In this document: piece by piece, positions 1 through 64,000 of the stretch
How positions within the stretch are numbered: position 1 is the first letter of the stretch
Layout of the letters: each line of letters begins with the position of its first letter
Origin: a virus
Strand: one strand, 5' to 3'
Virus record (IMG/VR): IMGVR_UViG_3300033821_000019
Coordinates: 1 to 64,000 of that record
DNA length: 64,000 nucleotides
The notes under the pieces: generated by a model
Told to the model about the DNA's origin: nothing
Databases searched by the model: none
Seen by the model: the letters and a program-made list of their open reading frames with translations, nothing else
Translations under genes and position numbers: made by a program

Positions 1-1
1 G

Positions 2-307
2 AAAGACCGCTATACCTTTGCCTATATCATCGGTCAAGACAATGCCAACAGCTTCGATAAGTGGGTGAACTATGAATTCCTTGAACGAGCCATGCAATTT
101 GTAGTCATCCCGCGCAAAGGCATTCCGTTTGACCAGAACAGCACATGGTATCTTAAACCTCCTCACATCTTCATGGCTGGCGATACCAATATCATGGAAG
201 TTAGTTCTACTCAAGTGCGAGAAACCTTGAAGCGCAATGATTCAACGACAAATCAACTACTCAATCCTGCTGTATTGGCCTATATCAAAGAACATAACTT
301 ATATTAG
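2..307 (+). CDS. nadD: Nicotinate/nicotinamide mononucleotide adenylyltransferase, C-terminal part (5' truncated by window edge)
   Basis: Frame from nt 2 reads ...YIIGQDNANSFDKW...VSSTQVR...AVLAYIKEHNLY*, matching the NadD IIGxD..W, SSTxIR and YIxxxxLY motifs. Confidence 0.85.
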   Translation, partial: KDRYTFAYIIGQDNANSFDKWVNYEFLERAMQFVVIPRKGIPFDQNSTWYLKPPHIFMAGDTNIMEVSSTQVRETLKRNDSTTNQLLNPAVLAYIKEHNLY

Positions 308-684
308 CGGATATTGAATTCTGCTATGCCGTCTTCCAATTTCTTGAATTTGAACTTGGGGCTGAACGTCTCTTGCAGATATTTCGCCAGCCTTTGGGCG
401 TCTTCTTCGCTTCTCATAATTACATGCAGCTTGGAAGATGTGATAAAGTTTGAGCCTCTAAAAGCACCAAGCTTCATATCCAAATCCTTCACGTCAACCT
501 TTTTACTAATCAGGTCTTCCTTCAATGTCTTTTCTAGGCGCTTCAAAATCTTCTCAGCAGCGTCATGTTTCAAATCCTTCATTTTAATACGTAAATCGAA
601 AAATGCCTGTTCGAACAAAGTATTTGGCCTGTCTTTCGAGAGGATATCATTGGCTATTCGAACGATTACTTCTGAATAATTCAC
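304..684 (-). CDS. Hypothetical protein with a weak N-terminal tag-like helix
   Basis: 126-aa ORF starting MNYSEVIVRIANDILS; last gene of the minus-strand cluster. Confidence 0.7.
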   Translation of the reverse strand: MNYSEVIVRIANDILSKDRPNTLFEQAFFDLRIKMKDLKHDAAEKILKRLEKTLKEDLISKKVDVKDLDMKLGAFRGSNFITSSKLHVIMRSEEDAQRLAKYLQETFSPKFKFKKLEDGIAEFNIR

Positions 685-1050
685 TTTATGTCCTCATTGA
701 AGTTGCTATACATGATTATCTTAGCTTGTGCTCCCAATTCTTGCAACCGGTCAATGAGTTTCTTGATGTTTATAGATATGTCACGATTGTCACGCTCACG
801 CAAAGCTTCTCTATTCTCGAACATGAAATTGCCATACGCTTTAATCTTCTTGTCTAGGTGCGCTATGTATTTCTTTAGCTTGATTTGATTCCAACGCTCT
901 ATGTCGTGTGGCAATCTAGGTTCTACATTCAAGGGTGAGACTTCTTGTTTGTTCCCCAAGGAAGGGGGGGTTGAATAAATCTCCCCCTTCCTCAAACACA
1001 TTGAAGGTATAAGCTAGAACCAATCGTTCTTCAATGGCTTTCTTGTTCAT
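681..1050 (-). CDS. Hypothetical protein, probably frameshifted at a C7 run
   Basis: ATG at 1050 is coupled to the upstream TAG (TAGtATG) and gives 44 aa; removing one C from the run at 964-970 fuses it to the 681..1001 ORF (122 aa). Confidence 0.5.
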
Positions 1051-1051
1051 A

Positions 1052-1384
1052 CTAATCCCATTCAACAGTGATGCCTAGCTTCTTTGCATTAGCGTCTGCC
1101 TTGACTTCCCGCATCATTTTACGTGCCTGATTCCTGTTTTCAAAAGTAACAGGCATCGCAATCAAACCGGGCTGGCCTCTTAAAGCTGTAACACTAATAC
1201 TGCCCATGTAAAGGTCAAATTCATAATCGCCGCTAAAGGAGTTGACATAATCATCAAGTTTTCCTTTAGTCTTTTCAGGATTGCCTGTGTATGGGATGAA
1301 AAAATTTAACGTGCCTTCTTCATCCCATGCAGTTAGAATTTGTGCTACTCTCCGTAGCTCCTTAGCTAAAGCTATCTTATTCAC
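1052..1384 (-). CDS. Tagged putative head-cargo protein
   Basis: N-terminus MNKIALAKELRRVAQILTA; AGGAG RBS upstream. Confidence 0.75.
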   Translation of the reverse strand: MNKIALAKELRRVAQILTAWDEEGTLNFFIPYTGNPEKTKGKLDDYVNSFSGDYEFDLYMGSISVTALRGQPGLIAMPVTFENRNQARKMMREVKADANAKKLGITVEWD

Positions 1385-1412
1385 GGCTATTCTCCTTTTA
1401 ATTTCATTACAA

Positions 1413-1661
1413 TTACTTAGGTTCTACTTTCTTTTTGCACTTCAAGCAATACTTAGTATTTTCAAGAACTTTTGTTCCGCAATTAGGACAAGGAAACGTG
1501 CCAGCCGCAACCGCTGCTTGCTTGACTTTCTTCTTACACTTTAGACAATAGCCAGTATTCTCCAAAACCTTAGTGCCACAATCAGGGCATGGGAAAGTTT
1601 CAGCACTTACAAGCTCTTTGGCCAGCTTCAACAATTCCGCCGCAATCTTCTGTCTGTCCAT
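1413..1661 (-). CDS. Tagged double zinc-ribbon protein
   Basis: MDRQKIAAELLKLAKELVSA followed by two copies of TFPCP(D/N)CGTKVLENTxYCLKCKKKV. Confidence 0.8.
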   Translation of the reverse strand: MDRQKIAAELLKLAKELVSAETFPCPDCGTKVLENTGYCLKCKKKVKQAAVAAGTFPCPNCGTKVLENTKYCLKCKKKVEPK

Positions 1662-1712
1662 TGGGTTCTTCCTTTCTAAAATAGGCGCATCTATACGCCT
1701 TACCTGTTATGA

Positions 1713-2048
1713 TTATTCTTTTCCATCCACTTCCTTGGCACCTTCGTTAACAGAAGGCTTGTGCTCTGAGTCTAAAGTGGTCAACATCTTTTCCAATTCT
1801 CCGACGTGAACTTTTTCTTCCCTGCCAATATCAAGTAATACTTCTTTGAGCTTCTTATCGGTTACTACTTCTGCCAATCGCTCATACAAGTTGATAGCTT
1901 CATATTCAGCCATCGTCGCTACTCGTATTGCCCTCAGATTGACATTTTTGGATTCACCCTTGATTAGCTCGCCAAAGTTATCAGCGGCACCAGATGTGAG
2001 TCCTTTTGCTATCCTGAGTAGTTCTGAAGCAATTTTCTTATTATCCAT
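1713..2048 (-). CDS. Tagged ferritin-like protein (rubrerythrin / encapsulated-ferritin type)
   Basis: Start MDNKKIASELLRIAKGLTS; then RAIRVATMAEYEAINLYERLA...LLDIGREEKVHVGEL, a two-helix di-iron half-ferritin motif (E..E, EExH). Confidence 0.8.
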   Translation of the reverse strand: MDNKKIASELLRIAKGLTSGAADNFGELIKGESKNVNLRAIRVATMAEYEAINLYERLAEVVTDKKLKEVLLDIGREEKVHVGELEKMLTTLDSEHKPSVNEGAKEVDGKE

Positions 2049-2061
2049 AGTCTTCATGTCC

Positions 2062-2610
2062 TTATCTGCCTTCATCTTCCTGCACAATTTCAAAATCTAG
2101 CCCAAGAGAAAAAGTTGCTTTCCGTTCATTGATGTCTACTTTCAACCAACTCAAAGTCAAGTTCTTTTCCAACGCGCCAGAAGAACTATATTCCTTCCCG
2201 ATTAGGTCGTTCCAAATAACATCTGAGTCATCATTGTTCAACATATCTTTGGCACGTTCAATAATGTCTTGTTTAATTCTGACCCAATCGTATTTCTCAG
2301 CCGTTCTCTTAAATTGATTCAGATACTTCTTCAAACCGTCTCTGTCTTCACCAAATTGTTCCGTAGCGATAGCAGCCAAAAATTCCATAGTAGAACAGCT
2401 TACGTCAAATCTCAATGTGCCATAATAGGCCGTTCCATAATGTTCTGAATCTAGTTCCATACCTCTTGGCGCATCTCTATCAACACCTTCTTTACCTTCA
2501 TTGACAAATCTTGGATGTCCTTTTCTTATCAAAAACGACAAGAAATACTCAGGCTGCATCGCTATCATGTCGGCAACTATCTTCATCAATTCAATGGCTA
2601 TCTTTTTCAT
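2062..2610 (-). CDS. Tagged hypothetical protein
   Basis: N-terminus MKKIAIELMKIVADMIA. Confidence 0.75.
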   Translation of the reverse strand: MKKIAIELMKIVADMIAMQPEYFLSFLIRKGHPRFVNEGKEGVDRDAPRGMELDSEHYGTAYYGTLRFDVSCSTMEFLAAIATEQFGEDRDGLKKYLNQFKRTAEKYDWVRIKQDIIERAKDMLNNDDSDVIWNDLIGKEYSSSGALEKNLTLSWLKVDINERKATFSLGLDFEIVQEDEGR

Positions 2611-2622
2611 TTTACAACCACC

Positions 2623-2997
2623 CTATATTACACCAATAGCCAATAACCAACTAGGCGCACCATCAACGCCCCAACCATCAGGCTCCACTCTTTGGCCCGT
2701 AACACTCTTAGCCACTCCATCGCTGCTCCATTTTTCAAGTGTGTTCATGCTCGGTGTTTTGTGAAATCCGCTAATATACTTATACAATGAACTAGTATGT
2801 ATCTTGATTGGCTGGACTTCATCATCGTCTATCGTAACAATAGCTACACTGGCGTCTTTGTTTTTCCATTCGACTTTACAGTGCATACCAACAGGAATAA
2901 CCGTTCCAGACCGTAGTTTAAGCTCTTTAACAATCTTATGGTCGGCTGCGATTACTTCTCTGGCGAGTTTAATCAATCTCAAAGCTATTTTGTTCAT
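2623..2997 (-). CDS. Tagged hypothetical protein
   Basis: N-terminus MNKIALRLIKLAREVIA; C-terminal VEPDG...SWLLAIGVI. Confidence 0.75.
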   Translation of the reverse strand: MNKIALRLIKLAREVIAADHKIVKELKLRSGTVIPVGMHCKVEWKNKDASVAIVTIDDDEVQPIKIHTSSLYKYISGFHKTPSMNTLEKWSSDGVAKSVTGQRVEPDGWGVDGAPSWLLAIGVI

Positions 2998-3041
2998 TAT
3001 AATCTCCTGCCAAAATAAGGTACTGTCTAATGGTAGGAGAG

Positions 3042-3055
3042 TATAAAATAATTGT
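3042..3055 (-). promoter_or_regulatory. Putative late promoter motif (ACAATTATTTTATA)
   Basis: Intergenic copy of the recurring 14-bp motif, upstream of tagged gene 2997. Confidence 0.5.
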
Positions 3056-3095
3056 TACAATTCAACCTATTCCTTTGAATCTAACAATCAAAAGA

Positions 3096-3809
3096 CTACT
3101 TTTTTGTATCATAAAGGCCGGGTAAGTTTTCAGGCTTTTTCCAAACGAAAGTTTCAAGGCTATTCATGTCACAGAGAGGTATGTCATTTCTCAAAACACT
3201 CTTTATCGGATGCCACACTCGTTTCTCTTTGTTCACCACACCAGCATCAAATTCCGGCTTACAATACCACCAAAATGTCTCATACGCGAAAGGATGCTGC
3301 TTGGCCTTAAATCCGTTCATCTTGCTTGCCGTAGCTGTTCTCATTTCAGAAATCACAGGCCAAAATTCTTGAGTGAATGTCTTAGACAACATCGCCATGA
3401 CTTCATCTTTCATCAACAATCCACATGATGGTGCTATACCACAAGCATAAGGTTGCGCTTTTACTGGCAACTGATAAACTGTCCTCATCCACGACCAATC
3501 GTTCCCCGGTAAAGATGACCCCGATATGTCTTCATCCCAAACCGGCCTGCAAAATTCTTCTACAAGCATACCAAAAAACACATCCCAATCCAAATAGAGC
3601 CAACGTTTACATTCTACCTTTCTTTGCTGATACCAATAATACATAGGGATATCGCAATGGAACCATGCGTCACCAGAACAATCTGTACTGCGAATGACAA
3701 TGAGTGGATAGTTGTTGGTGTTGCATTGAATGACAGAAGAAAGATTCTGCCGTACTACATTTATATCGGCAGTGTCATGGTATTGATAAATGATGCCCAA
3801 ATCATTCAT
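3096..3809 (-). CDS. Glycosyltransferase-like protein (paralog 1)
   Basis: RWLYLDWDV (DxD-like) and late HPIK motif; clearly paralogous to 3802..4506; start MNDLGIIYQY chosen by alignment to the paralog. Confidence 0.55.
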   Translation of the reverse strand: MNDLGIIYQYHDTADINVVRQNLSSVIQCNTNNYPLIVIRSTDCSGDAWFHCDIPMYYWYQQRKVECKRWLYLDWDVFFGMLVEEFCRPVWDEDISGSSLPGNDWSWMRTVYQLPVKAQPYACGIAPSCGLLMKDEVMAMLSKTFTQEFWPVISEMRTATASKMNGFKAKQHPFAYETFWWYCKPEFDAGVVNKEKRVWHPIKSVLRNDIPLCDMNSLETFVWKKPENLPGLYDTKK

Positions 3810-4506
3810 AAAATCCAATTTCCTTATCTGGCCATACAAAAACGTCTAAACTGTTGATATCACGTTTTGGGATATCGTCATTAACAAGAGTCTTTATAGG
3901 ATGCCAAATACCACTTCTATGATATCGAGCCGCAATATTTGTTTCATCGGAGACATACCACTTAATAGTATACTTTGAATACGGGTGTTCTTTAATAATA
4001 AAACCATTCATTTTTGCTGCTGTTCCCACTCTCAATTCAGAGATGACTGGCCATGGTTCGTTAATAATTGTTTTTGATAAAACGTTCATTGCTTTGTCAG
4101 ACATCATGACAGCACACATAGGCCACACCCCACAAGCATTTTCACGTATTGCTTGCGTAGGTAAGTTTCCAATTTCACAGAACCAATGCCATCCATTATT
4201 TGGCAATGCAATGTTTGGAGCAGATATATCATCACTCCATACCGGCTTGAAAAAATCTTCTATAGACTGACAACAATAAGCATCCCATTCCAAATAAAGC
4301 CAGCGAGCACATTCCACTTTCCTTTGTTGATACCAATGAAACATCCCCAAATCGCCATTACGCCAAGCAGATTGGCCCTCAGTACGCTTTAATGGAATTA
4401 TGGGATATTTACCGTTACTGTAATGGATAAGAGAAGATAGATTTTGTGTAACTACGTCAGCAGGGGCACCGTCATAGTATTGAAAGATAATGCCTAAATC
4501 CGGCAT
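3802..4506 (-). CDS. Glycosyltransferase-like protein (paralog 2)
   Basis: RWLYLEWDA, WPVISELR, WHPIK motifs shared with paralog 1. Confidence 0.55.
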   Translation of the reverse strand: MPDLGIIFQYYDGAPADVVTQNLSSLIHYSNGKYPIIPLKRTEGQSAWRNGDLGMFHWYQQRKVECARWLYLEWDAYCCQSIEDFFKPVWSDDISAPNIALPNNGWHWFCEIGNLPTQAIRENACGVWPMCAVMMSDKAMNVLSKTIINEPWPVISELRVGTAAKMNGFIIKEHPYSKYTIKWYVSDETNIAARYHRSGIWHPIKTLVNDDIPKRDINSLDVFVWPDKEIGFYE

Positions 4507-4512
4507 ATAGTC

Positions 4513-5145
4513 CTAGACTTTGTTTCTGATGAAATCTATGGCTTCTCTAAAAGACCATTCCGAATCAAACAAATGCCGTAGTTGGTCTTCACCAAAAGAT
4601 TCCAATTGTTCCTTGTTAAAAGCCTTTTCTACTGTGCGTTTCCAACGTTGATATTCTCTTTCTGCTTGATGTTCATGTTGTGGATTGTTACCTTGCTCCA
4701 ATTCATTCCACCGCTGTTTTTCAACATCGCGCAGCTTTTCTCCGTAGCCTTCGTCTCGCCAAGCTTTTTTGGTTTTCTCCTTCGCTTCTGTTCCTTTTTC
4801 TCCGTACATTGTTTCTGGAAGTTTATGAGGTATCTTCTTCTCGCTCAGTTTTGCCAACCCACCATTATACTCTTTGCTGTATGTCTCTTTTGAACATTCT
4901 GTAAATAGCTCACCAAGAGCAGCTAAAGCTTCACCATGTGTTATGATTTCAAGTTCGTTGATAGCATTTCCAAAAGAGCTTGAATACACAACAATAGTAG
5001 GACCGAAACCCTTGTCAACTACTTTGAATGTCACGCCGCTATTACTAATATGAAGATAAACACTTCCGATTTCTTTACCTTCATCTTTAGCAGTCAATAA
5101 TTGTGCTACTTTCATTAGTTCGGAAGCTACTTTCTTGTTGTTCAT
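4513..5145 (-). CDS. Tagged hypothetical protein
   Basis: Likely start MNNKKVASELMKVAQLLTA, with AAGGA upstream. Confidence 0.75.
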   Translation of the reverse strand: MNNKKVASELMKVAQLLTAKDEGKEIGSVYLHISNSGVTFKVVDKGFGPTIVVYSSSFGNAINELEIITHGEALAALGELFTECSKETYSKEYNGGLAKLSEKKIPHKLPETMYGEKGTEAKEKTKKAWRDEGYGEKLRDVEKQRWNELEQGNNPQHEHQAEREYQRWKRTVEKAFNKEQLESFGEDQLRHLFDSEWSFREAIDFIRNKV

Positions 5146-5155
5146 GGTGTATCCT

Positions 5156-5692
5156 TTAGTGGTATTTCTTCTTGATTTCTGAGATTTTATTTTGTATCTC
5201 ATCTAAATCACTACCTTCTATTTCTATATCAGATAGCATATCCTTCAATTCTGTCAATTCCTTCTCTGTTGAAGCAATATCAAGTCTTATCGAATTCAAC
5301 AAATCACTTTTCCTCTTTCCTTCTGCTTCGGCAGTTTGTTCTGGATGTGCTTTGATATGCTCATTCCAAGCTTTAGTAATTTCATCTATGATAATCCTTC
5401 TGAAACTTGGTGGCGCATCATCAAAATTGCGGGTGATATAAGGACGGTCAGCATTTCTAACCTGCCAAACACCACCAATCTCAAAAAGATGAAGACTGAC
5501 ATTGAATTCATCATTCCGTAACTTCAATTTTGAAATATTAGGAGTGCTCAAATGTACATGGTTTTTATTAGTAATGGCAAACTCAATGACGCCTTGGACT
5601 CTGCCATTGAAATGCAATAAACCACGTACATGGTCTGCACAAAAGCTCTTGGCTATCTTGGTAATTATCGAATCAAGACTCATTGGTATCAT
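5156..5692 (-). CDS. Hypothetical protein with degenerate tag
   Basis: (M)SLDSIITKIAKSFCA; C-terminal coiled coil. Confidence 0.7.
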   Translation of the reverse strand: MIPMSLDSIITKIAKSFCADHVRGLLHFNGRVQGVIEFAITNKNHVHLSTPNISKLKLRNDEFNVSLHLFEIGGVWQVRNADRPYITRNFDDAPPSFRRIIIDEITKAWNEHIKAHPEQTAEAEGKRKSDLLNSIRLDIASTEKELTELKDMLSDIEIEGSDLDEIQNKISEIKKKYH

Positions 5693-5698
5693 CCTTCC

Positions 5699-6262
5699 CT
5701 ACTTTTCCATAAGGTTGTCGGCGTCCATACTGCTGATTAGAACTTCGCCTTGGTGTGTGAATGTCTTGCCGTTGTCTGTTAAGCGAATCGGATGAAGTAG
5801 TTTGGCTTCATACCAACTGCCGCGCTTCCTAAGTACCTTCACTAAATTGCCTTCTAGTAAATTAACAGCAGTAGAAGTTTCACCACTATGAGGAGAAACG
5901 GCTTCATGACCTTCTACCCAATAAGCTGAAAACTCCGTTACTACTTGATAGGTCTTGCCAATATCAAACATACCTTCTGCTGCAAAGAAATTTTTGGGAG
6001 CAATTTTTCTTAAATATCTTGCAACCACATCACCTGCTTTTGAACCTACATCATTGATAACGATTTTATCGCCTTCCCAATGTGCAAGTTTATTGCCGCC
6101 CATCCAACTGCCGTCCAGCGTCTTGCCGTCAGTAGAAAGCTTCTTGCCTGTAAGAGCTTTTTTGTCTGTGAAAGCATCAATAACCTTTTTGTCTTTATCC
6201 GACAAAATAAGGTCAGCAAGAAAATCTCTGGCTACTTTGATTACTATTTTAGAAGTGTCCAC
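5699..6262 (-). CDS. Hypothetical protein with degenerate tag
   Basis: MDTSKIVIKVARDFLA. Confidence 0.7.
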   Translation of the reverse strand: MDTSKIVIKVARDFLADLILSDKDKKVIDAFTDKKALTGKKLSTDGKTLDGSWMGGNKLAHWEGDKIVINDVGSKAGDVVARYLRKIAPKNFFAAEGMFDIGKTYQVVTEFSAYWVEGHEAVSPHSGETSTAVNLLEGNLVKVLRKRGSWYEAKLLHPIRLTDNGKTFTHQGEVLISSMDADNLMEK

Positions 6263-6265
6263 GAT

Positions 6266-6511
6266 TTATTCCCCTAAAAATGAATTCAAATCTTCAAGAG
6301 ACGATTGTACGCGCTCTAATGAACCTACATAACCCCAATCCTTCTCGTCCTTCTTAAAAGCTTCTGCATCTCTCTTTAACTTGATTCGCAGTTTTTCTAC
6401 CAATTTATTTACCTCTTTTGTCAATTTATCGTGCTTGGATTTTGCCGTTTCTTCAGCACATAACGACTTCGCAAGCTTCAACAATTCTGCGGCTACCTTT
6501 TTGTCGTCCAT
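6266..6511 (-). CDS. Tagged small coiled-coil protein
   Basis: MDDKKVAAELLKLAKSLCA; GGAGAG RBS. Confidence 0.75.
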   Translation of the reverse strand: MDDKKVAAELLKLAKSLCAEETAKSKHDKLTKEVNKLVEKLRIKLKRDAEAFKKDEKDWGYVGSLERVQSSLEDLNSFLGE

Positions 6512-6535
6512 GGTTTTACTCTCCCAATACAAGCT

Positions 6536-6910
6536 TTACATTTTTTTGATAAATAAATTTTTCATAGCTTGATGCACTTGCGATATTTTCTGTTCGGCTA
6601 ATGGTAAAGTTATTGTAGATTGAATAACCACATCATGATATTTATCGTCCGCAATCAATCTCGGCGAATTCAAATTGATAGTTCTAAATCCTTCTCCGTT
6701 CAATGCAGTTTTTGTACCCTTCAAATCCTTCCAAAACTGCCCAAAAGCAGTTACGGTTTCTCCCTCATACAAAAATCCTTTTTCAAACGTCATAATGCAA
6801 TTAATAGTTACCATGTCTTTTGATACGGTATATGTCTTTTGGCCTATACCACCAGCTACAAGACTCTTAGCCATCTTCAACAATTCTGCGGCTACTTTTT
6901 TGTTGTCCAT
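6536..6910 (-). CDS. Tagged hypothetical protein
   Basis: MDNKKVAAELLKMAKSLVA. Confidence 0.75.
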   Translation of the reverse strand: MDNKKVAAELLKMAKSLVAGGIGQKTYTVSKDMVTINCIMTFEKGFLYEGETVTAFGQFWKDLKGTKTALNGEGFRTINLNSPRLIADDKYHDVVIQSTITLPLAEQKISQVHQAMKNLFIKKM

Positions 6911-6912
6911 GG

Positions 6913-7227
6913 CTATTCCTTGCCTGAATATTCAAGCTGGTCCTTAACAGAATCTTTCCATTCTTTGCTGTCAACATCTTCTATCCATCCAATAAGAGTT
7001 TCAACCGCCCCTTCATTATCGCTGAAAAATGCTTCAAGATTAAGATAGCCAATAGCTTTAACTACACGTTCTAATGCCTTCATATTATTTCGATTCAATT
7101 TTTCTTGGCCTCTAAGCTCTTCAACAAGCTCGCCCAAATCAGCACTATCCATGTCTTCTTTGTCCATTTTTGAAACTAATGACTTAGCAAGCTTCACTAA
7201 TTCACCAGCTACTTTTTTGTTGTCCAT
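6913..7227 (-). CDS. Tagged hypothetical protein
   Basis: MDNKKVAGELVKLAKSLVS. Confidence 0.75.
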   Translation of the reverse strand: MDNKKVAGELVKLAKSLVSKMDKEDMDSADLGELVEELRGQEKLNRNNMKALERVVKAIGYLNLEAFFSDNEGAVETLIGWIEDVDSKEWKDSVKDQLEYSGKE

Positions 7228-7259
7228 GGCTTTAATCCCCCTATTCATATATGGCGTTC

Positions 7260-7273
7260 TATCAAAGAATTAT
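7260..7273 (-). promoter_or_regulatory. Putative late promoter motif (ATAATTCTTTGATA)
   Basis: Intergenic copy of the 14-bp motif. Confidence 0.55.
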
Positions 7274-7275
7274 AG

Positions 7276-7683
7276 TTACCAATTAGTTTTGTCCACATCC
7301 TTTACTTCACTCAAATGTTTGTTAATCTTCGTTATAGCATCTTCTACACTCTTCACTCTCGTCTTCCTAAATTTATGTGACCTTAATCCACCACTAAAAA
7401 CCTCAAGCATTCCCTCATTGTAAAAAGACATAGTAAAATACCTTGAATTTTCGTAAATGCCGTTGGACCAATTCGCTTTGTCATCCAAAGATAGCTTTAT
7501 GTAAATTGAAACACGCTCATCACCACCAAGAGTGCTTTTTGATACAAACACATGCGGAGCCTTGATGCCACTTTTTAATTTTGTCATAGCATCTTCAACA
7601 CTATTTATGTCAAATACTTTTCCTTCTGCTATTAAGCACTTGGCAATTTTCAAAAGCTCTGACGCTACTTTTTTATTATCCAC
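7276..7683 (-). CDS. Tagged hypothetical protein
   Basis: MDNKKVASELLKIAKCLIA (GTG start, AAGGAG RBS). Confidence 0.75.
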   Translation of the reverse strand: MDNKKVASELLKIAKCLIAEGKVFDINSVEDAMTKLKSGIKAPHVFVSKSTLGGDERVSIYIKLSLDDKANWSNGIYENSRYFTMSFYNEGMLEVFSGGLRSHKFRKTRVKSVEDAITKINKHLSEVKDVDKTNW

Positions 7684-7734
7684 GATTTTGGCTCCTTATT
7701 TAGTATAATAGTCCTTTTGCTATCAATAGTCAGC

Positions 7735-7748
7735 TATCTAAAAAATAT
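7735..7748 (-). promoter_or_regulatory. Putative late promoter motif (ATATTTTTTAGATA)
   Basis: Variant copy upstream of gene 7683. Confidence 0.45.
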
Positions 7749-7987
7749 CATACTACTGTTTCTATATCCTTAACACTGTAAATCGCAACCCTTGAATGAA
7801 TTTCAACAGGCTTCAAAGGATTCATCATTCTGCGCATGGTGTCCACAGGTATATTGTATTTAACTGCCGCCATACTCACCGTCAACTCTCCTTCACCACA
7901 AATGTCCTGAAGCTTGCTCAATACACTCTTGCGCTCAATTCCCCACTTTTTCCTATAATAAGCCACGCCTTCACCTTTAATCCACAT
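7748..7987 (-). CDS. Small HTH-like protein
   Basis: LTVSMAAVKYNIPVDTMRRM resembles a helix-turn-helix. Confidence 0.45.
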   Translation of the reverse strand: MWIKGEGVAYYRKKWGIERKSVLSKLQDICGEGELTVSMAAVKYNIPVDTMRRMMNPLKPVEIHSRVAIYSVKDIETVV

Positions 7988-8008
7988 ACATGCAAGGCGT
8001 ATGGTTAA

Positions 8009-8040
8009 ACAAAAGCCCCTTAGATTTCTCTAAGGGGCTT
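8009..8040 (-). terminator. Intrinsic terminator after the major capsid gene
   Basis: AAGCCCCTTAGA-gaaa-TCTAAGGGGCTT hairpin running into a T-tract on the minus strand. Confidence 0.85.
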
Positions 8041-8077
8041 CTTACTACAAAGTCTTACTGATATTAGCTTTGAGCCA

Positions 8078-8938
8078 TTATACTCTCGTGATGGTCAAAA
8101 CTTGGAGCGCATATGGATTGTAGGCTCCGATTCCGATATTCTCGAAGATTGAGAAACCAATCAAGCGATTCTTCGGGTCGTCAGCGGACAATACTGTCAA
8201 TTCTGTGCGGACAGGAATACGTCCGAAGAATTCTGGTTCACCGCAAACATAGACTGTACCTTCTGGAACGATGCGGGAAACAATCAACTTCGCGCCCCAC
8301 AGCGTTGCCATCAAACCAGTCTTCAACAACACTGCTTGTGTTTCGATGTCCAGTGTGTCGCGGTCCCATTTGCGGAGGTCAGCGTAGTCCTTAGCGTTCA
8401 GGAATACGTTGGCAACGCGAATGTCGGTTCTTTCAACGTTGGCGAAAGCATCGGCCAGAGCGTTGGCTGTCAAGTTACCAGTTACAGGAATCGCTGGATT
8501 CGGGTTGGTCGGGTTAGCCGAAAGAGCATCCATTACCGCGAAAACCTTGCGGTCTTCTTCGGCCTGGATTTCAGCCTTCGCCAAATCTACTGAACGTTCA
8601 ATCAGGTCGAAGCGGCGATTCTTGATTTCCGTCAACTGGATTTCTGGATTGCTTGCGATTTCGAAGAGCGGGAACAGAACGCGCTTCGGCTTTGCAACTG
8701 CTACGATATTCAAGCCTTCTTCGCCAACCACATACGCGGTTACGTTCGGGTCTTTATCGTAGATGGGGAGAGCGCCGTCTGGAAGGCGTTCAACGTAGAA
8801 AGCTCTGCGGCCAACGCTGGAATAATCGCGGCGTCTGCGTAGAGGCTGAATCATACTTGCGGCCAAACGTTGACGACCAGCAGCAGTCTTAATATACTGA
8901 CTGATAATCTCCTGTTTGGTATTGTTGTCAATAGCCAT
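8078..8938 (-). CDS. Major capsid protein (HK97 fold, compact 286 aa)
   Basis: Position after protease/scaffold/decoration genes; strong terminator; HK97-like segments (FEIASNPEI..., IQAEEDRKVF, LWGAKLIVSRIVPEGTVY, ENIGIGAYNP). Confidence 0.85.
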   Translation of the reverse strand: MAIDNNTKQEIISQYIKTAAGRQRLAASMIQPLRRRRDYSSVGRRAFYVERLPDGALPIYDKDPNVTAYVVGEEGLNIVAVAKPKRVLFPLFEIASNPEIQLTEIKNRRFDLIERSVDLAKAEIQAEEDRKVFAVMDALSANPTNPNPAIPVTGNLTANALADAFANVERTDIRVANVFLNAKDYADLRKWDRDTLDIETQAVLLKTGLMATLWGAKLIVSRIVPEGTVYVCGEPEFFGRIPVRTELTVLSADDPKNRLIGFSIFENIGIGAYNPYALQVLTITRV

Positions 8939-9110
8939 TGCCTTTTCTCCTTTACCTATATCTGGAAGTGCCGCTGCGCGACATACTCTTCCTGTTGCCT
9001 GTGCTATAATTTAATCTTTGCCTATATTTCGAGAACTACCTTGAAAGGCACGATTCTCGGCAAAAACTAAATTGTAAATTTCATAATGTCCAAAAAGGCA
9101 ATTGTATTGC

Positions 9111-9620
9111 TTAGATTCTCATATCAAGGCCAAGTGTTGGTGATGCTGTTGTCGGAATCTTTGTTACGACGCCTACTACAGCCGCGCCCTGTGCAATTGT
9201 CAACAGACCCTGTGCTGACGAATAGAGATAACGACCAACTGCGTAAGCAATCGGATTGCCAGGAGCGCCGTCATTGGTTTCGTATACGTCTACTTCTACT
9301 GACGCCATTCCTTTGATAACTGCTACTTTGCCAGATGCTACGGCTGGTGCGTTTTCAAAAGCTGCACCGGCTGCATCATTGACGAACAGACCGATTGGCA
9401 TAAGAGCATCAGTGCACGGAACTGCTACGTAATCGCCGCCTTCTGGAGCACTGGCTGCAACATCCATGCCTGCTACTGAACCACCCAATACGCCACGGGG
9501 GGTATTAACACTGAGAGTTGAATTGGTTACAGCACTAGGGAAGTTCTGCTTCGTATAGCAAGCTGGACTTAGCACTGGTATTGAATTCAACTGAGTTCTG
9601 ATTAAAATTGTAAGAGCCAT
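9111..9620 (-). CDS. Head decoration/cement protein (paralog A)
   Basis: Gly/Ala/Val/Pro-rich ~170 aa just upstream of MCP; near-identical to 9662..10174. Confidence 0.7.
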   Translation of the reverse strand: MALTILIRTQLNSIPVLSPACYTKQNFPSAVTNSTLSVNTPRGVLGGSVAGMDVAASAPEGGDYVAVPCTDALMPIGLFVNDAAGAAFENAPAVASGKVAVIKGMASVEVDVYETNDGAPGNPIAYAVGRYLYSSAQGLLTIAQGAAVVGVVTKIPTTASPTLGLDMRI

Positions 9621-9661
9621 TCTTCTTTCCTCCTATAAGAGATTGTCCATTTTTACTTAAC

Positions 9662-10174
9662 TTAGATTCTCATATCCAAACCAAGGGTTGGTGATGCAGT
9701 TGTTGGAACCTTGGTCACAACGCCAACCGGAATAAGAGCAACGCTATGTTCAGGTGTCAACAGACCATTTACTGAACTATAGAGATACTGGCCAACGTTG
9801 TAAACAATTAGAGCACCGGGAGCCAGTTTCTGATTCGTTTCGTATACATCTACTTCTACTGAACCCATGCCCTTCATAACTGCTACTTTACCAGATGCTA
9901 CGGCTGGTGCATTTTCAAAAGCCGCGCCAGCAGCATCATTGACGAACAGACCAATTGGTGTTGTAGCTTCGGTACATGGAATTGCTACGTAATCGCCGCC
10001 TTCTGGACCTGCGGCGTCCATGCCTGCTACCGAACCACCTAATACGCCGCGTGGGGTATTGACACTGAGAGTTGCATTCGCTAAAGAACTAGGAAAGTTC
10101 TGCTTCGTATAGCAAGCTGGACTTAACACCGGTATTGAATTCAACTGAGTTCTAATCAAAATTGTAAGAGCCAT
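9662..10174 (-). CDS. Head decoration/cement protein (paralog B)
   Basis: First 29 aa and C-terminal PTTASPTLGLDMRI identical to paralog A. Confidence 0.7.
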   Translation of the reverse strand: MALTILIRTQLNSIPVLSPACYTKQNFPSSLANATLSVNTPRGVLGGSVAGMDAAGPEGGDYVAIPCTEATTPIGLFVNDAAGAAFENAPAVASGKVAVMKGMGSVEVDVYETNQKLAPGALIVYNVGQYLYSSVNGLLTPEHSVALIPVGVVTKVPTTASPTLGLDMRI

Positions 10175-10225
10175 TCTTCTTTCCTCCTAAATATTTTTTC
10201 CACTCTTCCGTAAAAAACTAAACAC

Positions 10226-11239
10226 TTATTCAAACAGCTTGCTTACATCCGGTGCACTTTCCCAAAGATTGCTCAAGTCAATTTCCTTGCCTTCGGAAGC
10301 TACCTTTGGCTGTCCACCTAGCTTTGACACACCCTTCTTTTCAGAAGCCTTCTTAGCTTCTACTTTTTCTTCTTCGTCTTCGGCTTTCTTCTCTTCCATG
10401 TCTTCTGCTTCGAAGATTGATGCCAAGAGCTTTTCTTCGGCAGCGTTTACTTCGCCTTCTTCTTCATCTTCCGCAGCCGTTAGCTGAATATCCAATTCTG
10501 CGGCCTTCTTGGCTTCTACCTTCTCTTCTTCTTTATCTTCGCTCTTCTTGGCCTTTACTTCTTCTTTATCTTCGGCCTTCTTAGCTTCTACCTTCTCTTC
10601 TTCCTTGTCTTCGGCTTTCTTGGCTTCTAATTTTTCTTCTTCCTTGTCTTCGGCCTTCTTAGCTTCTACCTTTTCCTCTTCTTTATCTTCGCTCTTCTTG
10701 GCCTTTACTTCTTCTTTATCTTCGGCCTTTTTGGCGTCTTCTTTGGTGAAAGGTGGAGCCTTCTTATCGCCAAGGTTTTCAATCGGGTTCGCAGCTTTCT
10801 TGGCTTCTACCTTCTCTTCTTCCTTCTCTTCGGCTTTCTTGTAAAGGTTTTCTGAGTCAGCAAATCTCTTGAGTGATTCGTTCAAAGATTCAGAACCCAT
10901 CTTCATGAAATCGCGGGCTTGTGCTTCGATGGTGTTTTCTTCAACCTTATCACCAAGAAGAAGAACGGCCAACTTTACAGCCTTGGATGCAGCGGCACGA
11001 ATACTGGCAACGGTTGGAATCGGGAAACCGATTTCATCACGCTGGTCGTTCTGCCAATCGTGTCTCATATCCGGTAATTCATGATTTACTGTGTGTTCAA
11101 ACGTGTGATAATGGTCACGTTCTACAAATTTGCGGTCTGGCTGATTGACTGTACCTGGAAATGGTTTCTCAGGGTCACCACCGTTGCCTTCAGCACCTTC
11201 AGCGGCAGCAAGACGCTTAGTAAGACGTTCTCTTGCCAT
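10226..11239 (-). CDS. Capsid scaffolding/core-like protein with KKAEDKEE repeats
   Basis: Highly charged, repetitive, located between protease and MCP. Confidence 0.65.
   Translation of the reverse strand: MARERLTKRLAAAEGAEGNGGDPEKPFPGTVNQPDRKFVERDHYHTFEHTVNHELPDMRHDWQNDQRDEIGFPIPTVASIRAAASKAVKLAVLLLGDKVEENTIEAQARDFMKMGSESLNESLKRFADSENLYKKAEEKEEEKVEAKKAANPIENLGDKKAPPFTKEDAKKAEDKEEVKAKKSEDKEEEKVEAKKAEDKEEEKLEAKKAEDKEEEKVEAKKAEDKEEVKAKKSEDKEEEKVEAKKAAELDIQLTAAEDEEEGEVNAAEEKLLASIFEAEDMEEKKAEDEEEKVEAKKASEKKGVSKLGGQPKVASEGKEIDLSNLWESAPDVSKLFE
10500..10840 (-). repeat. Coding tandem repeats encoding (E)EEKVEAKK(A/S)EDK units
   Basis: About 8 imperfect 33-39-bp units within ORF 10226..11239. Confidence 0.85.
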
Positions 11240-11286
11240 TTGTAATTCTCCTTTCGATTCAGTTCATTTTGTCCAATAACACATAT

Positions 11287-12054
11287 TTACTTAGAAATCT
11301 GTGCACGATGAGCGTCAATAGCATCCGCCAACGTATCAATACGGAGTGCCAATTTCTTGTAACCTTGTTTTTCGAGATAAGAAGCAACGTTGTCCAGACG
11401 CTCAGATGCTTCCTTCAAGCGTGATGTGCGCTGTTGCTTAATGGCTTCACCACCCGTTTCGCCTTTGACCGGGCTGTTAAAGGCTTCTTCCATCTTGTCA
11501 AATTTTTGGGTGATTTCGTCTTCGATTCCAGGCTCTGTTTCAGAGGATTTCTTTGCTTCCTCTTCTTTTTCTTCTTCTACTGTTTCATTTTCTTCGTGTT
11601 CATCTGCTTTTTTCTCTTCTACCTTCTCTTCTACTTTTTCTTCGGCTTTCTTGGCTTCTACTTTCTCTTCTACTTCGTCTTCGGCCAAAATTGTTTGAGC
11701 AAGCTTCACCAACATGCCTGCTACTTTGTCAGAAGCTTCCATTGTTTCCTCCTCATCCTCAGAACGCTTGTCACAACCTTCGCATTCTTCGTCGTCAGCT
11801 TTCTTCGCTTCAACCTCAAATGCTTCTTCTTCTTCGTCTTCACCAGCAGCGTTGCAACCTTCACATTCGTCGTCTTCCAACTCTGCCTCAAGAGCACGAA
11901 TTTCAGTGAGGATATCGCCATCAGAAGCTTCAACGATTTCCTTTTCTTCCTTCTTGAGTTCTTCTGTTTCTTGCTTTAATTCGTCGTCTTGGTCGGCAAG
12001 ACGTTTTTCGAGAGCTTCGATTTCTTTACCGAGAGAGCCTGTTTCACGTCCCAT
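11287..12054 (-). CDS. Acidic scaffold-like protein with internal tag-like helix
   Basis: E/K/A-rich; internal SDKVAGMLVKLAQTILA resembles the N-terminal tag; two DECEGC motifs. Confidence 0.6.
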   Translation of the reverse strand: MGRETGSLGKEIEALEKRLADQDDELKQETEELKKEEKEIVEASDGDILTEIRALEAELEDDECEGCNAAGEDEEEEAFEVEAKKADDEECEGCDKRSEDEEETMEASDKVAGMLVKLAQTILAEDEVEEKVEAKKAEEKVEEKVEEKKADEHEENETVEEEKEEEAKKSSETEPGIEDEITQKFDKMEEAFNSPVKGETGGEAIKQQRTSRLKEASERLDNVASYLEKQGYKKLALRIDTLADAIDAHRAQISK

Positions 12055-12159
12055 TTGTTTCCTCCTTTTTCTTGCTAACTCACGGCTTTTTGGTCAGTAA
12101 TAGGTGCTATAATTTTTTCCTACTTTTATTAACTTTTACGCTCCCATAGCTTATAAAAA

Positions 12160-12173
12160 TATAAAAAAATTAT
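12160..12173 (-). promoter_or_regulatory. Putative late promoter motif (ATAATTTTTTTATA) for the scaffold-capsid operon
   Basis: Best consensus copy, upstream of the 12054-8078 operon. Confidence 0.6.
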
Positions 12174-12272
12174 GAAACCCCTATTTCCAATGTGCAATTT
12201 CACATAACTATTGCACGCCTTTGGAGATAAATTTCTAGCCTAGTTTGCCACGTAAAATAAGGTATTATTGGC

Positions 12273-14537
12273 CTAGTGTTTTGCCGCCCAAATAGTAACT
12301 CTGTTTATAAGTTGTTCCTCCTTACGTCTCCGCAATTCGGCACAAGCCACGTGCAACGCCAGCATTCCATTTTTATCTGCTACGCGCAATCTACTTATGT
12401 CATCAAACAAACCTTCAAGGCTTGTAGTTGACATACTTAAGATATTCGCGTATTTCTTTGTATCCACTTCACTAATATAATGATTGAGTACCGCGCCTTG
12501 GAATGCTGGACGTTCTACCCAACTTGCTTCAATATAGATACAAGATTTCGGGTCACCTTTCCTCTTTCCATCTGAACCAATAATTGTTCTACCACACAAT
12601 TCAGCTACGATACGATTGATGCCATTTTCATCTACGAAATATGTCATCAATTCATTATCTAAGTGATGGCAATTGGTACTAGCATCAGTGAATTCTTTAC
12701 CACATTTACTACATTGTGTGAAGTTTGCCTGACATCCCATTGACATAGTTGTTAATGCGCCTGATTCTATCTTTCGAATAAGGTCACTATGTTTTCTGTC
12801 CGTTGCAACTAAAATGTCCGTGTAGTAGACATTGGCCTTTTTACCAGTTTTGCTAGTATAAGCTACAGGACGCAGCACAGCATCAAGAATTTTCCCCTTG
12901 GATAATTCTGGAATCTGACAGTTATGAACTATAACACCTTCTGCTATATAAGAATTATCATTTTCTACTTCAAGATTAAATACATCACACTCCAAATCAA
13001 TTGTAGATACTTCTGTAATCTTTGAGGTTATGTATTTTTGATTTTCATGTTCAAATACATAAGTAAACTTTTGTTCTTGCCTTGCTTGGATGAGTACATT
13101 GTTGTAATTCAAAATTTCATCTAGCGATTTTGAATCTTGTACTGTAAATCTTAATAAATATCCGGGTCTTGATTTCTTTCCGGTATTGGGGTCAACGAAT
13201 ACTTGATATCCGTCTACTATTGTTTCTTCTGAATATCTCGGCAATACACCTGTTTCTTTGTATACGGGGTTCATTCCCAAACGCCAAGATATAAACATTA
13301 GTTGTTGAATCAGCGCCTTCGTCTTTAATTCAATACTATAACCACGTGACTCGCCTTTGTCTGTGCCGTCGCCATTGATTAAATGCTTCATAATTAATGC
13401 TTGTAGTTCCAAGGGCAACCATAACGCCGCATCATTAAGTTGTTTTGCCCAAGCATACTTACCACACCATTTTTTGAAGAATTCTGCAACTTTGATATTA
13501 CAAAGAGATACACACCAAGAACCACTTTCAGATTCATATACTCTAGGCTCGCAATCGCTTCTAAACAACTCTACAAATTCTGTAATTAAAAGTGATTTTA
13601 TTCTTTCTGCAACATCGCATTCGTCATTTCCAAGAGCAAATTGAACTCCCGACTCTCCATCATTAAATATATTTTGACTAGTAAAAGAACCTTCTGCCAA
13701 GAACCATCCTATTAACTCTGCACGATTCTTGTTTACTTCATTATTTTCTATTATAGTAGAAGAAACCGGATGAGTTAAGAAATCACGGTCTTTATTTATC
13801 TTCCCGGCATCTACCCATTGAGGTGTAAGTCCACAAGGATAATCTTCACCTTTTCTCTTATGAACACCTACAGTAAATCCGGTCCACTTATTCAGCGTCA
13901 AACCACTAAAATCAGGTGGATTGTTTGGTCGTCCTGTTTTTGGGCAAGTCTCTCTGGCGTGGTATACCCAAAATGGATGATTTGCGGTGACATACATATC
14001 CCTTGACAAAATTCCATTGCTTGTTATTTTTGTCAAAGAAGTAGATTTTCTAATTTGAACATTCTTTACAACATCTATATTTCCAAGCCTGTTGATAATT
14101 TTATCACCGGGTTTTATAGTCTCAATAGCTTGATAAGTTCCATTAGCCATTAAAACTCTAGTACCAGCCACAAAACAATGTTCAAGGTAATTTTCAGCAC
14201 CCACAAATGAACGGAAACAAGCCAGTAGAACTTCATCTGACCAGCCATTACCATTATTATTGACTAGTTCATCGGTAGGAGCTTTAACGTAGTAGCCATT
14301 TTCTTCCACATTGCAGCTTGATACAATACTACAATGACTGAATAAATATTTGTCTGCGCTGAACTTATTCCAATCTATATTTATATCTCTGGCGATTCTA
14401 ACATTGCCATTACCAGCATAGCTCCATTCCTTCTTTGGATTGTAAAGGATAGAGGCTATGGGCAAGTCAATTTCGAATGTTCTTGCTTTGTTAGAAGCTT
14501 CCAAAAGGCATTTATCGTTATCGCAGCGTCTATTCAT
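12273..14537 (-). CDS. Prohead maturation protease with intein
   Basis: Exteins NNNGNGW..., FVGAENYLEH|CQIPELSKGKILDA, TTMSMGC...CSKCG, EASWVERPAF, typical of HK97-type head proteases. Confidence 0.8.
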   Translation of the reverse strand: MNRRCDNDKCLLEASNKARTFEIDLPIASILYNPKKEWSYAGNGNVRIARDINIDWNKFSADKYLFSHCSIVSSCNVEENGYYVKAPTDELVNNNGNGWSDEVLLACFRSFVGAENYLEHCFVAGTRVLMANGTYQAIETIKPGDKIINRLGNIDVVKNVQIRKSTSLTKITSNGILSRDMYVTANHPFWVYHARETCPKTGRPNNPPDFSGLTLNKWTGFTVGVHKRKGEDYPCGLTPQWVDAGKINKDRDFLTHPVSSTIIENNEVNKNRAELIGWFLAEGSFTSQNIFNDGESGVQFALGNDECDVAERIKSLLITEFVELFRSDCEPRVYESESGSWCVSLCNIKVAEFFKKWCGKYAWAKQLNDAALWLPLELQALIMKHLINGDGTDKGESRGYSIELKTKALIQQLMFISWRLGMNPVYKETGVLPRYSEETIVDGYQVFVDPNTGKKSRPGYLLRFTVQDSKSLDEILNYNNVLIQARQEQKFTYVFEHENQKYITSKITEVSTIDLECDVFNLEVENDNSYIAEGVIVHNCQIPELSKGKILDAVLRPVAYTSKTGKKANVYYTDILVATDRKHSDLIRKIESGALTTMSMGCQANFTQCSKCGKEFTDASTNCHHLDNELMTYFVDENGINRIVAELCGRTIIGSDGKRKGDPKSCIYIEASWVERPAFQGAVLNHYISEVDTKKYANILSMSTTSLEGLFDDISRLRVADKNGMLALHVACAELRRRKEEQLINRVTIWAAKH
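12921..14177 (-). mobile_element. Intein (419 aa) with LAGLIDADG endonuclease in the prohead protease
   Basis: Starts CFVAGTRVLMANG; block B VTANHPF; LIGWFLAEGS and HLINGDG motifs; ends VFNLEVENDNSYIAEGVIVHN|C. Confidence 0.92.
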
Positions 14538-14541
14538 TGTT

Positions 14542-15255
14542 TTAACTCTTGATTTTGTCTTTTTTGGTGAGGTTATCTTTAGCCCACAAAGGTTGCAAAT
14601 TCATATAATTGAAACACTTTTTCTGTTCGTTCTCTTTTGTCAAATCAAACGCAGAACACGGAATAATGTGGTCAACGTGCCAGCCACGCAGTCCATGATT
14701 TTCCCAAGTCATTCCTTTTGTAAATTGTTTTTCAAGATGCTTTTTTAAATCTTCAATCGAACAACCCAACAATTTCGCAGTGTTATTCGATTTGGGTGTT
14801 TTTCGTAATGCAACAAGTATTCTGATTCTAAGACTGTTTTTTAGTCTGAATTCCGGGTCTGTTTTCATTTTCTCTTTGTAACGCAACCTAGCCATAAGTT
14901 TCCAATGTTCTGTGTTTTTTTCTCGCCATTCTTTATGTTGTTCATAAACTTTTTCTTTGTTTTTCTTGCTATAATCTTTTGCTTTTTCTATTCTTAGTTC
15001 TCTGTTCTTGCCATACCATATTTTATATTTTTCACTAATTTCTTTCTTTTTTGTTTGATACCTGTTTTTTGCATATTCTCTCATTCTTCCACCGTTCTCT
15101 CTCCATCTTTTTCTTGACATTTCTTTTTCATAGTTTTTAGCACAAGGAAGACAAGTGCCCTTGTTTTTCCTAAATTCTTCTATAGGCTTCATAAGATTGC
15201 AAATAGTACATTTTTTAAAAACGACTTTGCCTTCTGAGATGCTTCCAGAAGGCAT
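14542..15255 (-). CDS. Free-standing HNH homing endonuclease
   Basis: N-terminal CxxC...CxxC; C-terminal MTWENHG..WHVDHIIPC...CFNYMNLQPLWAKDN. Confidence 0.85.
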   Translation of the reverse strand: MPSGSISEGKVVFKKCTICNLMKPIEEFRKNKGTCLPCAKNYEKEMSRKRWRENGGRMREYAKNRYQTKKKEISEKYKIWYGKNRELRIEKAKDYSKKNKEKVYEQHKEWREKNTEHWKLMARLRYKEKMKTDPEFRLKNSLRIRILVALRKTPKSNNTAKLLGCSIEDLKKHLEKQFTKGMTWENHGLRGWHVDHIIPCSAFDLTKENEQKKCFNYMNLQPLWAKDNLTKKDKIKS

Positions 15256-15287
15256 TTATCACTATTGCAACGACGCAATTCAGTCAC
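15189..15287 (-). pseudogene. Orphaned duplicate of the protease 5' end (32-aa mini-ORF)
   Basis: GAGGT RBS + GTG; encodes MTELRRCNSDKCLLEASQKAKSF..., versus protease MNRRCDNDKCLLEASNKARTF. Confidence 0.7.
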
Positions 15288-15353
15288 GATATTATACCTC
15301 TTACAAGCAATGTTGGGAGAGGGTCTAATATAATGACCCTCCCCCATAGTGAC

Positions 15354-15656
15354 TTATACGTTTGAAGCGTTGTTGCTATTGACGTTGTAAGCCGATTTCA
15401 CAGGCTTACGAACAAGGTCCACGCCATTCTTAAGGACACCGGCTGGTTTCTTGCCCATGCCTTCGTCATTCATGGTTTCCGTATCAATGGTAGGCTGTTT
15501 CTTTCCACCTAGAGCATTGACTTGGAAATAACCGGCTGGCGTTGCAACTTTTGCAGCCTTCTCGTAATCCTGTTCCACTTCATTAGCTAACGCACGTGCT
15601 TTACCAGCGCACGGTGCCTGATAGCTCTTTCTATTGAATGATGCTGGTGCTGGCAT
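15354..15656 (-). CDS. Hypothetical (probably virion) protein
   Basis: 100-aa ORF with AAGGAG RBS in the head module. Confidence 0.65.
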   Translation of the reverse strand: MPAPASFNRKSYQAPCAGKARALANEVEQDYEKAAKVATPAGYFQVNALGGKKQPTIDTETMNDEGMGKKPAGVLKNGVDLVRKPVKSAYNVNSNNASNV

Positions 15657-15734
15657 TTTCTTTCTCCTTTTTCTATGGTTTCCTTTATCTACACAATTCT
15701 AACGGTTCAATAATGTCCACGTTTTGAACGTAGT

Positions 15735-16217
15735 TTAATCGTCGTAATTTATTGCCTGTTTTAGCATTGAGAAAAATTCACCGACTTGGCTCGACTGATT
15801 CTTTGGTCCATGTTTTCTCGCAAATTCGCCGCTAAATTTTCCTTCCACAATAGCCTTAGCATGTTGAAGAACTTTGTTTTTCCATGGTGCCTTTGACTTG
15901 CCCAAAGCTTTAACTACATTGATGAAATTTTCTTTTGAAGGAGCTTTGGTTATCAATTTATTTACTTCTGTAATCCCTTCATCGTCTTTATGCGGAGTTT
16001 TAACAACATCATCAAACCAAGCATCTGTATGCGAGTCAAAAGTTCCAGACTTAGATTTATTCTCTTCTGGCTTCGTCTTTACTACTTTGTGATTTCTCTT
16101 ATCAGCATCAGGATGTTCCTTGAGATAGACTTGCATAGCTCTATCCGTTGGGAAATCAATGGCCAATAAACTCTGAGCTACTTTAATTAATTCTGAGGCT
16201 ACTAGTCTCTTATCCAT
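15735..16217 (-). CDS. Tagged hypothetical protein
   Basis: MDKRLVASELIKVAQSLLA. Confidence 0.75.
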   Translation of the reverse strand: MDKRLVASELIKVAQSLLAIDFPTDRAMQVYLKEHPDADKRNHKVVKTKPEENKSKSGTFDSHTDAWFDDVVKTPHKDDEGITEVNKLITKAPSKENFINVVKALGKSKAPWKNKVLQHAKAIVEGKFSGEFARKHGPKNQSSQVGEFFSMLKQAINYDD

Positions 16218-16228
16218 TTGTTTTTCCT

Positions 16229-16462
16229 TTATATGACTTTGTTAGACGGTATTTTCCAACCACAGCCAGGACAAATGTAAATTTTAACACCCCTCGAAAA
16301 TGGTTGGCGTTCCATAATATCTTTACATTTAGGACATATACAAGACTCTTTTTCTACTTCACCTTTTGAACGCTTGTAAACTCTTCCAACATCATGATGA
16401 TAAACAGCCAATAAACTTCTGGCTACTTTAATTAGTTCTGACGCTACTAATTTCTTGTCCAT
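16229..16462 (-). CDS. Tagged zinc-ribbon protein
   Basis: MDKKLVASELIKVARSLLA; CPKC...CPGC. Confidence 0.75.
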   Translation of the reverse strand: MDKKLVASELIKVARSLLAVYHHDVGRVYKRSKGEVEKESCICPKCKDIMERQPFSRGVKIYICPGCGWKIPSNKVI

Positions 16463-16473
16463 TTTGCTTCCTA

Positions 16474-16965
16474 TTAACTAACTCTGCGCGATTGCAAGGT
16501 GTTATATGGCTCAGCTATTTTATTGGCTATCTTATTAATCATGCTACTGACTTGAGTAACTGCTTTCGGCAAATGTTCTTCTCTATCTTTCTTAACCAAA
16601 TCTTGCATAATACTGAATCCACCGCCAACAGGCTTTTCAGCACCCCTATTTTCAGGCTTGCCGACTTCTGGACGATTGGGTGTTTCAGTCAAAGCGGCAA
16701 CACATACTTCAGGACGTAATCTCGCACGGTAACGCTCATAAATCTTCTCATCCATAAAATACGGATGCAGATGGATTTCAGTAGGGTCATGCTGCTTCAC
16801 CAAACCACCACTCCATTCCACGTAAACCTTGTATTCTTTGCGGCAAATGTCTACAATGATACCGTAGAATATATTGTCACTGCCGGGATAGAGTGGAGTG
16901 ACAAAATCCCCAATTCTGAAAATATCAATTGGGTCTACAAAGGTTGTACTGTAAGTGCTTGGCAT
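16474..16965 (-). CDS. Hypothetical protein with SH3/KOW-like N-terminus
   Basis: FRIGDFV...YGIIVDI...VYVEW beta-barrel pattern; C-terminal MINKIANKIAE. Confidence 0.6.
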   Translation of the reverse strand: MPSTYSTTFVDPIDIFRIGDFVTPLYPGSDNIFYGIIVDICRKEYKVYVEWSGGLVKQHDPTEIHLHPYFMDEKIYERYRARLRPEVCVAALTETPNRPEVGKPENRGAEKPVGGGFSIMQDLVKKDREEHLPKAVTQVSSMINKIANKIAEPYNTLQSRRVS

Positions 16966-17042
16966 AGCCTGCTCCCTCTTGAGCTACTACATAATTGAAG
17001 CCAATAGAATAGCCTATTTAGCTTCTTCTATGATTTAAGAAA

Positions 17043-17056
17043 TATAAAAAAAATAT
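17043..17056 (-). promoter_or_regulatory. Putative late promoter motif (ATATTTTTTTTATA)
   Basis: Intergenic copy upstream of 16965. Confidence 0.55.
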
Positions 17057-17067
17057 GAATGTTAGGA

Positions 17068-18063
17068 CTAGCGTATCTCTGTCGAGCAAGACCACTTACG
17101 AATCAACCTCAAATCTATGCCGTTAGGAGACATCCACTTGTATAGCTTTCTGGCTCTTTGTGCGTAGATATTAAAAGAGAAAAAGGTTGTTTTATTAGGT
17201 GTTTTTGAAATTTTTGGTGCTTTGCCGCCAACGACTTCTATTATCCTACATTTTAACCAAACCATAAACCGTTTATCAGTACATCCGAAACCCATTCTAT
17301 ACCCATCTTTAGAGCGCGTACCATCACCATCAAAAAATCCTCTCACAAAATGTCTCACAAATCGCTTAGGTATTTTGGGGATGCCTACTCCTACGAATGA
17401 CTTACGTTGTATCAGGCCATATCGCTTAAATTTTTCATACACCCACACGCAGTTTGTAGACAATGCCCAATAAGTTTTTCCTTTTACTACACAAGGACAT
17501 GGCTTTGCTTTCAACCCCATCCTTATACGTATGTCATCCAGAATTTGTTTGTCTTTTGAACTGATGCCACAAATCGGCATAATCCTATCTTTTCTTCCAT
17601 ATCCCTTCTTAAAATATTTTCCAGTTGTTCCATCTGCCCACATATATCCTAAAACATATGCCAAGTCATTACTCCATTTGAAAAACGATTTATCTACTGA
17701 TGTATCGGCCCTCCTGTTAAAGCCAACGTACTTTCCATTTCTTTTTATGAAACCTATGACGATATCATTAGTTGAATTGATAAGAGGAGCAATTTTTGAT
17801 GTACTAATTTGTGGGTACATATTGTAAATAATGCTTTTTTGTTCTTCGGTTAAATTTGTTGGCTTTGAACCTCTTTGGTCTGGCGGGCCTTCTATCTTGA
17901 ATTTTTTAGCCCATTTTCTTACTATTCCTTCTGATAATTTTAGTTGAATGGATGATTGTTTCCATCCGTCAATTTTTAATCGTTTGAGAAGGAAACTTCT
18001 TATCGCTTCTTTGCGTGTTTTTTCTATAAGCGTTTCTACCATTATTTTATCTCTATTTTCCAT
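17068..18063 (-). CDS. Free-standing LAGLIDADG homing endonuclease with N-terminal HTH
   Basis: AYVLGYMWADG and HFVRGFFDGDG motifs. Confidence 0.9.
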   Translation of the reverse strand: MENRDKIMVETLIEKTRKEAIRSFLLKRLKIDGWKQSSIQLKLSEGIVRKWAKKFKIEGPPDQRGSKPTNLTEEQKSIIYNMYPQISTSKIAPLINSTNDIVIGFIKRNGKYVGFNRRADTSVDKSFFKWSNDLAYVLGYMWADGTTGKYFKKGYGRKDRIMPICGISSKDKQILDDIRIRMGLKAKPCPCVVKGKTYWALSTNCVWVYEKFKRYGLIQRKSFVGVGIPKIPKRFVRHFVRGFFDGDGTRSKDGYRMGFGCTDKRFMVWLKCRIIEVVGGKAPKISKTPNKTTFFSFNIYAQRARKLYKWMSPNGIDLRLIRKWSCSTEIR

Positions 18064-18458
18064 TTTGGTACGAACTTTTTTGGCAGGACAGCAACGTCTT
18101 TGATATTAGTCAAAGCGTAATTTTTGATGGTTCTATCGGCAACATCATAAGCGAATAACATCTTACGAATACCTATTTTAAGCTTTTTATATCTGTAACT
18201 ATAAGGGCAGACAGTGTATTTTTTCGTTTGGCGGGTGGTGGTCTTCTTGTAGGTAATAGTTATTTGTACGGTATTTATGGCTGCTACACGAATAGCAAGA
18301 CGTTTTTCTCTTAGACCATAGAGCGAACCTCTATTGGACCACTCTTTGATTTCTTCATGTGGTTTAGCCTTCTTTTTCAAAGGCTTACGACGCGGCTTAA
18401 TTTGTTGTTCTTCAACAAATTCCTTGCGTTTGATAGCAGCTTGAATATTTCTTGGCAT
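18042..18458 (-). CDS. WYL-like domain protein
   Basis: ITITY...YTVCPYSY...LFAYDV..RTIKNYALTNIKDV....KF fits the WYL pattern. Confidence 0.55.
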   Translation of the reverse strand: MPRNIQAAIKRKEFVEEQQIKPRRKPLKKKAKPHEEIKEWSNRGSLYGLREKRLAIRVAAINTVQITITYKKTTTRQTKKYTVCPYSYRYKKLKIGIRKMLFAYDVADRTIKNYALTNIKDVAVLPKKFVPKWKIEIK

Positions 18459-18471
18459 TTATGCGGCTTCC

Positions 18472-18795
18472 TTAAAATTGATTTGGCCCTGCTGTAACGG
18501 GGTCTTGAATACCGTTTCTATCTGGCTCCCCTGAAATACCTTCTTTATCAATGTCATCCATATAATTCAAATCATCTTGAGTGGGTGGGTCTGTTGGGAA
18601 AAGAGCGGGATTATTTGACCATGAAGTACATGCAACACCTAGCATAGTATCCACTTCTTTTCCAGAGTTAATATATATTTCTCTGCGCAACCAATAAAAA
18701 GTTCGACATTGTTTTGTATGAACACAGGACGTGCATCCTTGTCCTCTTGGGCGAACAATAGTTCCAATAACCGGGTCTGGAAACGTCAATGCCAT
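18472..18795 (-). CDS. Cys-containing hypothetical protein
   Basis: CTSCVHTKQC...C pattern; part of the head operon. Confidence 0.6.
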   Translation of the reverse strand: MALTFPDPVIGTIVRPRGQGCTSCVHTKQCRTFYWLRREIYINSGKEVDTMLGVACTSWSNNPALFPTDPPTQDDLNYMDDIDKEGISGEPDRNGIQDPVTAGPNQF

Positions 18796-18796
18796 T

Positions 18797-19057
18797 TTAT
18801 TCTACCTCAAACGAATCCATTATCTTTGCTATGTCTGCCGTATAAGGTGCCACTCCATCATTAAGCAGTTCTTTCATTTGTTCTACCTTGGCCTTTTCTT
18901 CAACTGTCTCTGGCCTGACAGCATCCAACTGTTTACCTATAATCATAATTGAAGAAATTATGACATCAAGTTGCTCATCTATTTGCATATAAGGGTCAGC
19001 ACCTGTTTCATCAGAAGCTATTTTATTGGCTATGTTCTCGATGATATTACCCTCCAT
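18797..19057 (-). CDS. Small acidic protein with tag-like N-terminus
   Basis: MEGNIIENIANKIAS. Confidence 0.65.
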   Translation of the reverse strand: MEGNIIENIANKIASDETGADPYMQIDEQLDVIISSIMIIGKQLDAVRPETVEEKAKVEQMKELLNDGVAPYTADIAKIMDSFEVE

Positions 19058-19061
19058 TTCT

Positions 19062-22000
19062 TTAATCCTTTCTCAAATCCGGGTCTTTGTTGATATCTGA
19101 ATCTTTTTCGCCCTTGGTTAGATTTTTAGTCCTGTAAAAATTCTTCGTATCTGTTCTGGATGGCTTAAATTCAGGCTCTCGCAATCGCGTCTTGCTAGAA
19201 CCACCAGTATCATTCATTAAATCCTTGTCCTTGTGTTGTGCAATAAAAGGCACATATTCCATTTCAAATTCGGCGGCTATTCTGGAGCTTATACTGTCTT
19301 CTAATAATGAAGACCGTTTCATTTTGTCACCGAAAAATGCTGCCAACGCTGCAAAGAAATTCTCACCCTCTTTATTACCCATCTTTTCGTAGAATGCTTT
19401 TCTCTGATTATCTGACAAGCTCTGGAACCATTGGATTATTTTCTTGGATTCTGCTTTTGCATCACCTTTCTCTTGCGGGGTTTTTGACCCTTTCTGTTTT
19501 TGTATATAATCGTGGAAAGCACCTTTCTCTTTATCGTCTAGCTTTTCACCCTTAATTCTTCGCGTTTTTGTTTCAGTGGGAAGCGGTGGAAGCTCTGGTT
19601 CTGGCTTTGCTTCTTCTTTTGGTGCCTCAGTCTTTGGTGTTTCTGGTGTTTGTTCTTCTTCTGATTCTACTGATTCTGGAACCTCTGCTATTTCAGAAGG
19701 CTTATTCTTTTGATACCAAGAAACCATGCCTTTGCCTATTTCATCGGCATCGTATGTTCCATCTTGCTTTTTCGTCAGACTTTGCAGAACATTACGCATT
19801 ATTTTCTTTTGTTCTTTTGGTTTTAATGTTGTGTAAGAATCCCATACTTGGTCAATATCTGGATGCTGAGCCAAAGCCAATTCAAAACCACCAGCTTTCG
19901 GACCCAAGCTATCCAATCGTGTTTCAACCAATTCACGTTTATACTTCACTTTTTCATAAGGACGTTTCAAAACGCCTTCATTTTTCGGTTTAAGAGTGAC
20001 TGTATCTCCTTCAGTTGTAACGTCGAAAGAATCTGCTACTACATCATTTGATTCCCAATTGTCACCAAATGACTTACGCATATCTGTATGAGACGTTGCG
20101 GTTTGCTTATCTGGACTCTGTTTAATCTTATGAAGAATGTCATGGTAAGCTTTCTTTTCGCCAGCATGTTCTTGTTTAAGAGCCGGTAGTTGAACCTTTT
20201 TCTTGGCAGGGGCTTTTGGTGTTGGTTTTATTGGCTTTGGTTCTTCCTTCTTTGGTTCAGAAATAGGTTCAACAGGTTTTGGCGTGGCTGGTTCTGTCTG
20301 TTCTGGTGCAGCAGGGGCAGGCTCAATTTCTGGTGGGTTGACTGGCACAGGTGGAGTAATTGGTTGCGCAGGTTTTTGTTCTGGAGCAGGAGTTGTTACT
20401 GGTGCTACTGGTGCTACTGGCGCAGCCTCTGATTGAGTCGGTGCTGTTGGTGCTGGTTGCGCTACGCTTTCTGCTGGTGGTGCCGGTGGAACCACTGGTG
20501 CTGCTGGCGTAGGTTGTATTGATTCTGGTGCTGTTGATACTGCGGGCTTTGTTTCACCTTCTGTTGGTGTAGCTTCAGTAGCATAAGGTGGAGTATGCCA
20601 AATACCATCACCATACTCGTTCATGTCATTCAATTCTTTTTTGACATCATCTGGCAACTCAGAATATTTATATTCCATACCAGTAGATACATCCACTAAA
20701 ACCATATCATCTGTAAACTCTTCTACTGCTTTGCGCGTAAAGCCTCTACTTTCCATATCCTTGTCAAAGTTCTTATTTGTGTGATGCAAAGGTCTTCTAG
20801 GATTAAACCAAGGATGCTTCTTGGCTGCTTCTTCTGGTGTTATTTCCGGTTTGGCTTCTGGCTCAGCTTCACCTTCTGGCTTAGCCTCACCTTCTGGCTT
20901 AGCCTCACCTTCTGGCTTAGCCTCACCTTCTGGTTTAGCTTCACCTTCTGGTTTAGCTTCACCTTCTGGTTTAGCTTCACCTTCTGGTTTAGCTTCTGCC
21001 GGTGCTGGTTGGACCGGGGGTGTTGGTGGTGCTGTTGGTTGCGCTGGTTGTGGTGCTGCTGGCTGCGCAGACTGTGGCGATATAGGTTGCGCTGGTGCTG
21101 GTGTTGGTGCTATTGGAGCCGGTGGAACCACTGGTGGTGCCGGTGCTGCTGGTTGTGGCGGTTGTGGCGGTTGTGTTGGTTGTGGTGCTGCTGGTGGAGC
21201 CACTTCACCCGGTGCTGGCTTTTTTTCGCCTTCTGCTGGTACAGGTTGCGGTGGTTGTGAAGTAGGCGATTGACCTTCTTCCGTTGGTTTTCCTTTTCCA
21301 CCTTGAAGTTCTTCGGGACTAGGTTTCCCGGTTGGTTCTGTAATTTGTGTACGTGTGGCAGTTCCACCTTTGCCGTCAGTATATGTCCAACGGAACGCAT
21401 CAGAACCTGGAGCTTTGTCTCCCTTTTCCCATCTAGCTATTCTAATAGACGCATTCATTGCCGTAAGAATGTTGACCGCATAATCAGCATAGTGAGCAAC
21501 AAGCATGTCAACTTCAGCAGCTTTTTTGACCTTCCCATTATCCAGCATCTTGTGCATCATGTCTACTACTTTATCAATGATACTCCAAATCTTATCCTTT
21601 TGAGCATAACCCTGTTTGTCTTGCTCTGTCTTTTCTTTCTTCTTTTGTTCCTTATCGGCCAGCGATTGTTCTTCTTGTTTACTTTGACTGAAGATTTTTT
21701 GGTCAACACTTTTAATTTTCTCGACAGCATCACCAAACTGTTTCATTACATTCTGTACGTCTTCGTCTGTTACTTCATCGTCCGCAGCTTTCAATAAAGC
21801 AGCCACCTTAATACCAATAGCCTTCAATGCTTCTTTGGTCTTTTCTTCATCAGCTTCTTCGTCTTCAGAATCCCCAGAACTCTCTTCTCCCATGACTTCC
21901 TTCAAGGATTCTTCAATGTCTTTTCGTAACTGAGTATCGTCGTCAGAATCATCTGTCTCTTTTTCTGGTACTTCAATTCCCGTATCCTTTAATGCTTCTT

Positions 22001-22325
22001 CAACGTCTTTTAACTGAGATTCATCTTCTTTTCCCGGCACTTCAATCCCCACATCAGTCAATGCTTCTTCAACGTCCTTTAACTGTGCATCTGATTCTGG
22101 CGCTTCAGTATCTTTGAAATCTTCATCGGTCAATTCTATTGATTTACTCCCAACACCAACACCTTTAGATTCTCCTGTACCTTCTTCTTTTGCAGGAGCT
22201 TCCCCCATATTTCTCAATGATAGGTTTTTGACATCAATACCGTGGGCAGGAGATGCTTCACCGCGCAGCTTCTCCTTGACCTTTCGGATAATAAGCTCTC
22301 TCAAATCTTCAGCAGTTAGTTCCAT
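19062..22325 (-). CDS. Large low-complexity (E/P/A/K-rich) protein downstream of portal; putative head-internal protein
   Basis: 1087 aa; long PAPAQP tracts and GEAKPE repeats. Confidence 0.7.
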   Translation of the reverse strand: MELTAEDLRELIIRKVKEKLRGEASPAHGIDVKNLSLRNMGEAPAKEEGTGESKGVGVGSKSIELTDEDFKDTEAPESDAQLKDVEEALTDVGIEVPGKEDESQLKDVEEALKDTGIEVPEKETDDSDDDTQLRKDIEESLKEVMGEESSGDSEDEEADEEKTKEALKAIGIKVAALLKAADDEVTDEDVQNVMKQFGDAVEKIKSVDQKIFSQSKQEEQSLADKEQKKKEKTEQDKQGYAQKDKIWSIIDKVVDMMHKMLDNGKVKKAAEVDMLVAHYADYAVNILTAMNASIRIARWEKGDKAPGSDAFRWTYTDGKGGTATRTQITEPTGKPSPEELQGGKGKPTEEGQSPTSQPPQPVPAEGEKKPAPGEVAPPAAPQPTQPPQPPQPAAPAPPVVPPAPIAPTPAPAQPISPQSAQPAAPQPAQPTAPPTPPVQPAPAEAKPEGEAKPEGEAKPEGEAKPEGEAKPEGEAKPEGEAKPEGEAEPEAKPEITPEEAAKKHPWFNPRRPLHHTNKNFDKDMESRGFTRKAVEEFTDDMVLVDVSTGMEYKYSELPDDVKKELNDMNEYGDGIWHTPPYATEATPTEGETKPAVSTAPESIQPTPAAPVVPPAPPAESVAQPAPTAPTQSEAAPVAPVAPVTTPAPEQKPAQPITPPVPVNPPEIEPAPAAPEQTEPATPKPVEPISEPKKEEPKPIKPTPKAPAKKKVQLPALKQEHAGEKKAYHDILHKIKQSPDKQTATSHTDMRKSFGDNWESNDVVADSFDVTTEGDTVTLKPKNEGVLKRPYEKVKYKRELVETRLDSLGPKAGGFELALAQHPDIDQVWDSYTTLKPKEQKKIMRNVLQSLTKKQDGTYDADEIGKGMVSWYQKNKPSEIAEVPESVESEEEQTPETPKTEAPKEEAKPEPELPPLPTETKTRRIKGEKLDDKEKGAFHDYIQKQKGSKTPQEKGDAKAESKKIIQWFQSLSDNQRKAFYEKMGNKEGENFFAALAAFFGDKMKRSSLLEDSISSRIAAEFEMEYVPFIAQHKDKDLMNDTGGSSKTRLREPEFKPSRTDTKNFYRTKNLTKGEKDSDINKDPDLRKD
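20863..20996 (-). repeat. 18-bp coding tandem repeat (GEAKPE, about 7 copies)
   Basis: Repeated TTAGC(C/T)TCACCTTCTGG(C/T) on the + strand. Confidence 0.95.
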
Positions 22326-22327
22326 TG

Positions 22328-24568
22328 TTATTCCGCTTTCTCTTCTGGTTTGGTGTCTTCAGGTTTATCTTCCTTCTTTTTTCCCGGCTTTTTCTCTTGG
22401 TTTGTTTCTTCTAATATCTTGTCAACTACTTTTTCTATATCTTCATCCGTTGCATCTTCACCAAGTTCCTTCGTAATAGTTTCGGCTGCGTCTTCTGCTT
22501 GACTCTCTAAGCCATTCTTGGCATCTTCTTGCTCTTTATCAACTTCTTCTTGTTTTGTGTTTAATACCTTATCAACTGCCTTGCCAATATCTTCGTCAGT
22601 AGCATTTTCATCCAAACCTTCACTAATGCTTTGTGCCACTTCTTCAACTTGTTTTGGCTCCACTTCAGAGCTATCTGGTAGCTTAGTTTCCTCAGTTGCT
22701 GACGCTGCTGCCGGTTGTTCTGGTGCAACTTCCGCTGGTGCTTCTTCTGCCGGTGCTTGTTCATCAGAAGCACCTTGCCCTAAATCAAAGCCTCCACCAC
22801 CGTCTCCACCGCCTTCTGCACCGCCTTCTCCTTCTGGTGGTTGCGCCATATTAAGATGTAGATATTTGGCAACTCTCGGTAAGATGTCAGTCTTTTCTAC
22901 TAATCCACGACCAACTTCAACATTCACTTCTTCCAATACACGATTAAATGTAGCGTCCTTGACAGTGAACAAATCATTGTAAATGCGTTCGTGAATTTCG
23001 TCCGTATTGAGATTGAACAACTCATAGATAATGTCAATCGGCATCGAACCCTTCTGATACAACTGGAAGAGGCTATCAAATACTTCTTGATTATCACGAA
23101 TGGACAATCTATTAAAGCCAAGCTTCGGATAGAAGTAGGTCTTGATTCCAAACTCGTCCGTGTCATACCAGCCATGTGCTTCGGCTACTGGTCTGAACAA
23201 TGCCTTTTCCACATAGTTTTGCAGGATTTCTCTGGTTAACAAGAATACTGTGTTCAAGATTTCAACGGTGATTTTGTTTCCAGTATAGGTGCCTTCGCCT
23301 GTCAGCAATTCTCTGGTAACACCCAATCCAGCAAATACATGGTTTTCAATCATTTCATACTCGGCTTGCAAATCAAGCAATCTCTGGTCTGCTCCAACTT
23401 GCTGCCAATCCCAATCGTAGTTGGTGATAATGGCGAAATCAGGGTCTAAATATGACAAGTCGAACTGCAATCTCAAATCGCCCAACTGTTCATCCGTAAG
23501 ACCCGGTGCAGAAATTTTGTTCTTTGGTGTCATATTGCGTGTGGCTAGACCAAGCTGCGTATACCGGAAATTTTCTTTCATCAACATTGGAACAAGTACA
23601 CGTTCCAAAACACTTGCGCCCAAATCCAAATAAGGAGAGCGTCTGCGTGCCAAATGATGAACGAAAGAACCCGTGGAAGGGTCAGAATCCATCACAATAC
23701 AGCCTTCTTCACGAATCATATTGACTATTTCTTCTGGTACTGATTTGATAATCTGCCTGTGCAAATCACTCATCATTTCGTCGGGAGCGTTCTTTGTAGC
23801 TTCAATGAGCGTCATCAATCTTTGCGGACGGTATTCCACCCTAGCATTTTCAGAGAATGGATATTGGAAAATACTGACTTCTTCTGGCGGCAGCATTACA
23901 ACCCTATCCCACATTTTCAACTTAGGATTCCACTCATGGAACAAATAACAATTTCCTATCATGTTATATTCAAAAAGAATAGCCTGCAATGTTTGAAATA
24001 AATTTAGCTTATCACACATACCAGTGAAAAAGCCATGTATTTTCTTCTTCAGTTCTTTGGGTTTGCCTTCCATTTTTGGCATGTTCAAAGAAAGCTTTGA
24101 CATTGGCAAGTCAGACAAAAGTTCCAATGCTCTACCGCAATAAGCATCTGTTCTTTGCCAATATCTGTACCATTCATACTTCTCTTTAAGCGTAACAGGC
24201 CAATACAGGATTCCACCATTTTGCTCATTCATCATAATGAAGTATGGTGGAATATCTCTCAAACCGCCAACTTGATTCAAGCCTTGGGCATATGATGATT
24301 GATAGGTAGAAAGAGTGCTTGTGCCTATAAGGGAATTTTCAATAGGCAAACTATCCATCATCATACCGGCAGTGCGTGTGCCTGCTCCACGACCAGCACG
24401 ACCAAGCATGGCTACCTTGTTGCGTTCCATTTGTGAAACGATAGTTGCCTTCACCGGGTCAACATGGCGAGTAGTAACACCGATATTTTTGACCCCACCC
24501 TTGAAAGAACCTTGTGGCACATTCGGGGAAGGATTATCTATAGGTGTAGTCTTTCTTGTTCGTGGCAT
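22328..24568 (-). CDS. Portal protein with acidic C-terminal extension
   Basis: Between terminase and protease; portal-like segments (FEYNMIGNCY, LPPEEV, HLARRRSPY..GASVLERVL, FAGLGVTRELLTGEG). Confidence 0.8.
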   Translation of the reverse strand: MPRTRKTTPIDNPSPNVPQGSFKGGVKNIGVTTRHVDPVKATIVSQMERNKVAMLGRAGRGAGTRTAGMMMDSLPIENSLIGTSTLSTYQSSYAQGLNQVGGLRDIPPYFIMMNEQNGGILYWPVTLKEKYEWYRYWQRTDAYCGRALELLSDLPMSKLSLNMPKMEGKPKELKKKIHGFFTGMCDKLNLFQTLQAILFEYNMIGNCYLFHEWNPKLKMWDRVVMLPPEEVSIFQYPFSENARVEYRPQRLMTLIEATKNAPDEMMSDLHRQIIKSVPEEIVNMIREEGCIVMDSDPSTGSFVHHLARRRSPYLDLGASVLERVLVPMLMKENFRYTQLGLATRNMTPKNKISAPGLTDEQLGDLRLQFDLSYLDPDFAIITNYDWDWQQVGADQRLLDLQAEYEMIENHVFAGLGVTRELLTGEGTYTGNKITVEILNTVFLLTREILQNYVEKALFRPVAEAHGWYDTDEFGIKTYFYPKLGFNRLSIRDNQEVFDSLFQLYQKGSMPIDIIYELFNLNTDEIHERIYNDLFTVKDATFNRVLEEVNVEVGRGLVEKTDILPRVAKYLHLNMAQPPEGEGGAEGGGDGGGGFDLGQGASDEQAPAEEAPAEVAPEQPAAASATEETKLPDSSEVEPKQVEEVAQSISEGLDENATDEDIGKAVDKVLNTKQEEVDKEQEDAKNGLESQAEDAAETITKELGEDATDEDIEKVVDKILEETNQEKKPGKKKEDKPEDTKPEEKAE

Positions 24569-24580
24569 ATCGGAACGTCC

Positions 24581-25462
24581 TTATAATATAATGCTGCCTC
24601 TGCGCTGCGATTTACTCTTATATAAGACAGGTTGTGATGATAAAATTTGGAAAAATGTCTTCGTGTCAGGAGAATCCAACTTATTAAAATCGAATTCCAC
24701 CTCACACCATATTGGCCTATAGTAAAGAGTCATATGAGACGGAATAATCATTATTTGACCTGTAGTACGCATAGCTTCTTCTTTTTCATCCACACGTAAA
24801 GGATTCAATTGCAAATTCTTATGAGTGGTGAAGTCAGATATACAATCCAGCATATCCGTAGCATGTTCTACTTTTGCAATTTCTTTCTCGACAATCTTCA
24901 ATCGTTCTTTTGAAGATTTAGTAGGTATCAATGTAGATTCATCACCCTCTTTATAGTGATAGCCTGCCCAATCCAGCCAAATGCCATGATTGGTTCTTAC
25001 TGCCGTATCTTTAGGCTCTATCTTTTCGTACTTATGGATATACTTATCGTCTTTAAAGGATGCTTCCAACAGATATGCTGTTTCTGCATCCCAACAAATT
25101 GTGTTACCCGGCAATTTATTTTCTATACACGATTCTAAAGCATTTTTGACAGACTTTTCCAACAGTGCCCTTCTTATTATTTTACCCTCTGGAGAGTAAA
25201 AATTGGACTTTTCTTTCTTCTTTTGTTCAGCTTCTTTTCCCTCATCTTCATCATGAGCCACAGCCATAGCTGAATTAAGTATGCTTACCCCATGTTCATT
25301 CAAACCTTCAGCATATTTTGTCTTATCATCCCAAATGAATTCGCGCTCTATATTCTCACGAAATGACTGTTTGATGTAGATAGTCGGATAGTAGTTTCTA
25401 TCACGGTTTTTTACACCAACCCAACCATCATTTTTGAAATATTTGAGTGCTACAATACACAT
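24581..25462 (-). CDS. N-terminal nucleophile (Cys) hydrolase, NRDE/TANGO2- or C45-like
   Basis: MCIVA... (Cys2), KNRDR, EGLNEHGV, VRTNH motifs. Confidence 0.7.
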   Translation of the reverse strand: MCIVALKYFKNDGWVGVKNRDRNYYPTIYIKQSFRENIEREFIWDDKTKYAEGLNEHGVSILNSAMAVAHDEDEGKEAEQKKKEKSNFYSPEGKIIRRALLEKSVKNALESCIENKLPGNTICWDAETAYLLEASFKDDKYIHKYEKIEPKDTAVRTNHGIWLDWAGYHYKEGDESTLIPTKSSKERLKIVEKEIAKVEHATDMLDCISDFTTHKNLQLNPLRVDEKEEAMRTTGQIMIIPSHMTLYYRPIWCEVEFDFNKLDSPDTKTFFQILSSQPVLYKSKSQRRGSIIL

Positions 25463-25473
25463 CACTTGCCCCT

Positions 25474-25986
25474 CTACTTCACATGATACGGTTTGATAAC
25501 TGAATCATCCAACATCCTTCTCATGCCTGAAGACAGCCTTAATAGTTTCACTACCTTGCTTCGCAGAAAAGGCTTGTCTTTGAAATCTGTCTCCGAATCC
25601 TGTACACACTTTAAAAAAGCGTCCGTTTCTTTGGCATATTGGGCTATCTTGGCATTGAAACTCTGCGCAGCGTTGATAACCTTTTTTTGCGTTTGTTCTT
25701 TCTTTTCCTCCTCTTGCTTCTGCTTTACTTCGCTTAATTTCTCAAGACTTTTGGCTTTCTTCAACTTGCGTTGTTCAAACTGTGTGTTGACCAATGCCGT
25801 TCTTTGTTCATGGCGCTCTTTCGCTTCTTCCATTTGACGAAGCAAAGGATGACCGGGCGGCAAATCAGCCAAATCACCTAAATTTCTTACTCTTTCACCC
25901 TTTTCCTCACCAGCAAGCGTTTCTTCTGCTTTCTTGACTGCCGCAACTAAACCAGCGTCAAGCTTTTTAATCGGTGCTGTGGCCAT
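25474..25986 (-). CDS. Coiled-coil hypothetical protein
   Basis: 170 aa, K/E/Q-rich, in operon. Confidence 0.65.
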   Translation of the reverse strand: MATAPIKKLDAGLVAAVKKAEETLAGEEKGERVRNLGDLADLPPGHPLLRQMEEAKERHEQRTALVNTQFEQRKLKKAKSLEKLSEVKQKQEEEKKEQTQKKVINAAQSFNAKIAQYAKETDAFLKCVQDSETDFKDKPFLRSKVVKLLRLSSGMRRMLDDSVIKPYHVK

Positions 25987-25987
25987 G

Positions 25988-26590
25988 TTACACGCTTTGT
26001 CCTAATATAATGTAGTCACCTTCATCATCATGGCTTGTCTTGAATAGACAATAACCATTCCATGCATGAGCCGGTGTCTCCTTTTCCGAAGTAAACAAAC
26101 CATTTTCACTAATGTACAAATCCGCTCCCGGCGTATAAACCAATGGAGCACCTAGAACGGGATTATGTCGTTTTGCTTTGTTCAACTTCTCAAACCAATA
26201 AACCTTAAAAATACCTTCTGAAGCAATACACGCTACTGCTACACGAGTACCAGCACTTTGCAACAACCCTTGTTTATCAAAAGAATATTGTATACCAGCA
26301 TCTTTAGCAGTCCAATCCTTGTGCGTATCTCCACCGGGCCTACCATTAGTATCCCACATATCAGATAATTGTTCTACTGGCTGTTTGTGTTGTGGGCCAT
26401 AAAGCATGAAACCAAGATTGCGTCCTGTTTCATCAGTTCTCTCTACACGACAAACAGCCCTGCTATAATTTGATGCTGGCGTGGCAACTATCCTAACCCA
26501 TGTACCGGCAACCCAACCATTTGACATATTGCCAGAAGGCTCTACAGGCAATGTTACTTCGCCAGATAATTGATATACTTGGTCGCCCAA
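25988..26590 (-). CDS. Distant decoration-protein paralog
   Basis: GAPLVYTPGADLYISENGLFTSE resembles GALIVYNVGQYLYSSVNGLLTPE of 9662..10174. Confidence 0.5.
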   Translation of the reverse strand: MGDQVYQLSGEVTLPVEPSGNMSNGWVAGTWVRIVATPASNYSRAVCRVERTDETGRNLGFMLYGPQHKQPVEQLSDMWDTNGRPGGDTHKDWTAKDAGIQYSFDKQGLLQSAGTRVAVACIASEGIFKVYWFEKLNKAKRHNPVLGAPLVYTPGADLYISENGLFTSEKETPAHAWNGYCLFKTSHDDEGDYIILGQSV

Positions 26591-26646
26591 AATTCATACT
26601 CCTTCTGGCCACACTACATATTATCAATTATCAACTTATTATCTAA

Positions 26647-27399
26647 TCACTCTTTCAGATTCATTATTTTTCCATCTTTTATATAGCCCTTTTCCAAATC
26701 CGGCAGTAAATAGTGTTTTCTTAGTGTAGCTGGCCCATGTCCTACTTTTTCTGCCACATTTTTGATAATCTCATTAAACTTCTTTTGCCGGTCTTTTTCT
26801 TCCTTGATACTGTTTTGGCGCTTCAAGCATTCTATTACCATGCGGTTTGCTGAGTAACCGCGCATATCTTTGGCAGTCACTTCAAACTCATCAAGGTAAC
26901 GATTGATTTTGTCGGCTTTGATTTTGAATCCGTCTTTCGTCACCATCACGAAAGAATCAGGCTTATCTGCTCTCTTTAACAGTCCTGACAATATTTTGGC
27001 TATGGTTTCATTAGTGAATTCTTTTTCATGCTCTACAGACGACTTGCCTACATAATTCAGCATTACTTTGGAACCTTCGACTTTAATATGTTTCTTCTTC
27101 AAACCAGTGATGCCAACATGGTCTTCTTCTGCTGATGCATCATTGCCCACACGCTCCGCTGTCTTATCCATCATGGCCACAACCAATGCAGTTAATTGTG
27201 TCTTTTCATCTTCGTTTTTTAAATCACGTGTCACTTTGTTTCTCAGACCTTGTATATTCTGAGAAATCGTATGCACCGCGTCTATCTTTTTCTTGGCACG
27301 CTCTTTCTCTGCGTCTGTTAAATCTTTAGCTTTGCCAAATTCACCGCGCAGTAATTTGGCGACATGCAAAAGTTCTCTAGCTATGTGTATTTTATTCAT
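26647..27399 (-). CDS. DNA topoisomerase IB carrying the N-terminal tag
   Basis: Catalytic pentad motifs ERVGN, YVGKS, KDMR, VGH...LRKHYL; N-terminus MNKIHIARELLHVAKLL. Confidence 0.88.
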   Translation of the reverse strand: MNKIHIARELLHVAKLLRGEFGKAKDLTDAEKERAKKKIDAVHTISQNIQGLRNKVTRDLKNEDEKTQLTALVVAMMDKTAERVGNDASAEEDHVGITGLKKKHIKVEGSKVMLNYVGKSSVEHEKEFTNETIAKILSGLLKRADKPDSFVMVTKDGFKIKADKINRYLDEFEVTAKDMRGYSANRMVIECLKRQNSIKEEKDRQKKFNEIIKNVAEKVGHGPATLRKHYLLPDLEKGYIKDGKIMNLKE

Positions 27400-27402
27400 T
27401 GT

Positions 27403-30400
27403 TTAGTACATCCTACCATGTGGAGAGTTTCTTCCACCAAAACTCTTGCCACCAATCAAAGGACGCTGCAAATTAATGCCATGTTTCAATATTTTGTTCG
27501 CAGCAAAACTGTTTAATGAACTAGTTCCTACAGCTTGTTGACCCGATACTATAACTGCGCCGTTTTTGCCCACAAGAGAAGTAATATTAGCCGGTCTTTG
27601 TTTGTAGTTGGTATAACATTCCCAAATAGCTCTGGCGATAGCGTCTGAAATGTCATCATGCGAGCCAGCCTTTTTAGGCGCTCGTACAATAATTCTGTTT
27701 TTAGCTTTTCTCTCGGCTTCCAAACTCAACAATTCTGGAATCGCTATGGGATGGTCTATCAGTTCTACCATACCTGCCGCATATAAGTCTTTGAATATCA
27801 TGTAGATTTCGCTATTCAAAGTTTCAGTCACGTTCTCCATATGAAACTGTTTTAGATTCATTTCATACAATTTTTCCATCAAACTATAGCCATTGAATTG
27901 GTCAAACCATCCTGATTTGATAGGGAACCACTTTACCAATTCTTGAATTTCTTTGGCCATGTCAGAGACTTGTATCAATTCCTGTTTGGCAAATTTATTG
28001 CAACTGGAATATATGCTTTGGTCACGCTCCCAAACATCGGAAGAACCTGAGTAAAATACATCAGCATAATCAACAATGATTTTATTAGTCGCATCTTCTT
28101 TATGAACAATACCTATGGCTGCTCCGTCATTCTTAATGCCCAAGTCAATTCCCATGAAGTAAGTAGTGCCCACCTGACCACGACTAGACATTGTTCTGTT
28201 AACGTTGATGCACTTCTTAAATTCATTTTCGTCCTCAATCCATGCGGTGATTGAATCGCTGAACTCACCACCATATTCGCACATGAAACCAACTCTATTC
28301 CTGCGTCGTTCTGTCTTGAGTACAACAGGGTCTACTTGCGGGTTTACCATAGCTGAATACATTTTGAACATCAACGTAGTATCGTTTTCATCAAAACTTT
28401 CCAAATAACGGTCATAGAACTTGCCGTATTTGGCATAAGGCGAACTGATACAAATAATCTTACCTTCACCTCTAAAAGTAGTTGTTGAAGGTGTCAAGGC
28501 TTTATAGACTTCATCACCTGAAAATCTACCACCATTGTCAATGAAGAATGCCATTTCGTCCATGATAACCGTAAGAGCATTTCTACCACGCAAAGAGTTA
28601 GATGAACAACCACCAGCCAAACAAGTTAATGAAGCTACCTTTCTTCCAGCAACCTTCATATCTGTATCAGTCTGAAGATTGAAATATGACTGTGTTCTGT
28701 TGACAGTTCTATCACGCAAATATGGGCAATTCATAGATAACTTCATAGTTTGGTCAAATACCACGCCTGCCTGTTCGTCTGTTGGAGCCACATTCATAAT
28801 GACAATGGATTGCTGTGGAGGGAAATTATAATAAGAAGAAGGGTCACCACGTTTAATCAGCTTATACAATTCATAAGCTGATATGCAAGAAGACATTGTG
28901 CTATTATGAGAAATAATATCACCACCTATAATGTGTGTGTCATCAACACATAAATCTATAGTTTGCAATTCGCCAACCTGTTTTATTGATTTAACAGCAT
29001 CCCACAGTACGTCAGAACAACACATATCTATTATGAATTTATCATTCAATTTCTCTCCATACGCTATTGCTTTATATCTTGTGGGGGCATATTGAGGACG
29101 AATTCTGCATTTATCTTCTGGTCCAATAATGTCTCTATGTGATAGACTGGCTTCATCGCGTAACCGTTCTATTCTGTTAACTACTCCTTTTGGCAATGTA
29201 TAACAAAGATTTGTAGTATTCTTTGCATTGCTTCTTAGATTAACAACTTGTTTAACTTTTTCTTCCTTCAAAAAGATATTTATTTCTGTTTGAAAATTTC
29301 TTAAAGACGACATCTCATATATGCTTAATGTATTCGCATGAAATCTTTTTCCATTGCAAAGAGCCATCTTTTCAGTCAATGATGTTAAAATTCCAAATTT
29401 AAGAAGAAGATGCTTTAATCCTTGGACAAGATTATCAGAAGCGGAACAATATCCGATTTCATGTCCAGTAGCCCAACCATCACAAGAATATATTCTTGAA
29501 ATGAATGCTGAAATTTCTTCTTTTGGTGCTTGTAAAATACATTCTGGTACAAATTTATGTTTTGACTTATACCCAAATACTCCTATTTCTTGCAACCATA
29601 ATTTGACTTGATTTATATGTCTCTTCTTTTTCCCATCTTTATGAGTAATACTATATCCGTAATTTTTCTTGCCTCTTTTCTTAATTAAGTAACCGGGGAA
29701 TTCAATATCAAGTATTGACTGAATTTCTTCTACTTTTTTAATATCTTTTGTAGTGAACCCGACATCACATGTTATGCCTCCATCACCTAACAAATAACCC
29801 AATAACTTTGCTCTATTAATTCCAATCGTCTTTTGTCCGAACATAGCATTCGATTTAGCGACAGCTATTCTGTCACTAATTTTTAGCTCGCTCAAATCAA
29901 TAAATTTTGGTTGTTCCCAATCATCCCTCCAAACTAAATAAGGATGATTGCCAGATGATATTTCTTCAATGCCTGTTTGTGTCTTCAATTTATAGCAAGG
30001 TTTAACTCCATTATCCCAAATCTTAAAATCATAAGTAATGCTCTTCACTAAATTATCTGGTTTGTATGTAGTGATTCCAACTTTTTCTTTATTATTTTTT
30101 CTTTTTAGCAGTTCTCCAAAAGTAATAGAACCAACAGTAGTCGGTATTAAATCATTAACATATCTACATTTTCCTGCTCTTCTTCCAAGTACCAATACCA
30201 ATTCACGAAATTGCATACCTTCTATTGTATCGGTATTACATCTTTTTTCATGGTATAGCCACTTCAAAAAGGCTTTCTCGGTGAAGCGATAAAGAATTTT
30301 GTCATTGACCAAATCAGGAACTTCGATAGTTTCTTCTGTGTCGTCTAATTTCAATCCATAATAGCATTTTAAGATGAAACGCTGTGCTGGAAACAGCTTG

Positions 30401-30510
30401 ATGCCTAATCCCCAAGGAGCTTCGATAAAAGTGATAGCATCAACAATATCAGTATTGTTGCCGGTCAAAAAGGATTCGGCAAGCTTCTTCATAAAGTCGT
30501 CGTTTGCCAT
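27403..30510 (-). CDS. terL: Terminase large subunit with intein
   Basis: Walker A GRRAGK|S, Walker B VIMDEMAF, ISSP, nuclease GIDLG and HDDISDA; likely start MANDDF (GGAGAGG RBS). Confidence 0.92.
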   Translation of the reverse strand: MANDDFMKKLAESFLTGNNTDIVDAITFIEAPWGLGIKLFPAQRFILKCYYGLKLDDTEETIEVPDLVNDKILYRFTEKAFLKWLYHEKRCNTDTIEGMQFRELVLVLGRRAGKCRYVNDLIPTTVGSITFGELLKRKNNKEKVGITTYKPDNLVKSITYDFKIWDNGVKPCYKLKTQTGIEEISSGNHPYLVWRDDWEQPKFIDLSELKISDRIAVAKSNAMFGQKTIGINRAKLLGYLLGDGGITCDVGFTTKDIKKVEEIQSILDIEFPGYLIKKRGKKNYGYSITHKDGKKKRHINQVKLWLQEIGVFGYKSKHKFVPECILQAPKEEISAFISRIYSCDGWATGHEIGYCSASDNLVQGLKHLLLKFGILTSLTEKMALCNGKRFHANTLSIYEMSSLRNFQTEINIFLKEEKVKQVVNLRSNAKNTTNLCYTLPKGVVNRIERLRDEASLSHRDIIGPEDKCRIRPQYAPTRYKAIAYGEKLNDKFIIDMCCSDVLWDAVKSIKQVGELQTIDLCVDDTHIIGGDIISHNSTMSSCISAYELYKLIKRGDPSSYYNFPPQQSIVIMNVAPTDEQAGVVFDQTMKLSMNCPYLRDRTVNRTQSYFNLQTDTDMKVAGRKVASLTCLAGGCSSNSLRGRNALTVIMDEMAFFIDNGGRFSGDEVYKALTPSTTTFRGEGKIICISSPYAKYGKFYDRYLESFDENDTTLMFKMYSAMVNPQVDPVVLKTERRRNRVGFMCEYGGEFSDSITAWIEDENEFKKCINVNRTMSSRGQVGTTYFMGIDLGIKNDGAAIGIVHKEDATNKIIVDYADVFYSGSSDVWERDQSIYSSCNKFAKQELIQVSDMAKEIQELVKWFPIKSGWFDQFNGYSLMEKLYEMNLKQFHMENVTETLNSEIYMIFKDLYAAGMVELIDHPIAIPELLSLEAERKAKNRIIVRAPKKAGSHDDISDAIARAIWECYTNYKQRPANITSLVGKNGAVIVSGQQAVGTSSLNSFAANKILKHGINLQRPLIGGKSFGGRNSPHGRMY
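28903..30168 (-). mobile_element. Intein (422 aa) with LAGLIDADG endonuclease in the TerL Walker A motif
   Basis: Starts CRYVNDLI; SGNHPY; LLGYLLGDG and ISRIYSCDG; ends TIDLCVDDTHIIGGDIISHN|S. Confidence 0.92.
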
Positions 30511-30591
30511 TATCCTCTCCCTGAAACAAATTTGCAGAAGGCACCTTTTAACAGAAAGCACCTTCTGCAAATCACCTCCTAAAAACGGTGC

Positions 30592-31101
30592 TTACTTAAT
30601 CCAAACGTTGCCATAACTCTTCAATGCTTTATCCTTGCTCAAGAACTTACCACAACCATCTGATAGACCGCCCAAAAATGCCTTGATATAACCAACTTGT
30701 TCTGCCTTCAAAAACGTTCCAGCATCAGGAATCGGCAACATTGCATCCAATGCTACTGAAATCGCCAAAATAGCCTCTTTAACTTCATCCTTCACGTTTT
30801 TGAACAATGAAGCGTCAATCATTTGTTGCACTTCTGCTGACGAAGGCAACGTATCTCCGCTTAAATAAGGGAGTAGAACATCGCCAATGTTCTGTTTCAA
30901 TGCAGCAGCACACTCACCAGCCGAAGCCGCATCCTTCTTTGCCCACTGTTGTAGACCATAAAAAGCGCCATTGCTACCAGCCAACTTCAATCCGGCAGTA
31001 ATAATAGCAGGGTCAATCTTTGGAGCATCACAACCCGGAATTACAACCAAAGCACCACCAACTGCTGCTGCACCTAAGAACATTCTGCGGTCCATATTCA
31101 T
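30592..31101 (-). CDS. Twin-arginine (Tat) lipoprotein
   Basis: MDRRMFLGAAAVGGALVVIPG-C: RRxFL motif, hydrophobic stretch, lipobox-like Cys. Confidence 0.7.
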   Translation of the reverse strand: MNMDRRMFLGAAAVGGALVVIPGCDAPKIDPAIITAGLKLAGSNGAFYGLQQWAKKDAASAGECAAALKQNIGDVLLPYLSGDTLPSSAEVQQMIDASLFKNVKDEVKEAILAISVALDAMLPIPDAGTFLKAEQVGYIKAFLGGLSDGCGKFLSKDKALKSYGNVWIK

Positions 31102-31136
31102 TTCCTCCTAATTTTGTCTGCGTGTTAGCAGAACGG

Positions 31137-31721
31137 TTATTTTTGCAACCCACTAAGAGCGGTAATTTCTTCTCTTAGTTCTTTTTTCCAATTGTCCATA
31201 CTGGCACCCAAGTTCCTGAAAAATACGTCCGATACTTCGTCTTGATAGTTCAAGTTCTTAAAGGTCTTCCTTACCTTGCCCATAAAATATTGAAACACTA
31301 TTCTCATGGACGGGGAATCTAAATCTATGCCATGTTCTTTCTCAAACAACTGCTTCGCCTGTGCTGCTTTGATAACCTGTGCAAGAACTGCCGCCCGTTT
31401 TTCCGAAATAATCGTTGCATCTCTCAAACTGCCATTTTGCGTAGCGATTAGTTCATTGCCCAATAAATTATCTGTCTCTTTAATCACTTCATCTATTAAA
31501 GCAGTTACAAGGCTTTCAATATTGTCTTTTCCTTCTAACTTCAATCTTTCAGAAAGACTAGAAACGCCATTGTGGTATTTCTTTACTAATTGGTCACGAT
31601 GTTCCACCACATCATGAGGGACGTGATTTAATTTGTCAGGCGGTAATACTTCCACTGCCTGTGTTGTTTGCAATGGAAACGTTATATCTGCTTTATCAAA
31701 CTCGTTTTTTTCTTCATTCAT
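31137..31721 (-). CDS. Possible terminase small subunit
   Basis: Helical 194-aa protein two genes upstream of terL; positional inference only. Confidence 0.35.
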   Translation of the reverse strand: MNEEKNEFDKADITFPLQTTQAVEVLPPDKLNHVPHDVVEHRDQLVKKYHNGVSSLSERLKLEGKDNIESLVTALIDEVIKETDNLLGNELIATQNGSLRDATIISEKRAAVLAQVIKAAQAKQLFEKEHGIDLDSPSMRIVFQYFMGKVRKTFKNLNYQDEVSDVFFRNLGASMDNWKKELREEITALSGLQK

Positions 31722-31733
31722 ATTGTCTTCCTA

Positions 31734-33143
31734 TTAGAAGTCGAAACTACCCTTGTTGTCTACATCCAATTTTTTAGCTTCCTTCTTCTGCTTTGCTATT
31801 TGAATTATATCCGTATCCTTGAACTCCTCTTCCATAAATGTAGAAGGGTCAATGTCAATTTCACACATTGGCGTAGACAATTCTATCTCATTATCAACCG
31901 GACTTTCACAAATATCAAGTGGTGCCATAGCCGAATCGTCATTGATATCTACCTCTGTAAATAAGTCGGGATTGACAGCATTGACATCAAGTTGTTCTAC
32001 AGTGGAATCTTCATTAACATTTATGTCTGAGAACAATGAAGGATTTACCGGGTTCACGTCAAGTTCTGGCTCTACAGTGTTGTCAATTACATTTACATCA
32101 GAGAACAACGAAGGATTTGTCGGGTCTACATCCAGTTCTGCGTTTGCTTTTTTGTCTACTTTCACTGGAACTTCCGGCAATGATACTTCTTTGATATCGG
32201 GGTCTACTACCATCTTGCCTACTTCAAGAGTTGACATCTTTGGTGTTTCTGAAATCTTCAACTCTGCTTTCTTAACGGCCTTTAAAACTTGAACTACGAG
32301 TTTAGAAGCCTTGACAACATGCTCTTTGCTATCTACTCTTTCCGCATACTTTTTATCTTCGGCGTGTTTCCTCTTTTCAATGAGCTTGAATGCACACTTG
32401 AGTTGCTGATAAGGCTTCAAGGAAGACTTGCGTATAGCTTCAACATCGTCTTCTGTGATATTGCCAACAGTGGCCAAATCAATCAAGGTGTCATTTTTCC
32501 AATGTTCATCTACATCCTGATAACCAGCCATAATAGGCATCATCAATTCTTTGCAATATGCCACTGTGCCGGGTTCTTTATCTTCTTCGGCATTCAAGAA
32601 AGAATCAACGGCATTCTTAGAAGAATTGACTATTTTGGAGGACAGGATTTCTTTTGAACCCATTGGTAAATTCACAACGTCTTTCTTATAGCCAAGTACA
32701 TATTTCACAAATCTCTTGTATGGAGATTGCGAAACATCAACCAAAGCAGCTTGTATGTCTTTATATCCAGTCACGTCCACAGCTATACATCCCAAAATAC
32801 CTTCACTAGCCAAGACAGGCTTGAGATGGGGGATAGCCAAATCTACATCTTTCTTGGCATAGCTGTCATACAATTGTTTCATGACGCCAGCGGCCATTTG
32901 ACCCTGATTCAGATAATTTCTCGCCTTTTGTACAATGACAGACGTATTGTTTCTGTCAACGGGAGTAGGAACTATCTGTTCTTGTTTTTCGGCATATTTG
33001 GGGTCAATGTCTTGAGTGCCCCATTGCACTTCAAGGTCATCTTTTTTGTTATTGTCCTTGTCTTTTGGCTCAAAACCTTCTTCATTTAACAACCATTGGA
33101 AGTCGTTAAGCGAGCCTTCCTTCAGCATAGACTTTAAGTTCAT
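31734..33143 (-). CDS. Hypothetical protein with acidic C-terminal repeats
   Basis: Repeats of LDV(D/N)xxNP(S/D)LF(S/T)(D/E)(V/I)(N/D) near the C-terminus. Confidence 0.7.
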   Translation of the reverse strand: MNLKSMLKEGSLNDFQWLLNEEGFEPKDKDNNKKDDLEVQWGTQDIDPKYAEKQEQIVPTPVDRNNTSVIVQKARNYLNQGQMAAGVMKQLYDSYAKKDVDLAIPHLKPVLASEGILGCIAVDVTGYKDIQAALVDVSQSPYKRFVKYVLGYKKDVVNLPMGSKEILSSKIVNSSKNAVDSFLNAEEDKEPGTVAYCKELMMPIMAGYQDVDEHWKNDTLIDLATVGNITEDDVEAIRKSSLKPYQQLKCAFKLIEKRKHAEDKKYAERVDSKEHVVKASKLVVQVLKAVKKAELKISETPKMSTLEVGKMVVDPDIKEVSLPEVPVKVDKKANAELDVDPTNPSLFSDVNVIDNTVEPELDVNPVNPSLFSDINVNEDSTVEQLDVNAVNPDLFTEVDINDDSAMAPLDICESPVDNEIELSTPMCEIDIDPSTFMEEEFKDTDIIQIAKQKKEAKKLDVDNKGSFDF

Positions 33144-33183
33144 CTTCTCGTCTCCTATTACTTTTGGCTATTGCCTATACCGT

Positions 33184-33441
33184 TTATTCTTCAGTTTCTT
33201 CCAATTCATCGGCAGACAAAATATCAGTGTCAAAAACTGGCGTTATGGATTTTTTATCTTTAGAGAGCTTCCACAAAGCATTAGTGGATTTGTGGATAAG
33301 CAAATTCTCTCCCGCCATGATGAATAACTCACGTGCCTTCTTTGTGTTTGGAAGGCTTGCTATTTTCTTCTTCTTGTTGACAATGGTTTCGTCAATACCA
33401 AGCGAGCTATGCCACTCAAAACTCTCTAAGAAGTCTTTCAT
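33184..33441 (-). CDS. Hypothetical protein
   Basis: 85 aa with GGGAG RBS; first gene after the motif at 33498. Confidence 0.65.
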   Translation of the reverse strand: MKDFLESFEWHSSLGIDETIVNKKKKIASLPNTKKARELFIMAGENLLIHKSTNALWKLSKDKKSITPVFDTDILSADELEETEE

Positions 33442-33497
33442 AGGTGAACACTCCCCGCCCGAAGCTGTAAATAGACTAACCCCTACCCACTATTAAA

Positions 33498-33511
33498 TAT
33501 CAAAAAAATAT
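33498..33511 (-). promoter_or_regulatory. Putative late promoter motif (ATATTTTTTTGATA) heading the packaging operon
   Basis: Intergenic consensus copy. Confidence 0.6.
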
Positions 33512-33520
33512 GACGACTGC

Positions 33521-34069
33521 CTACTTTTTGTAGAAACGCCTTACGATATTGAGGTTGTCATGGATAAATGAGAAGATTTCATATACATCCCAATGCTTGT
33601 TCTTTTCCAACTGTTTAATAGCCTTTTCGTATTTATACCTTATTTTGATTTGTTGCTGCCGCAATATTTTCGATGTACAAGTCAAAGAAGTGGTGTAAAA
33701 CATAAGAGTCAAAATCTCAAGTATTTCAGGGTCATACATAGCACCTTTGATGTCTAAAAAGTTTAAATAGATATCCCTGATTTGATGCAAATAATGAATG
33801 AATTGAAGTCGCTTCCTGATTCGGCGGATGTCATAACACAAGGAAGGCTGGCTACGGTTCAGAATCTTTTGAACATGATTCTGTTTGAGCCGACTTATAA
33901 ACATCAAAAAAAGGATGTCGCGGTCTTTGTTGTTCAAAAACTTGAAGATGTGACCAAACTCTTTAGCCTGTTCTGCGCTAAAGGACGGCAAAGAAGACTT
34001 ACCTCTTTCCAAGCCGCTTTCGTTTGCGTCTAATCTTTCTAGGTTTTGTCCTACATACTTTATACGCAT
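33521..34069 (-). CDS. Sigma70 region-4-like HTH protein
   Basis: LNNKDRDILFLMFISRLKQNHVQKILNRSQPSLCYDIRRIRKRL plus a second similar repeat. Confidence 0.55.
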   Translation of the reverse strand: MRIKYVGQNLERLDANESGLERGKSSLPSFSAEQAKEFGHIFKFLNNKDRDILFLMFISRLKQNHVQKILNRSQPSLCYDIRRIRKRLQFIHYLHQIRDIYLNFLDIKGAMYDPEILEILTLMFYTTSLTCTSKILRQQQIKIRYKYEKAIKQLEKNKHWDVYEIFSFIHDNLNIVRRFYKK

Positions 34070-34667
34070 TCCGTTTTCTCCGGCGTTTCGATACAGATAA
34101 TGGTTCAGATAGTTTCTTTAACAACCGCTTGTGATTTCTGAGAACATATGATATGTTGTTCTCTAACACAAGGTTACTACGGAACATAGTTTTAGTAAAC
34201 GACTTTGTATACAGTTTGAACATGACCTTGCATTTGTTGTTAGCCAATCGCTTGATTATAACGCCTTTCAGGTTCTTTAGGTAGCCTTCTTTTACAGTCA
34301 CAATATCACCTTCTTGCAATTGTTCCACGCTACTGAACTTAACTTGCATTGAGTTTTTGAATTTGTGTACTTCTTCGTCGGTCAAAAATGATGGATTCTC
34401 ATATGAATCCAACACTCCAAAAACCATATCATTGTCACGCAACTTGTCAATGTAGGTAAAATAGTTCCTCACCTTGACAAACAAATAGTTTTCCAACTGC
34501 ATCTCGTAATTTTCTTCGGAAAGTTTGTCGGCAATAATCACGACATCACAAAGGTCTTTACCAAATATATTGGTTAATTCGCTCTTGATAGCATCAACAG
34601 ATTTGTTACCCTTGAGATATTGGATATCTATACTGATACAAACCCATCTTGGCTCATTGTTGTTCAT
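33999..34667 (-). CDS. nusG: NusG/RfaH-family transcription elongation factor
   Basis: NGN-like ENYLFVKV...VFGVL...LTDEEV; KOW EGDIVTVKEGYLKNLKGVI. Confidence 0.75.
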   Translation of the reverse strand: MNNNEPRWVCISIDIQYLKGNKSVDAIKSELTNIFGKDLCDVVIIADKLSEENYEMQLENYLFVKVRNYFTYIDKLRDNDMVFGVLDSYENPSFLTDEEVHKFKNSMQVKFSSVEQLQEGDIVTVKEGYLKNLKGVIIKRLANNKCKVMFKLYTKSFTKTMFRSNLVLENNISYVLRNHKRLLKKLSEPLSVSKRRRKRNAYKVCRTKPRKIRRKRKRLGKR

Positions 34668-34669
34668 GG

Positions 34670-35119
34670 TTACCACCATTTAAACATAAACAGGTTCTTG
34701 AGTGTATCACATAACTCACCAGACACTTGTTTAAGACGCTCTTTACGTGAACTTTGCTTGGCTTCTTTTTGCAGTATCCAAATTAAAACTGCCAATTTTG
34801 GGTATTCCTGACCACAATGCGCCGGATTTTTGACTATCTCTTCGAAGTCATTCTTCACCGACTCCTCAGTATGTTTACACTTAAAACAGGTACATTGTTG
34901 CGCTGTTTCTGGCTCATTACAGATAAAAATGGAGTTTTTGACCTTGGCCAAAACATCTGTATTCTGGCAAAACCCTACATCACTATTGCCTTTGACTCTA
35001 TGACGCTTGTTCCAAACACAATTCAAATGGCACACAGATAGATACTTAGCCTGCCGTTCTCTCAGGTGTTTGTGATAAATCTCTTTGCTTTTGAAAGCAA
35101 CTTCTTCTTCACTTCTCAT
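34670..35119 (-). CDS. Cys-rich hypothetical protein
   Basis: 149 aa with multiple Cys; overlaps its neighbours. Confidence 0.6.
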   Translation of the reverse strand: MRSEEEVAFKSKEIYHKHLRERQAKYLSVCHLNCVWNKRHRVKGNSDVGFCQNTDVLAKVKNSIFICNEPETAQQCTCFKCKHTEESVKNDFEEIVKNPAHCGQEYPKLAVLIWILQKEAKQSSRKERLKQVSGELCDTLKNLFMFKWW

Positions 35120-35753
35120 TCTTTTTAGCCTTTTCCGCCCGCTCTAAATATTCGTCTAACTGTCTCTTGGTATTAAAAAAACTCAGAGCCTTGGATAAGT
35201 CAATTCTATGGGCCTTACACTCTGGAAGGGTAGGCCACTTGCCTAATATACGTTTTAACACCCTGTATTTGTCTATATTCTCGCCTAGTGAAAACTGTTT
35301 GGCCATAAAAATCAGACGGCTGAATGATTGGAATTGCCTTAAAACGACATAGAAAGGCGGAATCACATCAGGACGTTTTTTTCTAGCAGTATAATAAGCT
35401 CTTACGGTCCACAGATTAAATTGGGTAACAAGCTTTGCCAAGTATTCATCAAACTCTTGGTTACTTACGGCAATAGGTGGACCTTTAGCTTTCTCTGGTC
35501 TAGGTATTTCTTTGTAGGCTTCGTTTACTGCAATACTCCATTTCCCAAATATCTTTGTGTAGTCATAGAGAAGAGGGTCTTGAGGAGAACGGCACTTTCG
35601 TAAATGATTCCTTGTGGTGATTCTATTGTCACGCAAATAGGACAATAGTTCATCACGGGAAAAGGTTGGCCTTCTCGCGTAAGGGCGCGTCGTTTCAGAC
35701 AAGCTATATCTTGAACGATTTTCAAGACTAGCATCGCTGAATTTCTGCCACAA
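35109..35753 (-). CDS. Protein with homing-endonuclease-associated-like repeats
   Basis: FSRDELLSYLR...P..YTKIFGKWSIAVNEA and further similar units. Confidence 0.5.
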   Translation of the reverse strand: MWQKFSDASLENRSRYSLSETTRPYARRPTFSRDELLSYLRDNRITTRNHLRKCRSPQDPLLYDYTKIFGKWSIAVNEAYKEIPRPEKAKGPPIAVSNQEFDEYLAKLVTQFNLWTVRAYYTARKKRPDVIPPFYVVLRQFQSFSRLIFMAKQFSLGENIDKYRVLKRILGKWPTLPECKAHRIDLSKALSFFNTKRQLDEYLERAEKAKKNEK

Positions 35754-35785
35754 GGACTTTTCTATAGCCTACTCCTATTCAGCAA

Positions 35786-36418
35786 TTAAGCTGTCTTAGG
35801 CGCGGGTGTAGCAGCAGTAGCAGCGGCAATAGTAGCAGCAGCAGTAGTAGCCTGTTTAGGAGCCTTGGATTTGGTTGAAGGGGTTGCGTTTGCTGTGGAT
35901 GCTGGAGTTGTTTGAACTTTGGTTTTGGCTGCTTGGGCTTGTTTAATTGGGCCTAGTATATCTTGGCCTGTTTTTTTGGCCTGTTCCGCTGCTTCAAATA
36001 CATCCCGTGCGTCATCATTCTCTAACCAATTTGGAACACCATTCGTTACTGCAAATTCTTCCGCAAACATCTCGTAATCTGGTTTGCGCTTCTTTGCGTA
36101 GTTGTTGCTTTCCGGGTCAAACCCACCACTTGGGATAGAGCACATTTGATGGAAAACGGACAAGTGCTTTTGTTTAGGACTAAAATTTTTCCACGTCTGT
36201 TCAAACACCTCTACAAAATAGACCTTATCAATAAGGATGTCATAAGGGTACTTCACCGGAATCAAACGAGTACCACGCTTTGATTTCTTGCCTTTGGTCA
36301 TCACTGGTTGCACGGCATTGACATCAAAGCCTTCAAAAACTTTAGGCAAGGCTTCAATTATCTTCTCCATGATTTCTGAAACTTCATTGTTGACTTCATA
36401 ATCCGTAAACTTAGCCAT
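35786..36418 (-). CDS. Phage metallopeptidase-like protein, degenerate active site
   Basis: W..FSPKQKHLSVFHQMCSI...KPDYEMF; HExxH is replaced by HQMCS; Ala/Thr-rich tail. Confidence 0.5.
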   Translation of the reverse strand: MAKFTDYEVNNEVSEIMEKIIEALPKVFEGFDVNAVQPVMTKGKKSKRGTRLIPVKYPYDILIDKVYFVEVFEQTWKNFSPKQKHLSVFHQMCSIPSGGFDPESNNYAKKRKPDYEMFAEEFAVTNGVPNWLENDDARDVFEAAEQAKKTGQDILGPIKQAQAAKTKVQTTPASTANATPSTKSKAPKQATTAAATIAAATAATPAPKTA

Positions 36419-36479
36419 TTTACTCTCCTATGATTGGAAAATTGTTTAACCCGCTTCTTTAAGTATTATACAACTAGCA

Positions 36480-36776
36480 CTACTTTTTTTGTGCTAATTC
36501 GATGATGATATTTTCCTTCTCTTTCATACTAGGCTGGAGATGACTCATTATGATATGGATGGCCGGGGAAGCATCAACGGAAACCACTATCTTTTTATCA
36601 GCACCGTTCTCTTTTTCGTCTTGTGCATCCAACCGGTGAATAGCGTCCTTCATCAACAGTGCATAAGAGTCTATGTTGCCTGTATGAATGTCGTCCGCTA
36701 CATACAGAATTTCATCATATTCCTCATCCACATGTTGCACAATAGCCTTTTTGGTGCAGATGAATAGTGTTTTCAT
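36480..36776 (-). CDS. Hypothetical protein
   Basis: 98-aa ORF, ATGA-coupled. Confidence 0.6.
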   Translation of the reverse strand: MKTLFICTKKAIVQHVDEEYDEILYVADDIHTGNIDSYALLMKDAIHRLDAQDEKENGADKKIVVSVDASPAIHIIMSHLQPSMKEKENIIIELAQKK

Positions 36777-37114
36777 AGTTTTCCCGCACTCTTCATTAAC
36801 AATTCAACTTCAATCTTTTTATCCAATTCGTCGAACATTATTCGACAAAATTCAGGCGTGCAACTAAACGTCATGAAACCTTCGCCTTCATAATATCCTA
36901 TACCATTATTGTCTTTTTCTTCTCCCCATTTTTCTTGGTTCATCACTACTATAATATACGATTCACCACGACTTTTGAGAGCATCGGCTAACCATCCAAT
37001 GGGAATACACCGGCAAATGAATAGAAAAGCCTTCCTAAGCAAAGAAGGCTTTTCTTTTGGACGGTCAGTTAGTTCTCCCTCTAAATGTGGCTTAGTCATA
37101 AGACGGCACTTCAA
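36773..37114 (-). CDS. Hypothetical protein
   Basis: 113-aa ORF in operon. Confidence 0.55.
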   Translation of the reverse strand: MKCRLMTKPHLEGELTDRPKEKPSLLRKAFLFICRCIPIGWLADALKSRGESYIIVVMNQEKWGEEKDNNGIGYYEGEGFMTFSCTPEFCRIMFDELDKKIEVELLMKSAGKL

Positions 37115-38300
37115 TCTTAACGTGCTTGCCCCACTTGTACGGATACTGGTCTTCTGTCAACTCAGTAGTAAGTACCCACAAAATCGGCATCTGATATTTG
37201 TGATTGATGACCGGCGCATAAAAATCGGTGAAGTAAATCAAAGCATCATACTGCCCTTCAACTTCCTTCAAGACTGGTTCAAGGTCAGTACCGCCACGTC
37301 CGGTAATCTGGCCGTTCCATTTGCCCTTGTACCGATATTGCTTGGTAATGGCGCAATCACACTCCAACATTTGAATGTGAGCACCATTCTTGTAAATCCA
37401 GTAAATCTCATTCATGAACACCTTGAGTTGGGTGTCAGAAATGGAGCCTGAAGTATCTATTGCAACAGCAAGTTCCAACACATCTTCTTTGCGCGTACCG
37501 GGGCGTGTGCCAAACCGCTTGCTTACGCGCTTCATGGTGTAATCCAAATCGGACTCTGTAGCCGAAGCAACAAAAGTCCGCAACACCTTGTTCCACGGGA
37601 TGATTGGTTTGCGGGTCTTAAGAATGTCACCAATCTGTTCAATGACTTCGGCAGGAACGTTGCCGTAATCTTTATTGCAAAGCTCTTTAGCTTGGCGAAC
37701 AATGTCTTTTACAATGTCTTTTAGAATCGGGTCAGAAGCAGCCTCTTCCCACATATCATGGGATTTCACCGCATCAGAGAACATGCCTTCAACACCGAAC
37801 TGGCCCTTAGCACACATGTTTTGAAACTGTTTGTTGTCCTTCAATTGCTGATAGTACCAGAACGAAGACTTGTGTGGAGGAAAACCAAACATATCTGGCA
37901 GCATAGCAGCTTCAATGAGCTTGTCTTTATCAATGCAACTATTGACAACCAAATCCACTGCCACATTGCCACGCAGACGGTCAGAGAACTTCAAATTCAA
38001 ATGGTCAAAGACAACGTGCAATGTTTCGTGTTCCAAAGCGCCAAGCAGGAAGCCCCACGCTTGGTCTTCCGATTTTGCCTTGCCGAATATCTCATTAGCC
38101 AGCCAATCTTGGTTGATGTAGAGCTTAATCAGCAAGTCATCTTTTTGCTTTCCCACTGCCATTGTCGGAAGTTTGGCATTTGGACCGCCAAGGTAGACTT
38201 TGGACAATTGCTGTAAGATGTGACCATAGAAGACCTTATGGCGAATCAGGTCAATGATTCCGCACATTACCGTTTTCTTTGCATCACTGAACTTTGCCAC
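37092..38300 (-). CDS. Metallopeptidase + VWA-domain protein (DUF2201-like)
   Basis: HETLH zincin motif, NVAVDLVVN, MIDAS DTSGS, GRGGTD, YFTD. Confidence 0.88.
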   Translation of the reverse strand: MAKFSDAKKTVMCGIIDLIRHKVFYGHILQQLSKVYLGGPNAKLPTMAVGKQKDDLLIKLYINQDWLANEIFGKAKSEDQAWGFLLGALEHETLHVVFDHLNLKFSDRLRGNVAVDLVVNSCIDKDKLIEAAMLPDMFGFPPHKSSFWYYQQLKDNKQFQNMCAKGQFGVEGMFSDAVKSHDMWEEAASDPILKDIVKDIVRQAKELCNKDYGNVPAEVIEQIGDILKTRKPIIPWNKVLRTFVASATESDLDYTMKRVSKRFGTRPGTRKEDVLELAVAIDTSGSISDTQLKVFMNEIYWIYKNGAHIQMLECDCAITKQYRYKGKWNGQITGRGGTDLEPVLKEVEGQYDALIYFTDFYAPVINHKYQMPILWVLTTELTEDQYPYKWGKHVKIEVPSYD

Positions 38301-38353
38301 TTTATTGACTCCTTTTTAGACCACCACAATTGTATCGTATTATTCAACAATAT

Positions 38354-39109
38354 TTATTCGCCTTTTTGAAAAGAATCACTCATCTCAATGATTTTCTCCA
38401 AGTTATAAGGGATTATCTTCTTAATCTTCTTGAAGATGGAGTATTCTTTCTTTAAATACTTGTCAAAATACTCGCTCTTTTTGCAGGGCGTGAGTATTTC
38501 TTTCTTGCCGTAGTCGTAATCCCTGTCATAACCATAGTCCTTATCCCTAGACGGTTTAATCCAAGGTCTGTTATCTTCTACATCCCTATCCACAGGCATA
38601 TTAGAAATGTGTTCTGCCGTCTGGTCTTCTATCCGCTCTCTTTCTTCTTGAAGTTGGCGCTCCAATTCTCTCTTTTCACGCTCTTCTTTTTCTTTAAGCA
38701 GCCGCGCCTTTTCTTCGGGGTCAACCCATTCCGCCACATCGTAATTTGCAACATAACGTATATGGCCAAACTTGTCTTCCACTCTGATTAAATCTTTAAT
38801 GCGTACTTTCTTCTCAGCCAAATAGGCTACGCCCTTGTCAAAGAACCTAGCCCACAAATTGCCTGTTCCCCTGCCAAGGAATTCTATTTCCCATGATTCG
38901 TCAAGAGGCTCGTTGTCAAAAGTCACAAAATCTGGGTTGATATGTTCGTGTATTGCATCAACACCATAGCTTTTGAAATCTACCGCAATCCAACCTTCCC
39001 CAACAGAGAATTCCATAATGCGGCCATACTCTTTCTTGCCGCCATTTATAGGATGCTGGACAATAACTGCCCGCCCGACATCATCATCTGTCAATTCGCT
39101 AATGTTCAT
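38354..39109 (-). CDS. Hypothetical protein
   Basis: 251-aa ORF. Confidence 0.65.
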   Translation of the reverse strand: MNISELTDDDVGRAVIVQHPINGGKKEYGRIMEFSVGEGWIAVDFKSYGVDAIHEHINPDFVTFDNEPLDESWEIEFLGRGTGNLWARFFDKGVAYLAEKKVRIKDLIRVEDKFGHIRYVANYDVAEWVDPEEKARLLKEKEEREKRELERQLQEERERIEDQTAEHISNMPVDRDVEDNRPWIKPSRDKDYGYDRDYDYGKKEILTPCKKSEYFDKYLKKEYSIFKKIKKIIPYNLEKIIEMSDSFQKGE

Positions 39110-39120
39110 AGCTCACGCTT

Positions 39121-39564
39121 TCACACCAAGATAATTGAACCTGTTGGTTTGGTTTCGTCTCCAAGCCGCACTTTAGCTACCTTGGCAATGCGTTCGTCCT
39201 TTTCATTCAACATCACAGCGCCCAAATGTTTCGTTGGCACCTTTTCAGCCAAAAACAACCGATGGCCCACCTTCAAATCTTCCTTAAAGTAGTCCATCAT
39301 TTCCTCTTCCATAACGCCATAGGATTCCATCACGTCAGAAAAATCCGCTGCTTGACGGGCTTCATCATAATCAAACTTCTGCCCACGCACTTCAAGCCAA
39401 GCTTCAACGCCACTTCGGACATCAAGCTGGACCTTGCCGCCCTTCTTGTTGTCTTTGATATCATCGGAAATCGTGATGATACCCTTCTGAGGCTTTGCCG
39501 GTTGTGCTGGTGCCGCCTGTTTCTTGATTTCGTCAGGCAGGATTATCTTGCTCTGCTTCGCCAT
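39121..39564 (-). CDS. Hypothetical protein
   Basis: Likely start MAKQSKII with AAGGA RBS; the longer listed ORF overlaps the upstream gene. Confidence 0.65.
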   Translation of the reverse strand: MAKQSKIILPDEIKKQAAPAQPAKPQKGIITISDDIKDNKKGGKVQLDVRSGVEAWLEVRGQKFDYDEARQAADFSDVMESYGVMEEEMMDYFKEDLKVGHRLFLAEKVPTKHLGAVMLNEKDERIAKVAKVRLGDETKPTGSIILV

Positions 39565-40060
39565 TGGATTCCTTGAACCTTTCTTTAAGCACCCGCATCT
39601 TCTCGCCAAACTTGTTTTCGGCCAAGATGTACTCTTTATTATCGTCTCTTTTGGCCGGAATTGCAAGATATTCCACACCCAAATCGAAAAAGTCTTCCAT
39701 GCCCACATTGCTGACACACAGATATGTCTGCTCAAATGGGTTCTGACCCTTTTGTGGAATAAAATTTGCCGGGAGATTGCTTGCGCGTGGCCGATGGATA
39801 GACACGAATTCTTTGCCCTTGTACTTGCACCATTGTTTGTAACAGAAATCCTTGGCCTTCCAACGGCTTCGGAACTTGCGCACTTTGATTCGCTCTGTGT
39901 GTTTCGTGCTAAGCTGAACTCGCAAAATATGCACGTAAAAGAAACCATCATCTTCTTTCTTTGGCGTGTAGCTACACCGGAACTTGTATCCACGGCGCAC
40001 TACCTCTGAAAAATAGAGGGAACGCTTGAAGGTCCGATACCGCAACTCCGGTGAAAGCAT
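39533..40060 (-). CDS. Basic hypothetical protein (AP2-like segment possible)
   Basis: Start MLSPEL; FYVHILRVQ...RKFRSRWKAKDF. Confidence 0.55.
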   Translation of the reverse strand: MLSPELRYRTFKRSLYFSEVVRRGYKFRCSYTPKKEDDGFFYVHILRVQLSTKHTERIKVRKFRSRWKAKDFCYKQWCKYKGKEFVSIHRPRASNLPANFIPQKGQNPFEQTYLCVSNVGMEDFFDLGVEYLAIPAKRDDNKEYILAENKFGEKMRVLKERFKESNGEAEQDNPA

Positions 40061-40164
40061 GACTTTACCCCTTACAATGCTGCACTCACAACCTGCACAA
40101 CATTGTATCGTCAACTTTCGCTTTTTTTATCAATAATTCTCGCAAAATCTGATATAGCAAGGCT

Positions 40165-40740
40165 TTATGCCATAAATGAGAATATACGTCTCAGAAAAAT
40201 AGATGAAACAGAGGCTTTTGGAGCCGCAATAGGCGCATTGTCTGTAGGAATGACGTTAGACGACTGAATGTTCGACAACGCCAATGCTTCGGCCAATTCT
40301 TCAAGCTTGGTATGACCTTTGATAAAGATTTCAGACGCCGGGAATTCTCTTTCCACTTCATCTTTCAGTTCACCGTGGCCAGTGCTGATAATCGTTGGAA
40401 TGTCGTAACGGTTTTCGTGCAGCCATTCAATGAAACCTCTACCATCATCGCCTTGCAGTTCAATATCCACAATGGCCACTTTGATAGCACCGTCGCCATG
40501 TTTGGACACAGTATCCTTAGCTTCTTGAACCGTTCTCACATATAAAAGTGGTATGGTTGAATTAGCCGCAGCAAGCAAACCTTCTAAAATGGTTGCTTGT
40601 TCTGGTCTATCATCCAAAAAGAGAATCATACCAGTGCGTTGTTTGACTTCATCGCGCAATGAAAATTTGAAGAGGTGCTTGAGTGCCTTTTCCGTTGAAT
40701 TCAAGCGGTTCTTTAGGTCAGTGAAGTTTTGGTTAGTCAT
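40165..40740 (-). CDS. Response regulator (receiver domain)
   Basis: ILFLDD, VAIVDIEL..DG (phospho-Asp), IISTG, IFIKG. Confidence 0.88.
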   Translation of the reverse strand: MTNQNFTDLKNRLNSTEKALKHLFKFSLRDEVKQRTGMILFLDDRPEQATILEGLLAAANSTIPLLYVRTVQEAKDTVSKHGDGAIKVAIVDIELQGDDGRGFIEWLHENRYDIPTIISTGHGELKDEVEREFPASEIFIKGHTKLEELAEALALSNIQSSNVIPTDNAPIAAPKASVSSIFLRRIFSFMA

Positions 40741-40752
40741 AATCCCTCTCCT

Positions 40753-41115
40753 TTAATCTTCTTTCACTTTGGCTGCATATCGGCAACGGTCAATCACCCG
40801 TTGTGTTCTTTCTAGCAATCTCTTTTCTTCCTCTTTCATGCGCTTTTCTTCTTCTAACATTGTCTTAACTTCAGCGCCACAATTAGTGCTTGTAGTCAAT
40901 GCATTAGAACATTTCTGTGCCAACGCCATCAATTGATTGTTGCGCTTTTCTAACAAGTCAGTCAAGTCTTTGATTTGTCGTTCGTGTTTTTTGTTGATGT
41001 GCCAATAGAAGGCTACCAACAAAACGATGAGGATAACACACATACCCCAAGGACCATATTTCGCCAACATTTCTGCAACAGTCATAGCACCTTGGGCGGC
41101 TGTCTGAGGATTCAT
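40753..41115 (-). CDS. Single-TM coiled-coil membrane protein (BhlA/XhlA holin-like architecture)
   Basis: YGPWGMCVILIVLLVAFYW TM followed by KKHERQIKDL coiled coil. Confidence 0.5.
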   Translation of the reverse strand: MNPQTAAQGAMTVAEMLAKYGPWGMCVILIVLLVAFYWHINKKHERQIKDLTDLLEKRNNQLMALAQKCSNALTTSTNCGAEVKTMLEEEKRMKEEEKRLLERTQRVIDRCRYAAKVKED

Positions 41116-43427
41116 ACTTTGCGCTCCCTTCTTTTTTTCAACCCGCTATAAATATGCACCATCAAATCTACCAAATCATATGGTTTCTTCGGGTAGTAAA
41201 CATCGGCGATAGGCACCTTCCAAATTTTGTTAGTCAAAACGATTTTTACCGCATCAAATGAATCACTTACTTCTTTAGTAAACTCACCGTCCATAAAATT
41301 ACTTCTAGCATCTGCAATAACTACTGCGAATGGGTCTTTGATATGTTCAGTAATGGCCTCTTGAATAGAACCTGAGATAAATACTTTATATCCTTCGCCA
41401 GTAATCGCTTCCCAAAGAAGTTTTCCCGTATCAAGAGCACCACCTAACAATAGAATACGCTCCCCGTTGCCTTTTTCATAGTCGGTGTTGACATAACCTG
41501 TCTGTGATTGGTCTATGTACTTTGGCAAATATAAAGAAAATGTAGTACCTTTATTCACCTCAGTATCTACCTTGATTTCGCCTTTGTGCTGACCTACTAT
41601 TATAGCATGACAAACAGATAAGCCTAAACCCGTTCCTTTCAGATTAGCCTGCCAAGAATTTTTCTCTGCGAAATTGCCTTTGGTGGAAAAGAAAGGCATG
41701 AATATTTTTGACAAGTTATCTTTAGCTATGCCACATCCAACGTCTGCTATTTTGAGGATAATCTTGTCCTCATAGAGAATATCATTACCTTCGGGTGGTT
41801 CTTCAATTGTAATAGTAATCTGCTTATTTTGAGATTTTGTCATCGCGTGTTGAGCATTGATAATCATGTTCATTAAAACGTGTGCTATGCCTTTCGGCTG
41901 CACATATATTTTTGCCGTTGTGTTCTCTACAATATCTACTTTTACATTCTCTTTGCCCAAATCAATATTCAGCAGTTCAACGACTCCTTGAATCAATGCT
42001 TTTGGCTGGACTGCTTTCATACTACCTTTATTTGAAGCCGTACTAGTGAAAGCCAACAAATCGTTTGTGATACTTGCTCCTTGAGAAAGAGCAGATTTGA
42101 CAATATCTAATGATTTGCGAACCTTATCTGGCACCGTCTCGCGATAAATCAAATCCACATGACCCTTAATCACTGCATTAATGTTGTTGAATTCGTGAGC
42201 AATGCCGCTTGCCATCAAACCTACAGCCGCCAATCGTTCTGAACGTAGCAACTTTTCCTGATGTTGGTATTCTTCGCTCACGTCTCTAAACACCATAACA
42301 ACACCTATCATATCTCCGTATTCATCTATGATAGGTGAAGCATTGTGTTTGATAGGTACTTCTTTACCACTTGAAGTCACATAGAGCGTGTTGTTACGCG
42401 GAGCTATCAAAGCGCCCGTGTTGAGTACCATTTCAACAGGATTAGGTACTTCTTTCTTAGTAAACTGGTGAATAAATTTGATGAAAATGTTAAGAGGTTT
42501 GCCTATCATTTCAAATTCTTTATAGCCAAGTATACTTTCAGCAGCAGCATTAACGCCTATTATCTGACCACTATTGTCTGTTGAAATAACACCATCACCT
42601 ATTGAATGCAGCGTGGTAGAAAGCAGCTTCCGATTATCATGTAAGGCTTTTTCAGCTTTCTTGCGTTCTGCAATATCATGGAATACTACCTCAAAGACCA
42701 TATTGCCATTGACGCGCTCAAACGATGTGGCGGCAGTTTCAACGTCAATAAGTTCTCCGGTATAAGTAAGAAACTGGCTTTCAACAAGAGGCACTTCGTA
42801 CCCGCGTTCTTTTTTCATTTCTTCCATGCGTTGAAGTTCTTGTGCTCTAAATTTTGGATGAACAAAATCCAGATACTTCCTGCCTAGTAAATCCTCTCTA
42901 GTACAAGCCCTTAGCATTCTTACGGCAGCGTTATTCGCAAATTCAATATTGCCGTTCTCATGCAAAATAGTAGCGAAAGGTGAAACCTCTATCAACCTTT
43001 TATACCTTTGTTTTGTTTCCTCAATTTCCAATTCTTGTTTCTTGCGTTGGGTTATGTCCAACATTGCACCAACTATACCTATTTTTTTGCCAGCTTTAGT
43101 AGTTAAGACTGATTTTTGGTAGATGATGTTTTTAACTTGTCCGTCTGATGTTACCATCTCTTTTTCATACTGCGTTTGAAAATCAGTAGATTCAAGGAGA
43201 TTGTCATCTATCTGTTTATGAAAATAGGCGGTTTTCAATGGAGAAGCATCAATAGGACTAGCGCCTATAATGTCTTCTCGTTTCACATTGCGCAGATTCT
43301 CAAAGGCTGTATTGCAACCTACGTAGACACCATTAGCATCGGTGTAATAAACAGCTATTGGAATTGCATCCAATAGTGTTTGCAAAAAATGGTTCTGCTT
43401 TTGTATTGTTTCATCATCGTCGTTCAT
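41112..43427 (-). CDS. Cytoplasmic triple-PAS histidine kinase with degenerate C-terminal receiver
   Basis: Three PAS/PAC units; H-box GIAHEFNN, N-box NMIINA, G1 DVGCGI, F-box FFSTK, G2 GTGLGL. Confidence 0.93.
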   Translation of the reverse strand: MNDDDETIQKQNHFLQTLLDAIPIAVYYTDANGVYVGCNTAFENLRNVKREDIIGASPIDASPLKTAYFHKQIDDNLLESTDFQTQYEKEMVTSDGQVKNIIYQKSVLTTKAGKKIGIVGAMLDITQRKKQELEIEETKQRYKRLIEVSPFATILHENGNIEFANNAAVRMLRACTREDLLGRKYLDFVHPKFRAQELQRMEEMKKERGYEVPLVESQFLTYTGELIDVETAATSFERVNGNMVFEVVFHDIAERKKAEKALHDNRKLLSTTLHSIGDGVISTDNSGQIIGVNAAAESILGYKEFEMIGKPLNIFIKFIHQFTKKEVPNPVEMVLNTGALIAPRNNTLYVTSSGKEVPIKHNASPIIDEYGDMIGVVMVFRDVSEEYQHQEKLLRSERLAAVGLMASGIAHEFNNINAVIKGHVDLIYRETVPDKVRKSLDIVKSALSQGASITNDLLAFTSTASNKGSMKAVQPKALIQGVVELLNIDLGKENVKVDIVENTTAKIYVQPKGIAHVLMNMIINAQHAMTKSQNKQITITIEEPPEGNDILYEDKIILKIADVGCGIAKDNLSKIFMPFFSTKGNFAEKNSWQANLKGTGLGLSVCHAIIVGQHKGEIKVDTEVNKGTTFSLYLPKYIDQSQTGYVNTDYEKGNGERILLLGGALDTGKLLWEAITGEGYKVFISGSIQEAITEHIKDPFAVVIADARSNFMDGEFTKEVSDSFDAVKIVLTNKIWKVPIADVYYPKKPYDLVDLMVHIYSGLKKRRERKV

Positions 43428-43462
43428 AATCTACCTAATATAGATGCCCTACTAAGACCAAA

Positions 43463-43476
43463 TATCAAGAAATAAT
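43463..43476 (-). promoter_or_regulatory. Putative late promoter motif (ATTATTTCTTGATA) upstream of the kinase
   Basis: Variant copy between terminator and kinase ATG. Confidence 0.45.
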
Positions 43477-43477
43477 A

Positions 43478-43504
43478 AACCGCGCCCTTTGTCAGAGCGC
43501 GGTT
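43478..43504 (-). terminator. Intrinsic terminator
   Basis: AACCGCGC...GCGCGGTT hairpin followed by T-rich sequence. Confidence 0.65.
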
Positions 43505-43536
43505 CAAGAGCTACAGTTAGATTTTATGGGTAATCT

Positions 43537-44724
43537 TTAACCAACAGGAAGCTTATCCAAAAAGCCTTCTTTCTTGGCTATCAATTCTTTAATTCCACCT
43601 CTTTCCACAATGTTTTTGAACTCTTTTTCAAAGCAGAAATACAGCCGTACCACTCCACCCGGCTTTTCTTCCCACCCAGAAACACCCAACACATCATCCT
43701 CAAGTTTCTGAGAAATCTGAGCGCCAGCACCAACCGATACAGATTTAACTTCTTGCTCAAATGCTGTTTCTGGCACACGTATTTCTTTCGTGCTCCGTGA
43801 TATTTTTGTACTACGTAGAATGCCTGATGATGGAGCACTTTTAATTAAATCTGCATCGCTTATAGAACAAGATAGTTCGCCAGAGTGTGCATCATTACAA
43901 CAATAGGTATGATGACCGTCATTGTAGATGTTTTCGTTACTATTAAGAGATTGTGTTTTGATATTCCCACAGCCCCAAGTTGCATCATACGTTTTATACC
44001 CCCCATAATTTTTGTATGGGGAATATTCATTAGAACCAGAATTGACACCAATAATTGAAGTATGATAGATATGTTCAACCCGTGGCATTTCGCGTCTAAT
44101 TTTAGTCTTGTAAAAAGCAAAACCAAAAGCCGGAACTGTCTTCTCTCTGCCCATAACCAACGAAGCAATATCCCGTGCTTCATCCTCTGAAAAGAAAAAT
44201 TGACGCACAGTTCCATCATTACTATTCCTGAAACCATCCCACCAATGCGGAGCAGAACATATATAATTCTGCGCTGGCCACTCATATCCACACTTCTGGC
44301 AGAATCTTCCATGTGCGAATGGTTCATTATGTCTAGGACAATTATTAGTGTAGCTTTCCAAGCCCAAACCATTCATTTCCATTCCAGTAATAGGGTTCAT
44401 GCCTTTTACGCTTGGAACAACAGCAGTATTGAGAGGGTCATTTTCAGTCCAATCAAACCACAAACCGATATTTACAGAAACAGGACAAACATAAGTTCCA
44501 GCAGCACGAACCCAATCTTTCGGAGCACCGGGTAAACAAGCAATTGGGAAAACAGGCAGCGGCTCGCCTTTTGGCAAAACATGAACTAATCCATCATCTT
44601 TAATGCGCTCTGCTTTCATAAGACGCGCCTTAAACCCGGCGTGTTCCATAACATCCACCCAACCTTTTTTTGCATGTTCCTGAACGTATGTTGTCGCTGT
44701 TCTATAATTAGTATATTGCAACAT
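43537..44724 (-). CDS. Hypothetical protein with zinc ribbon
   Basis: 395 aa; CPRH...CQKC; WWDGF; VGAGAQISQ. Confidence 0.75.
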   Translation of the reverse strand: MLQYTNYRTATTYVQEHAKKGWVDVMEHAGFKARLMKAERIKDDGLVHVLPKGEPLPVFPIACLPGAPKDWVRAAGTYVCPVSVNIGLWFDWTENDPLNTAVVPSVKGMNPITGMEMNGLGLESYTNNCPRHNEPFAHGRFCQKCGYEWPAQNYICSAPHWWDGFRNSNDGTVRQFFFSEDEARDIASLVMGREKTVPAFGFAFYKTKIRREMPRVEHIYHTSIIGVNSGSNEYSPYKNYGGYKTYDATWGCGNIKTQSLNSNENIYNDGHHTYCCNDAHSGELSCSISDADLIKSAPSSGILRSTKISRSTKEIRVPETAFEQEVKSVSVGAGAQISQKLEDDVLGVSGWEEKPGGVVRLYFCFEKEFKNIVERGGIKELIAKKEGFLDKLPVG

Positions 44725-44803
44725 AGTGCATCTCCTTTGTCATAATTCGTCAGAGACTCCCTGCTATTATACTTTAAATAGCAGGAAGTTTCTGACATTG
44801 TTG

Positions 44804-45901
44804 TTAGTATGTACGAGAAGGATTCATTGGGTCTGACACTTCACGCTCTTGTGAGGTTCTGACTTTAATTCTAGGAAGACTATCATCAGCCTTACGTTCA
44901 AGGTATGTCGCGTAAGCCTTCGGATAATCGTCCTTCAATCCAGCATTACCATCCTTGCTAACAATGCCGTACTGCATCAACTCATTGATGAATTGGCCGA
45001 TATAAGCCTTGTCTTTAGGCGCTTGACCCATTTCATAAACAATACGCGCAAACTGCATCTCTTCGTATTTCTCAACATTCCATTCACGCTCACATTCATC
45101 ACAGTAACCATTAACGAGAATAACACCCGGATGAAATGGGCATTGGAACATTGCCAACGAAGGGAAATGGCCTGCACGATAGAGACGCTTCAAGACATTC
45201 TTCACAGGATAATGCACAGGCGTCTTGCCCTTACGCGCCTGTCTCAGAAGACTCAACGAAGCTTCAACATCAATGGTGCCTTCCGCTTCGTTCTGGAAGA
45301 TGATGAAAGGACGCTCATGGGCTTTTTTATCAAGCACTTCAAAGATAGTAGGGTCACAGGTAGGGTTGTATGCCTTGAGCAATTCTTCATCGCTCCACTG
45401 GCCAACAGGACGATTAGCCTTGACAATCGTTTCTATTGCCACTTTGTACTCTTCAATAACAGGCATACCTCTGACTTCTTTGGTAGCTGCATGAACTTCA
45501 GCAATTTGATTTTCAGGTTTTTCGCCAAATGAACACTGACTACCTTCCTTCAAGATGCTCCACAATCTCTTGAAACGAATTGGCGGGAGATTGGGTTGAC
45601 CGTTTTCACAGAAGATACGACGTGCTTCACCCTCTGTGCAGTCGTCAGAAAGAAGCAACTCATGGCTTCCTTCATCACAATAAATGCCAAGCTTACAGAG
45701 TCTATCCCAAATGTAAGCTTCGGCACTTGATTCAATTGCACAATTGATGCCGTAAATCTTAGGTGCTTCAGTTAAGTCGGCAGGAAGAGATGCAGTTACA
45801 CCTTTTGCATTGACTTGTTTCAATGCAGGTTCAATCTCTTTGGCTGCTTTTTTGACTTTGGAAATAAGTGTTTCGACAGAAGTACGAGTATTTGTAGACA
45901 T
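44804..45901 (-). CDS. Hypothetical protein with zinc ribbon
   Basis: Start MSTNTR (GAGAGG RBS); CPFH...CDEC. Confidence 0.7.
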   Translation of the reverse strand: MSTNTRTSVETLISKVKKAAKEIEPALKQVNAKGVTASLPADLTEAPKIYGINCAIESSAEAYIWDRLCKLGIYCDEGSHELLLSDDCTEGEARRIFCENGQPNLPPIRFKRLWSILKEGSQCSFGEKPENQIAEVHAATKEVRGMPVIEEYKVAIETIVKANRPVGQWSDEELLKAYNPTCDPTIFEVLDKKAHERPFIIFQNEAEGTIDVEASLSLLRQARKGKTPVHYPVKNVLKRLYRAGHFPSLAMFQCPFHPGVILVNGYCDECEREWNVEKYEEMQFARIVYEMGQAPKDKAYIGQFINELMQYGIVSKDGNAGLKDDYPKAYATYLERKADDSLPRIKVRTSQEREVSDPMNPSRTY

Positions 45902-46113
45902 GTTTTTGTTCCTCTCTTCACGCTTGTTTTGTGACTTGCCTATGGTCACGTCGCTGACTGCATTACGAACTTCCCCAATGGAAGTGTAAATTCGCTCAGC
46001 TTTTCAGGCACTGCTGACTGCTATTTTATTATTCACTCTTTGTCTTTAGTGTCACCTCCTTCTATAAAATCATTCAACCTCATAAAAGATTGTATCCAAC
46101 ACACCTAGATAAT

Positions 46114-46127
46114 TATAAAAAAATTAT
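46114..46127 (-). promoter_or_regulatory. Putative late promoter motif (ATAATTTTTTTATA)
   Basis: Perfect copy of the motif at 12160. Confidence 0.55.
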
Positions 46128-46621
46128 GACTTTCTTGCAGCCCACTCTAAAGGGAGTCTGATATACTGTACTTTTTCATCGTCGTCAGCATCATAAACAA
46201 GCCATTGCAGAATCCTCAGTTTTATGTCGTCTGCCTGTTGAACAATAGGCTTTTTCATGGTCTTCATAATAGCCGCAATCTTCTCTTTGGCTTCTGCAAC
46301 AGTCTTAGGTGTCTCAGGATTTTCTCGTATCTCGTTGTATTCTTTAATATGCTCTTCTTCTTTGTACACATCCACATAAAACACACCAACGTCTTTTGGA
46401 GCGGCAAATCCTTTGTTCGCAATCAACCAATCTGCAAATCCCAATGTTTCAGATGTTTCAACCGCATGTAGTTCCTTAAGCTTATATTTGCGATAGCCTA
46501 AAGCTCTGTACTCTGCGTGTAGCTTTTTCAAGTTGCTTTTAGGTGGTCCAAAAACAATCGTCACCCCGCGATTATCTTCTTCATAGCCATTTTCACAAAG
46601 CACAAAAATTTTCTGTTTCAT
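46124..46621 (-). CDS. Hypothetical protein
   Basis: Start MKQKIF with AAGGAG RBS and TATAAT upstream. Confidence 0.65.
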   Translation of the reverse strand: MKQKIFVLCENGYEEDNRGVTIVFGPPKSNLKKLHAEYRALGYRKYKLKELHAVETSETLGFADWLIANKGFAAPKDVGVFYVDVYKEEEHIKEYNEIRENPETPKTVAEAKEKIAAIMKTMKKPIVQQADDIKLRILQWLVYDADDDEKVQYIRLPLEWAARKS

Positions 46622-46650
46622 GGTTTCTCCTTTTGTCATTACCATTATAC

Positions 46651-46682
46651 AAAAAAGAATGGGGTTTTTAGCCCCATTCTTT
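46651..46682 (-). terminator. Intrinsic terminator after Ro60/TROVE
   Basis: AAAGAATGGGG...CCCCATTCTTT hairpin with T-run. Confidence 0.75.
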
Positions 46683-46713
46683 CCGCACCCCGCTACCATT
46701 TTTATTTCGGGCT

Positions 46714-48516
46714 TTACCACTTAGACCGAATCTGGTCAATCGTTGGAATAGGTGCCTTCTCTTCCTTCTTGACGACACTTTCCGTCTCCAAAAGCATACT
46801 GAAAATCTTCTCAGAGAATCCACCAACCAAATTCACCTTCTTTGTTGCCTCATTGACAGGCGTATCACCATAACCATGCAAGTTCACAGAATGCAGCCAA
46901 CAATTCGGATGCTTCTGTTTGAACTTCTGCCATTCGCCATTCAACGAACCGTCAAACCCGCCGTAGCCGTCATTCCAACACTGCATGTCGCTCAGAATGA
47001 TAACACGGTCTGGATTGACATTATTTTTCGCCATCCACTGCACACAGCGATGTGCGTTGGTTGAACAGCCATTGGTATCCGCCTTCTCCAATTTCTTAGA
47101 GATGTCAATAATGGTCGTGTTCTTTGTGTAGTGAACTTGTGCCACATCAGTACCGAAAGCGCACAAGAGAGCACTACCTTCAGAACGCTTTGCAATCATT
47201 CCAGCCAACACATTCGCAGCTTTCAGACACGTAATCTGGCTCTTGTCTGAAACCGGCGAAGTCATGGAACCGGAATTGTCGGCAAAAACAGCCGTCATTC
47301 CCGGCATTTCTGGAACATTCTGACAAGCCAAATCAATGGCATTTTCAATTGCTTCCAAAAGCTTCTGCTTGTGGCGCGGATTGGCCTTATCTTCCTTTTT
47401 TGGCTCTTCGTCGTAACTATAGCCATAAGGATTTGGCTGTCCTTCAACAGCGTCATAAGCAGCCACGAAGCGGAATGGAAGCTGACGGCTCTTCTTAACT
47501 TCTTCCGCGTCAGACAGCATGGCATAGACGCTTTCAATCGTTGCATCTGAAACATTAGCCGATGCCACATTGCGAAGGTTACGCAACATAGCCATATAGC
47601 CAAGAAGCTTTTCGGCAATCAGGTATTCCCAAACTGCCCGCTTGTTTTCACCGCTCTGGCCAAACTGAGACAAAACGACTTCCCAATTGGCCATTGACTG
47701 TGTGACCAATTCCCTAGCCTTATCGTCAAAAATCTTGCACTGCTTCAGGTCTTCACGTGCCGCAACGATTGGCAAAGCTGCCCTGTCAACTGTGCCGTGA
47801 GTCATGTACGTGCGGAGAGGCATCGGCAAAGGATAATCCTTCTTGCGATAAATCCAATGCAGAACATCCTTCCATTTCGGGAATTCGGAACTGTTGTACT
47901 TCAACAATCCACGCTCACCGAAATTATGAAGTGCATCAGCTAGACCACGGCTCAAACAATTCTTTAAGCACTTTGGGCCGAAAAAGAAACGATGCAGCAT
48001 CAAACACGTCTTGATTTCATCAGGACGGATTGCAACCTTTGGCATGTACTGACGGACAAACTGCTGTCCCTTTGGATGGATAGATGCCACAACCATAAGA
48101 ACTTGCGGTGTCAAACGGATGTTCATATCATTGCGCAACCAAGCTGCAATGCTGAACAAATCCTTCGGGTTTGGGCCATTCAAAATACTGATAGCTGCCG
48201 CAAGAATTTCTTGGGACACACTATCCAACTCAGGACAATCAACAAATTTCTTAATCTTTTCGCCTGCCATTTCAATGCGGGACACAAAATCTTCCGCATC
48301 CTTCCTGATGACGTTAGGATTTGGCTTCCAGACGTTATCATTGTAATACTTCGGCTCAGCGAAGAAAGCTCCCGCCGTCATAGTAATGAGCTTTACAGCA
48401 GGATTTTTGATTTCCCACGCAACACCGCCAGCACGGTTCACGCTGGCTCCCTTATCTTGGTTTTGGATGGAAGTAGAAACCGACTTGGCCTTCATTAATT
48501 TCTTCATCGTGCTCAT
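46714..48516 (-). CDS. Ro60/Rsr-like TROVE-domain RNA-binding protein with VWA domain
   Basis: NRAGG, LRNDMNIR, MAMLRNLRN, SRQLPFRF, MIDAS DNSGSM, ILSDMQ. Confidence 0.92.
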   Translation of the reverse strand: MSTMKKLMKAKSVSTSIQNQDKGASVNRAGGVAWEIKNPAVKLITMTAGAFFAEPKYYNDNVWKPNPNVIRKDAEDFVSRIEMAGEKIKKFVDCPELDSVSQEILAAAISILNGPNPKDLFSIAAWLRNDMNIRLTPQVLMVVASIHPKGQQFVRQYMPKVAIRPDEIKTCLMLHRFFFGPKCLKNCLSRGLADALHNFGERGLLKYNSSEFPKWKDVLHWIYRKKDYPLPMPLRTYMTHGTVDRAALPIVAAREDLKQCKIFDDKARELVTQSMANWEVVLSQFGQSGENKRAVWEYLIAEKLLGYMAMLRNLRNVASANVSDATIESVYAMLSDAEEVKKSRQLPFRFVAAYDAVEGQPNPYGYSYDEEPKKEDKANPRHKQKLLEAIENAIDLACQNVPEMPGMTAVFADNSGSMTSPVSDKSQITCLKAANVLAGMIAKRSEGSALLCAFGTDVAQVHYTKNTTIIDISKKLEKADTNGCSTNAHRCVQWMAKNNVNPDRVIILSDMQCWNDGYGGFDGSLNGEWQKFKQKHPNCWLHSVNLHGYGDTPVNEATKKVNLVGGFSEKIFSMLLETESVVKKEEKAPIPTIDQIRSKW

Positions 48517-48557
48517 ATTACATCTCCTTGTTGCGAAGTGTGCCTTAACAAGAATCC

Positions 48558-48628
48558 ATCAATCCCAAAAACTAAGACAGGCTGGTTTCGTTTATGATAG
48601 AAGTAAGCCGGTCTTGAAGTGGATTGAT
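48558..48628 (-). ncRNA. Structured RNA copy A upstream of Ro60 (Y-RNA-like candidate)
   Basis: AUCAAUCC/GGAUUGAU and AAGAC/GUCUU stems around the core GGCUUACUUC...GAAACCAGCC. Confidence 0.6.
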
Positions 48629-48655
48629 TTCAATTCTTGCCATTAAGCACCAATC

Positions 48656-48726
48656 TGCTAATACCGAAAAGTTTGGCTTGGCTGGTTTCATTCAGAGAAG
48701 TAAGCCATGCCAGAAGCGTATCAGCA
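48656..48726 (-). ncRNA. Structured RNA copy B upstream of Ro60 (Y-RNA-like candidate)
   Basis: UGCUGAUAC/GUAUUAGCA and UGGC/GCCA stems with the same core; a G-U pair favours the minus strand. Confidence 0.6.
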
Positions 48727-48731
48727 TTATG

Positions 48732-48759
48732 ATAATACACGCAAGAATGAACTTTTCAA
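48732..48759 (-). promoter_or_regulatory. Sigma70-like promoter for the RNA-RNA-Ro60 unit
   Basis: TTGAAA-N16-TATTAT; predicted start falls at about the 5' end of copy B. Confidence 0.55.
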
Positions 48760-48786
48760 GAAGAAAATTGAAAAATTTCGCTTTTT

Positions 48787-49053
48787 CTAAAACTGCGGTT
48801 TTTGCTCTGCAACCCGTGTAATAGTGCCATCTGGACCTATTTTATCTTCTTTGCCTACATGGTATTTAACCTGTATCAATTCGGCTGTCAAAGAGAAAAT
48901 TTTCTGTGCGTTCTCGATGTCCTTTTTTAGTTCTTCAAGCCGTTTTCCTGCTTCACGATATCTTGCCCAATCTTCAGGCGACACTCCTTCTCTGCCTGCT
49001 ACTCCCGGCAGTCCTTCATTGTGTCCTCTTTTATCTTCATCTTTGTAATCCAT
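48787..49053 (-). CDS. Hypothetical protein
   Basis: 88 aa, AAGGAG RBS. Confidence 0.6.
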   Translation of the reverse strand: MDYKDEDKRGHNEGLPGVAGREGVSPEDWARYREAGKRLEELKKDIENAQKIFSLTAELIQVKYHVGKEDKIGPDGTITRVAEQKPQF

Positions 49054-49174
49054 CGGGCGTCTCCTTTTTCATTAATGGGACAGTGGGACAAAAATATCTC
49101 ACAACTTTTTCACTCTGCATTATACAATAGAACTATATGGGCTTGAACGCAATTCCGATATGGTGGATTCACTC

Positions 49175-49188
49175 ATAATTTTCTTATA
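49175..49188 (+). promoter_or_regulatory. Putative late promoter motif on the + strand (ATAATTTTCTTATA)
   Basis: The motif switches strand together with the downstream + strand genes. Confidence 0.55.
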
Positions 49189-49241
49189 GATGGTCAACCA
49201 CAGAGAGTCTTTTTCTTCTCACCATTTTGAGGGACAAACGT

Positions 49242-50354
49242 ATGCAAGCCGACAATAAAGACAACAATAAAGACAATCGAATCAGACTCAACACAGAAGA
49301 AATGGAACTAATTAAATTGTATCGTGAAACTGGAACAATACCCGACACCTATGTTATTAATTCAGATTTAAACGTCAACAAGCTTCGCGGTAAACATGCG
49401 GAGCTTCAGCGCAGATATAAGACCACGCTAGAAGAATTAGAGCACGCCAACATTCAAATCAACACTTTGATTGATTTGAAAGATGTTAAAATCGAAAAGA
49501 TGGTTTTTGGTGAACAGCACAAGGGACAGACCGGCAACGCTACTGCTGTCATGGTTGCCTCTGATTGGCATCTTGAAGAAAAAGTAGAGCCAGCACAAGT
49601 CAGTGGCAAGAATCAATACAACATACAAATTGCTGCTAAACGTGCTACTAAATTCTTTGAAAAAGGTTTGTTTTTGACAAATCTTATTCGCCAAGGAATC
49701 AAAATCAACAGGCTCGTATTAGCTCTGCTTGGCGATTTCATTTCTGGTTATATCCACGAAGAATTGATGGAAGATAATCAATTAAGCCCAACAGAAGCCA
49801 TTCTTTTCTGCAAGAAGATTTTAATTTCCGGCATTGAAAAGCTGATAGAAGACGGCGACTTTGAAGAAATCATTATTCCTTGCTGCTATGGTAACCACGG
49901 CAGAACAGGGCAAAAGATGAAAATTTCCACCGGCTATAAGAATAGTTTTGAATGGTTAATGTATAAGGATTTGGAAACATACTTCCAAAAAGAAAAGAGA
50001 GTAAAGATTGTCGTCGCTAATGGTTATCATAACACCATCAATCTTTATGGCAAATATCCAATAAGATTCCACCATGGCGATTCTATCAAATATGGTGGTG
50101 GTATTGGCGGCATCACAGTACCCGCTAATAGGGGAATTGCGCAGTGGAATACCCAAGGCGCAGTATATATAGATTGTTTTGCTCATTTCCATCAGTTTAT
50201 AGACAATGGTAATTTTATTTGTAATGGTTCGTTGATAGGTTACAATGCTTTTGCCAATTCCATCAAGGCTCCATTTGAGGAACCCAAACAAACCTTTTTT
50301 GTAATAGACGCTGATAGAGGTAAAATTTTGACAGCACCTATTTTTGTAGAGTAA
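49242..50354 (+). CDS. Calcineurin-like metallophosphoesterase
   Basis: SDWH, LGD, GNHG, HHGD, AHFH motifs. Confidence 0.85.
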   Translation: MQADNKDNNKDNRIRLNTEEMELIKLYRETGTIPDTYVINSDLNVNKLRGKHAELQRRYKTTLEELEHANIQINTLIDLKDVKIEKMVFGEQHKGQTGNATAVMVASDWHLEEKVEPAQVSGKNQYNIQIAAKRATKFFEKGLFLTNLIRQGIKINRLVLALLGDFISGYIHEELMEDNQLSPTEAILFCKKILISGIEKLIEDGDFEEIIIPCCYGNHGRTGQKMKISTGYKNSFEWLMYKDLETYFQKEKRVKIVVANGYHNTINLYGKYPIRFHHGDSIKYGGGIGGITVPANRGIAQWNTQGAVYIDCFAHFHQFIDNGNFICNGSLIGYNAFANSIKAPFEEPKQTFFVIDADRGKILTAPIFVE

Positions 50355-50365
50355 GGGATACTCAT

Positions 50366-50944
50366 ATGCCATATAAAGACCCACAAAAAGAAAAACTCAG
50401 GCAAAAAAAAAGAAAGGAAACTCCTCAATATAAAGAGTGGTTACACAATTATTTAAAAGAATATAGAAAAACTACAAAATATAAACAAAGTCGTCAATCA
50501 TATCTAAACTCTAAATCTGGCAAAGCTGTTATAAAAAAAGCCAAAGCAAAATATCGCAGTTGTGAAGCAAATCGTAAAAAAGAAATAGAAACTGGACGAA
50601 GATACAGAGAAAAAAATAGAGAATTGATTAATAAAAAATCACGACTTAGAGGAAGAATAGTGCGTTTAAAAAAACGCGGATTGACAAAGCAATCTTATAA
50701 GAATATCCTACTTTCACAAAATAACTTATGTGCACTATGTTATAAGCCATTCACTAAAAACAATAAACCTTGCATGGACCATTGCCATTTAACAAACAAA
50801 TTTCGTGGCTTACTTCACAACCAATGCAATTTATTATTAGGCATAGCAAAAGATTCAACTGAGCTATTGTCAAATGCAATAAAATATTTGAAAAAAACAT
50901 CAACCACAAACCAAGGACAAAAATATGAAAAAGTTATTAGTTAG
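50366..50944 (+). CDS. Endonuclease VII-like HNH endonuclease
   Basis: QNNLCALC...DHCH...RGLLHNQCNLLLG. Confidence 0.88.
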   Translation: MPYKDPQKEKLRQKKRKETPQYKEWLHNYLKEYRKTTKYKQSRQSYLNSKSGKAVIKKAKAKYRSCEANRKKEIETGRRYREKNRELINKKSRLRGRIVRLKKRGLTKQSYKNILLSQNNLCALCYKPFTKNNKPCMDHCHLTNKFRGLLHNQCNLLLGIAKDSTELLSNAIKYLKKTSTTNQGQKYEKVIS

Positions 50945-51224
50945 TATATCTGTTGTATGTATTATCGGCTTGTCTGGTTGTGCAGAAACAAAAAGAGTAG
51001 CAAGAGAAACGCACACCATGACAGCAGTATTTTCCGCTCAAGTAAAGGCTGGTAAAACAACAAGAGAACAAGAGCAGAAATTTATCTATGCCATGAAGGA
51101 TGTAACCGCTACGCTAGACGCTTCTATTAGAGGAACGAAAGCAGCAACCAAAACCACACAAGAAGCAGAAGCAATGGCTGCTGGCATTGACGTAACTAAA
51201 CCAGCCAATTTGGACGGCAAGTAG
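50925..51224 (+). CDS. Small lipoprotein
   Basis: MKKLLVSISVVCIIGLSG-C lipobox. Confidence 0.7.
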   Translation: MKKLLVSISVVCIIGLSGCAETKRVARETHTMTAVFSAQVKAGKTTREQEQKFIYAMKDVTATLDASIRGTKAATKTTQEAEAMAAGIDVTKPANLDGK

Positions 51225-51227
51225 ATT

Positions 51228-51485
51228 TTATTCTTTAATAAGTTCGCGGTTAAATACAGGCAATTCACCATCTGCCTGTATTTCGACAGAAGTAGAATCG
51301 AGTTGAACTGTTACCAAACCTTGATTTAATTTATCTACAGCTATAACAATTCCGATTGGGTAACCATTAGCATATACCACTTCGCCGATATTCATTGTTG
51401 GTGGATTGACTACTTGAACCACGCTTGTTGAAATTTCAATATTGTTTGGTCCACAAGCACACATAATCATTCTATAGCAAACCAA
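51228..51485 (-). CDS. Hypothetical protein
   Basis: Beta-rich small ORF; start uncertain. Confidence 0.5.
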   Translation of the reverse strand: MVCYRMIMCACGPNNIEISTSVVQVVNPPTMNIGEVVYANGYPIGIVIAVDKLNQGLVTVQLDSTSVEIQADGELPVFNRELIKE

Positions 51486-51894
51486 TGAGAATCTTGATTA
51501 TCGCTGGTGCCACACTAGCAATCAAGAAAGTCTTGGCAGCAGCTTCAAACTTATCCCTATCTTTATTGTACTCGTCAAGCGTCATATAATTCTGGTTCAT
51601 TCTGGCAATAATGTCATCAGCAGTCATGTTCTTTGCCAAGAGGTTAAATGCCTCTTCTTCTTTTCTTTCAAAAATAAGCACCAAGAAATCCTTGAACAAA
51701 TCTTTGCCGATATGAATAAGAAGTGTCTTATTGTCTTTGAAAAAGCTGATGAAATCCAGGGCTAGAGTGGTCTTAATTACTTGACCACCAATTTCGAATT
51801 GAATAGTGCCGGAACTTGCGGCATTAAAGTAAGTAATAAGATTGTCTACCCAATCCGTTGAAGCATCTCTGACGCTTATATTTTGAGAATCCAT
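51472..51894 (-). CDS. Hypothetical protein with hydrophobic C-terminus
   Basis: 140 aa, AAGGAG RBS. Confidence 0.65.
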   Translation of the reverse strand: MDSQNISVRDASTDWVDNLITYFNAASSGTIQFEIGGQVIKTTLALDFISFFKDNKTLLIHIGKDLFKDFLVLIFERKEEEAFNLLAKNMTADDIIARMNQNYMTLDEYNKDRDKFEAAAKTFLIASVAPAIIKILIGLL

Positions 51895-51911
51895 CTGTTT
51901 TATATTCTCCT

Positions 51912-52163
51912 TTAAGGCTTGAGCATTTCCATAATATCTTCGATAGCACCTTGGGCATTTTGATACCTTGATGCTATGCGGTGAATGTATGGTATATCAG
52001 AGTATTGGTCTAGTTTACCAAAAGCGTCATCAAGAACAAGACGGGCCTTGGCAAATTCGTTGCGAGCCACAGCAGCATCTTCACGAGTATATGGTTTGCC
52101 TTTGAAGCCCATAAGCATTTTAGCCGCCTTAACCAATTCTCTAGCCACACGCATTCTGTTCAT
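51912..52163 (-). CDS. Tagged small protein
   Basis: MNRMRVARELVKAAKMLMG. Confidence 0.7.
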   Translation of the reverse strand: MNRMRVARELVKAAKMLMGFKGKPYTREDAAVARNEFAKARLVLDDAFGKLDQYSDIPYIHRIASRYQNAQGAIEDIMEMLKP

Positions 52164-52173
52164 GATATGTCCC

Positions 52174-52380
52174 TTATTTTTTACCTCTCAAACTTGCATC
52201 CCCTTCGTAAGCTTTTTTGATGTTTTTGACCATGATGGAAGCTCTGACGCGACTAATATTTTTTTGTTGCATTTTGTCGGCGCAAGAGGCACAGACAGTA
52301 CGCATCTGGTCAACAGTAATCCATTCGTTGTCCAGAAGACTTGCTATTTTGTTTAATTCGGTAAGAACTTTGGGGTTCAT
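52174..52380 (-). CDS. Small protein with degenerate tag and CxxC
   Basis: MNPKVLTELNKIASLL; GAGGAG RBS. Confidence 0.65.
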   Translation of the reverse strand: MNPKVLTELNKIASLLDNEWITVDQMRTVCASCADKMQQKNISRVRASIMVKNIKKAYEGDASLRGKK

Positions 52381-52416
52381 AATACTCTCCTCAACCACAA
52401 TCCACTATAAGGAGAG

Positions 52417-52430
52417 TATAAAAAAACTAT
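52417..52430 (-). promoter_or_regulatory. Putative late promoter motif (ATAGTTTTTTTATA)
   Basis: Upstream of tagged genes 52380 and 52163. Confidence 0.55.
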
Positions 52431-53476
52431 TAGTGGCTAGTCAAATCCCAAAGAAAACTAGTTAAAGTACGGGGATTTTTAGCTAAATTGTCTAATCTCT
52501 TCACTGCCGCATAATGTGCCTTAAGGTCTTCTCTCTGTCTCTCTGTAAGATTTTCTTCCGGCTCTGTAAAAATGGGGGCAGAATATCTAGATTCTTTAAC
52601 TTCCTTTTTCCCTTCTGCATCCTTATTAGCAATACTTTTCCTAACTTTTTCTACAAAAGCCTCATCAGGAACACCGTAATTCTTGTGGAGAACTTCAACA
52701 AGAGTTTCTACCACAGGGGCTTCGGCAGTTTGTTCTGCTGGTTTAATAGTTTCAATTACTTTTGTTGGCACTTCAACAATTGGTTCAGCACTGATTACAA
52801 CTTCCGATTTTACGGCAGATTTTTGATTCTTCTTTTCGCAAAATTGTCCATAGTGTTTCCTGCAATAACCCTTACCATGATGTTTGTCTGTGCAACCTTC
52901 AATAGAGCATGTTCTAATTGCTGTTTTCATAGGCTTTTTATTAACGGATACTTCTTCAACAATCATTTGTTTAACAGGCTTTTTTGCAGATACTTTGGCA
53001 GGCTTATTCTCATAATGTTTCCTACAATAGCCTTTAGCATGATGTTTGTCTGTGCAACCTTCAACAGAACATGTTTTGACGGGACTATCCTTCATACTCC
53101 GATAATGTTTCTTGCAATAGCCCTTCGCATGATGCTTGGTCTTACAGCCACGAATTAAGCACTTCTTTTTTGCCTGCTTCCCAATGGTATCTTTTTTGTC
53201 TTTTTTGTCTGTAGGAATGTCGCTATGCTCCGATTGTGAAGGCACATCTTCCGGCGATACCTTATCCATATCAACATGCGGTATGTTTTTGACTATAGTA
53301 TTATCTTCCTTAACTGATTTGTCACACAACATGATTTTATGTTTGGAGATTCTTTTGAAGCTACGGTTAATGGTCTGTAGATTTTTGAGATAATCGGTAG
53401 CATTACTCATTGTAAGCCTCACTCGATAAAATGGGTTGACAAATCGCTCATCCACTTCCACAAAGGCCATCATCAT
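52430..53476 (-). CDS. Protein with three C-x4-C...C-x2-H zinc-finger repeats
   Basis: CLIRGCKTKHHAKGYCKKHY, CSVEGCTDKHHAKGYCRKHY, CSIEGCTDKHHGKGYCRKHY; start uncertain. Confidence 0.75.
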   Translation of the reverse strand: MMMAFVEVDERFVNPFYRVRLTMSNATDYLKNLQTINRSFKRISKHKIMLCDKSVKEDNTIVKNIPHVDMDKVSPEDVPSQSEHSDIPTDKKDKKDTIGKQAKKKCLIRGCKTKHHAKGYCKKHYRSMKDSPVKTCSVEGCTDKHHAKGYCRKHYENKPAKVSAKKPVKQMIVEEVSVNKKPMKTAIRTCSIEGCTDKHHGKGYCRKHYGQFCEKKNQKSAVKSEVVISAEPIVEVPTKVIETIKPAEQTAEAPVVETLVEVLHKNYGVPDEAFVEKVRKSIANKDAEGKKEVKESRYSAPIFTEPEENLTERQREDLKAHYAAVKRLDNLAKNPRTLTSFLWDLTSH

Positions 53477-53499
53477 TGTACCACAAAGCCATTCTGTTT

Positions 53500-54048
53500 T
53501 TATTTTTTGCCCTCAGATGGTTCATTAACAATGCAGTAAGGACACACAAGCTTACCATTCAAAGGACCATGTGTTATCTTGATATAATGCATAAAACACT
53601 TAGGACAGTTATAGTCATACTGTTGACCATATACCCCGCGCGTAATGAACCAAAAATCATTATTTTCTATGACTTTATCTTCTAAATCTTCATTGCATGA
53701 AGCGGCCACTAAAGCCAAAGCCTCTGGTGGTGATTTGTGTTGAAAATGTGGCACTTCCCAAAAAGGATGATTGTTGCATGTAGAAATGAGGTAATAGTAT
53801 CCTCTTTGAATAATGAACGTATGATAGTTACAAGACGGGAAAGACAATTGAGTGGTTGACTTAATTATACCGTCCTTGATTTGCTGTTTAATTATTGCTT
53901 TTAGCTCTTCGTTCTGTCCATCTTCTTCATGTCCATCACGAAAAGGAATCATAGCTAAAGCCACATCTGCTGTGCTCTTGTAGAACTCCAAAGGCACAGA
54001 AAATGAAGTGGAACTGCTGTTACTGACAAAACCACGCCTGATTTTCAT
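53500..54048 (-). CDS. GFVSNSSS-motif protein 1
   Basis: MKIRRGFVSNSSSTSF (GGAGG RBS); C-terminal CPKC...CPYC. Confidence 0.75.
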   Translation of the reverse strand: MKIRRGFVSNSSSTSFSVPLEFYKSTADVALAMIPFRDGHEEDGQNEELKAIIKQQIKDGIIKSTTQLSFPSCNYHTFIIQRGYYYLISTCNNHPFWEVPHFQHKSPPEALALVAASCNEDLEDKVIENNDFWFITRGVYGQQYDYNCPKCFMHYIKITHGPLNGKLVCPYCIVNEPSEGKK

Positions 54049-54058
54049 ACTGTCCTCC

Positions 54059-54589
54059 CTAGTGATGGTTAAGTCTGAAATGCACCAATTCCTGAAAAAT
54101 GTCACCATGTTCCATAAAAGAATTTAATTCACAACCATCGTTGTCAGAGTAATGAAACTTGAAGAAGCGATTAAAGTCATATACTTTGAGTAGCTGTTTG
54201 AATACTGTTTTGGCAACATCATCTCTACATTTGGCACGCTTTTCAAGATATTTCTGCATGGCATTTTGTGTGTCTTGGGCAAAGTCCCAATCAGGCATAA
54301 GACATCTTTCGGTGAATCCATGTTTCACTGCTTCTTCTGAAGGTTCCAACATACCATTTGTCAATTCATCCAAAAGCTCTTTGCGACTCTTAACCCGGCC
54401 TTCTTTCATATCTCTCATGACAACGAAAGCTATCTCTTTTGTAGAGTAAACATTGTTATAGCCAACGTACAATTTATCCCCAAACAGAAGCCTCTCCATT
54501 TCGGCTACTGTTTTAGGAAGCTCTTTTGGGAACACCACCACAAAAGAGCTTGAACTACTATTGCTGACAAAACCGTTTCTAGTTTTCAT
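54059..54589 (-). CDS. GFVSNSSS-motif protein 2
   Basis: MKTRNGFVSNSSSSSF...YSDNDG...MEHGDIF..LVH.R.NHH. Confidence 0.8.
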   Translation of the reverse strand: MKTRNGFVSNSSSSSFVVVFPKELPKTVAEMERLLFGDKLYVGYNNVYSTKEIAFVVMRDMKEGRVKSRKELLDELTNGMLEPSEEAVKHGFTERCLMPDWDFAQDTQNAMQKYLEKRAKCRDDVAKTVFKQLLKVYDFNRFFKFHYSDNDGCELNSFMEHGDIFQELVHFRLNHH

Positions 54590-54593
54590 AGCC

Positions 54594-55181
54594 CTAGTGT
54601 TTTGAAATCCTTATGTGTGGAATTTTGTTAAAAATTTCGCCATGCTCCATTGTGGCACCCAACTGACCGTCTTCGTCAGCGTATTCAACTTTATACATAT
54701 GTTCTAATGGCCACTTCTTCAAAAGCTTGTTGGAAATCTCTTTGGCAAAAGCCGTGTCTTTCTCGTCCACATTTTTCCAAAACGCTTCTCTCTCTTCTTC
54801 TGTTCCATCAGCCACTTCTTCCGTGTCGTATTCAGGCTCTTTTATCTTGCCTAGTACGGGTTCATTCTCTGGCTCATCGCCAACAACACCATTTTTCAAA
54901 ATCTCGGCGAGCATTTCAAAAGATGTGATTTTACCGCATTCTCTACTGTGGTCTTTAATTTGTTCACCTTGCAAGTTCCTAAAAACAATGGCGGCAATTT
55001 CCTTGGTAGAGAATTTAATCGCTTCAGAATTAGGATGGTTGTCGTTGTACGGATAATCTATATACAACTGGTCGCCAAACAATAGTTCTTCCGTTTCCTT
55101 GACGCTCCCCGGCAATTTGGGAAGTACAAGGATGAACGCACTTGAGCTACTGTTGCTGACAAAACCATGCCTCTGTTTCAT
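54594..55181 (-). CDS. GFVSNSSS-motif protein 3
   Basis: MKQRHGFVSNSSSSAF...YADEDG..G.TMEHGEIFNKIPHIRISKH. Confidence 0.8.
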   Translation of the reverse strand: MKQRHGFVSNSSSSAFILVLPKLPGSVKETEELLFGDQLYIDYPYNDNHPNSEAIKFSTKEIAAIVFRNLQGEQIKDHSRECGKITSFEMLAEILKNGVVGDEPENEPVLGKIKEPEYDTEEVADGTEEEREAFWKNVDEKDTAFAKEISNKLLKKWPLEHMYKVEYADEDGQLGATMEHGEIFNKIPHIRISKH

Positions 55182-55183
55182 GA

Positions 55184-55753
55184 CTAGTGTTTTGAAATCC
55201 TTATGTGCGGAATTTTGTTAAAAATTTCGCCATGCTCCATTGTAGAACCCAAATCGCCATCTTCATCAGCATATTCTACACGATAAAGGTGCTTCAAAGG
55301 CCACTTCTTCAAAATCTTCTTTGCAACTTTGTCAGCAAACTCATCCATAGCCTTGTCATGTTCCTTATATCGTTTGTCTCTATCTGCATCCGTTTCATTT
55401 GGGTCATAATTCCATTCCATTTTAGGTGCTACAATACCTTCATATTTATTTAACCAACCATCCCGCACGATATTTTCCAAATCGTGAATAGTCTCTATGT
55501 GACCAGCATCATCATGCCTAGAAAGTGGCAAGGCTGGCGGCTTATGTGTGATATCATGAAGAACAATAGCCGCAATCTCCTTGGTGGAAAACTTCTCGCA
55601 AGCAGGATGAAGGTCTTTATACGGATGTTCCACATAAAGCTCGTCGCCAAATAGCAGTTCTTCCATTTCCTTGACAATTTCCGGTACTTTCGGAAAGACA
55701 AGGATGAATGCGCTTGAGCTACTGTTACTGACAAAGCCATGTCGCTGTTTCAT
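55184..55753 (-). CDS. GFVSNSSS-motif protein 4
   Basis: Same N- and C-termini as protein 3 with a divergent middle. Confidence 0.8.
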   Translation of the reverse strand: MKQRHGFVSNSSSSAFILVFPKVPEIVKEMEELLFGDELYVEHPYKDLHPACEKFSTKEIAAIVLHDITHKPPALPLSRHDDAGHIETIHDLENIVRDGWLNKYEGIVAPKMEWNYDPNETDADRDKRYKEHDKAMDEFADKVAKKILKKWPLKHLYRVEYADEDGDLGSTMEHGEIFNKIPHIRISKH

Positions 55754-55765
55754 TCTTGCAATCCT

Positions 55766-56152
55766 TTAATTCCAAAAAGCCTTATGACGTAATTTTCTAA
55801 AAGCTCCGCTATACCCCTCAAAATTCACCGATTCTGGAACGACTAACCAAAACACTTTTGATTGCCTGTTCTGCTTGAAAAAGTTCTTGGCTTGCACCAT
55901 TTGTTCTTTGCGCAACTTCTTATCAGTCATGTCACCACATCCACGCACATAGCTACCACTTTTCACTATCTGGTTAAAAATGAGTGCTGCAAACACTTTT
56001 GGCGACTCTTTCAAGTCAGTGTGTTCGTTGCATAAATAGTCTTCATCAAAGAGCATGGTTTCAAGCTCTGCAACATTCTCAGGAGCCTTATTGAAAGCTA
56101 CCAAAAACGAGCATGAAGAACTATTACTTACGAATCCCGACCTGATTTTCAT
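55766..56152 (-). CDS. GFVSNSSS-motif protein 5
   Basis: MKIRSGFVSNSSSCSF. Confidence 0.78.
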   Translation of the reverse strand: MKIRSGFVSNSSSCSFLVAFNKAPENVAELETMLFDEDYLCNEHTDLKESPKVFAALIFNQIVKSGSYVRGCGDMTDKKLRKEQMVQAKNFFKQNRQSKVFWLVVPESVNFEGYSGAFRKLRHKAFWN

Positions 56153-56378
56153 TTTCCTGTCCCTTGTTTACCGTGTGCTCCAAATGGTACGGACATACTT
56201 CAGGCACACCGTCTGTAATCTTCATCAAACGCATCAAAGCAGCACATGTAATGTTGCCATCAGCCCAACGACGGTCATCCCGGTCACTCCAACCCCAACG
56301 CTGTTTGTTGTGGCACCATACACAAATTTCTTTGGTAATGGCGCTATTCGGAACAAATACCTTATCCTTCTTTGCCAT
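56124..56378 (-). CDS. Small Cys/His protein
   Basis: CVWC...C...CPYHLEH. Confidence 0.6.
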   Translation of the reverse strand: MAKKDKVFVPNSAITKEICVWCHNKQRWGWSDRDDRRWADGNITCAALMRLMKITDGVPEVCPYHLEHTVNKGQENENQVGIRK

Positions 56379-56434
56379 GACTATTTGCCTTTCTAAAACT
56401 CCCTTCAGTTGTATCGTTAAGGTGCTTCGTTTTT

Positions 56435-57070
56435 CTAAAGTTTCTCTACCGGCACTGATTCGGCTTTCTTCAAGAGCTTCTGAACGAAAGCCACGTAAGC
56501 CATATTATACGCGCCTTTGAAAGCAAGAGCAACTTTCTTCTGTTCTTCGTGGTCTGCCTCTCGATAAATCATGTCTTCCACTTCGCCCTCAATTCGTGTT
56601 TTATTAGCATGGTCATAATTGCCTTTGCCAGCCACGCCAGTTCCAAGATTTGCAATATGTTGTTTTATCGTTGCCTCAAACTTCTGTGGAATGTCTGGCA
56701 TCCAATGTGGGCATTCAGTATGAGCCACCACGCATTGATTGGTAAAAGTACAATAACCAGTACGACGCTTGCCTTGACGACCAACAGAGAATTCAAACAT
56801 GGCACAGTTATCACAACACCGCGCTACATCAGGGCAGAACTTGTTTTTGGCTGGCTTTTCTGCCATGACAAATGTGCCAACGCCGTCTCGTTCATCAACC
56901 AAATAGGCGCGTTGACCACACTGAACACACTTGTATTGTCCTTTCGTACTACCCCAACTGTTTTCTTCCGCAAGGAATGTCTGGCAATTCGGGCAATTAG
57001 CAACTTTGCATAAATTCGACTTCATAAGTACATCTGGGAAGAGGACGGAGTTTTCTGGCGTCTGCATCAT
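56435..57070 (-). CDS. Multi-Cys zinc-binding protein
   Basis: CPNC, CVQC, CCDNC, C...C, CPHW. Confidence 0.65.
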   Translation of the reverse strand: MMQTPENSVLFPDVLMKSNLCKVANCPNCQTFLAEENSWGSTKGQYKCVQCGQRAYLVDERDGVGTFVMAEKPAKNKFCPDVARCCDNCAMFEFSVGRQGKRRTGYCTFTNQCVVAHTECPHWMPDIPQKFEATIKQHIANLGTGVAGKGNYDHANKTRIEGEVEDMIYREADHEEQKKVALAFKGAYNMAYVAFVQKLLKKAESVPVEKL

Positions 57071-57175
57071 TTATGTAGCAAGAAGAGCAAAGACAAGCGT
57101 TAAAAGGACTGAGTATAAGCTTCCCTTTTTCAGTTTTGACTTTATACCAATTGCTTGTTTCCACGCGCCAATCTC

Positions 57176-57439
57176 CTATTGTAAATCTTTGAAGGAATCT
57201 GGACGCCAATAGACCTTATAGCTGTTCTTGTATTTGCCGCTTTGCTCACATTCATGGAGGCCCGGTTTCTCAATTCGGGACACGGTAGCTTGCGCTACAG
57301 GAACACCATCGAATTTGAAGTAGAGCGTATCACCGACTTGACACTTTGGCGGGAATCGGAAAGCCCAAAATTCTTCGAAACCGATTTGAGGTTCTGTCCA
57401 AAAGTGTTCACGGGCGGCTGCTGGTACGTTGATGTTCAT
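57176..57439 (-). CDS. ASCH/PUA-like small protein
   Basis: WAFR..PKCQVGDTLYF...VAQATV. Confidence 0.5.
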   Translation of the reverse strand: MNINVPAAAREHFWTEPQIGFEEFWAFRFPPKCQVGDTLYFKFDGVPVAQATVSRIEKPGLHECEQSGKYKNSYKVYWRPDSFKDLQ

Positions 57440-57486
57440 GCTTAAAATATCCCTAATGCTAGAAACATATAGCTTTACAAGTCATG

Positions 57487-58290
57487 CTATGCTTTCGCCC
57501 TTTTCTTCGGTTCAACATAGACCTGATTGAACTTAACCGCAATGCTTCTGAAAAAAGAAGGCAGCGAACTAATCGCCCTCTTCACATGCACTTCTGGAAT
57601 GTCTTTATAAAATGCCTCAGCTATACTTCCAGCAATACAGGCTTGTGTATCAGCATCACCACCAAGAGAAACAGCATTCCTGATTGTGTCTTCAAAATCA
57701 GTAGACTCCAAAAAGCAGATAATCGCTTCTGGCACTGACTCTTGACAACTCACCTTGAACGAATAAGTCGGCCTAATGTCGTCAAGCTTCCGGCTCAAAT
57801 CATAACCAAAAGTTCCCTCAATATATGTTTTGATGTCATCTTTGGTAGTGCCGGTACGAGCAAGGTAAATAGCAACGGCAGTAGATTGCGCACCCTTAAT
57901 ACCTTCTGGATGGTCATGGGTTACTTCTGCACTGGCCTTCGCGCCTTTAAGAACTTCATCAAGGCCATCATAAAACCAACCAACAGGACTCACACGCATG
58001 GCAGAACCATTGCCATAAGAATTGTAAGGCTGTGTCTTACCAGCACGCACCCAATTGCCAAAGGTGCTGCCATAACCGCGCTTCGGTTCTTTCCTGACGA
58101 ATTCATGGAAGAGCTTGACCAAAGATTCCTTAGTCATTAAGTGCTGAGCAACGGCAAGCGTCAATACCGTATCATCACTGAACGTAGGCAGCTTGCGCCT
58201 ATTGGTTGGGTAGAATTCAAAATCCTTAGATTTGATTGGCTCGAATTCAAAACTTACGCCTGCGATATCCCCTACAATTGCACCCCACAT
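57487..58290 (-). CDS. ADP-ribosylglycohydrolase (DraG/ARH family)
   Basis: GAIVGDIAG, SDDT, SYGNGSAMRVSP, THDHPEG, GGDADT. Confidence 0.93.
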   Translation of the reverse strand: MWGAIVGDIAGVSFEFEPIKSKDFEFYPTNRRKLPTFSDDTVLTLAVAQHLMTKESLVKLFHEFVRKEPKRGYGSTFGNWVRAGKTQPYNSYGNGSAMRVSPVGWFYDGLDEVLKGAKASAEVTHDHPEGIKGAQSTAVAIYLARTGTTKDDIKTYIEGTFGYDLSRKLDDIRPTYSFKVSCQESVPEAIICFLESTDFEDTIRNAVSLGGDADTQACIAGSIAEAFYKDIPEVHVKRAISSLPSFFRSIAVKFNQVYVEPKKRAKA

Positions 58291-58378
58291 TTTTATCTTC
58301 CTTTCTATTCTTCCTTTTCCTGTATCGTTAATTCAACCTACTTGTTCTAATCTTTTTTCAATTTTGTCAACATTAAAA

Positions 58379-58651
58379 TTATGCACGCGCCCCTTTGATT
58401 GTTTTTCCTTTTTCCAATTCCGGCAAAGGCTTGTTTGGTTTCAACTCAATCTGTTTTTTCTCATGTGAAAGCTGATAGGTTGCCGTTACGCCATCAAAAA
58501 TAGGATTCGGCATATATCCATCGTCATCAGTTTCATACCGGTGTTTATAGCAGAACTTAACGTTTTCCGGCAAATCAAATTCTTTTCGTAAAGCTTGCGC
58601 AACGTCTTCAGTGGTCAGTTCCAATGTTGCTGTTATCTTTTTTGTGCTCAT
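58379..58651 (-). CDS. Hypothetical protein
   Basis: 90-aa ORF, ATGA-coupled. Confidence 0.6.
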   Translation of the reverse strand: MSTKKITATLELTTEDVAQALRKEFDLPENVKFCYKHRYETDDDGYMPNPIFDGVTATYQLSHEKKQIELKPNKPLPELEKGKTIKGARA

Positions 58652-59010
58652 ATCTCTTCACCTTCTTCAAATGTCAATGGCTGCACGGTTACGTTTGGAA
58701 ATTGTTGTAATGTTTGTTGAATAGTAGCGGCACTAGCACACCACCAAGCGGCATATAGATTATAAGTGTAGTCTATATCCTGTTCACCAATGAACATATT
58801 ATCTTTACTTTTATCTCGAAATGTTACCCAAGGACAAGTGCTTGGTCTGTAATGAACTTTGATTTTATGAACCGAATAATCATCCTTCTTTTTGAAGAGC
58901 TTTTTCGGGTCTGTTTTGTTTGTGTAATGACGACAGAGGTTAATATCCGTAACCGTGAACTTGCCATTCAGGTCAAGATACTTGCCTTGATATTTGACTG
59001 TGTAAATCAT
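58648..59010 (-). CDS. Hypothetical protein
   Basis: 120-aa ORF, ATGA-coupled. Confidence 0.6.
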   Translation of the reverse strand: MIYTVKYQGKYLDLNGKFTVTDINLCRHYTNKTDPKKLFKKKDDYSVHKIKVHYRPSTCPWVTFRDKSKDNMFIGEQDIDYTYNLYAAWWCASAATIQQTLQQFPNVTVQPLTFEEGEEI

Positions 59011-59558
59011 GCCTTGTTTTCTCTAAATTTAACTACTGCTTCACAAAAAGTAATCAATTCTTCATCATTGATACCATTTCTCGCTAAATTTGCTAGATAA
59101 GAAATAAACCTCACATTCCCCTGCAAGTAGCCTTTCTTCGGGTCTATTCTATCCAAACTGGCTCTAAAAATTCTACTAGAATTATTTTTCCAACCAGCGG
59201 TAGTATTTGGCAATAATAACTGCAAACCCGATATACAACAAATTCCTTTTTGTTTTTCCCAAAGTTCCTTAATATATTCAAGAGTTAAATCTGTCGTTCC
59301 TTTTAGCAAACTTCTTTCTTTAGAAGTTTTCAAAAAATACCTAAATGGAGTAAATTCATCAGACTTATCGTATCCCTTCAACAGATTTTTTCCATCATAA
59401 ACTCGCGTTCCTATGTTTTGACTTTTGCCAGAACAGGAACGACTACAGAAATGTCTTCTTTTAAGAAGTTCACTTCTGCTGTATTCTATTGAACTTTTTT
59501 CAAATATTTTGCGACAACATGCACATTCTACTTTTACTTTCTTTCCTTTAATAGCCAT
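59007..59558 (-). CDS. Free-standing HNH/His-Me-finger endonuclease
   Basis: CACC...FCSRSC; QKGICCISG...SLDRIDPKKGYLQGNVRFISYLANLARN; start MAIKG after AAGGAGG. Confidence 0.8.
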   Translation of the reverse strand: MAIKGKKVKVECACCRKIFEKSSIEYSRSELLKRRHFCSRSCSGKSQNIGTRVYDGKNLLKGYDKSDEFTPFRYFLKTSKERSLLKGTTDLTLEYIKELWEKQKGICCISGLQLLLPNTTAGWKNNSSRIFRASLDRIDPKKGYLQGNVRFISYLANLARNGINDEELITFCEAVVKFRENKA

Positions 59559-59585
59559 AAGCACCTCCTTTATGCTTATGGCTAT
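59551..59585 (-). promoter_or_regulatory. 13-bp perfect hairpin occluding the endonuclease start codon
   Basis: AUAGCCAUAAGCA-uaaaggagg-UGCUUAUGGCUAU: SD in the loop, AUG in the stem. Confidence 0.7.
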
Positions 59586-59598
59586 ATAAAAGAATTAT
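59585..59598 (-). promoter_or_regulatory. Putative late promoter motif (ATAATTCTTTTATA)
   Basis: Abuts the 5' arm of the hairpin. Confidence 0.55.
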
Positions 59599-59616
59599 GA
59601 ATGCGACGGGAATTGC

Positions 59617-60299
59617 TGGTGGAGGTGGCGGGACATCTGTATCTTTGCTTTCACAAAGTATGGACTATTCCTTCATCTGGTTTTTATCCAGAGAGTGGCG
59701 TTTATGATTTCAATTCATGCTAATCCTTAAAAGGATTGCTTAAATTTATCCATCCTAGTGACGCCATGATTTTTCAATTTTAGGCGTTCTATGAGTCTCT
59801 AGACCATCGCCATGATTTCTCAATGGTTTTGGTACGGTGTTTTCATGGGTTATTCCTAACCTTTAGAATTCGCCGTTTGAGCCACTTTTTTGCGCAAGAA
59901 TCACTTCTTGCCTCGACAATTCCTTATCGAACCCGCGTCCTGAGATACTCCAAAGCAAGCGTCTACACGTTTAGTTGCAGATTTGGGACTTCGGTTTGAA
60001 ACTGGCTCTACAACGGCCATTCTCAATCCTATTCTGATTGTCTCACTTTTCAATTCCTCAGATGGTGGAACTGAAAGCCAGTCTGATTGGGTACGCAGTT
60101 ATAGGCATCCAGACGTAATCCCTATAACCACGTCGCTGGTGTTTAGGCAGCGATTTCAGCTACCTTGCGGAAGCTGAAGTCAACGTGTGTTACGTTGGCA
60201 GTTAGTTATTTTCCCCGGTGGATTTTACGTGGCCAACCTGAGAACTCCACGACATGCAGCTACGCCTCTCGGCAATCCAGTCGAAACCTGTTCACCCCC
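59617..60299 (-). ncRNA. ssrA: tmRNA interrupted by a group I intron
   Basis: 5' GGGGGUGAACAGGUUUCGAC; acceptor stem GGGGGUG/CACCUCC-ACCA with G3-U; T-arm GCGGG-UUCGAU|U-CCCGC; tag reading frame 60199-60143 encodes ANVTHVDFSFRKVAEIAA*. Confidence 0.93.
59634..59925 (-). mobile_element. Group I intron (292 nt, ORF-less) in the tmRNA T-loop
   Basis: P1 UUCGAU/GUCGAG with U-G at the splice site; P3 GUGGC/GCCAC; R-like CUAGAGACUC; S-like AAGGAAUAGUCC; P9 GAAA tetraloop; terminal G. Confidence 0.88.
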
Positions 60300-60333
60300 A
60301 TATTCAGCTTCAAAGAACCACTGTCACTTCCTC

Positions 60334-60343
60334 ATTATATCGT
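60334..60343 (-). promoter_or_regulatory. Putative tmRNA promoter, extended -10 (ACGATATAAT)
   Basis: TATAAT about 35 nt upstream of the mature tmRNA 5' end; matches the ACGATAYA class. Confidence 0.5.
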
Positions 60344-60361
60344 CATCTTTGCCAAATTCCA

Positions 60362-60814
60362 CTAATTTTCTTTGGGAAAAAACTTCAACGGCTTGAGCAA
60401 GTTCTTCTCTGGAACACTGTGAAAACCTTCGTATTTATGTTTTTCAAAAAGCTCGATTGGAAGTTTTTCATCTAACTCATTAAAATTACCAATGCCATAT
60501 TTGAACAAAGTTGCATCCACTATTTTATTATCAACGACCACCCACGCATGAAGAAGTTTGTCCAAGATTTCTTCTTTCTCGTGTTTGCCAGCGAATCCTT
60601 GCCAAACAAAATGATAGCTTGCCGACAGATAACCTACCCAATACACCGGCTCTTTGCCACGCTCTTTTTGTGCCCAATATTCCTTTCGCGCATTCTCAAA
60701 ACACCAACGAACTTCGCCTTTGGTAAACTGTTTTTCCATCACAGAAGGCATTGTTTCAGACAAAATACCTTTTGCCAATTTCAGTAACTCTTTTGCTATC
60801 AATAGTTTATACAT
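60362..60814 (-). CDS. Tagged protein, transglutaminase/papain-like core possible
   Basis: MYKLLIAKELLKLAKGILS; CFENA...HAWV...IVD.T (Cys-His-Asp pattern). Confidence 0.6.
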   Translation of the reverse strand: MYKLLIAKELLKLAKGILSETMPSVMEKQFTKGEVRWCFENARKEYWAQKERGKEPVYWVGYLSASYHFVWQGFAGKHEKEEILDKLLHAWVVVDNKIVDATLFKYGIGNFNELDEKLPIELFEKHKYEGFHSVPEKNLLKPLKFFPKEN

Positions 60815-60848
60815 AAATGGCTTTCTCACCCTCTCCACCACTACAGAA

Positions 60849-60862
60849 AATCAAAAAATTGT
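60849..60862 (-). promoter_or_regulatory. Putative late promoter motif (ACAATTTTTTGATT)
   Basis: Variant copy upstream of isolated tagged gene 60814. Confidence 0.45.
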
Positions 60863-60896
60863 TATAGAAATCAGTGAAAGTGACGATACAGTAAGT

Positions 60897-61395
60897 GTAG
60901 CAATTTGAAGGACGTGGATACCGAACCACAAATAAAAAAGCGGAAAGAATGTGATTGACTTTTTAGGATAAAGGAGATAGGTTTATGAACTGACCGTAAT
61001 CCCCGCCTGTGCAAGACCACTTCTCGCTGGCGTGCGGTGGTTCAAGGGGAAAATGAGAGCCAGAGCGCGGGTAATGTGAAACCGCGCAATGATGGAGTCT
61101 AAAAGCACAGAAAGCGTCAAGCGGACAAAAACTAGAGACTAACTGAAAGGTAAGGTGGGCCATGTAGCGCGAACCGAGTAGTGAACGCCAACTTAGATAC
61201 TAATTTTGAGACTTGATGCAACACTTTGCTTAGACACACAATACATGTGGCTAAAATTAGAAGGAAAGACGAACATGAACTGGCCTTAAGATGATTGTAA
61301 AAACACTCTTGCAAAATAATTTAGATTGAGAAAAAATTTAGCCGTTTAACGCCACAGTTTGACTACGGGACTACTGGCTAGGCATTCTACCGTAG
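60897..61395 (+). ncRNA. Candidate large structured non-coding RNA (~500 nt)
   Basis: No + strand ORF of 60 aa or more; bracketed by ACGATACAGT and a terminator; several stems (GCGCGG/CCGCGC, CTAATTTT/AAAATTAG, CTACGG/CCGTAG, TCCCC/GGGGA); ends approximate. Confidence 0.5.
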
Positions 61396-61396
61396 G

Positions 61397-61436
61397 AAAA
61401 AAGCCTTCCGAGCATAAAGCTTTGGAAGGCTTTTTT
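61397..61436 (+). terminator. Intrinsic terminator (possibly bidirectional)
   Basis: AAAAAAGCCTTCCGAGC...GCTTTGGAAGGCTTTTTT. Confidence 0.85.
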
Positions 61437-61479
61437 ATGCCTTGTATCTGTATATAATAAGTAGAGGAGACTTAAACCT

Positions 61480-61947
61480 ATGCCCATGCACATCATTGAA
61501 GGTAATCTACTTGAAGCCGAAGAGAGATTTATAGCGCACCAATGTAATTGTATCTCTATCGGCTCTGCTGGTCTGGCAAAATCCCTATTCAGAAAATTCC
61601 CTTACGCCAATGTTTACTGTACCAGAAAAAAGCGTGGCGAAGATAAAATGGGAACCATCACTGTTTGCGGCAATGGTTCTGGCAAGCGTTATGTGATTAA
61701 CATGTTTGCTCAATACAATCCGGGTGGTCCAGACAAAGGCAGAGACAGCCCCAAAGGACGGGAATTCTACTTTGCCCTTTGTTTACGCCAGATTGTATCA
61801 TATAATGCCATCACGCCAATTGTGAGCATAGCCTTCCCATTTAAAATAGGATGCGGTCTGGCAGGAGGTAGCTGGAACAATTATTTTAAGATGTTAAACG
61901 ATTTTTCTGATAAAAATGGCTTTGAAGTGACGATATACAAACTGTGA
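61480..61947 (+). CDS. Macro domain (ADP-ribose-processing) protein
   Basis: IIEGNLL, IAHQCNC...GLA, VINMFAQ, FPFKIGCGLAGGSW. Confidence 0.9.
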   Translation: MPMHIIEGNLLEAEERFIAHQCNCISIGSAGLAKSLFRKFPYANVYCTRKKRGEDKMGTITVCGNGSGKRYVINMFAQYNPGGPDKGRDSPKGREFYFALCLRQIVSYNAITPIVSIAFPFKIGCGLAGGSWNNYFKMLNDFSDKNGFEVTIYKL

Positions 61948-61971
61948 GAGCTTTTTAAGAAAGGGAAAGAA

Positions 61972-62484
61972 ATGGATTTTTTGGTACTGTCAAGATATGA
62001 GGTAGAGAGCGGAGAGCACATTCCACAAGGAGTGCCACACGTCGTTGTGTCTATTGGCAGTCCATATGACAAACAAGGCAGATTTGGCCTTCTTCTTAAA
62101 TACCCTTATCCTCAAGCTCGCATACCGCCCAATCCCAACTGCAAAGGCATTCTCCGGCTACAATTTTTGGATGCCACTGGAAGAGAATTTGGCCACATGT
62201 TTGGGATAGGTTATGAGGAAGGCGAACTTTTCAACGAGCAAATGGCACGGCAGGTTCTAAAGTTCATCCGTGGGCACAAGGATAAAGTAAATCTCATTGT
62301 CTGTCATTGTGAGGCTGGCGTAAGCAGAAGCGCGGCAACGGCTGCTGCTCTGTCAAAATGTTTCGGCCAGAGCGATATGGAATTCTATAAGGGCCGATTC
62401 CATCCGAATCCCTTGGTTTACCGCACTATTTTGAATGTTGCGCAGAAAATGGATATCTTCACTAAATTTGCTGTGACTGCCTGA
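61972..62484 (+). CDS. Protein-tyrosine/dual-specificity phosphatase-like protein
   Basis: CX5R motif HCEAGVSRS; PNPLV. Confidence 0.88.
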   Translation: MDFLVLSRYEVESGEHIPQGVPHVVVSIGSPYDKQGRFGLLLKYPYPQARIPPNPNCKGILRLQFLDATGREFGHMFGIGYEEGELFNEQMARQVLKFIRGHKDKVNLIVCHCEAGVSRSAATAAALSKCFGQSDMEFYKGRFHPNPLVYRTILNVAQKMDIFTKFAVTA

Positions 62485-62491
62485 AAGTCGT

Positions 62492-62836
62492 TTACCAGTT
62501 TTTGCTGCGTTTGGCTTTTGTGACAGAGCATTCAGGTCTAGTACGCACCCATTGAAGATAGTTGGCAATTTCTGGATGTTCTTGCAATGATTCGATAGTG
62601 TGATAATGCTTCACCAAGTTACGTTCACTGATTATGGCATGAACCATACGGTGACAGTCGCGGCAGAAATCAACCGTAATATGTTTCTCTTCTGTACTAA
62701 ATTTGTTTTTGACTGTCTTGCCATTATGAGTAGTGCGCGGTATCAAATGGTGTCTGTTTGTGGAAGAAACGGTACGCCCACACAACGAACAAATAGTAGC
62801 TTGGCAAACAGCCATTGAATTTGCCTCCACAAACAC
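62492..62836 (-). CDS. Small HNH endonuclease
   Basis: CSLCGR...HHLIPR...CRDCHRMVH. Confidence 0.8.
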   Translation of the reverse strand: MFVEANSMAVCQATICSLCGRTVSSTNRHHLIPRTTHNGKTVKNKFSTEEKHITVDFCRDCHRMVHAIISERNLVKHYHTIESLQEHPEIANYLQWVRTRPECSVTKAKRSKNW

Positions 62837-62866
62837 GTTGGTATCATACGATAAAATCAGCGTCTT

Positions 62867-63142
62867 TCAATACTTTTTCTTATGTTTGACGGAGAGCAAA
62901 AACATGTTGTACTTTCCAAAAACAAACATTGGCAATTTAATTACGATTGAAAATAACCACGCCACAAAAACAATAGGCCAAAACATACCTTTGAAAAACG
63001 GCGAGAAATCTTCCCATTCCTTTTCACACTTGAACAATTCTAAATGATATTCGATGATTGCGCCAACCAAATACCACGCAAAAAGCCATGCTGGATTTGG
63101 CAACATGGCCATTAACATTTCAATTACTAGACCGTCTTGCAT
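62867..63142 (-). CDS. Membrane protein
   Basis: Two hydrophobic segments. Confidence 0.6.
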   Translation of the reverse strand: MQDGLVIEMLMAMLPNPAWLFAWYLVGAIIEYHLELFKCEKEWEDFSPFFKGMFWPIVFVAWLFSIVIKLPMFVFGKYNMFLLSVKHKKKY

Positions 63143-63153
63143 GACACAAATCC

Positions 63154-63483
63154 TTATTTAGTGTTTCCTTGAAGCCACTGAGTTGCCAGTTTCTCAAGTT
63201 CCCCACCCGTAATGATTTCCCGTATGAGCGCATCCACCGGCACCCAATCAGCAGTATACTTCTGCAAAACAGTCACTTCGTCATCGCCTTCTGCCAATTG
63301 TGGAGTTTCAGGAATGTTGCTGAGAACATGAAGGAACACGCCAGTATTGCCATAGATGATATTGGCATTAGCGGAGCATTCAACCACTATCAAACTTACA
63401 TTGGGCACCGGGCCATACCACTGTTTGGTCAGACCGAGAATCCACTGCTCGAAAATCTTTTTGGCAAGCTCTTCTTTGTTCAT
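63154..63483 (-). CDS. Hypothetical protein
   Basis: 109-aa ORF. Confidence 0.6.
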   Translation of the reverse strand: MNKEELAKKIFEQWILGLTKQWYGPVPNVSLIVVECSANANIIYGNTGVFLHVLSNIPETPQLAEGDDEVTVLQKYTADWVPVDALIREIITGGELEKLATQWLQGNTK

Positions 63484-63485
63484 TT

Positions 63486-63821
63486 TTAACCGTCCTTTTT
63501 CTTTGGGTAAACTCTTATGTGACCAAGTGGAACTTTTTCATCTATCACAACTTCAGCGTCACGAAGGTAAGAGATAACGCTTCCGTCTTCTTTCAGTTTA
63601 CGAACAATGCAATTACCTAGCCAAGTATGAAGAGTGCAAAAGCCGTGACTATTCACCTTGACAACACCAACCTTGTAACCTCTTTTTTCAAGAGTTTGAA
63701 ACTTGTCAAGCACGTATTGCAAAATACGTGAAGCAATAGCTTGGTGCGTTGCCAATTCAGCCAAAGCAGTGCTAATTTCGTCTTTGCTAACGGGGAATTG
63801 AGCCGCTTCCATTAAGTTCAT
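63486..63821 (-). CDS. Hypothetical protein
   Basis: 111-aa ORF. Confidence 0.6.
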   Translation of the reverse strand: MNLMEAAQFPVSKDEISTALAELATHQAIASRILQYVLDKFQTLEKRGYKVGVVKVNSHGFCTLHTWLGNCIVRKLKEDGSVISYLRDAEVVIDEKVPLGHIRVYPKKKDG

Positions 63822-64000
63822 TTTTTAACGTCTGCCTCAAAAGCGACACCTAGCTCTTTGGCTCTGTAATAGCAATCTGATGAAGCCATGCTAGATATCA
63901 GCATAATACCGTTTTTCGTGAGCCTGAATCGCTCTGTACATTCTTCAAACGCGATAGCATAGGTATCGTCACCTATCTTTGCCGTCTTGGTCGCAAACTC

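Follow-up and report, generated by a model that had tools for sequence, protein, structure and literature searches.

A shared N-terminal helix on unrelated proteins encoded around the head genes of an uncultured phage G relative

Genes and tagged ORFs

The window, a stretch of 64,000 nucleotides (positions 1 to 64,000 of IMG/VR record IMGVR_UViG_3300033821_000019), comes from an uncultured relative of phage G. Its head-assembly block comprises terminase, portal, protease, scaffold and capsid genes (Table 1). The major capsid protein (MCP) exhibits 37% identity to phage G gp27 and 48% to the MCP of Tunturi_5, and the paralogues next to it 38% to the ORF at the same position in L076. The putative scaffold scafB has a conserved N-domain containing the helix AASKAVKLAVLLLGD.

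Fifteen minus-strand ORFs open with a 19-residue amphipathic helix, here called the tag, with the consensus M-(D/N)-x3-(I/V)-A-x-E-L-(L/V)-x-(V/I/L)-A-(K/R)-x-L-x-(A/G/S). Thirteen begin with ATG and two with GTG, each preceded by an AGGAG-like ribosome-binding site. These were the starts listed in the initial annotation, and an HMM built from them and run against all six reading frames of the complete contig (78,380 bp, 2,186 translated segments) recovers exactly the same 15, each at the start of an ORF (E 4e-10 to 1.3e-4). The next match (7.5 bits, E 0.56) is an internal helix of scafA, KVAGMLVKLAQTILAED, at about 11670-11727, which is specific to the window. With a second scoring matrix, made from the tags of relatives only and so independent of the window, 12 window N-termini score 6.4-27.2 bits against a maximum of 4.5 bits in 465 interior control windows. 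The two shortened tags, at 2610 and 2997, give the weaker scores.

Weaker versions of the tag had also been proposed. When all N-termini are ranked, those at 684, 6262 and 5683 come immediately after the strong tags (p 0.004-0.028 vs interior windows); they look like a variant shortened by three residues that recurs in relatives; the one at 684 was missed by the tag HMM in the six-frame contig scan. The N-terminus at 52380 is marginal, and the one at 19057 (p 0.21 vs interior windows) is not supported. A late-promoter-like motif had been ascribed to the distant tagged genes: TTATACTCTCC, a candidate promoter, lies upstream of both 2997 and 52380, and was not seen upstream of 60814.

The bodies behind the tag are unrelated, as first supposed: blastp shows no more than a faint likeness between zinc ribbons, and in a grouping by body family 13 of 13 from the window are distinct. 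Apart from the zinc ribbons, the rubrerythrin/ferritin-like protein and topoisomerase (Topo) IB, no tagged body has a Pfam match. An EncFtn-like model (PF22277) gives 24.3 bits on the product of 1713..2048, below its cut-off of 27. The box following the tag in 15735..16217 is a repeated unit in the multi-tag proteins of relatives.

Table 1. Tagged ORFs, tag-like N-termini and head-gene features of the window
Position	Strand	Feature	Evidence
304..684	-	Probable short-form tag (VIVRIANDILS), 126 aa	relatives-only matrix 2.6 bits, p 0.004 vs interior windows
1052..1384	-	Tagged, 110 aa, GTG start, ORFan body	HMM 24.5 bits
1413..1661	-	Tagged, 82 aa, double zinc ribbon	PF13240, PF12773; tag HMM
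1713..2048	-	Tagged, 111 aa, rubrerythrin/ferritin-like two-helix body	PF02915 28.8 bits
2062..2610	-	Tagged, 182 aa, tag shorter by two residues, weakest of the 15	HMM 22.4 bits; relatives-only matrix 6.4 bits
2623..2997	-	Tagged, 124 aa, tag shorter by two residues	HMM 19.1 bits; relatives-only matrix 19.8 bits
4513..5145	-	Tagged, 210 aa, ORFan body	HMM 36.1 bits
5156..5683	-	Probable short-form tag (IITKIAKSFCA), 175 aa from ATG at 5683	p 0.028
5699..6262	-	Probable short-form tag (IVIKVARDFLA), 187 aa	p 0.024 vs interior windows
6266..6511	-	Tagged, 81 aa, coiled-coil-like body; homologues in L001, L005, L019	HMM 36.5 bits
6536..6910	-	Tagged, 124 aa, ORFan body	HMM 34.8 bits; relatives-only matrix 27.2 bits
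6913..7227	-	Tagged, 104 aa, acidic helical body	HMM 34.9 bits
7276..7683	-	Tagged, 135 aa, GTG start, ORFan body	HMM 34.3 bits
8003..8042	-	Terminator-like 14-bp hairpin and U-run directly 3' of MCP gene	z -4.0; 0/200 shuffles fold as well
8078..8938	-	MCP, 286 aa, phage-G type	phrog_2522, E 6e-52
9111..10174	-	Two paralogous genes, 169/170 aa, at position of phage G decoration protein gp26	synteny
10226..11239	-	scafB, acidic repeat protein, 337 aa, putative scaffold	position and composition
11287..12054	-	scafA, acidic scaffolding-like protein, 255 aa, conserved C-terminal helix-turn-helix	
12273..14537	-	Head maturation protease interrupted by intein	phrog_18299, E 1e-8; Hint/intein models
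15735..16217	-	Tagged, 160 aa, tag then DFPT...YLKEHPDADK..HKV box	tag HMM
16229..16462	-	Tagged, 77 aa, zinc ribbon, between portal and protease genes	PF13453; tag HMM
22328..24568	-	Portal protein	phrog_16240, E 1.5e-23
26647..27399	-	Tagged Topo IB catalytic core, 250 aa, directly after terminase gene	PF01028, E 4e-30
27403..30570	-	Large terminase (terL) interrupted by intein with LAGLIDADG endonuclease	
51912..52163	-	Tagged, 83 aa, far from head block	HMM 31.1 bits
52174..52380	-	Marginal tag-like N-terminus, 68 aa, immediately upstream of tagged ORF 52163	p 0.05; TTATACTCTCC motif upstream
60362..60814	-	Tagged, 150 aa, far from head block	HMM 27.0 bits

Conservation and modularity of the tag

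Seventy-three non-redundant tagged ORFs (median length 111 aa) fall into 57 body families, and in the array of one relative all 18 bodies are mutually unrelated. Ala7 and Ala14 are each invariant (73/73); L10 and K/R15 are each found in 68 tags and E9 in 60. Conservation collapses at residue 20, and Gly and Pro are common at 20-23. The helix is strongly amphipathic, with a net charge of about +2 and no aromatic residues. In the AF2 model of the window's tagged Topo IB it is predicted as a separate helix at residues 3-21 (pLDDT 49-66), followed by a break at 22-28 and the core (pLDDT 86-97).

Where two tags of the window have the same residue, they use the same codon in 39.0% of cases vs 37.7% expected from codon usage; the figures for the 18-tag array of G003 are 39% and 31%. 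Third codon positions hold 0.50 bits of information, vs 0.92 and 1.26 at the first and second. Synonymous sites are thus saturated, which means that the peptide is under selection and that the tags are not simply copies of a DNA cassette.

The tag is modular. Among Topo IB cores that are 50-60% identical, some bear the tag, some lack it, and some have it behind an extra 80-aa domain. Among the top library hits the tag was found 38 times without a preceding Met, at internal or C-terminal positions, and natural proteins with 2-5 copies of the helix per chain exist; most tagged proteins have one. The tag is therefore not strictly N-terminal, and its occurrence inside and at the C-terminus of multi-module proteins is the behaviour of a docking helix, not of a leader that has to be removed. 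Cleavage near the terminal LxA had been suggested, but a site of the (A/S/G/L/I/V/C)-x-E type falls within residues 16-28 in only 25 of the 73 tags, and the protease gave no family assignment; for most copies there is thus no support for removal by the prohead protease. The pI of the body exceeds 8 in 39/73 tagged ORFs vs 25/67 untagged ORFs of the window.

Distribution in relatives and libraries

The tag is specific to one clade. It occurs in the window and in all nine whole records whose MCP is at least 88% identical, in 3-28 copies each, and is absent from six records of a sister clade at 70% MCP identity, including a complete 469-kb genome. It is also absent from phage G, Tunturi_5 and LR745208, so that the cultured relatives lack it; no member of the tag-bearing clade has been cultured. 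A search of 1.84 billion proteins yielded 912 tagged clusters, none of those sampled carrying a name, and no description of the tag was found in the literature searched. Homologues of the window's tagged bodies elsewhere are without it.

Tagged genes are enriched in the head-gene block. Of the 15 in the window, 13 fall in the stretch from terL to the last gene of the array that follows the MCP gene, all on one strand, and identification of the MCP bears out the clustering beside capsid genes reported at first. In relatives, tags are found among the portal, protease and MCP genes as well as in arrays that follow 3-40 kb downstream. About 20 consecutive tagged genes also occur in relatives. The other two window tags and several arrays of relatives are tens of kb away from the head genes.

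Within genomes the tag is homogenised: identity is 0.56 among the tags of one genome and 0.435 among those of different genomes (permutation p 5e-4). Genomes that differ in their tags have MCPs about 90% identical.

Possible functions and known systems

The reading we consider best, at about even probability, is that the tag is an address label which brings unrelated small proteins into the forming head; its basis is gene context and analogy to the capsid-targeting sequence (CTS) of phage T4. On this view the tag is a docking helix, portable and broadly hydrophobic on one face, that within one clade of uncultured giant phages related to phage G has been put on dozens of small proteins which are unrelated and change fast. 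A common partner would read every copy in a genome; such a single reader would keep the tags of that genome uniform. Alanines spaced seven residues apart permit two helices to pack very closely. The likeliest partner would be part of the assembling prohead, namely its scaffold core or the inner face of the capsid. Closure of the shell would enclose the tagged proteins; they would stay inside alongside the DNA, and delivery to the next host could follow. That the reader is a head component and that the proteins are packaged and ejected are steps we infer.

A portable module on unrelated bodies, concentrated in the head block and lacking in homologues elsewhere, is as expected of an address peptide. 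These are the parts of the original targeting proposal that stand; cleavage is not supported, and the position is not strictly N-terminal. The short tagged proteins and the many basic bodies among them are further features of the kind expected of cargo. Since tags differ among genomes with nearly identical MCPs, a scaffold component is a likelier reader than the MCP, if a head protein reads the tag at all. We count in favor of capsid targeting the tag-like helices in acidic ORFs at scaffold positions, namely scafA of the window and, in G001, an ORF between protease and scafA (10.2 and 11.8 bits); the helix of scafB has an Ala-x6-Ala spacing like that of the tag. Scaffold orthologues show no general enrichment of such helices (Mann-Whitney p 0.09 and 0.41). 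Against this reading count the terminator-like hairpin between the MCP gene and the downstream array, the tags that lie tens of kb from the head genes and the want of a consistent protease site behind the tag; the internal and C-terminal copies are as compatible with a module for docking or self-association in general as with a capsid signal.

Self-association itself seems unlikely, if worth considering. The helices would pair in Ala-zipper-type bundles and the tagged proteins of a genome would co-assemble into mixed oligomers or a condensate, acting in the infected cell without entering the capsid, or forming an inner-body-like mass that is packaged secondarily. Invariant Ala seven apart, with Leu at intervening d-type positions, is typical of tight helix pairs; chains with several copies exist, homogenisation is what mutual compatibility would demand, and no separate receptor was found. 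However, a lone 19-residue helix is short for a stable bundle, a single copy is the rule, and the enrichment in the head block is unexplained unless the assembly ends up in the head. To a similarly low degree of probability, the tag could be a localisation or regulation signal by which accessory proteins dock on a hub other than the head, such as a chaperone or protease of phage or host, a platform for replication or transcription, or an infection compartment. The head-block position of 13/15 window tags and many tags of relatives argues otherwise, as do the tag-like helices of scaffold-position ORFs in two genomes; nor does any candidate hub co-occur with the tag in the data examined. Such docking would nevertheless suit the DNA enzymes and zinc ribbons among the bodies, the tagged genes and arrays far from the head genes, the terminator, and a tag that apparently works at internal positions too.

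Peripheral anchoring at the host inner membrane is very improbable. A cationic amphipathic N-terminus would serve for it, but the invariant Ala, near-invariant Glu9 and want of aromatics suggest a specific protein-protein interface, and genome-specific homogenisation is not expected for lipid. Less probable still is that the tag has no common function, being a relic of gene birth by a copied 5' cassette (ribosome-binding site and first codons) or an RNA-level translation element. In a few adjacent pairs the tag DNA is indeed more alike than expected (16217/16462, 10/16 identical codons vs 5.4 expected; 6511/6910, 11/15 vs 5.6), so duplication or conversion does spread the tag. Over all 105 pairs, however, synonymous sites are at the codon-usage expectation, which largely refutes the idea; upstream regions have nothing but the ribosome-binding site in common, the peptide is conserved across genomes and library clusters, and its boundary at residue 19-20 is sharp.

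The nearest precedent for capsid targeting is the T4 CTS, which directs internal proteins to the prohead core. On IPI-III and Alt it is, like the tag, a short separable N-terminal peptide on unrelated, small, often basic proteins encoded at hypervariable loci of a large myovirus with a prohead protease and scaffold core. As the initial annotation held, the two are different: there is no sequence similarity, and the tag is a 19-residue helix whereas the T4 signal has about 10 residues. Furthermore, most tags lack an L/I-x-E cleavage site, 15-28 or more carriers occur per genome fragment vs a handful in T4, tags are also internal and C-terminal, and the capsid is of the phage-G lineage. Encapsulin targeting peptides are likewise short and direct diverse cargo proteins, including ferritin-like ones, into a shell of the HK97 fold. 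They are mostly C-terminal, extended and rich in Gly, Ser and Leu, unlike the tag; here the shell is that of a genuine phage, which has a portal, a terminase and a protease, and the EncFtn match falls below its threshold.

A short helical element suffices for procapsid entry in the P22 scaffolding protein (C-terminal helix-turn-helix), the HK97 protease (C-terminal tail) and SaPI1 CpmB. The latter mimics a scaffold helix of 80-alpha, so that unrelated proteins can share the helix of a scaffold, and the C-terminus of scafA resembles the P22 kind. These elements are C-terminal and found on one or two proteins each, whereas the tag is on dozens, and its similarity to scaffold helices of this phage group is weak and not general. 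The giant phages phiKZ and SPN3US package and inject many non-structural proteins encoded near head genes; their inner-body and ejection proteins belong to families of paralogues whose propeptides are cleaved at (S/A/G)-x-E, and the reviews consulted do not describe a common address helix on unrelated bodies. Polymorphic toxin and effector trafficking domains follow the same logic, a constant N-terminal address before arrays of hypervariable C-terminal payloads; they serve bacterial secretion and are much longer, and the resemblance to the tag is one of concept.

The head gene block

The window covers the first 64 kb of a viral contig of 78,380 bp. Almost all genes lie on the minus strand, and the left third of the window is occupied by a head-morphogenesis block, which is listed below in transcription order, followed by the other features discussed here. 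The major capsid protein (MCP) is 37% identical to gp27 of phage G, 48% identical to its counterpart in Tunturiibacter phage Tunturi_5 and 70% identical to that of the 485-kb uncultured LR745208, and by these alignments is of the phage G type.

Features of the contig and of related loci (positions refer to the window unless a record is named)
Feature	Position	Strand	Remark
Large terminase with intein	27403-30570	minus	head block, first
Tagged topoisomerase IB	26647-27399	minus	after terminase
Portal	22328-24568	minus	head block
ORFan, 1087 aa	between portal and tagged 16462/16217	minus	
Two small tagged genes	starts 16462, 16217	minus	ahead of protease
Head maturation protease with intein	12273-14537	minus	match to phrog_18299
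scafA, acidic, scaffold-like	11287-12054	minus	putative scaffold
scafB, acidic, scaffold-like	10226-11239	minus	putative scaffold
Two paralogous 170-aa genes	between scafB and MCP	minus	position of phage G decoration protein
MCP	8078-8938	minus	phage major head protein family phrog_2522
Main tagged-gene array	downstream of MCP to contig end	minus	
Hairpin, then UUUUGUUU	8003-8042	minus	directly 3' of MCP gene
ATTATAGCA copies	9002-9010, 12105-12113, 14967-14975, 26461-26469	minus	
Untagged ORF, 247 aa	3096-3839		mid-array, Trp/Cys-rich
Untagged ORF, 234 aa	3802-4506		mid-array, Trp/Cys-rich
Five tandem paralogues	53500-56152		separate leader family
Tag plus box	15735-16217; L025:3252-4961; L063:392-2293		second and third in loci of relatives
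ORFs with basic start, Bacillus phage G	NC_023719.1 3298-44131 (locus L093)		gp5, 9, 10, 12, 13, 17, 20, 38, 53, 56, 57

The inteins of the large terminase and the protease match Hint and intein-splicing models, and that of the terminase includes a LAGLIDADG endonuclease. When the exteins were compared with Pfam and with PDB sequences, neither a family nor a specificity could be assigned to the protease. The hairpin behind the MCP gene (14 bp, GC-rich, z -4.0) is likely a strong terminator; a scan with consensus promoters and terminators missed it and gave no more matches than chance. The gene strand holds four copies of ATTATAGCA, a candidate head-gene promoter element, against about 1.5 matches expected over both strands; the two copies upstream of the capsid and scafA genes read AAATTATAGCAC. 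The two untagged ORFs in the middle of the main array are paralogous, and no Pfam or PHROG family was found for the longer one.

Anatomy and distribution of the tag

The initial annotation had described a shared N-terminal helix on fifteen or more ORFs of the window and had proposed it as an address that directs cargo into the capsid. The fifteen strong ORFs have genuine starts, each preceded by a ribosome-binding site, and every one of them begins with the same helix, here called the tag. A hidden Markov model of the fifteen tags, run against the whole contig translated in six frames, recovers exactly these, all at ORF starts (E 4e-10 to 1.3e-4), the next match having an E of 0.56. A matrix built solely from the tags of relatives (uncultured phage-G-like phages) gives the window tags 6.4-27.2 bits, while the best of 465 interior control windows reaches 4.5 bits. 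Among the weaker copies that had been proposed, those at 684, 6262 and 5683 rank right behind the strong tags and appear to be a version shortened by three residues, which recurs in the array of a relative; the copy at 52380 is marginal and that at 19057 is without support. The parts of the proteins behind the tag (the bodies) are mutually unrelated in sequence, as had been claimed. Pfam recognises no more than four of them: two as zinc ribbons, one as a rubrerythrin/ferritin-like half-bundle and one as topoisomerase IB (Topo IB).

The window and its relatives together supply 73 non-redundant tagged ORFs, whose consensus is M1, D/N2, (I/V)6, A7, (R/K/S)8, E9, L10, (L/V)11, x12, (V/I/L)13, A14, (K/R)15, (E/S/D)16, L17, x18, (A/G/S)19. 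A7 and A14 are invariant (73/73) and L10 is found in 68 of the 73; conservation drops away at residue 20, from which point Gly and Pro are frequent. Four in every seven positions are hydrophobic (6, 7, 10, 11, 13, 14 and 17), and the placing of A7 and A14 one heptad apart suggests that the helix packs very closely against another. Tagged Topo IB was modelled with AlphaFold2 from a 32-sequence alignment (mean pLDDT 85). Here the tag forms a separate helix (residues 3-21, pLDDT 49-66), followed by a non-helical break (22-28) and the catalytic core (pLDDT 86-97); in this prediction it behaves as an appendage outside the fold.

A search of IMG/VR with the capsid protein yielded 80 loci, the longest of the contigs measuring 469 kb. 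Whole-record profile scans found 3-28 tags per record in nine records with an MCP identity of at least 88%. The relatives' tags are all on the strand of the capsid gene, in genomes that are largely unidirectional anyway. Profile scans detected no tag in six records of a sister clade at 70% identity, a complete 469-kb genome among them, nor in the whole genomes of phage G, Tunturi_5 and LR745208, and when 50,697 phage records were searched by tblastn for a cultured carrier, with a 20-aa tag and a DFPT-box protein as queries, nothing meaningful came up. The densest array seen is in a relative, record G003 (locus L081, 71000-90999), where a full or degenerate tag is present on about 30 of 44 consecutive ORFs in 20 kb and about 20 tagged genes stand back to back. 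An endonuclease VII-like gene breaks this array.

The 73 ORFs represent 57 body families; their products are short, with a median length of 111 aa, and tend to be basic. Pfam matches only about 6 of 72 of them, the PHROGs search gave unnamed families without functions, and no informative functions were found for the ORFs flanking the arrays. The tag profile was run against a library of 1.84 billion cluster representatives and matched 912 clusters (E <= 0.001); the ten that were sampled have very few members and come from metagenomes, any name being "hypothetical protein," and the tag-bearing proteins checked have no family annotation. No description of the tag was found in the literature searched, which included a 2026 review of jumbo phages.

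Other N-termini are shared in these phages. About 11 of 57 phage G ORFs around the portal, protease and capsid genes start with a different, basic motif (such as MKRLIKK, MKKRLLKK, SRLKK or LKRLIKK), which may be a second, lineage-specific N-terminal address, and the scafB orthologues of the window's clade open similarly (M-S-K-R-V-R-L-T). The five tandem paralogues of the window start with M-K-x-R-x-G-F-V-S-N-S-S-S and form a second leader family, unrelated to the tag.

Peptide-level selection and modularity

When all 105 pairings of the window tags are compared, a shared residue is encoded by an identical codon in 39.0% of cases, against 37.7% from codon usage, and codon position 3 carries 0.50 bits, against 0.92 and 1.26 bits for positions 1 and 2. 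In an 18-tag array of G003 identical codons amount to 39%, against 31% expected. The sole common element in the DNA upstream of tagged ORFs is the ribosome-binding site. Judged by the codons, selection acts at the peptide level; because codon identity is near the usage expectation and the upstream regions share the ribosome-binding site only, an RNA-level or copied-cassette reading is largely disposed of. Copying of the tag as a DNA cassette holds for two or three neighbouring pairs, and not in general. Since codon sharing exceeds expectation in these few (16217/16462 and 6511/6910/7227), we conclude that duplication or conversion occasionally spreads the tag.

Tag identity is 0.56 within a genome, against 0.435 between genomes (permutation p 5e-4), the consensus being KKVASELLKVAKSLTA in the window and QRIARELVAVAKELTA in G003. 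As this likeness within genomes exists despite saturated synonymous sites, it speaks either for a single reader specific to each genome or for tags that have to be compatible with one another.

Topo IB cores that are 50-60% identical to that of the window have the tag at residue 1, a degenerate tag or no tag, and others in the same range have different N-terminal domains (SprT-like, for example) or the tag after an extra 80-aa domain, for which no relatives were found in the loci examined. The core seems to accept N-terminal adaptors freely. Metagenomic Topo IB cores of the phage type (P0070, P0073, P0079 and others) are fused to an SprT-like domain (PF10263), to the 80-aa unknown domain or to none.

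In one body family the tag and a DFPT...YLK(D/E)HPDADK..HKV box make up a repeat unit, present two to five times per protein and even C-terminally, and library matches include 38 internal tag copies without a preceding Met. The repetition of the unit within proteins and at C-termini suggests that the helix is a general docking module, usually, not always, N-terminal. The tag often has this box behind it, as (D/E)FPTQDA.DKY(L/M)K(D/E)HPDADKS.HKV or a variant, EFDTEAEKKKYQQEHEVRPGTKLTV; the proteins with up to five units are 400-640 aa long, and one also has MORN repeats.

The proposed reader of the tag and known systems

We favour a component of head assembly as the reader of the tag, at about an even chance. 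Thirteen of the fifteen window tags, and many of those in relatives, lie within the head block or immediately behind its downstream end, and acidic ORFs at the scaffold position hold tag-like helices in two genomes: one, internal, in scafA of the window (7.5 bits, E 0.56) and two, of 10-12 bits, in an ORF between the protease and scafA of record G001. The scaffold region, moreover, differs between the tagged clade and its tag-less sister. The former has scafA between the protease and scafB, and its scafB helix, KAV(K/R)LAVLLLG, keeps the Ala-x6-Ala register of the tag, where the sister clade has K(C)(I/L)TIAQRMLPG. The overall picture also matches the internal proteins of phage T4 with their capsid-targeting sequence (CTS). 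Since genomes with differing tags have MCPs of about 90% identity, a scaffold component would be a likelier reader than the MCP itself. A tag on the scaffold as a general feature was dropped: tag-like helices are not generally enriched in 41 scafA and 45 scafB orthologues, and the feature holds for the window's scafA and the one G001 ORF only. Prediction of complexes between the tag and MCP, scafA and scafB alignments, run without controls, gave no verdict (score 0.00) and counts neither way. The proposed cleavage near the end of the tag found no support, as (A/S/G/L/I/V/C)-x-E occurs within residues 16-28 in only 25 of the 73 tags and no column is conserved past residue 19.

The case for a reader in the head is weakened by these negative results on cleavage and on scaffold orthologues, by the strong terminator-like hairpin after the MCP gene, and by the fact that some tagged genes and arrays are located tens of kb away from the head block. 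This distance would sit comfortably with docking of the tag to a hub outside the head, which we nevertheless consider unlikely given where most window tags lie. Self-association of the tags, with which mutual compatibility within a genome would be congruent, is given the same low weight. Membrane binding by this amphipathic helix appears very improbable, the A7/A14 pattern being suggestive of helix-helix packing, and still less credence is given to the tag having no common function, set beside the peptide-level selection.

The capsid-cargo interpretation is thus far plausible, the best available and unproven. A fuller version, in which this widespread clade of uncultured phages loads dozens of hypervariable, mostly ORFan effectors into the capsid for co-injection by means of a genome-specific helical address code, is tentative and has rather less than an even chance; its proposed injected cargo would include Topo IB and the ferritin-like protein. 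On that version, what each phage packages and injects could be read directly from its sequence. Should the tag direct proteins to the head, it would mark about 15% of all genes in these phages as virion cargo, and a mass of ORFans would become a defined functional class, delivered with the DNA and containing prime candidates for anti-defence or host takeover. The T4 internal-protein strategy would have been reinvented in the phage G lineage with a different peptide and on a far larger scale, and the 19-residue helix would offer a ready handle by which very large capsids could be loaded with foreign proteins. Should one of the rivals prove right instead, a strongly selected 19-residue module in at least 912 protein clusters, lacking a family annotation on the proteins checked and absent from the literature searched, still represents a gap in the knowledge of giant phages.

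Phage T4 is a large myovirus with a prohead protease, in which a constant short address is carried by hypervariable small proteins; this leader is of the MKTYQEFIAE type, ends in a prohead-protease site (L/I-x-E) and is removed. Its carriers occur inside proheads and virions, and it suffices to package a reporter. The CTS is the nearest precedent for the tag, whose carriers would likewise be packaged. Like the CTS, the tag is a short leader at the extreme N-terminus of otherwise unrelated proteins, and, as in T4, a prohead protease and the acidic, presumptive scaffolding proteins scafA and scafB are encoded beside the capsid gene. Unlike the CTS, the tag also occurs as internal copies, is helical and twice as long, mostly lacks a protease site, is far more extensively used and shows no resemblance when its consensus is set against the T4 leader. 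On this comparison the tag shares the logic of the CTS and is not a member of its family.

Encapsulin systems have an encapsulin-family shell and no portal, terminase or tail, and the family 1 cargo peptide is C-terminal and rich in Gly, Ser and Leu. Such a system was rejected here: the shell matches the phage head family phrog_2522, portal, terminase and protease are present, and the tag is a helix at the N-terminus. The ferritin-like tagged body is suggestive of encapsulin cargo, yet falls below the EncFtn cut-off. The closest mechanistic model for the tag is recruitment through a scaffold helix, as with the P22 scaffold, the HK97 protease tail and CpmB of SaPI1.

Follow-up and report, generated by a model that had tools for sequence, protein, structure and literature searches.

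A free-standing HNH endonuclease gene within the protease gene of a large phage, probably inserted together with a foreign gene start

Results and discussion

A selfish HNH endonuclease gene sits within the start of the head-maturation protease gene of a large uncultured phage and keeps this essential late gene whole by way of a foreign copy of its first ~21 to 33 codons, leaving the resident start stranded upstream as a 32-codon orphan. The phage is represented by IMG/VR record IMGVR_UViG_3300033821_000019, of which positions 1 to 64,000 were analyzed (here called the window). We consider it probable that a free-standing HNH homing endonuclease gene was inserted after codon 23 of the protease gene by double-strand-break repair and brought the protease start of a donor phage with it.

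Organization of the locus

All features discussed here lie on the minus strand, in the order gpX (15354 to 15656), the open reading frame (ORF) of the orphaned start, referred to as copy A (15189 to 15287), the HNH gene (14542 to 15255; 237 amino acids), and the protease gene (12273 to 14537; 754 amino acids; PHROG phrog_18299), which opens with a second version of the start, copy B. gpX is a small conserved gene encoding 100 amino acids, with 86% nucleotide identity to its counterpart in L027, a close relative that lacks the HNH gene; its homologues lie just 5′ of the protease gene in HNH-free relatives (L004 to L006 and L027). An 11-bp stem-loop (15315 to 15345), conserved in the alignment with L027, separates gpX from the resident protease start.

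The initial annotation had described a GAGGT Shine-Dalgarno (SD) sequence and a GTG codon opening a 32-amino-acid ORF, and both were found on the minus strand. Within the resident start region (15189 to 15300), the SD occupies 15300 to 15296, the GTG lies at 15287, and the ORF comprises 23 protease codons (to 15219) followed by 9 codons read out of HNH DNA, ending in TGA (15191 to 15189). The inserted block runs from 15218 to 14475 (744 nt, with a placement ambiguity of 2 nt, TT, in the L027 alignment), and only 4 nt of it, separating the HNH stop from the ATG of the new protease start, fall outside any ORF. This ATG (14537), four bases past the HNH stop, has a weak SD (AAGAG) located within the 3′ end of the HNH gene, and it begins a putatively donor-derived protease start (14439 to 14537) consisting of copy B codons 1 to 21 (to 14475) and ~12 more divergent codons.

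The 754-amino-acid protease ORF contains a 419-amino-acid intein (residues 121 to 539; 12921 to 14177) that was absent from the initial annotation. The intein comprises a Hint and a LAGLIDADG-type region, with boundaries at EH/CFVAGT...VHN/CQIPE, and is flanked by exteins at 14178 to 14537 and 12273 to 12920. Pfam profiles Intein_splicing, Hom_end_hint, Vint, and Hint_2 matched it at E values of 5e-07 to 3e-04, all below their own curated cut-offs. The intein site is empty in L027, and the proteases of relatives (326 to 335 amino acids) are without it. Across the protease genes of the L027-type and window-type pair, two different inteins are found.

Comparison with HNH-free relatives

In L027, which shares about 86% DNA identity with the window on either side of the block, gpX is followed directly by a protease gene with a single start, GTG-DNV-RRCNSDKCLLEASQKAKSF. 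Copy A matches this start at 54 of 57 nucleotides with no amino-acid changes, and the match runs through ...AAGTCGTTT, ending at the exact base where HNH sequence begins. The exact left junction (15218 to 15219) is thereby established against L027, with homology stopping after 15219 in the TTT codon of F23. Background identity to L027 is 86 to 88% on both sides (gpX, the intergenic region, the rest of the N-extein, the C-extein, and downstream). Copy B matches L027 at 40 of 57 positions compared to the 54 of copy A (P = 0.001), and the 93-nt tract of the protease gene adjoining HNH matches at 65/93 (70%), whereas the remainder of the N-extein matches at 225/261 (86%; Fisher P = 0.0009). Copy B is evidently foreign in origin to the resident protease gene, and the 93-nt tract appears to be a foreign, co-converted flank of HNH. 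Some of the differences in this 5′ tract are non-synonymous, and weaker constraint on the tract may explain part of its divergence. The proposal that a replacement N terminus came along with the endonuclease gene is supported by these results, as the L027 start encodes the same peptide as copy A and homology breaks at the HNH junction.

HNH-free relatives had been expected to carry a single copy of the protease start. L027 has one start, and no second copy was found upstream of the protease gene in 31 relatives. An HNH gene at the protease position was likewise absent from L027 and the other relatives (31 examined). The HNH gene is thus a presence/absence polymorphism at one locus with respect to a close relative. 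Free-standing endonuclease genes do occur here or close by in related phages: in L013, a GIY-YIG gene is located immediately 5′ of the protease gene, and L007 carries an HNH gene of the same family one gene further up.

The arrangement of copy A, HNH, and copy B was found in one instance. An exact search for the left junction gave no match in viral contigs, a collection that may lack near-identical records. Donor lineages carrying a B-type start (MNRRCDNDKCLLEASNKARTFEIDLPIAS) were sought in viral contigs, metagenome contigs, and a set of 5.8 billion proteins, and none was found; no flanking gene-end duplicate was present around 8 other members of the HNH family examined. A weak duplicate match in L020 was rejected, as it lies between tandem paralogous genes and involves no gene-end duplicate.

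Two versions of the protease start

Copy A (RRCNSDKCLLEASQKAKSF) and copy B (RRCDNDKCLLEASNKARTF) share 14 of 19 residues and 41 of 57 bases, and their differences are mostly synonymous (pS = 0.77, pN = 0.15), in keeping with the original observation that the copies are alike in protein and unlike in codons. Their likeness is above chance, because a search with the protease N terminus against the window's own 78-kb record returned copy A (E = 4.6e-5) and the translated local alignment of the two scored 81, compared to 42 for the best of 30 shuffles. The values of pS and pN therefore indicate that A and B diverged as working genes in separate lineages and not after an in-place duplication. Of the "recoded" N terminus initially proposed, the replacement is retained but recoding in place is not, a diverged donor phage being the better reading. 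Around the insertion point, copy B departs from the A-type allele at 12 of 33 bases, which is consistent with the suggested resistance of copy B to cleavage. A 10-bp RNA hairpin within copy A (15228 to 15254) belongs natively to the 5′ end of the A-type protease gene, with z values of −2.5 for the window and −3.8 for L027, and is missing from copy B (region z = +0.7).

The insertion into protease coding sequence evidently involved neither an intron nor an intein, as first annotated. Rfam gave no match at E ≤ 1 in positions 14000 to 15800 on either strand, and with 4 nt of non-ORF sequence no ribozyme core was found around the HNH ORF. HNH is not an intein: its frame is −1 with respect to that of copy A, stop codons bound it, and it has no Hint match. 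Nor is the protease a split gene, as the downstream ORF alone encodes a complete protease, covering the full length of those of the relatives. It begins with MNRRC, the norm in about 40 relatives, and copy A repeats residues already present in it.

The HNH endonuclease and its expression

The HNH protein consists of a CxxC-x15-CxxC zinc finger, a long helical middle, and a C-terminal HNH catalytic motif (WHVDHIIPC...NLQPLW..DN), and it keeps all residues invariant in a 41-sequence family alignment (C19, C38, D195, H196, N219, N228). It matched phrog_1035, "endonuclease VII" (E = 1.5e-11); the Pfam HNH profile scored below threshold (E = 0.52). Among 3162 homologues there was no close relative, the nearest non-self match being 58% identical. 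Structural models had a pLDDT of 90 for the whole protein and 79 for the C-terminal domain, with low values for residues 1 to 10; residues 1 to 13 come from the −1 frame of resident protease DNA. The top Foldseek rows were HNH/ββα-Me nucleases (named rows included ZRANB3, PtuB, pyocins, colicin E7, Cas9, and I-HmuI), all at E ≥ 0.88 and not significant. The VIA-align list was filled by long helices and was also not significant, and a PDB sequence search returned a weak zinc-finger match and nothing else. The nuclease activity of HNH, its target, and the resistance of carrier alleles are predicted.

The HNH ATG was found inside copy A in another frame, as initially annotated (15255, −1 frame). 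It is immediately preceded by TAA and has no SD. Many homologues begin 3 to 6 residues ahead of the first zinc-finger cysteine, some as MKKC, and at this position the window reads TTT AAA AAA TGT, so that the gene's own start codon is seemingly missing. The HNH copy in the window could be stranded, expressed poorly, or dead. AUG 15255 is the only start that retains the invariant zinc-finger cysteines; it is partly buried in the resident hairpin, which pairs its UG. Initiation at this AUG, read in frame −1 relative to the orphan, seems the likeliest route, and the suggested coupling of HNH translation to the old protease start is plausible. The copy A stop also overlaps an internal HNH ATG (Met22; ATGA, 15189 to 15192), at which other gene callers begin a 216-amino-acid product. 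Reinitiation at Met22 was rejected, since it would drop the invariant or near-invariant C16 and C19 and is unlikely to yield an active enzyme. More speculatively, a −1 slip at the heptamer A_AAA_AAT in the copy A frame (15210 to 15216) would reach the HNH frame just ahead of the zinc finger. No stimulatory structure was found near the heptamer and no second example of the slip site, and frameshifting was demoted to a minor possibility.

Proposed origin of the insertion

We propose that a donor phage carried the HNH gene just 5′ of its own protease gene and that the HNH enzyme made a break around codon 23 of an HNH-free allele. On the right, the break would have been repaired through homology inside the protease gene, and the left end joined at or near the break without homology 5′ of HNH, in a one-sided, illegitimate form of double-strand-break repair. 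This would have placed the foreign start (weak SD, ATG, and codons 1 to 21) behind the HNH stop and in frame with the resident gene body, with ~12 further codons converted to donor sequence. The resident start (SD, GTG, and 23 codons) would have stayed upstream, now opening the 32-codon ORF. Once formed, the finished block would have homology on both sides and could spread by ordinary homing.

A stronger reading, which we hold only tentatively and think rather doubtful, is that the block is an active mobile "gene-start replacement" element, in which HNH cuts the conserved start encoding RRC...CLLEA in protease genes that lack the endonuclease, spreads with a resistant start, and is translated only via the orphaned initiation region. 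The HNH AUG, in the −1 frame, would lie in a resident hairpin opened by ribosomes on the orphan ORF, or would be bypassed by a −1 slip at A_AAA_AAU. If so, translation through the orphaned region would tie HNH expression to the late expression of the host gene.

Alternative explanations

Two phages could have exchanged DNA by ordinary mosaic recombination in which an endonuclease played no driving part, leaving HNH as a passenger or a domesticated (e.g., packaging-associated) nuclease and the orphan as the incidental product of an illegitimate crossover. HNH genes that neighbor head or packaging genes can serve functions other than homing, and the homing activity of this one, which lacks an SD of its own, is putative. 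We nevertheless regard this explanation as unlikely. Because HNH is absent at this position from the relatives, it is not a conserved morphogenesis component. In addition, the foreign tract is short and abuts HNH, as expected of a co-conversion tract, an intein occupies the same gene, and different endonuclease genes are found at this site in relatives. Similar segments spaced 744 nt apart would also result if the gene start had been duplicated in tandem, the copies had diverged in place, and HNH had later entered between them. This is highly improbable given the near-saturated synonymous divergence with the peptide kept, since a non-functional duplicate would lose its peptide; copy A, moreover, is almost the same as the start of the L027 orthologue, and 31 relatives are without any duplicate.

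The record is a metagenome assembly, so that coexisting strains might have been misjoined to give an apparent duplicate. This we consider very unlikely: the two copies share no identical run longer than 12 nt, and a repeat of that size would not mislead an assembler, and the protease/HNH left junction overlaps by 2 nt only. Identical HNH and protease proteins were also recovered in JGI, Logan, and ENA assemblies. The Logan/ENA contig encoding the same HNH is 10.6 kb long. Finally, joining copy A (to F23) to downstream codon 22 would restore an intact protease, as if the block were a group I or II intron or were skipped by ribosomes and copy A were the true protease start. Here the HNH ORF and copy B fill the block and leave no room for a ribozyme, matching the empty Rfam search (E up to 1), and the protease gene downstream opens at an ATG of its own, with the start that is normal for the family. 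Known ribosomal bypass covers 50 nt, which a 744-nt bypass would far exceed, and we give this explanation almost no credence.

Relation to known endonuclease-associated rearrangements

Gene-end replacement by mobile ORFs (mORFs) has been described in Allomyces macrogynus (atp6) and Glomus sp. (atp6, atp9, cox2, and nad3), in all cases at the 3′ ends of mitochondrial genes and with a LAGLIDADG or GIY-YIG enzyme (PMC3630166). There, as here, the endonuclease gene carries a foreign end of the invaded gene fused in frame to the resident body, and the native end persists as an orphan, far closer to the endonuclease-free relative, with which it is near-identical, than to the foreign copy (91% and 63.5% for Glomus atp6; 95% and 72% here). 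In contrast, the present case concerns a phage, an HNH enzyme, and a 5′ end. Because a 5′ end is replaced, the block has to provide its own start codon and ribosome-binding site, and, unlike in mORFs, a live translation start is stranded upstream, overlapping the endonuclease start. The locus appears to work like an mORF element yet falls outside the described set.

In T4-like phages, free-standing endonucleases such as SegF, SegG, and MobE undergo intronless homing (PMC2988022). The HNH gene resembles these in being free-standing, variable among relatives, located beside an essential conserved gene, and flanked by a foreign tract; however, those genes are intergenic, whereas HNH is intragenic, between two versions of one gene segment. 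Endonuclease insertion has also produced genes in pieces, e.g., Aeh1 nrdA/mobE, T4 gene 60/mobA, and phage 25 gene 43 (PMC2988022). In these, too, an endonuclease gene interrupts coding sequence and neither an intron nor an intein is involved, but there two polypeptides reassemble, whereas in the present case the downstream ORF suffices and the 23-codon orphan upstream is redundant. One-sided illegitimate repair was seen in 1999 work on T4 intron homing, as outlined in PMC2988022, and in that outline resembles the present case in landing at a new place with one-sided homology and a microhomology junction. That work used an intron in an experimental setting, and its relevance here is suggested only by the anatomy of the junction. 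The literature searched yielded no phage or gene-start precedent for endonuclease-borne replacement of a gene end; a Xanthomonas phage paper considered as one was set aside, as it concerns tail-fiber domain repeats.

Implications for phage evolution

Homing endonuclease genes are generally considered able to enter coding regions safely only within introns or inteins, or else by splitting the gene. Bringing a substitute gene end would be a third route into a coding region, here in a phage. A mechanism described for fungal mitochondria, at the 3′ ends of genes, would then extend to a virus, the HNH family, and the 5′ end of a gene. Such elements would generate short orphan ORFs and chimeric gene starts, misleading both annotation and phylogeny. 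The L027-type and window-type alleles form a natural pair for mapping the HNH target. With the HNH block and two different inteins across the two relatives, the prohead protease gene would be a hot spot for selfish elements.

Locus layout

All features of the locus lie on the minus strand of the window. The window is taken from an IMG/VR virus record of 78 kb with an estimated completeness of about one-third, which makes its source a large phage. A 100-aa gene (gpX; 15354-15656) and an 11-bp stem-loop (15315-15345) precede a 32-codon open reading frame (copy A) that opens with GTG at 15287 behind a GAGGT Shine-Dalgarno sequence and stops at 15189. The next gene (237 aa; 14542-15255) was assigned through PHROGs to endonuclease VII-type (HNH) nucleases; its ATG (15255) lies within copy A in the -1 frame, immediately after a TAA. 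Four bases beyond it begins a 754-aa gene (12273-14537), assigned through PHROGs to head-maturation proteases, whose start we term copy B. An intein is placed at residues 121-539 of the protease by its splice-junction residues, by intein-free relatives and by hits to Pfam Hint and intein-splicing families, each of which falls below its curated cut-off.

Replacement of the protease start

Copy A (RRCNSDKCLLEASQKAKSF) and copy B (RRCDNDKCLLEASNKARTF) are identical at 14 of 19 residues and 41 of 57 bases, the protease N-terminus retrieves copy A when searched against the phage's own record (E = 4.6e-5), and their translated alignment scores 81 compared to at most 42 for shuffles. The duplicated protease start described in the initial annotation is therefore real. 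In a check for artefacts, the copies proved to share no more than 12 consecutive identical nt, and identical HNH and protease proteins are on record from JGI, Logan and ENA assemblies. The divergence between the copies (pS 0.77, pN 0.15) is incompatible with a recent in-place duplication; judged from the sequences, the two diverged as working genes. Both carry a two-residue insertion that is absent from more distant relatives, and the donor therefore belonged to the same phage sub-group. Copy B opens with MNRRC, the usual start among about 40 relatives.

The origin of each copy is indicated by L027, a metagenome contig from a close relative that lacks the HNH gene, in which gpX is followed directly by a protease starting GTG-DNV-RRCNSDKCLLEASQKAKSF-TIDLP. 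DNA identity to the window is 86% in gpX, 88.5% in the gpX-protease spacer, 86% in the bulk of the N-extein and most of the C-extein, and 87% over some 2 kb downstream. Over the RRC..F coding stretch copy A matches L027 at 54 of 57 bases with no amino acid changes, whereas copy B matches at only 40 of 57 (Fisher p = 0.001). The 12 codons after copy B match at 69%, giving 70% for the whole 93-nt tract against 86% in the remaining N-extein (p = 0.0009). The match to L027 breaks exactly after ...AAGTCGTTT, from where the window continues with HNH sequence. This pattern identifies copy A as the resident start and marks the HNH gene, copy B and a short stretch beyond it as foreign. The inserted block spans 15218..14475 (744 nt), with a 2-nt TT overlap limiting the precision with which its left junction can be placed. 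A single protease start was found in each of 31 loci carrying the protease gene, with gpX followed directly by the protease where genes are complete; none had both copies, the finding that the initial annotation had named as refuting its proposal.

The block is neither an intron nor an intein, and the protease gene is not split by it. An intron was rejected, as an Rfam search at E up to 1 gave no match and the HNH gene and copy B take up the block; copy A and the HNH gene are in different frames, which excludes an intein, and the downstream protease is complete, which excludes a split gene. The Rfam result and the L027 comparison thus support the earlier proposal that the HNH gene entered the protease gene without an intron or intein, bringing a replacement start. 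As that proposal also holds, copy B may resist cleavage and translation of the HNH gene may be coupled to the old start.

The HNH protein and its translation

The HNH family has >3000 members at E <= 1e-10, the closest non-self homologue sharing 58% identity. The Pfam HNH match is sub-threshold, and fold searches with a structural model rank HNH nucleases top without significance; in a wide structural search the helical middle dominated the outcome. The protein retains every invariant position, both the cysteines of the zinc finger and the D195-H196, N219, N228 motif. Residues 1-13, predicted to be disordered, derive from resident protease DNA in the -1 frame, which in L027 reads MPSGSISEGKVVYN-stop. 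In many homologues the start lies 3-6 residues ahead of the first Cys of the zinc finger, and some begin MKKC. At this point the window reads TTT AAA AAA TGT, and the gene has thus apparently lost its own start at the junction.

Three routes of translation could be envisaged, of which we favor initiation at the AUG at 15255. This AUG lacks a Shine-Dalgarno sequence, and a 10-bp hairpin sequesters its UG; ribosomes loaded at the strong Shine-Dalgarno sequence of the orphan frame would open the hairpin over it. Alternatively, ribosomes might slip by -1 at A_AAA_AAT (15216-15210), where no supporting structure was found, or reinitiate at Met22, whose ATG overlaps the orphan's TGA, which would remove Cys16 and Cys19. 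The hairpin is native to the L027-type protease start: a 9-10-bp inverted repeat within the first 25 codons (window 15228-15254, minus strand; L027:659-685) forms a stable RNA hairpin, whose pairing is disrupted in copy B. A role in regulating translation, or as part of the endonuclease target, is conceivable.

Origin and neighboring mobile elements

Relatives carry free-standing endonuclease genes at or beside the same position. In L013, a distant relative, a GIY-YIG/NUMOD3 gene (L013:5013-5846) stops 1 nt short of the protease start, with no protease-start duplicate upstream of it; one gene further up, ahead of gpX, an HNH gene belonging to the family of the window's enzyme (38% identity, E = 4e-48) is found in L007 (L007:1699-2301) and also in L049. 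The L007 protease (710 aa) has an intein as well. The simplest history, we infer, has four steps: a donor phage would have carried the HNH gene directly upstream of its own protease gene, the recipient allele would have been cleaved close to codon 23, its right end mended by homology inside the protease gene, and the left end joined at the break. Such one-sided, illegitimate repair is documented in T4 intron homing (PMC2988022). After this event both flanks of the block would be homologous to endonuclease-free phages, and normal homing could then spread it.

The surrounding region holds further elements. Inteins occupy different sites in the window (12921-14177, minus strand; junctions EH|C..N|CQIPE) and L027 (L027:1178-2434; MSMG|C..N|CQANW) proteases, each site being empty in the other phage, and the 186 nt between them are only 76% identical against a background of 86%, as would be expected for co-conversion tracts. 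A free-standing LAGLIDADG endonuclease gene (331 aa; 17068-18063, minus strand; Pfam LAGLIDADG_3; phrog_4645, E = 1e-26) lies 1.8 kb upstream, the third endonuclease-type element in 6 kb. Adjacent genes at 15735-16217 and 16229-16462 (minus strand) encode near-identical N-terminal peptides, MDK[RK]LVASELIKVA[QR]SLLA, and in relatives similar leader peptides recur on a number of the genes that precede the protease. Homology to L027 stops about 60 nt upstream of gpX (window ~15720, minus strand; L027 ~210), beyond which the genes are unrelated, marking another mosaic boundary.

The gene-start replacement was seen in a single instance, and a literature search found no phage precedent, which is weak evidence of absence. 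The closest known systems, which work alike, are the mobile-ORF elements found in fungal mitochondria: there a foreign C-terminal piece of a gene comes in with the endonuclease gene, and the native piece is kept as an orphan matching the endonuclease-free sister species (PMC3630166). The protease-start block differs in its phage host, its HNH enzyme and its location at the 5' end. At this position the block additionally supplies the essential gene with a new start and a ribosome-binding site, and the orphaned start that it leaves behind overlaps that of the endonuclease and still looks active.

What the first reader, a model, noticed from the sequence alone, without database searches (positions are those of the whole stretch)
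46714..48759. Ro60/TROVE gene preceded by two covarying 71-nt RNAs: candidate new Y-RNA class
Seen: promoter, RNA B, RNA A, Ro60, terminator on one strand. Both RNAs have the same architecture: outer stem, RCUUC / U-rich internal loop, middle stem, then invariant GGCUUACUUC-loop-GAAACCAGCC. The outer and middle stems differ in sequence yet stay paired (AUCAAUCC/GGAUUGAU vs UGCUGAUAC/GUAUUAGCA; AAGAC/GUCUU vs UGGC/GCCA). Established: bacterial and phage Ro60 genes are flanked by Y RNAs, many with a tRNA-like domain. These lack an obvious T-arm. Inference: minimal Ro60 ligands or autoregulatory operators in a phage RNA-repair or anti-defence module.
Basis: partly seen in the sequence, partly recalled or inferred. 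Interest (0 to 1): 0.8.

Follow-up and report, generated by a model that had tools for sequence, protein, structure and literature searches.

The report
Minimal Y RNAs before phage Ro60
Two small hairpin RNAs sit in front of a large phage's Ro60 gene; they are real, conserved Y RNAs that keep the Ro60-docking scaffold of bacterial YrlA RNAs but have lost the tRNA-like part, which makes them an uncatalogued sub-family of a known RNA class, not a new kind of system.

Summary
On the minus strand lie a promoter-like site (48759..48732), RNA B (48726..48656), RNA A (48628..48558, inside a longer stem 48650..48540), a 600-aa Ro60/TROVE gene (48516..46714) and a terminator-like hairpin (46682..46651).

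A covariance model seeded on these RNAs and relatives finds only these two sites in the 64-kb window. In 238 Ro60-homologue loci it gives 138 matches, all on the Ro60 strand. All 14 modelled base pairs show compensatory changes.

The same scaffold in relatives carries a roughly 70-nt insertion with T, acceptor-like and D arms, and one insertion-bearing copy (L092) overlaps a sub-threshold Rfam YrlA match. The window RNAs are therefore the YrlA Ro60-binding module plus the small V hairpin (UUACUUC-loop-GAAA), without the tRNA-like domain.

The presumed Ro60 contact motif is RCUUCAG instead of the published GNCGAAN0-1G, and this switch tracks the Ro60 protein clade. Extra copies sit in phage tRNA arrays far from Ro60, which argues against a purely cis-regulatory role.

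Hairpin Y RNAs (YrlB, Yrn2, phage phiLo Yrl1/2) are already published, so this is a new variant of a known kind. No Rfam family matches it. Binding and expression are untested. Another scan note had already flagged this same stretch.

The parts
48732..48759 (-). Sigma-70-like promoter, TTGAAA-16 nt-TATTAT. It places the transcription start at about 48726-48724, which is the 5' end of RNA B.
   Evidence: 10 of 12 consensus matches. The -35 and -10 are conserved in L080.
48656..48726 (-). RNA B, 71-nt hairpin Y RNA. Outer stem UGCUGAUAC/GUAUUAGCA; 5' loop GCUUC; 9-bp middle stem UGGCAUGGC/GCCAAGCCA with one A-A mismatch; UUAC; mini-hairpin UUC-loop-GAA; 3' loop AACUUUUCGG.
   Evidence: Model R1 scores 48.6 bits, E 8e-11. 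Stems are 100% conserved in L080 and only the apical loop differs.
48540..48650 (-). RNA A, long form of 111 nt. The 71-nt core is 48628..48558: outer stem AUCAAUCC/GGAUUGAU, 5' loop ACUUC, middle stem AAGACCGGC/GCCUGUCUU, UUAC, UUC-loop-GAA, 3' loop AGUUUUUGG. The core is nested in an extra lower stem of about 17 bp (GUGCUU..GGCAAGAAUU / GGAUUCUUGUU..AAGGCAC).
   Evidence: z = -5.5. Model R1 scores 57.8 bits, E 2e-13. The L080 counterpart has both stems rewritten with compensatory changes.
48514..48529 (-). Shine-Dalgarno AAGGAG and the ATG of Ro60, 11 nt after the end of the RNA A lower stem. No terminator lies between RNA A and the gene.
   Evidence: Sequence. No terminator called.
46714..48516 (-). 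Ro60/TROVE protein, 600 aa, with a vWA domain. The MIDAS-type D413-x-S415-x-S417 is invariant across 35 homologues.
46651..46682 (-). Terminator-like hairpin AAAGAAUGGGG-CUAAAAA-CCCCAUUCUUU followed by UUUGU, 32 nt after the Ro60 stop codon.
   Evidence: Fold (z = -3.6 for the 86-nt stretch). Not called by the consensus scan.

Best explanation
RNA B and RNA A are two phage-encoded Y RNAs, meaning small non-coding ligands of the Ro60 ring encoded just downstream.

They are transcribed from one promoter together with the Ro60 mRNA. They are then presumably released by processing. In RNA A the long lower stem looks like a double-strand nuclease site. In the close relative L080 a U7 run follows RNA A instead.

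Each RNA keeps the Ro60-binding scaffold of YrlA-type Y RNAs:
- a terminal stem;
- an asymmetric internal loop (5' RCUUC(A/U)G, 3' UUUUYGG/UAUUGG);
- a 7-9-bp stem;
- the YUAY element (UUAC).

In place of the tRNA-like T, acceptor-like and D arms they carry only the small V hairpin (CUUC-loop-GAAA).

By analogy with characterised Ro60 RNPs, Ro60 docks on the internal-loop region. The RNA then gates the Ro60 cavity and/or tethers Ro60 to a host exoribonuclease such as PNPase, redirecting structured-RNA decay during infection, possibly as a counter-defence.

Shown here: the anatomy, the conservation, the covariation, the linkage to Ro60, the homology of the scaffold to YrlA, and the clade-specific motif switch. 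Inferred: expression as stable small RNAs, Ro60 binding, the processing route and the downstream effector.
For: Structure is real:
- A MAFFT alignment of 23 copies folded with RNAalifold gives 13 of 14 pairs with compensatory changes.
- On 35 model-aligned copies, 87.8% of cells are paired. All 14 pairs show double changes. The covariation score is 0.85, against 0.27 for shuffles (0 of 500 reach it) and 0.09-0.20 for slid partners.
- Between the window and L080 (Ro60 92% identical), both stems of RNA A are rewritten while the motifs are kept.

Linkage to Ro60:
- 123 matches plus 15 matches at E<=1 or E<=0.1 in Ro60-homologue loci are all on the Ro60 strand.
- In the clade with >=44% identity to the window's Ro60, there are 44 5'-half motifs in 61.9 kb upstream and 0 in 114.9 kb of gene plus downstream sequence on the same strand. 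27 of 35 loci are positive.
- Only two sites are found in the 78-kb phage record.
- In 667 kb of unrelated viral DNA chosen by a partial pattern, model hits occur only on contigs already known to carry Ro60.

Homology to YrlA:
- The same model aligns over positions 1-74 to copies with a roughly 70-nt insertion that folds into V, T (GGGUUCGAxUCCC), acceptor-like and D (GUAGCUCA..GAGC) arms.
- Rfam YrlA hits the insertion-bearing copy in L092 at 40.5 bits.
- In L053, a sub-threshold Rfam YrlA match (43.8 bits) carries the published-type motif (GGCGUAG), a stem, then UUACUUCG. The same 800-nt leader also holds hairpin copies.

Motif switch tracks the protein:
- CUUCAG-type 5' loop: 32 of 43 core motifs near Ro60 of >=44% identity, against 2 of 274 near more distant Ro60.
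- The distant loci instead carry GNCGAAG/GUGAAG (86), GCGUAG (24) or GUGCAG (19).

Precedent:
- Y RNAs are encoded upstream of rsr, on the same strand, and processed from a common precursor. Hairpin Y RNAs without a tRNA module exist (PMC4201824).
- Two hairpin Yrls upstream of phage phiLo Ro60 bind it and form complexes with host PNPase (PMC12135203).
Against: - There are no expression or binding data for this phage.
- The published Ro60-contact motif (GNCGAAN0-1G / CGAA) is absent. That RCUUCAG replaces it rests on position and on co-variation with the protein clade.
- Rfam YrlA and Y_RNA do not match the window, even at E<=10.
- Model R1 does not hit the Y RNA regions of CcrColossus, VanLee or phage G.
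- No terminator separates RNA A from the Ro60 start codon, so a leader (cis) role cannot be excluded for these two copies.
- Most loci were fetched through Ro60 homology, so part of the association is by construction. The strand bias, the upstream bias and the pattern-scan control are not.
- The covariation counts come from a model-fitted alignment, which leans towards the structure.
Confidence: 0.8

Rival explanations
1. The two hairpins act only in cis, as leader or operator elements. Ro60 binds its own 5' UTR and represses translation or alters mRNA stability, and no free small RNA is made.
For: The hairpins lie between the promoter and the Ro60 start codon with no terminator between them. 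The RNA A lower stem ends 11 nt before the Shine-Dalgarno sequence. Autoregulation by RNA-binding proteins on mimics of their ligands is common (established knowledge).
Against: Copies of the same family lie inside tRNA arrays about 40 kb from Ro60, on the tRNA strand, in related phages (G001, G004). They also occur as tandems of three to four, or downstream of Ro60 (L086, L092, L126, L150). In L080 RNA A is followed by a U7 run. Characterised Y RNAs are likewise cut out of the rsr leader (PMC4201824).
Confidence: 0.1
2. They are decaying remnants of YrlA genes that lost the tRNA-like domain and have no function.
For: They look like YrlA with the T, acceptor-like and D arms deleted. No tRNA-like Y RNA is seen in the 78 kb available.
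Against: Compensatory changes appear in every modelled pair across at least 35 copies. Loop motifs are invariant. The hairpin form recurs in many phages, often alongside tRNA-like copies. The RNA B stems are 100% conserved between the window and L080, while flanking spacers diverge.
Confidence: 0.03
3. They are Ro60-independent elements of phage tRNA/tmRNA transcription units, for example processing signals or decoys for host nucleases, and merely travel with Ro60.
For: Copies lie in tRNA arrays and next to tmRNA and tRNA-Met(CAT) genes in relatives.
Against: All model hits found are on contigs that carry Ro60. The 5' loop motif co-varies with the Ro60 protein clade. The scaffold is homologous to the Ro60-binding module of YrlA.
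Confidence: 0.05

Closest known systems
YrlA (Y RNA-like A; Rfam RF02553; Chen et al. 2014, PMC4201824)
   Same: Encoded just upstream of Ro60 on the same strand. Shares the terminal stem, asymmetric internal loop, roughly 7-bp stem and YUAY element (here UUAC). One covariance model aligns over its full length both to the window RNAs and to relatives that carry the full V/T/acceptor-like/D tRNA-like domain and score on Rfam YrlA.
   Different: No T, acceptor-like or D arm, only the V mini-hairpin. The GNCGAAN0-1G motif is replaced by RCUUC(A/U)G. No Rfam YrlA match at E<=10.
Hairpin-type bacterial Y RNAs: S. Typhimurium and M. smegmatis YrlB, D. radiodurans Yrn2 (PMC4201824)
   Same: Second, shorter Y RNAs without a full tRNA-like module. 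They are long hairpins with a small apical loop, are co-transcribed with other Y RNAs or tRNAs upstream of rsr, and are processed from a precursor.
   Different: Those RNAs were found by immunoprecipitation and 'eluded bioinformatic discovery'. They carry GNCGAA-type or metazoan-type motifs. No sequence model exists, so homology could not be tested. The apical loops here are not clearly pyrimidine-rich.
Yrl1 and Yrl2 of Thermus phage phiLo (PMC12135203, 2025)
   Same: Two stem-bulge-stem hairpin RNAs directly upstream of a phage Ro60 gene. Binding was shown by EMSA and cryo-EM, and a ternary complex forms with host PNPase. phiLo Ro60 is the best PDB match of the window protein.
   Different: The phiLo RNAs were picked by their CGAA motif. 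The proteins align only weakly (E 1.5e-7 over residues 388-576).
Metazoan Y RNAs (Rfam RF00019)
   Same: A Ro60 ligand built on a long stem formed by the 5' and 3' ends, with a conserved bulged region.
   Different: No sequence similarity. The GGUCCGA helix is absent. Different transcription (a bacterial-type promoter, co-transcribed with the protein gene).

Membership tests
Y RNA (Ro60-associated ncRNA, bacterial/phage sense of Chen et al. 2014) | Encoded within about 4 kb of a Ro60/TROVE gene, on the same strand | tested here: met
   RNA A ends 24-42 nt and RNA B about 140 nt upstream of the Ro60 ATG, on the same strand. All 138 family matches in other Ro60 loci are on the Ro60 strand.
Y RNA (Ro60-associated ncRNA, bacterial/phage sense of Chen et al. 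2014) | Stem formed by the 5' and 3' ends, interrupted by a conserved internal loop or bulge (stem-bulge-stem) | tested here: met
   Folds. Covariation in both helices.
Y RNA (Ro60-associated ncRNA, bacterial/phage sense of Chen et al. 2014) | Ro60-contact motif GNCGAAN0-1G (bacteria), CGAA (phiLo) or GGUCCGA (metazoa) on the 5' strand | tested here: not met
   The window RNAs carry ACGCUUCUG and CCACUUCAAG at that place. The canonical motifs occur at the same place in relatives with distant Ro60, and the switch follows the protein clade.
Y RNA (Ro60-associated ncRNA, bacterial/phage sense of Chen et al. 2014) | Physically bound and stabilised by Ro60 | not testable with these tools
   Needs EMSA or co-immunoprecipitation.
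YrlA (Rfam RF02553) | Match to the Rfam covariance model at or above the gathering score (69 bits) | tested here: not met
   No YrlA hit in 48400-48900 at E<=10, and none in the window at gathering score.
YrlA (Rfam RF02553) | tRNA-like domain with a T arm (GGUUCGAAUCC-type) and a D arm | tested here: not met
   The 71-nt hairpins have room only for a 3-4-bp mini-hairpin. ARAGORN finds no tRNA-like gene in the window. No tRNA or YrlA model hit in the region.
YrlA (Rfam RF02553) | A roughly 7-bp stem followed by the conserved YUAY that opens the V region | tested here: met
   UUAC follows the middle stem in both RNAs. [A/U]UAC is invariant in 34 of 35 aligned copies.
YrlA (Rfam RF02553) | Scaffold homologous to that of RNAs carrying the tRNA-like domain | tested here: met
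   Model R1 aligns over positions 1-74 to L092 1371-1511, L013 1605-1745, L093 284-426, L108 2210-2330, L161 2033-2173 and L162 2043-2182, which carry V/T/acceptor-like/D arms. Rfam YrlA scores L092 at 40.5 bits.
YrlB/Yrn2-type hairpin Y RNA | Long hairpin lacking a full tRNA-like module, with a small pyrimidine-rich apical loop | tested here: inconclusive
   The hairpin without a tRNA module is met. The apical loops UCUCUGAAU and UAUCAUAAAC are only about half pyrimidine. No published model or sequence was available for comparison.

The most novel reading that the evidence does not exclude
A phage-specific Ro60 clade and its Y RNAs have jointly re-specified their recognition code, from GNCGAAG to RCUUCAG. 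This would make an orthogonal Ro60 RNP that ignores host Y RNAs. Its minimal RNAs, which lack the tRNA module, are spread through phage tRNA/tmRNA transcription units. They would act as dedicated adaptors that retarget a host exoribonuclease or block an RNA-directed defence during infection.
Probability: 0.2. Interest if true: 0.65.

Novelty: new variant of a known kind. Interest (0 to 1): 0.4.

Why it matters
Y RNAs without a tRNA-like module have so far been found one at a time by immunoprecipitation, and the literature describes them as eluding bioinformatic discovery.

This work gives a sequence-and-structure family with a working covariance model, dozens of members and full covariation support. 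The family links hairpin Y RNAs directly to the YrlA scaffold, as YrlA minus its T, acceptor-like and D arms.

It also shows three further things:
- The presumed Ro60 contact motif changes together with the Ro60 protein clade. This is a ready-made natural experiment on Ro60-RNA specificity.
- Such RNAs are embedded in tRNA arrays and sit next to tmRNA and tRNA-Met genes in large environmental phages. That matches a published guess that some 'tRNA genes' next to a phage Ro60 which counters a defence system may be Y RNAs (PMC11482910).
- The apical domain of the scaffold is modular.

It does not change the concept of Ro60 RNPs.

Tried and rejected
- An exact search for the window's core (GGCTTACTTC-N4-14-GAAACCAGCC) in viral contigs found nothing. 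The core is too specific, and relatives use GG[GA][AT]TACTTC.
- A single-protein search for related loci in viral contigs found nothing. The alignment-based search worked.
- A 14-base pattern scan of viral contigs returned mostly chance matches. It was turned into a negative control for the model.
- Rfam gave no family for the window RNAs.
- Model R1 does not reach the Y RNA regions of CcrColossus, VanLee or phage G. The link to YrlA therefore rests on the intermediate metagenomic phages, not on those reference phages.
- A loose 5'-half regex gave 14 minus-strand hits. On inspection these are pyrimidine-rich antisense coding sequence without the hairpin.
- I considered a short extra helix inside the internal loop (UCAG/UUGG against GAAG/UUUC). 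The register differs between motif types and I could not settle it, so it is left out of the model.
- The 'RNA-repair module' idea was checked through the neighbouring genes. No RtcB, RtcA or ligase was found, only an exonuclease (phrog_284) and an endonuclease VII on the opposite strand.
- The review PMC10870794 is not held.
Full report
**What is there.** The window belongs to an IMG/VR virus record of 78,380 bp that CheckV estimates to be 32% complete, so it is a large phage. On the minus strand, ORF 46714..48516 encodes a 600-aa Ro60. It matches Pfam TROVE (E 7e-22) and vWA_Ro60 (E 8e-10), and PHROG 850 'RNA-binding protein' (E 1e-43). Its solved relatives are phage phiLo Ro60 (9KOP/9L5Y) and D. 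radiodurans Rsr (2NVO). A MIDAS-type D-x-S-x-S is invariant across 35 homologues.

Upstream on the same strand lie, in order:
- a promoter-like TTGAAA-16-TATTAT (48759..48732);
- RNA B (48726..48656);
- RNA A (48628..48558);
- AAGGAG and the ATG.

RNA A is additionally enclosed by a lower stem of about 17 bp, giving a 111-nt hairpin at 48650..48540 (z = -5.5). A terminator-like hairpin follows the stop codon at 46682..46651. The consensus scan did not call that hairpin.

**Is it more than chance?** A relative with 92% identical Ro60 (L080) has both RNAs. RNA B is identical except in its apical loop. In RNA A both stems are rewritten with compensatory changes while the loop motifs are kept, and the -35 and -10 elements are conserved.

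I collected Ro60-homologue loci from three sources:
- viral contigs (78 loci);
- metagenomes (80 loci);
- bacterial genomes (80 loci).

A MAFFT alignment of 23 hairpins, folded with RNAalifold and with no model involved, gave 14 pairs, 13 of them with compensatory changes. I built covariance model R1 from this alignment.

Model R1 gave these results:
- In the window it finds exactly two sites. With filters off they score 57.8 and 48.6 bits, and the next best scores 13.9 bits.
- The whole 78-kb record has no further copy.
- In the viral and metagenomic loci it gives 123 matches at E<=1, every one on the Ro60 strand.
- In the bacterial loci it gives 15 matches at E<=0.1, again all on the Ro60 strand.

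On 35 model-aligned copies, many of them not in the seed, 87.8% of cells pair and all 14 pairs show double changes. The covariation score is 0.85, against 0.27 in shuffles (0 of 500 reach it) and 0.09-0.20 with slid partners. That alignment is fitted to the model, so it leans towards the structure. The model-free result agrees with it.

In the clade with at least 44% identity to the window's Ro60, a simple 5'-half motif occurs 44 times in 61.9 kb upstream. It occurs 0 times in 114.9 kb of gene plus downstream sequence on the same strand. 27 of 35 loci are positive, and most negatives have short upstream flanks.

As a control not conditioned on Ro60, I scanned viral contigs for a partial pattern and took 80 loci (667 kb). 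They gave model hits only on contigs already known to carry Ro60.

**What it is.** In several relatives the same model aligns end to end (positions 1-74) to RNAs of about 140 nt. In these, a roughly 70-nt insertion sits in the apical region. The insertion folds into four elements:
- a V hairpin (CUUC-loop-GAGG);
- a T arm (GGGUUCGAxUCCC);
- an acceptor-like stem-loop;
- a D arm (GUAGCUCA...GAGC).

Rfam YrlA matches one of these insertion-bearing RNAs (L092) at 40.5 bits, with the T, acceptor-like and D arms aligned at high posterior probability.

L053 has a distant Ro60 and four tandem RNAs in its leader. One is a sub-threshold Rfam YrlA match (43.8 bits, gathering score 69) that reads GGCGUAG, then a stem, then UUACUUCG. 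Hairpin-only copies with the same core lie in the same leader.

The window RNAs are the YrlA Ro60-binding module with the T, acceptor-like and D arms absent.

The published contact motif GNCGAAN0-1G is not present. At the equivalent place the window clade has RCUUC(A/U)G, and on the 3' side UAUUGG or UUUUYGG. This switch follows the protein:
- Near Ro60 of at least 44% identity, 32 of 43 core motifs have a CUUCAG-type 5' loop.
- Near more distant Ro60, only 2 of 274 do. Those loci carry GNCGAAG/GUGAAG (86), GCGUAG (24) or GUGCAG (19).

Consistently, R1 matches near distant Ro60 genes are mostly local (model positions 16-63), while those in the close clade cover the full length.

**Context in relatives.** Several related phages share the order tmRNA, Y RNA(s), tRNA-Met(CAT), Ro60. 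In two large phage records, strong extra copies lie 40 kb or more from Ro60, inside tRNA arrays and on the tRNA strand. This argues that the family acts in trans and is matured together with tRNAs. It recalls the D. radiodurans Yrn2-tRNA-Asp-Yrn1 precursor.

The window itself has no tRNA by ARAGORN. Its tmRNA lies 11 kb upstream on the same strand. Among 185,579 species genomes, the close Ro60 clade appears only on two short MAG contigs, so it is essentially a phage and metagenome clade. The window neighbours give no RNA-repair context.

**How it most likely works.**
- Shown: one promoter-like site, two structured RNAs and Ro60 lie in a row with no terminator between them, and the scaffold is homologous to YrlA.
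- Inferred from established Ro60 biology (PMC4201824, PMC12135203): the RNAs are cut from the leader, and Ro60 binds the internal-loop region.
- Also inferred: the RNP gates the Ro60 cavity and/or recruits a host exoribonuclease such as PNPase.
- A phage Ro60-like protein was reported to counter a defence system, with a guess that neighbouring 'tRNA genes' might be Y RNAs (PMC11482910). The tRNA-array copies seen here fit that guess.
- A cis role on Ro60 translation may coexist for the two leader copies.

**Comparison and novelty.** Phage Ro60 genes with adjacent Y RNAs have been known since 2014. Hairpin Y RNAs without a tRNA module are known (YrlB, Yrn2). A 2025 study showed two hairpin Yrls upstream of a phage Ro60 binding it. 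The kind is therefore known.

Three things are new:
- a defined, covarying and widespread hairpin sub-family that no Rfam model detects, and that R1 does not find in the reference phages CcrColossus, VanLee and G;
- its demonstrable derivation from the YrlA scaffold;
- a clade-specific replacement of the contact motif.

I rate it a new variant of a known kind, with interest 0.4.

**Limits.** There are no expression or binding data. The E-values of R1 are rough because of its short calibration.

Noticed in passing
L012 1494-2501; L009 1614-2501; L113 212-2265; L108 1017-2501; L005 537-2501: Conserved gene order in related phages: tmRNA, one to three Y RNAs, tRNA-Met(CAT) directly 3' of the last Y RNA, then Ro60. 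In the window the tmRNA (59924-60291, minus strand) is 11 kb upstream of Ro60 and no tRNA is present.
   Followed up: partly
L160 2984-3099, 4581-4651, 5072-5139; L161 2033-2260 (-); L162 1875-2182 (-): Strong copies of the same Y RNA family, both hairpin and tRNA-like forms, lie inside phage tRNA gene arrays 14-55 kb from the Ro60 gene, on the tRNA strand. This matches a published guess that some phage 'tRNA genes' near Ro60 are Y RNAs.
   Followed up: partly
L012 1983-2190: A copy has the family's 5' half (CUUCAG-stem-UUACUUC) followed by an insertion of about 150 nt that is not tRNA-like, before a 3' AAUAUCGG element. This may be a third type of apical domain on the same scaffold.
   Followed up: no
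L113 1319-1389: A weak match to the HDV-like ribozyme family (HDV-F-prausnitzii, 31.1 bits against a gathering score of 44, E 0.067) starts right at the 3' end of the tRNA-Met that follows the Y RNA.
   Followed up: no
L053 1850-2310: Four tandem Y RNAs in one Ro60 leader: two hairpin-type, one near-canonical YrlA and one with a degenerate T arm. All carry G[GA]CGUA[GA]-stem-[AU]UACUUC.
   Followed up: partly
L080 538-552, compared with window 48540-48557: In the 92%-identical relative, RNA A is followed by a U7 run (terminator-like). The window instead has a 17-bp lower-stem extension. These are two different ways of defining the 3' end of the same RNA.
   Followed up: no
window 59924-60291 (-): Rfam calls a full tmRNA (99.6 bits) but ARAGORN reports no tmRNA in the window. 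Another scan note attributes this to a group I intron in the T loop. I did not check that.
   Followed up: no
window 49227-50944 (+): Divergently transcribed from the Ro60 unit are an exonuclease (phrog_284, E 2e-39) and an endonuclease VII domain protein (Pfam E 5e-17). The other five neighbouring ORFs have no Pfam hit, and the four of them also scanned against PHROGs have no hit there either.
   Followed up: no
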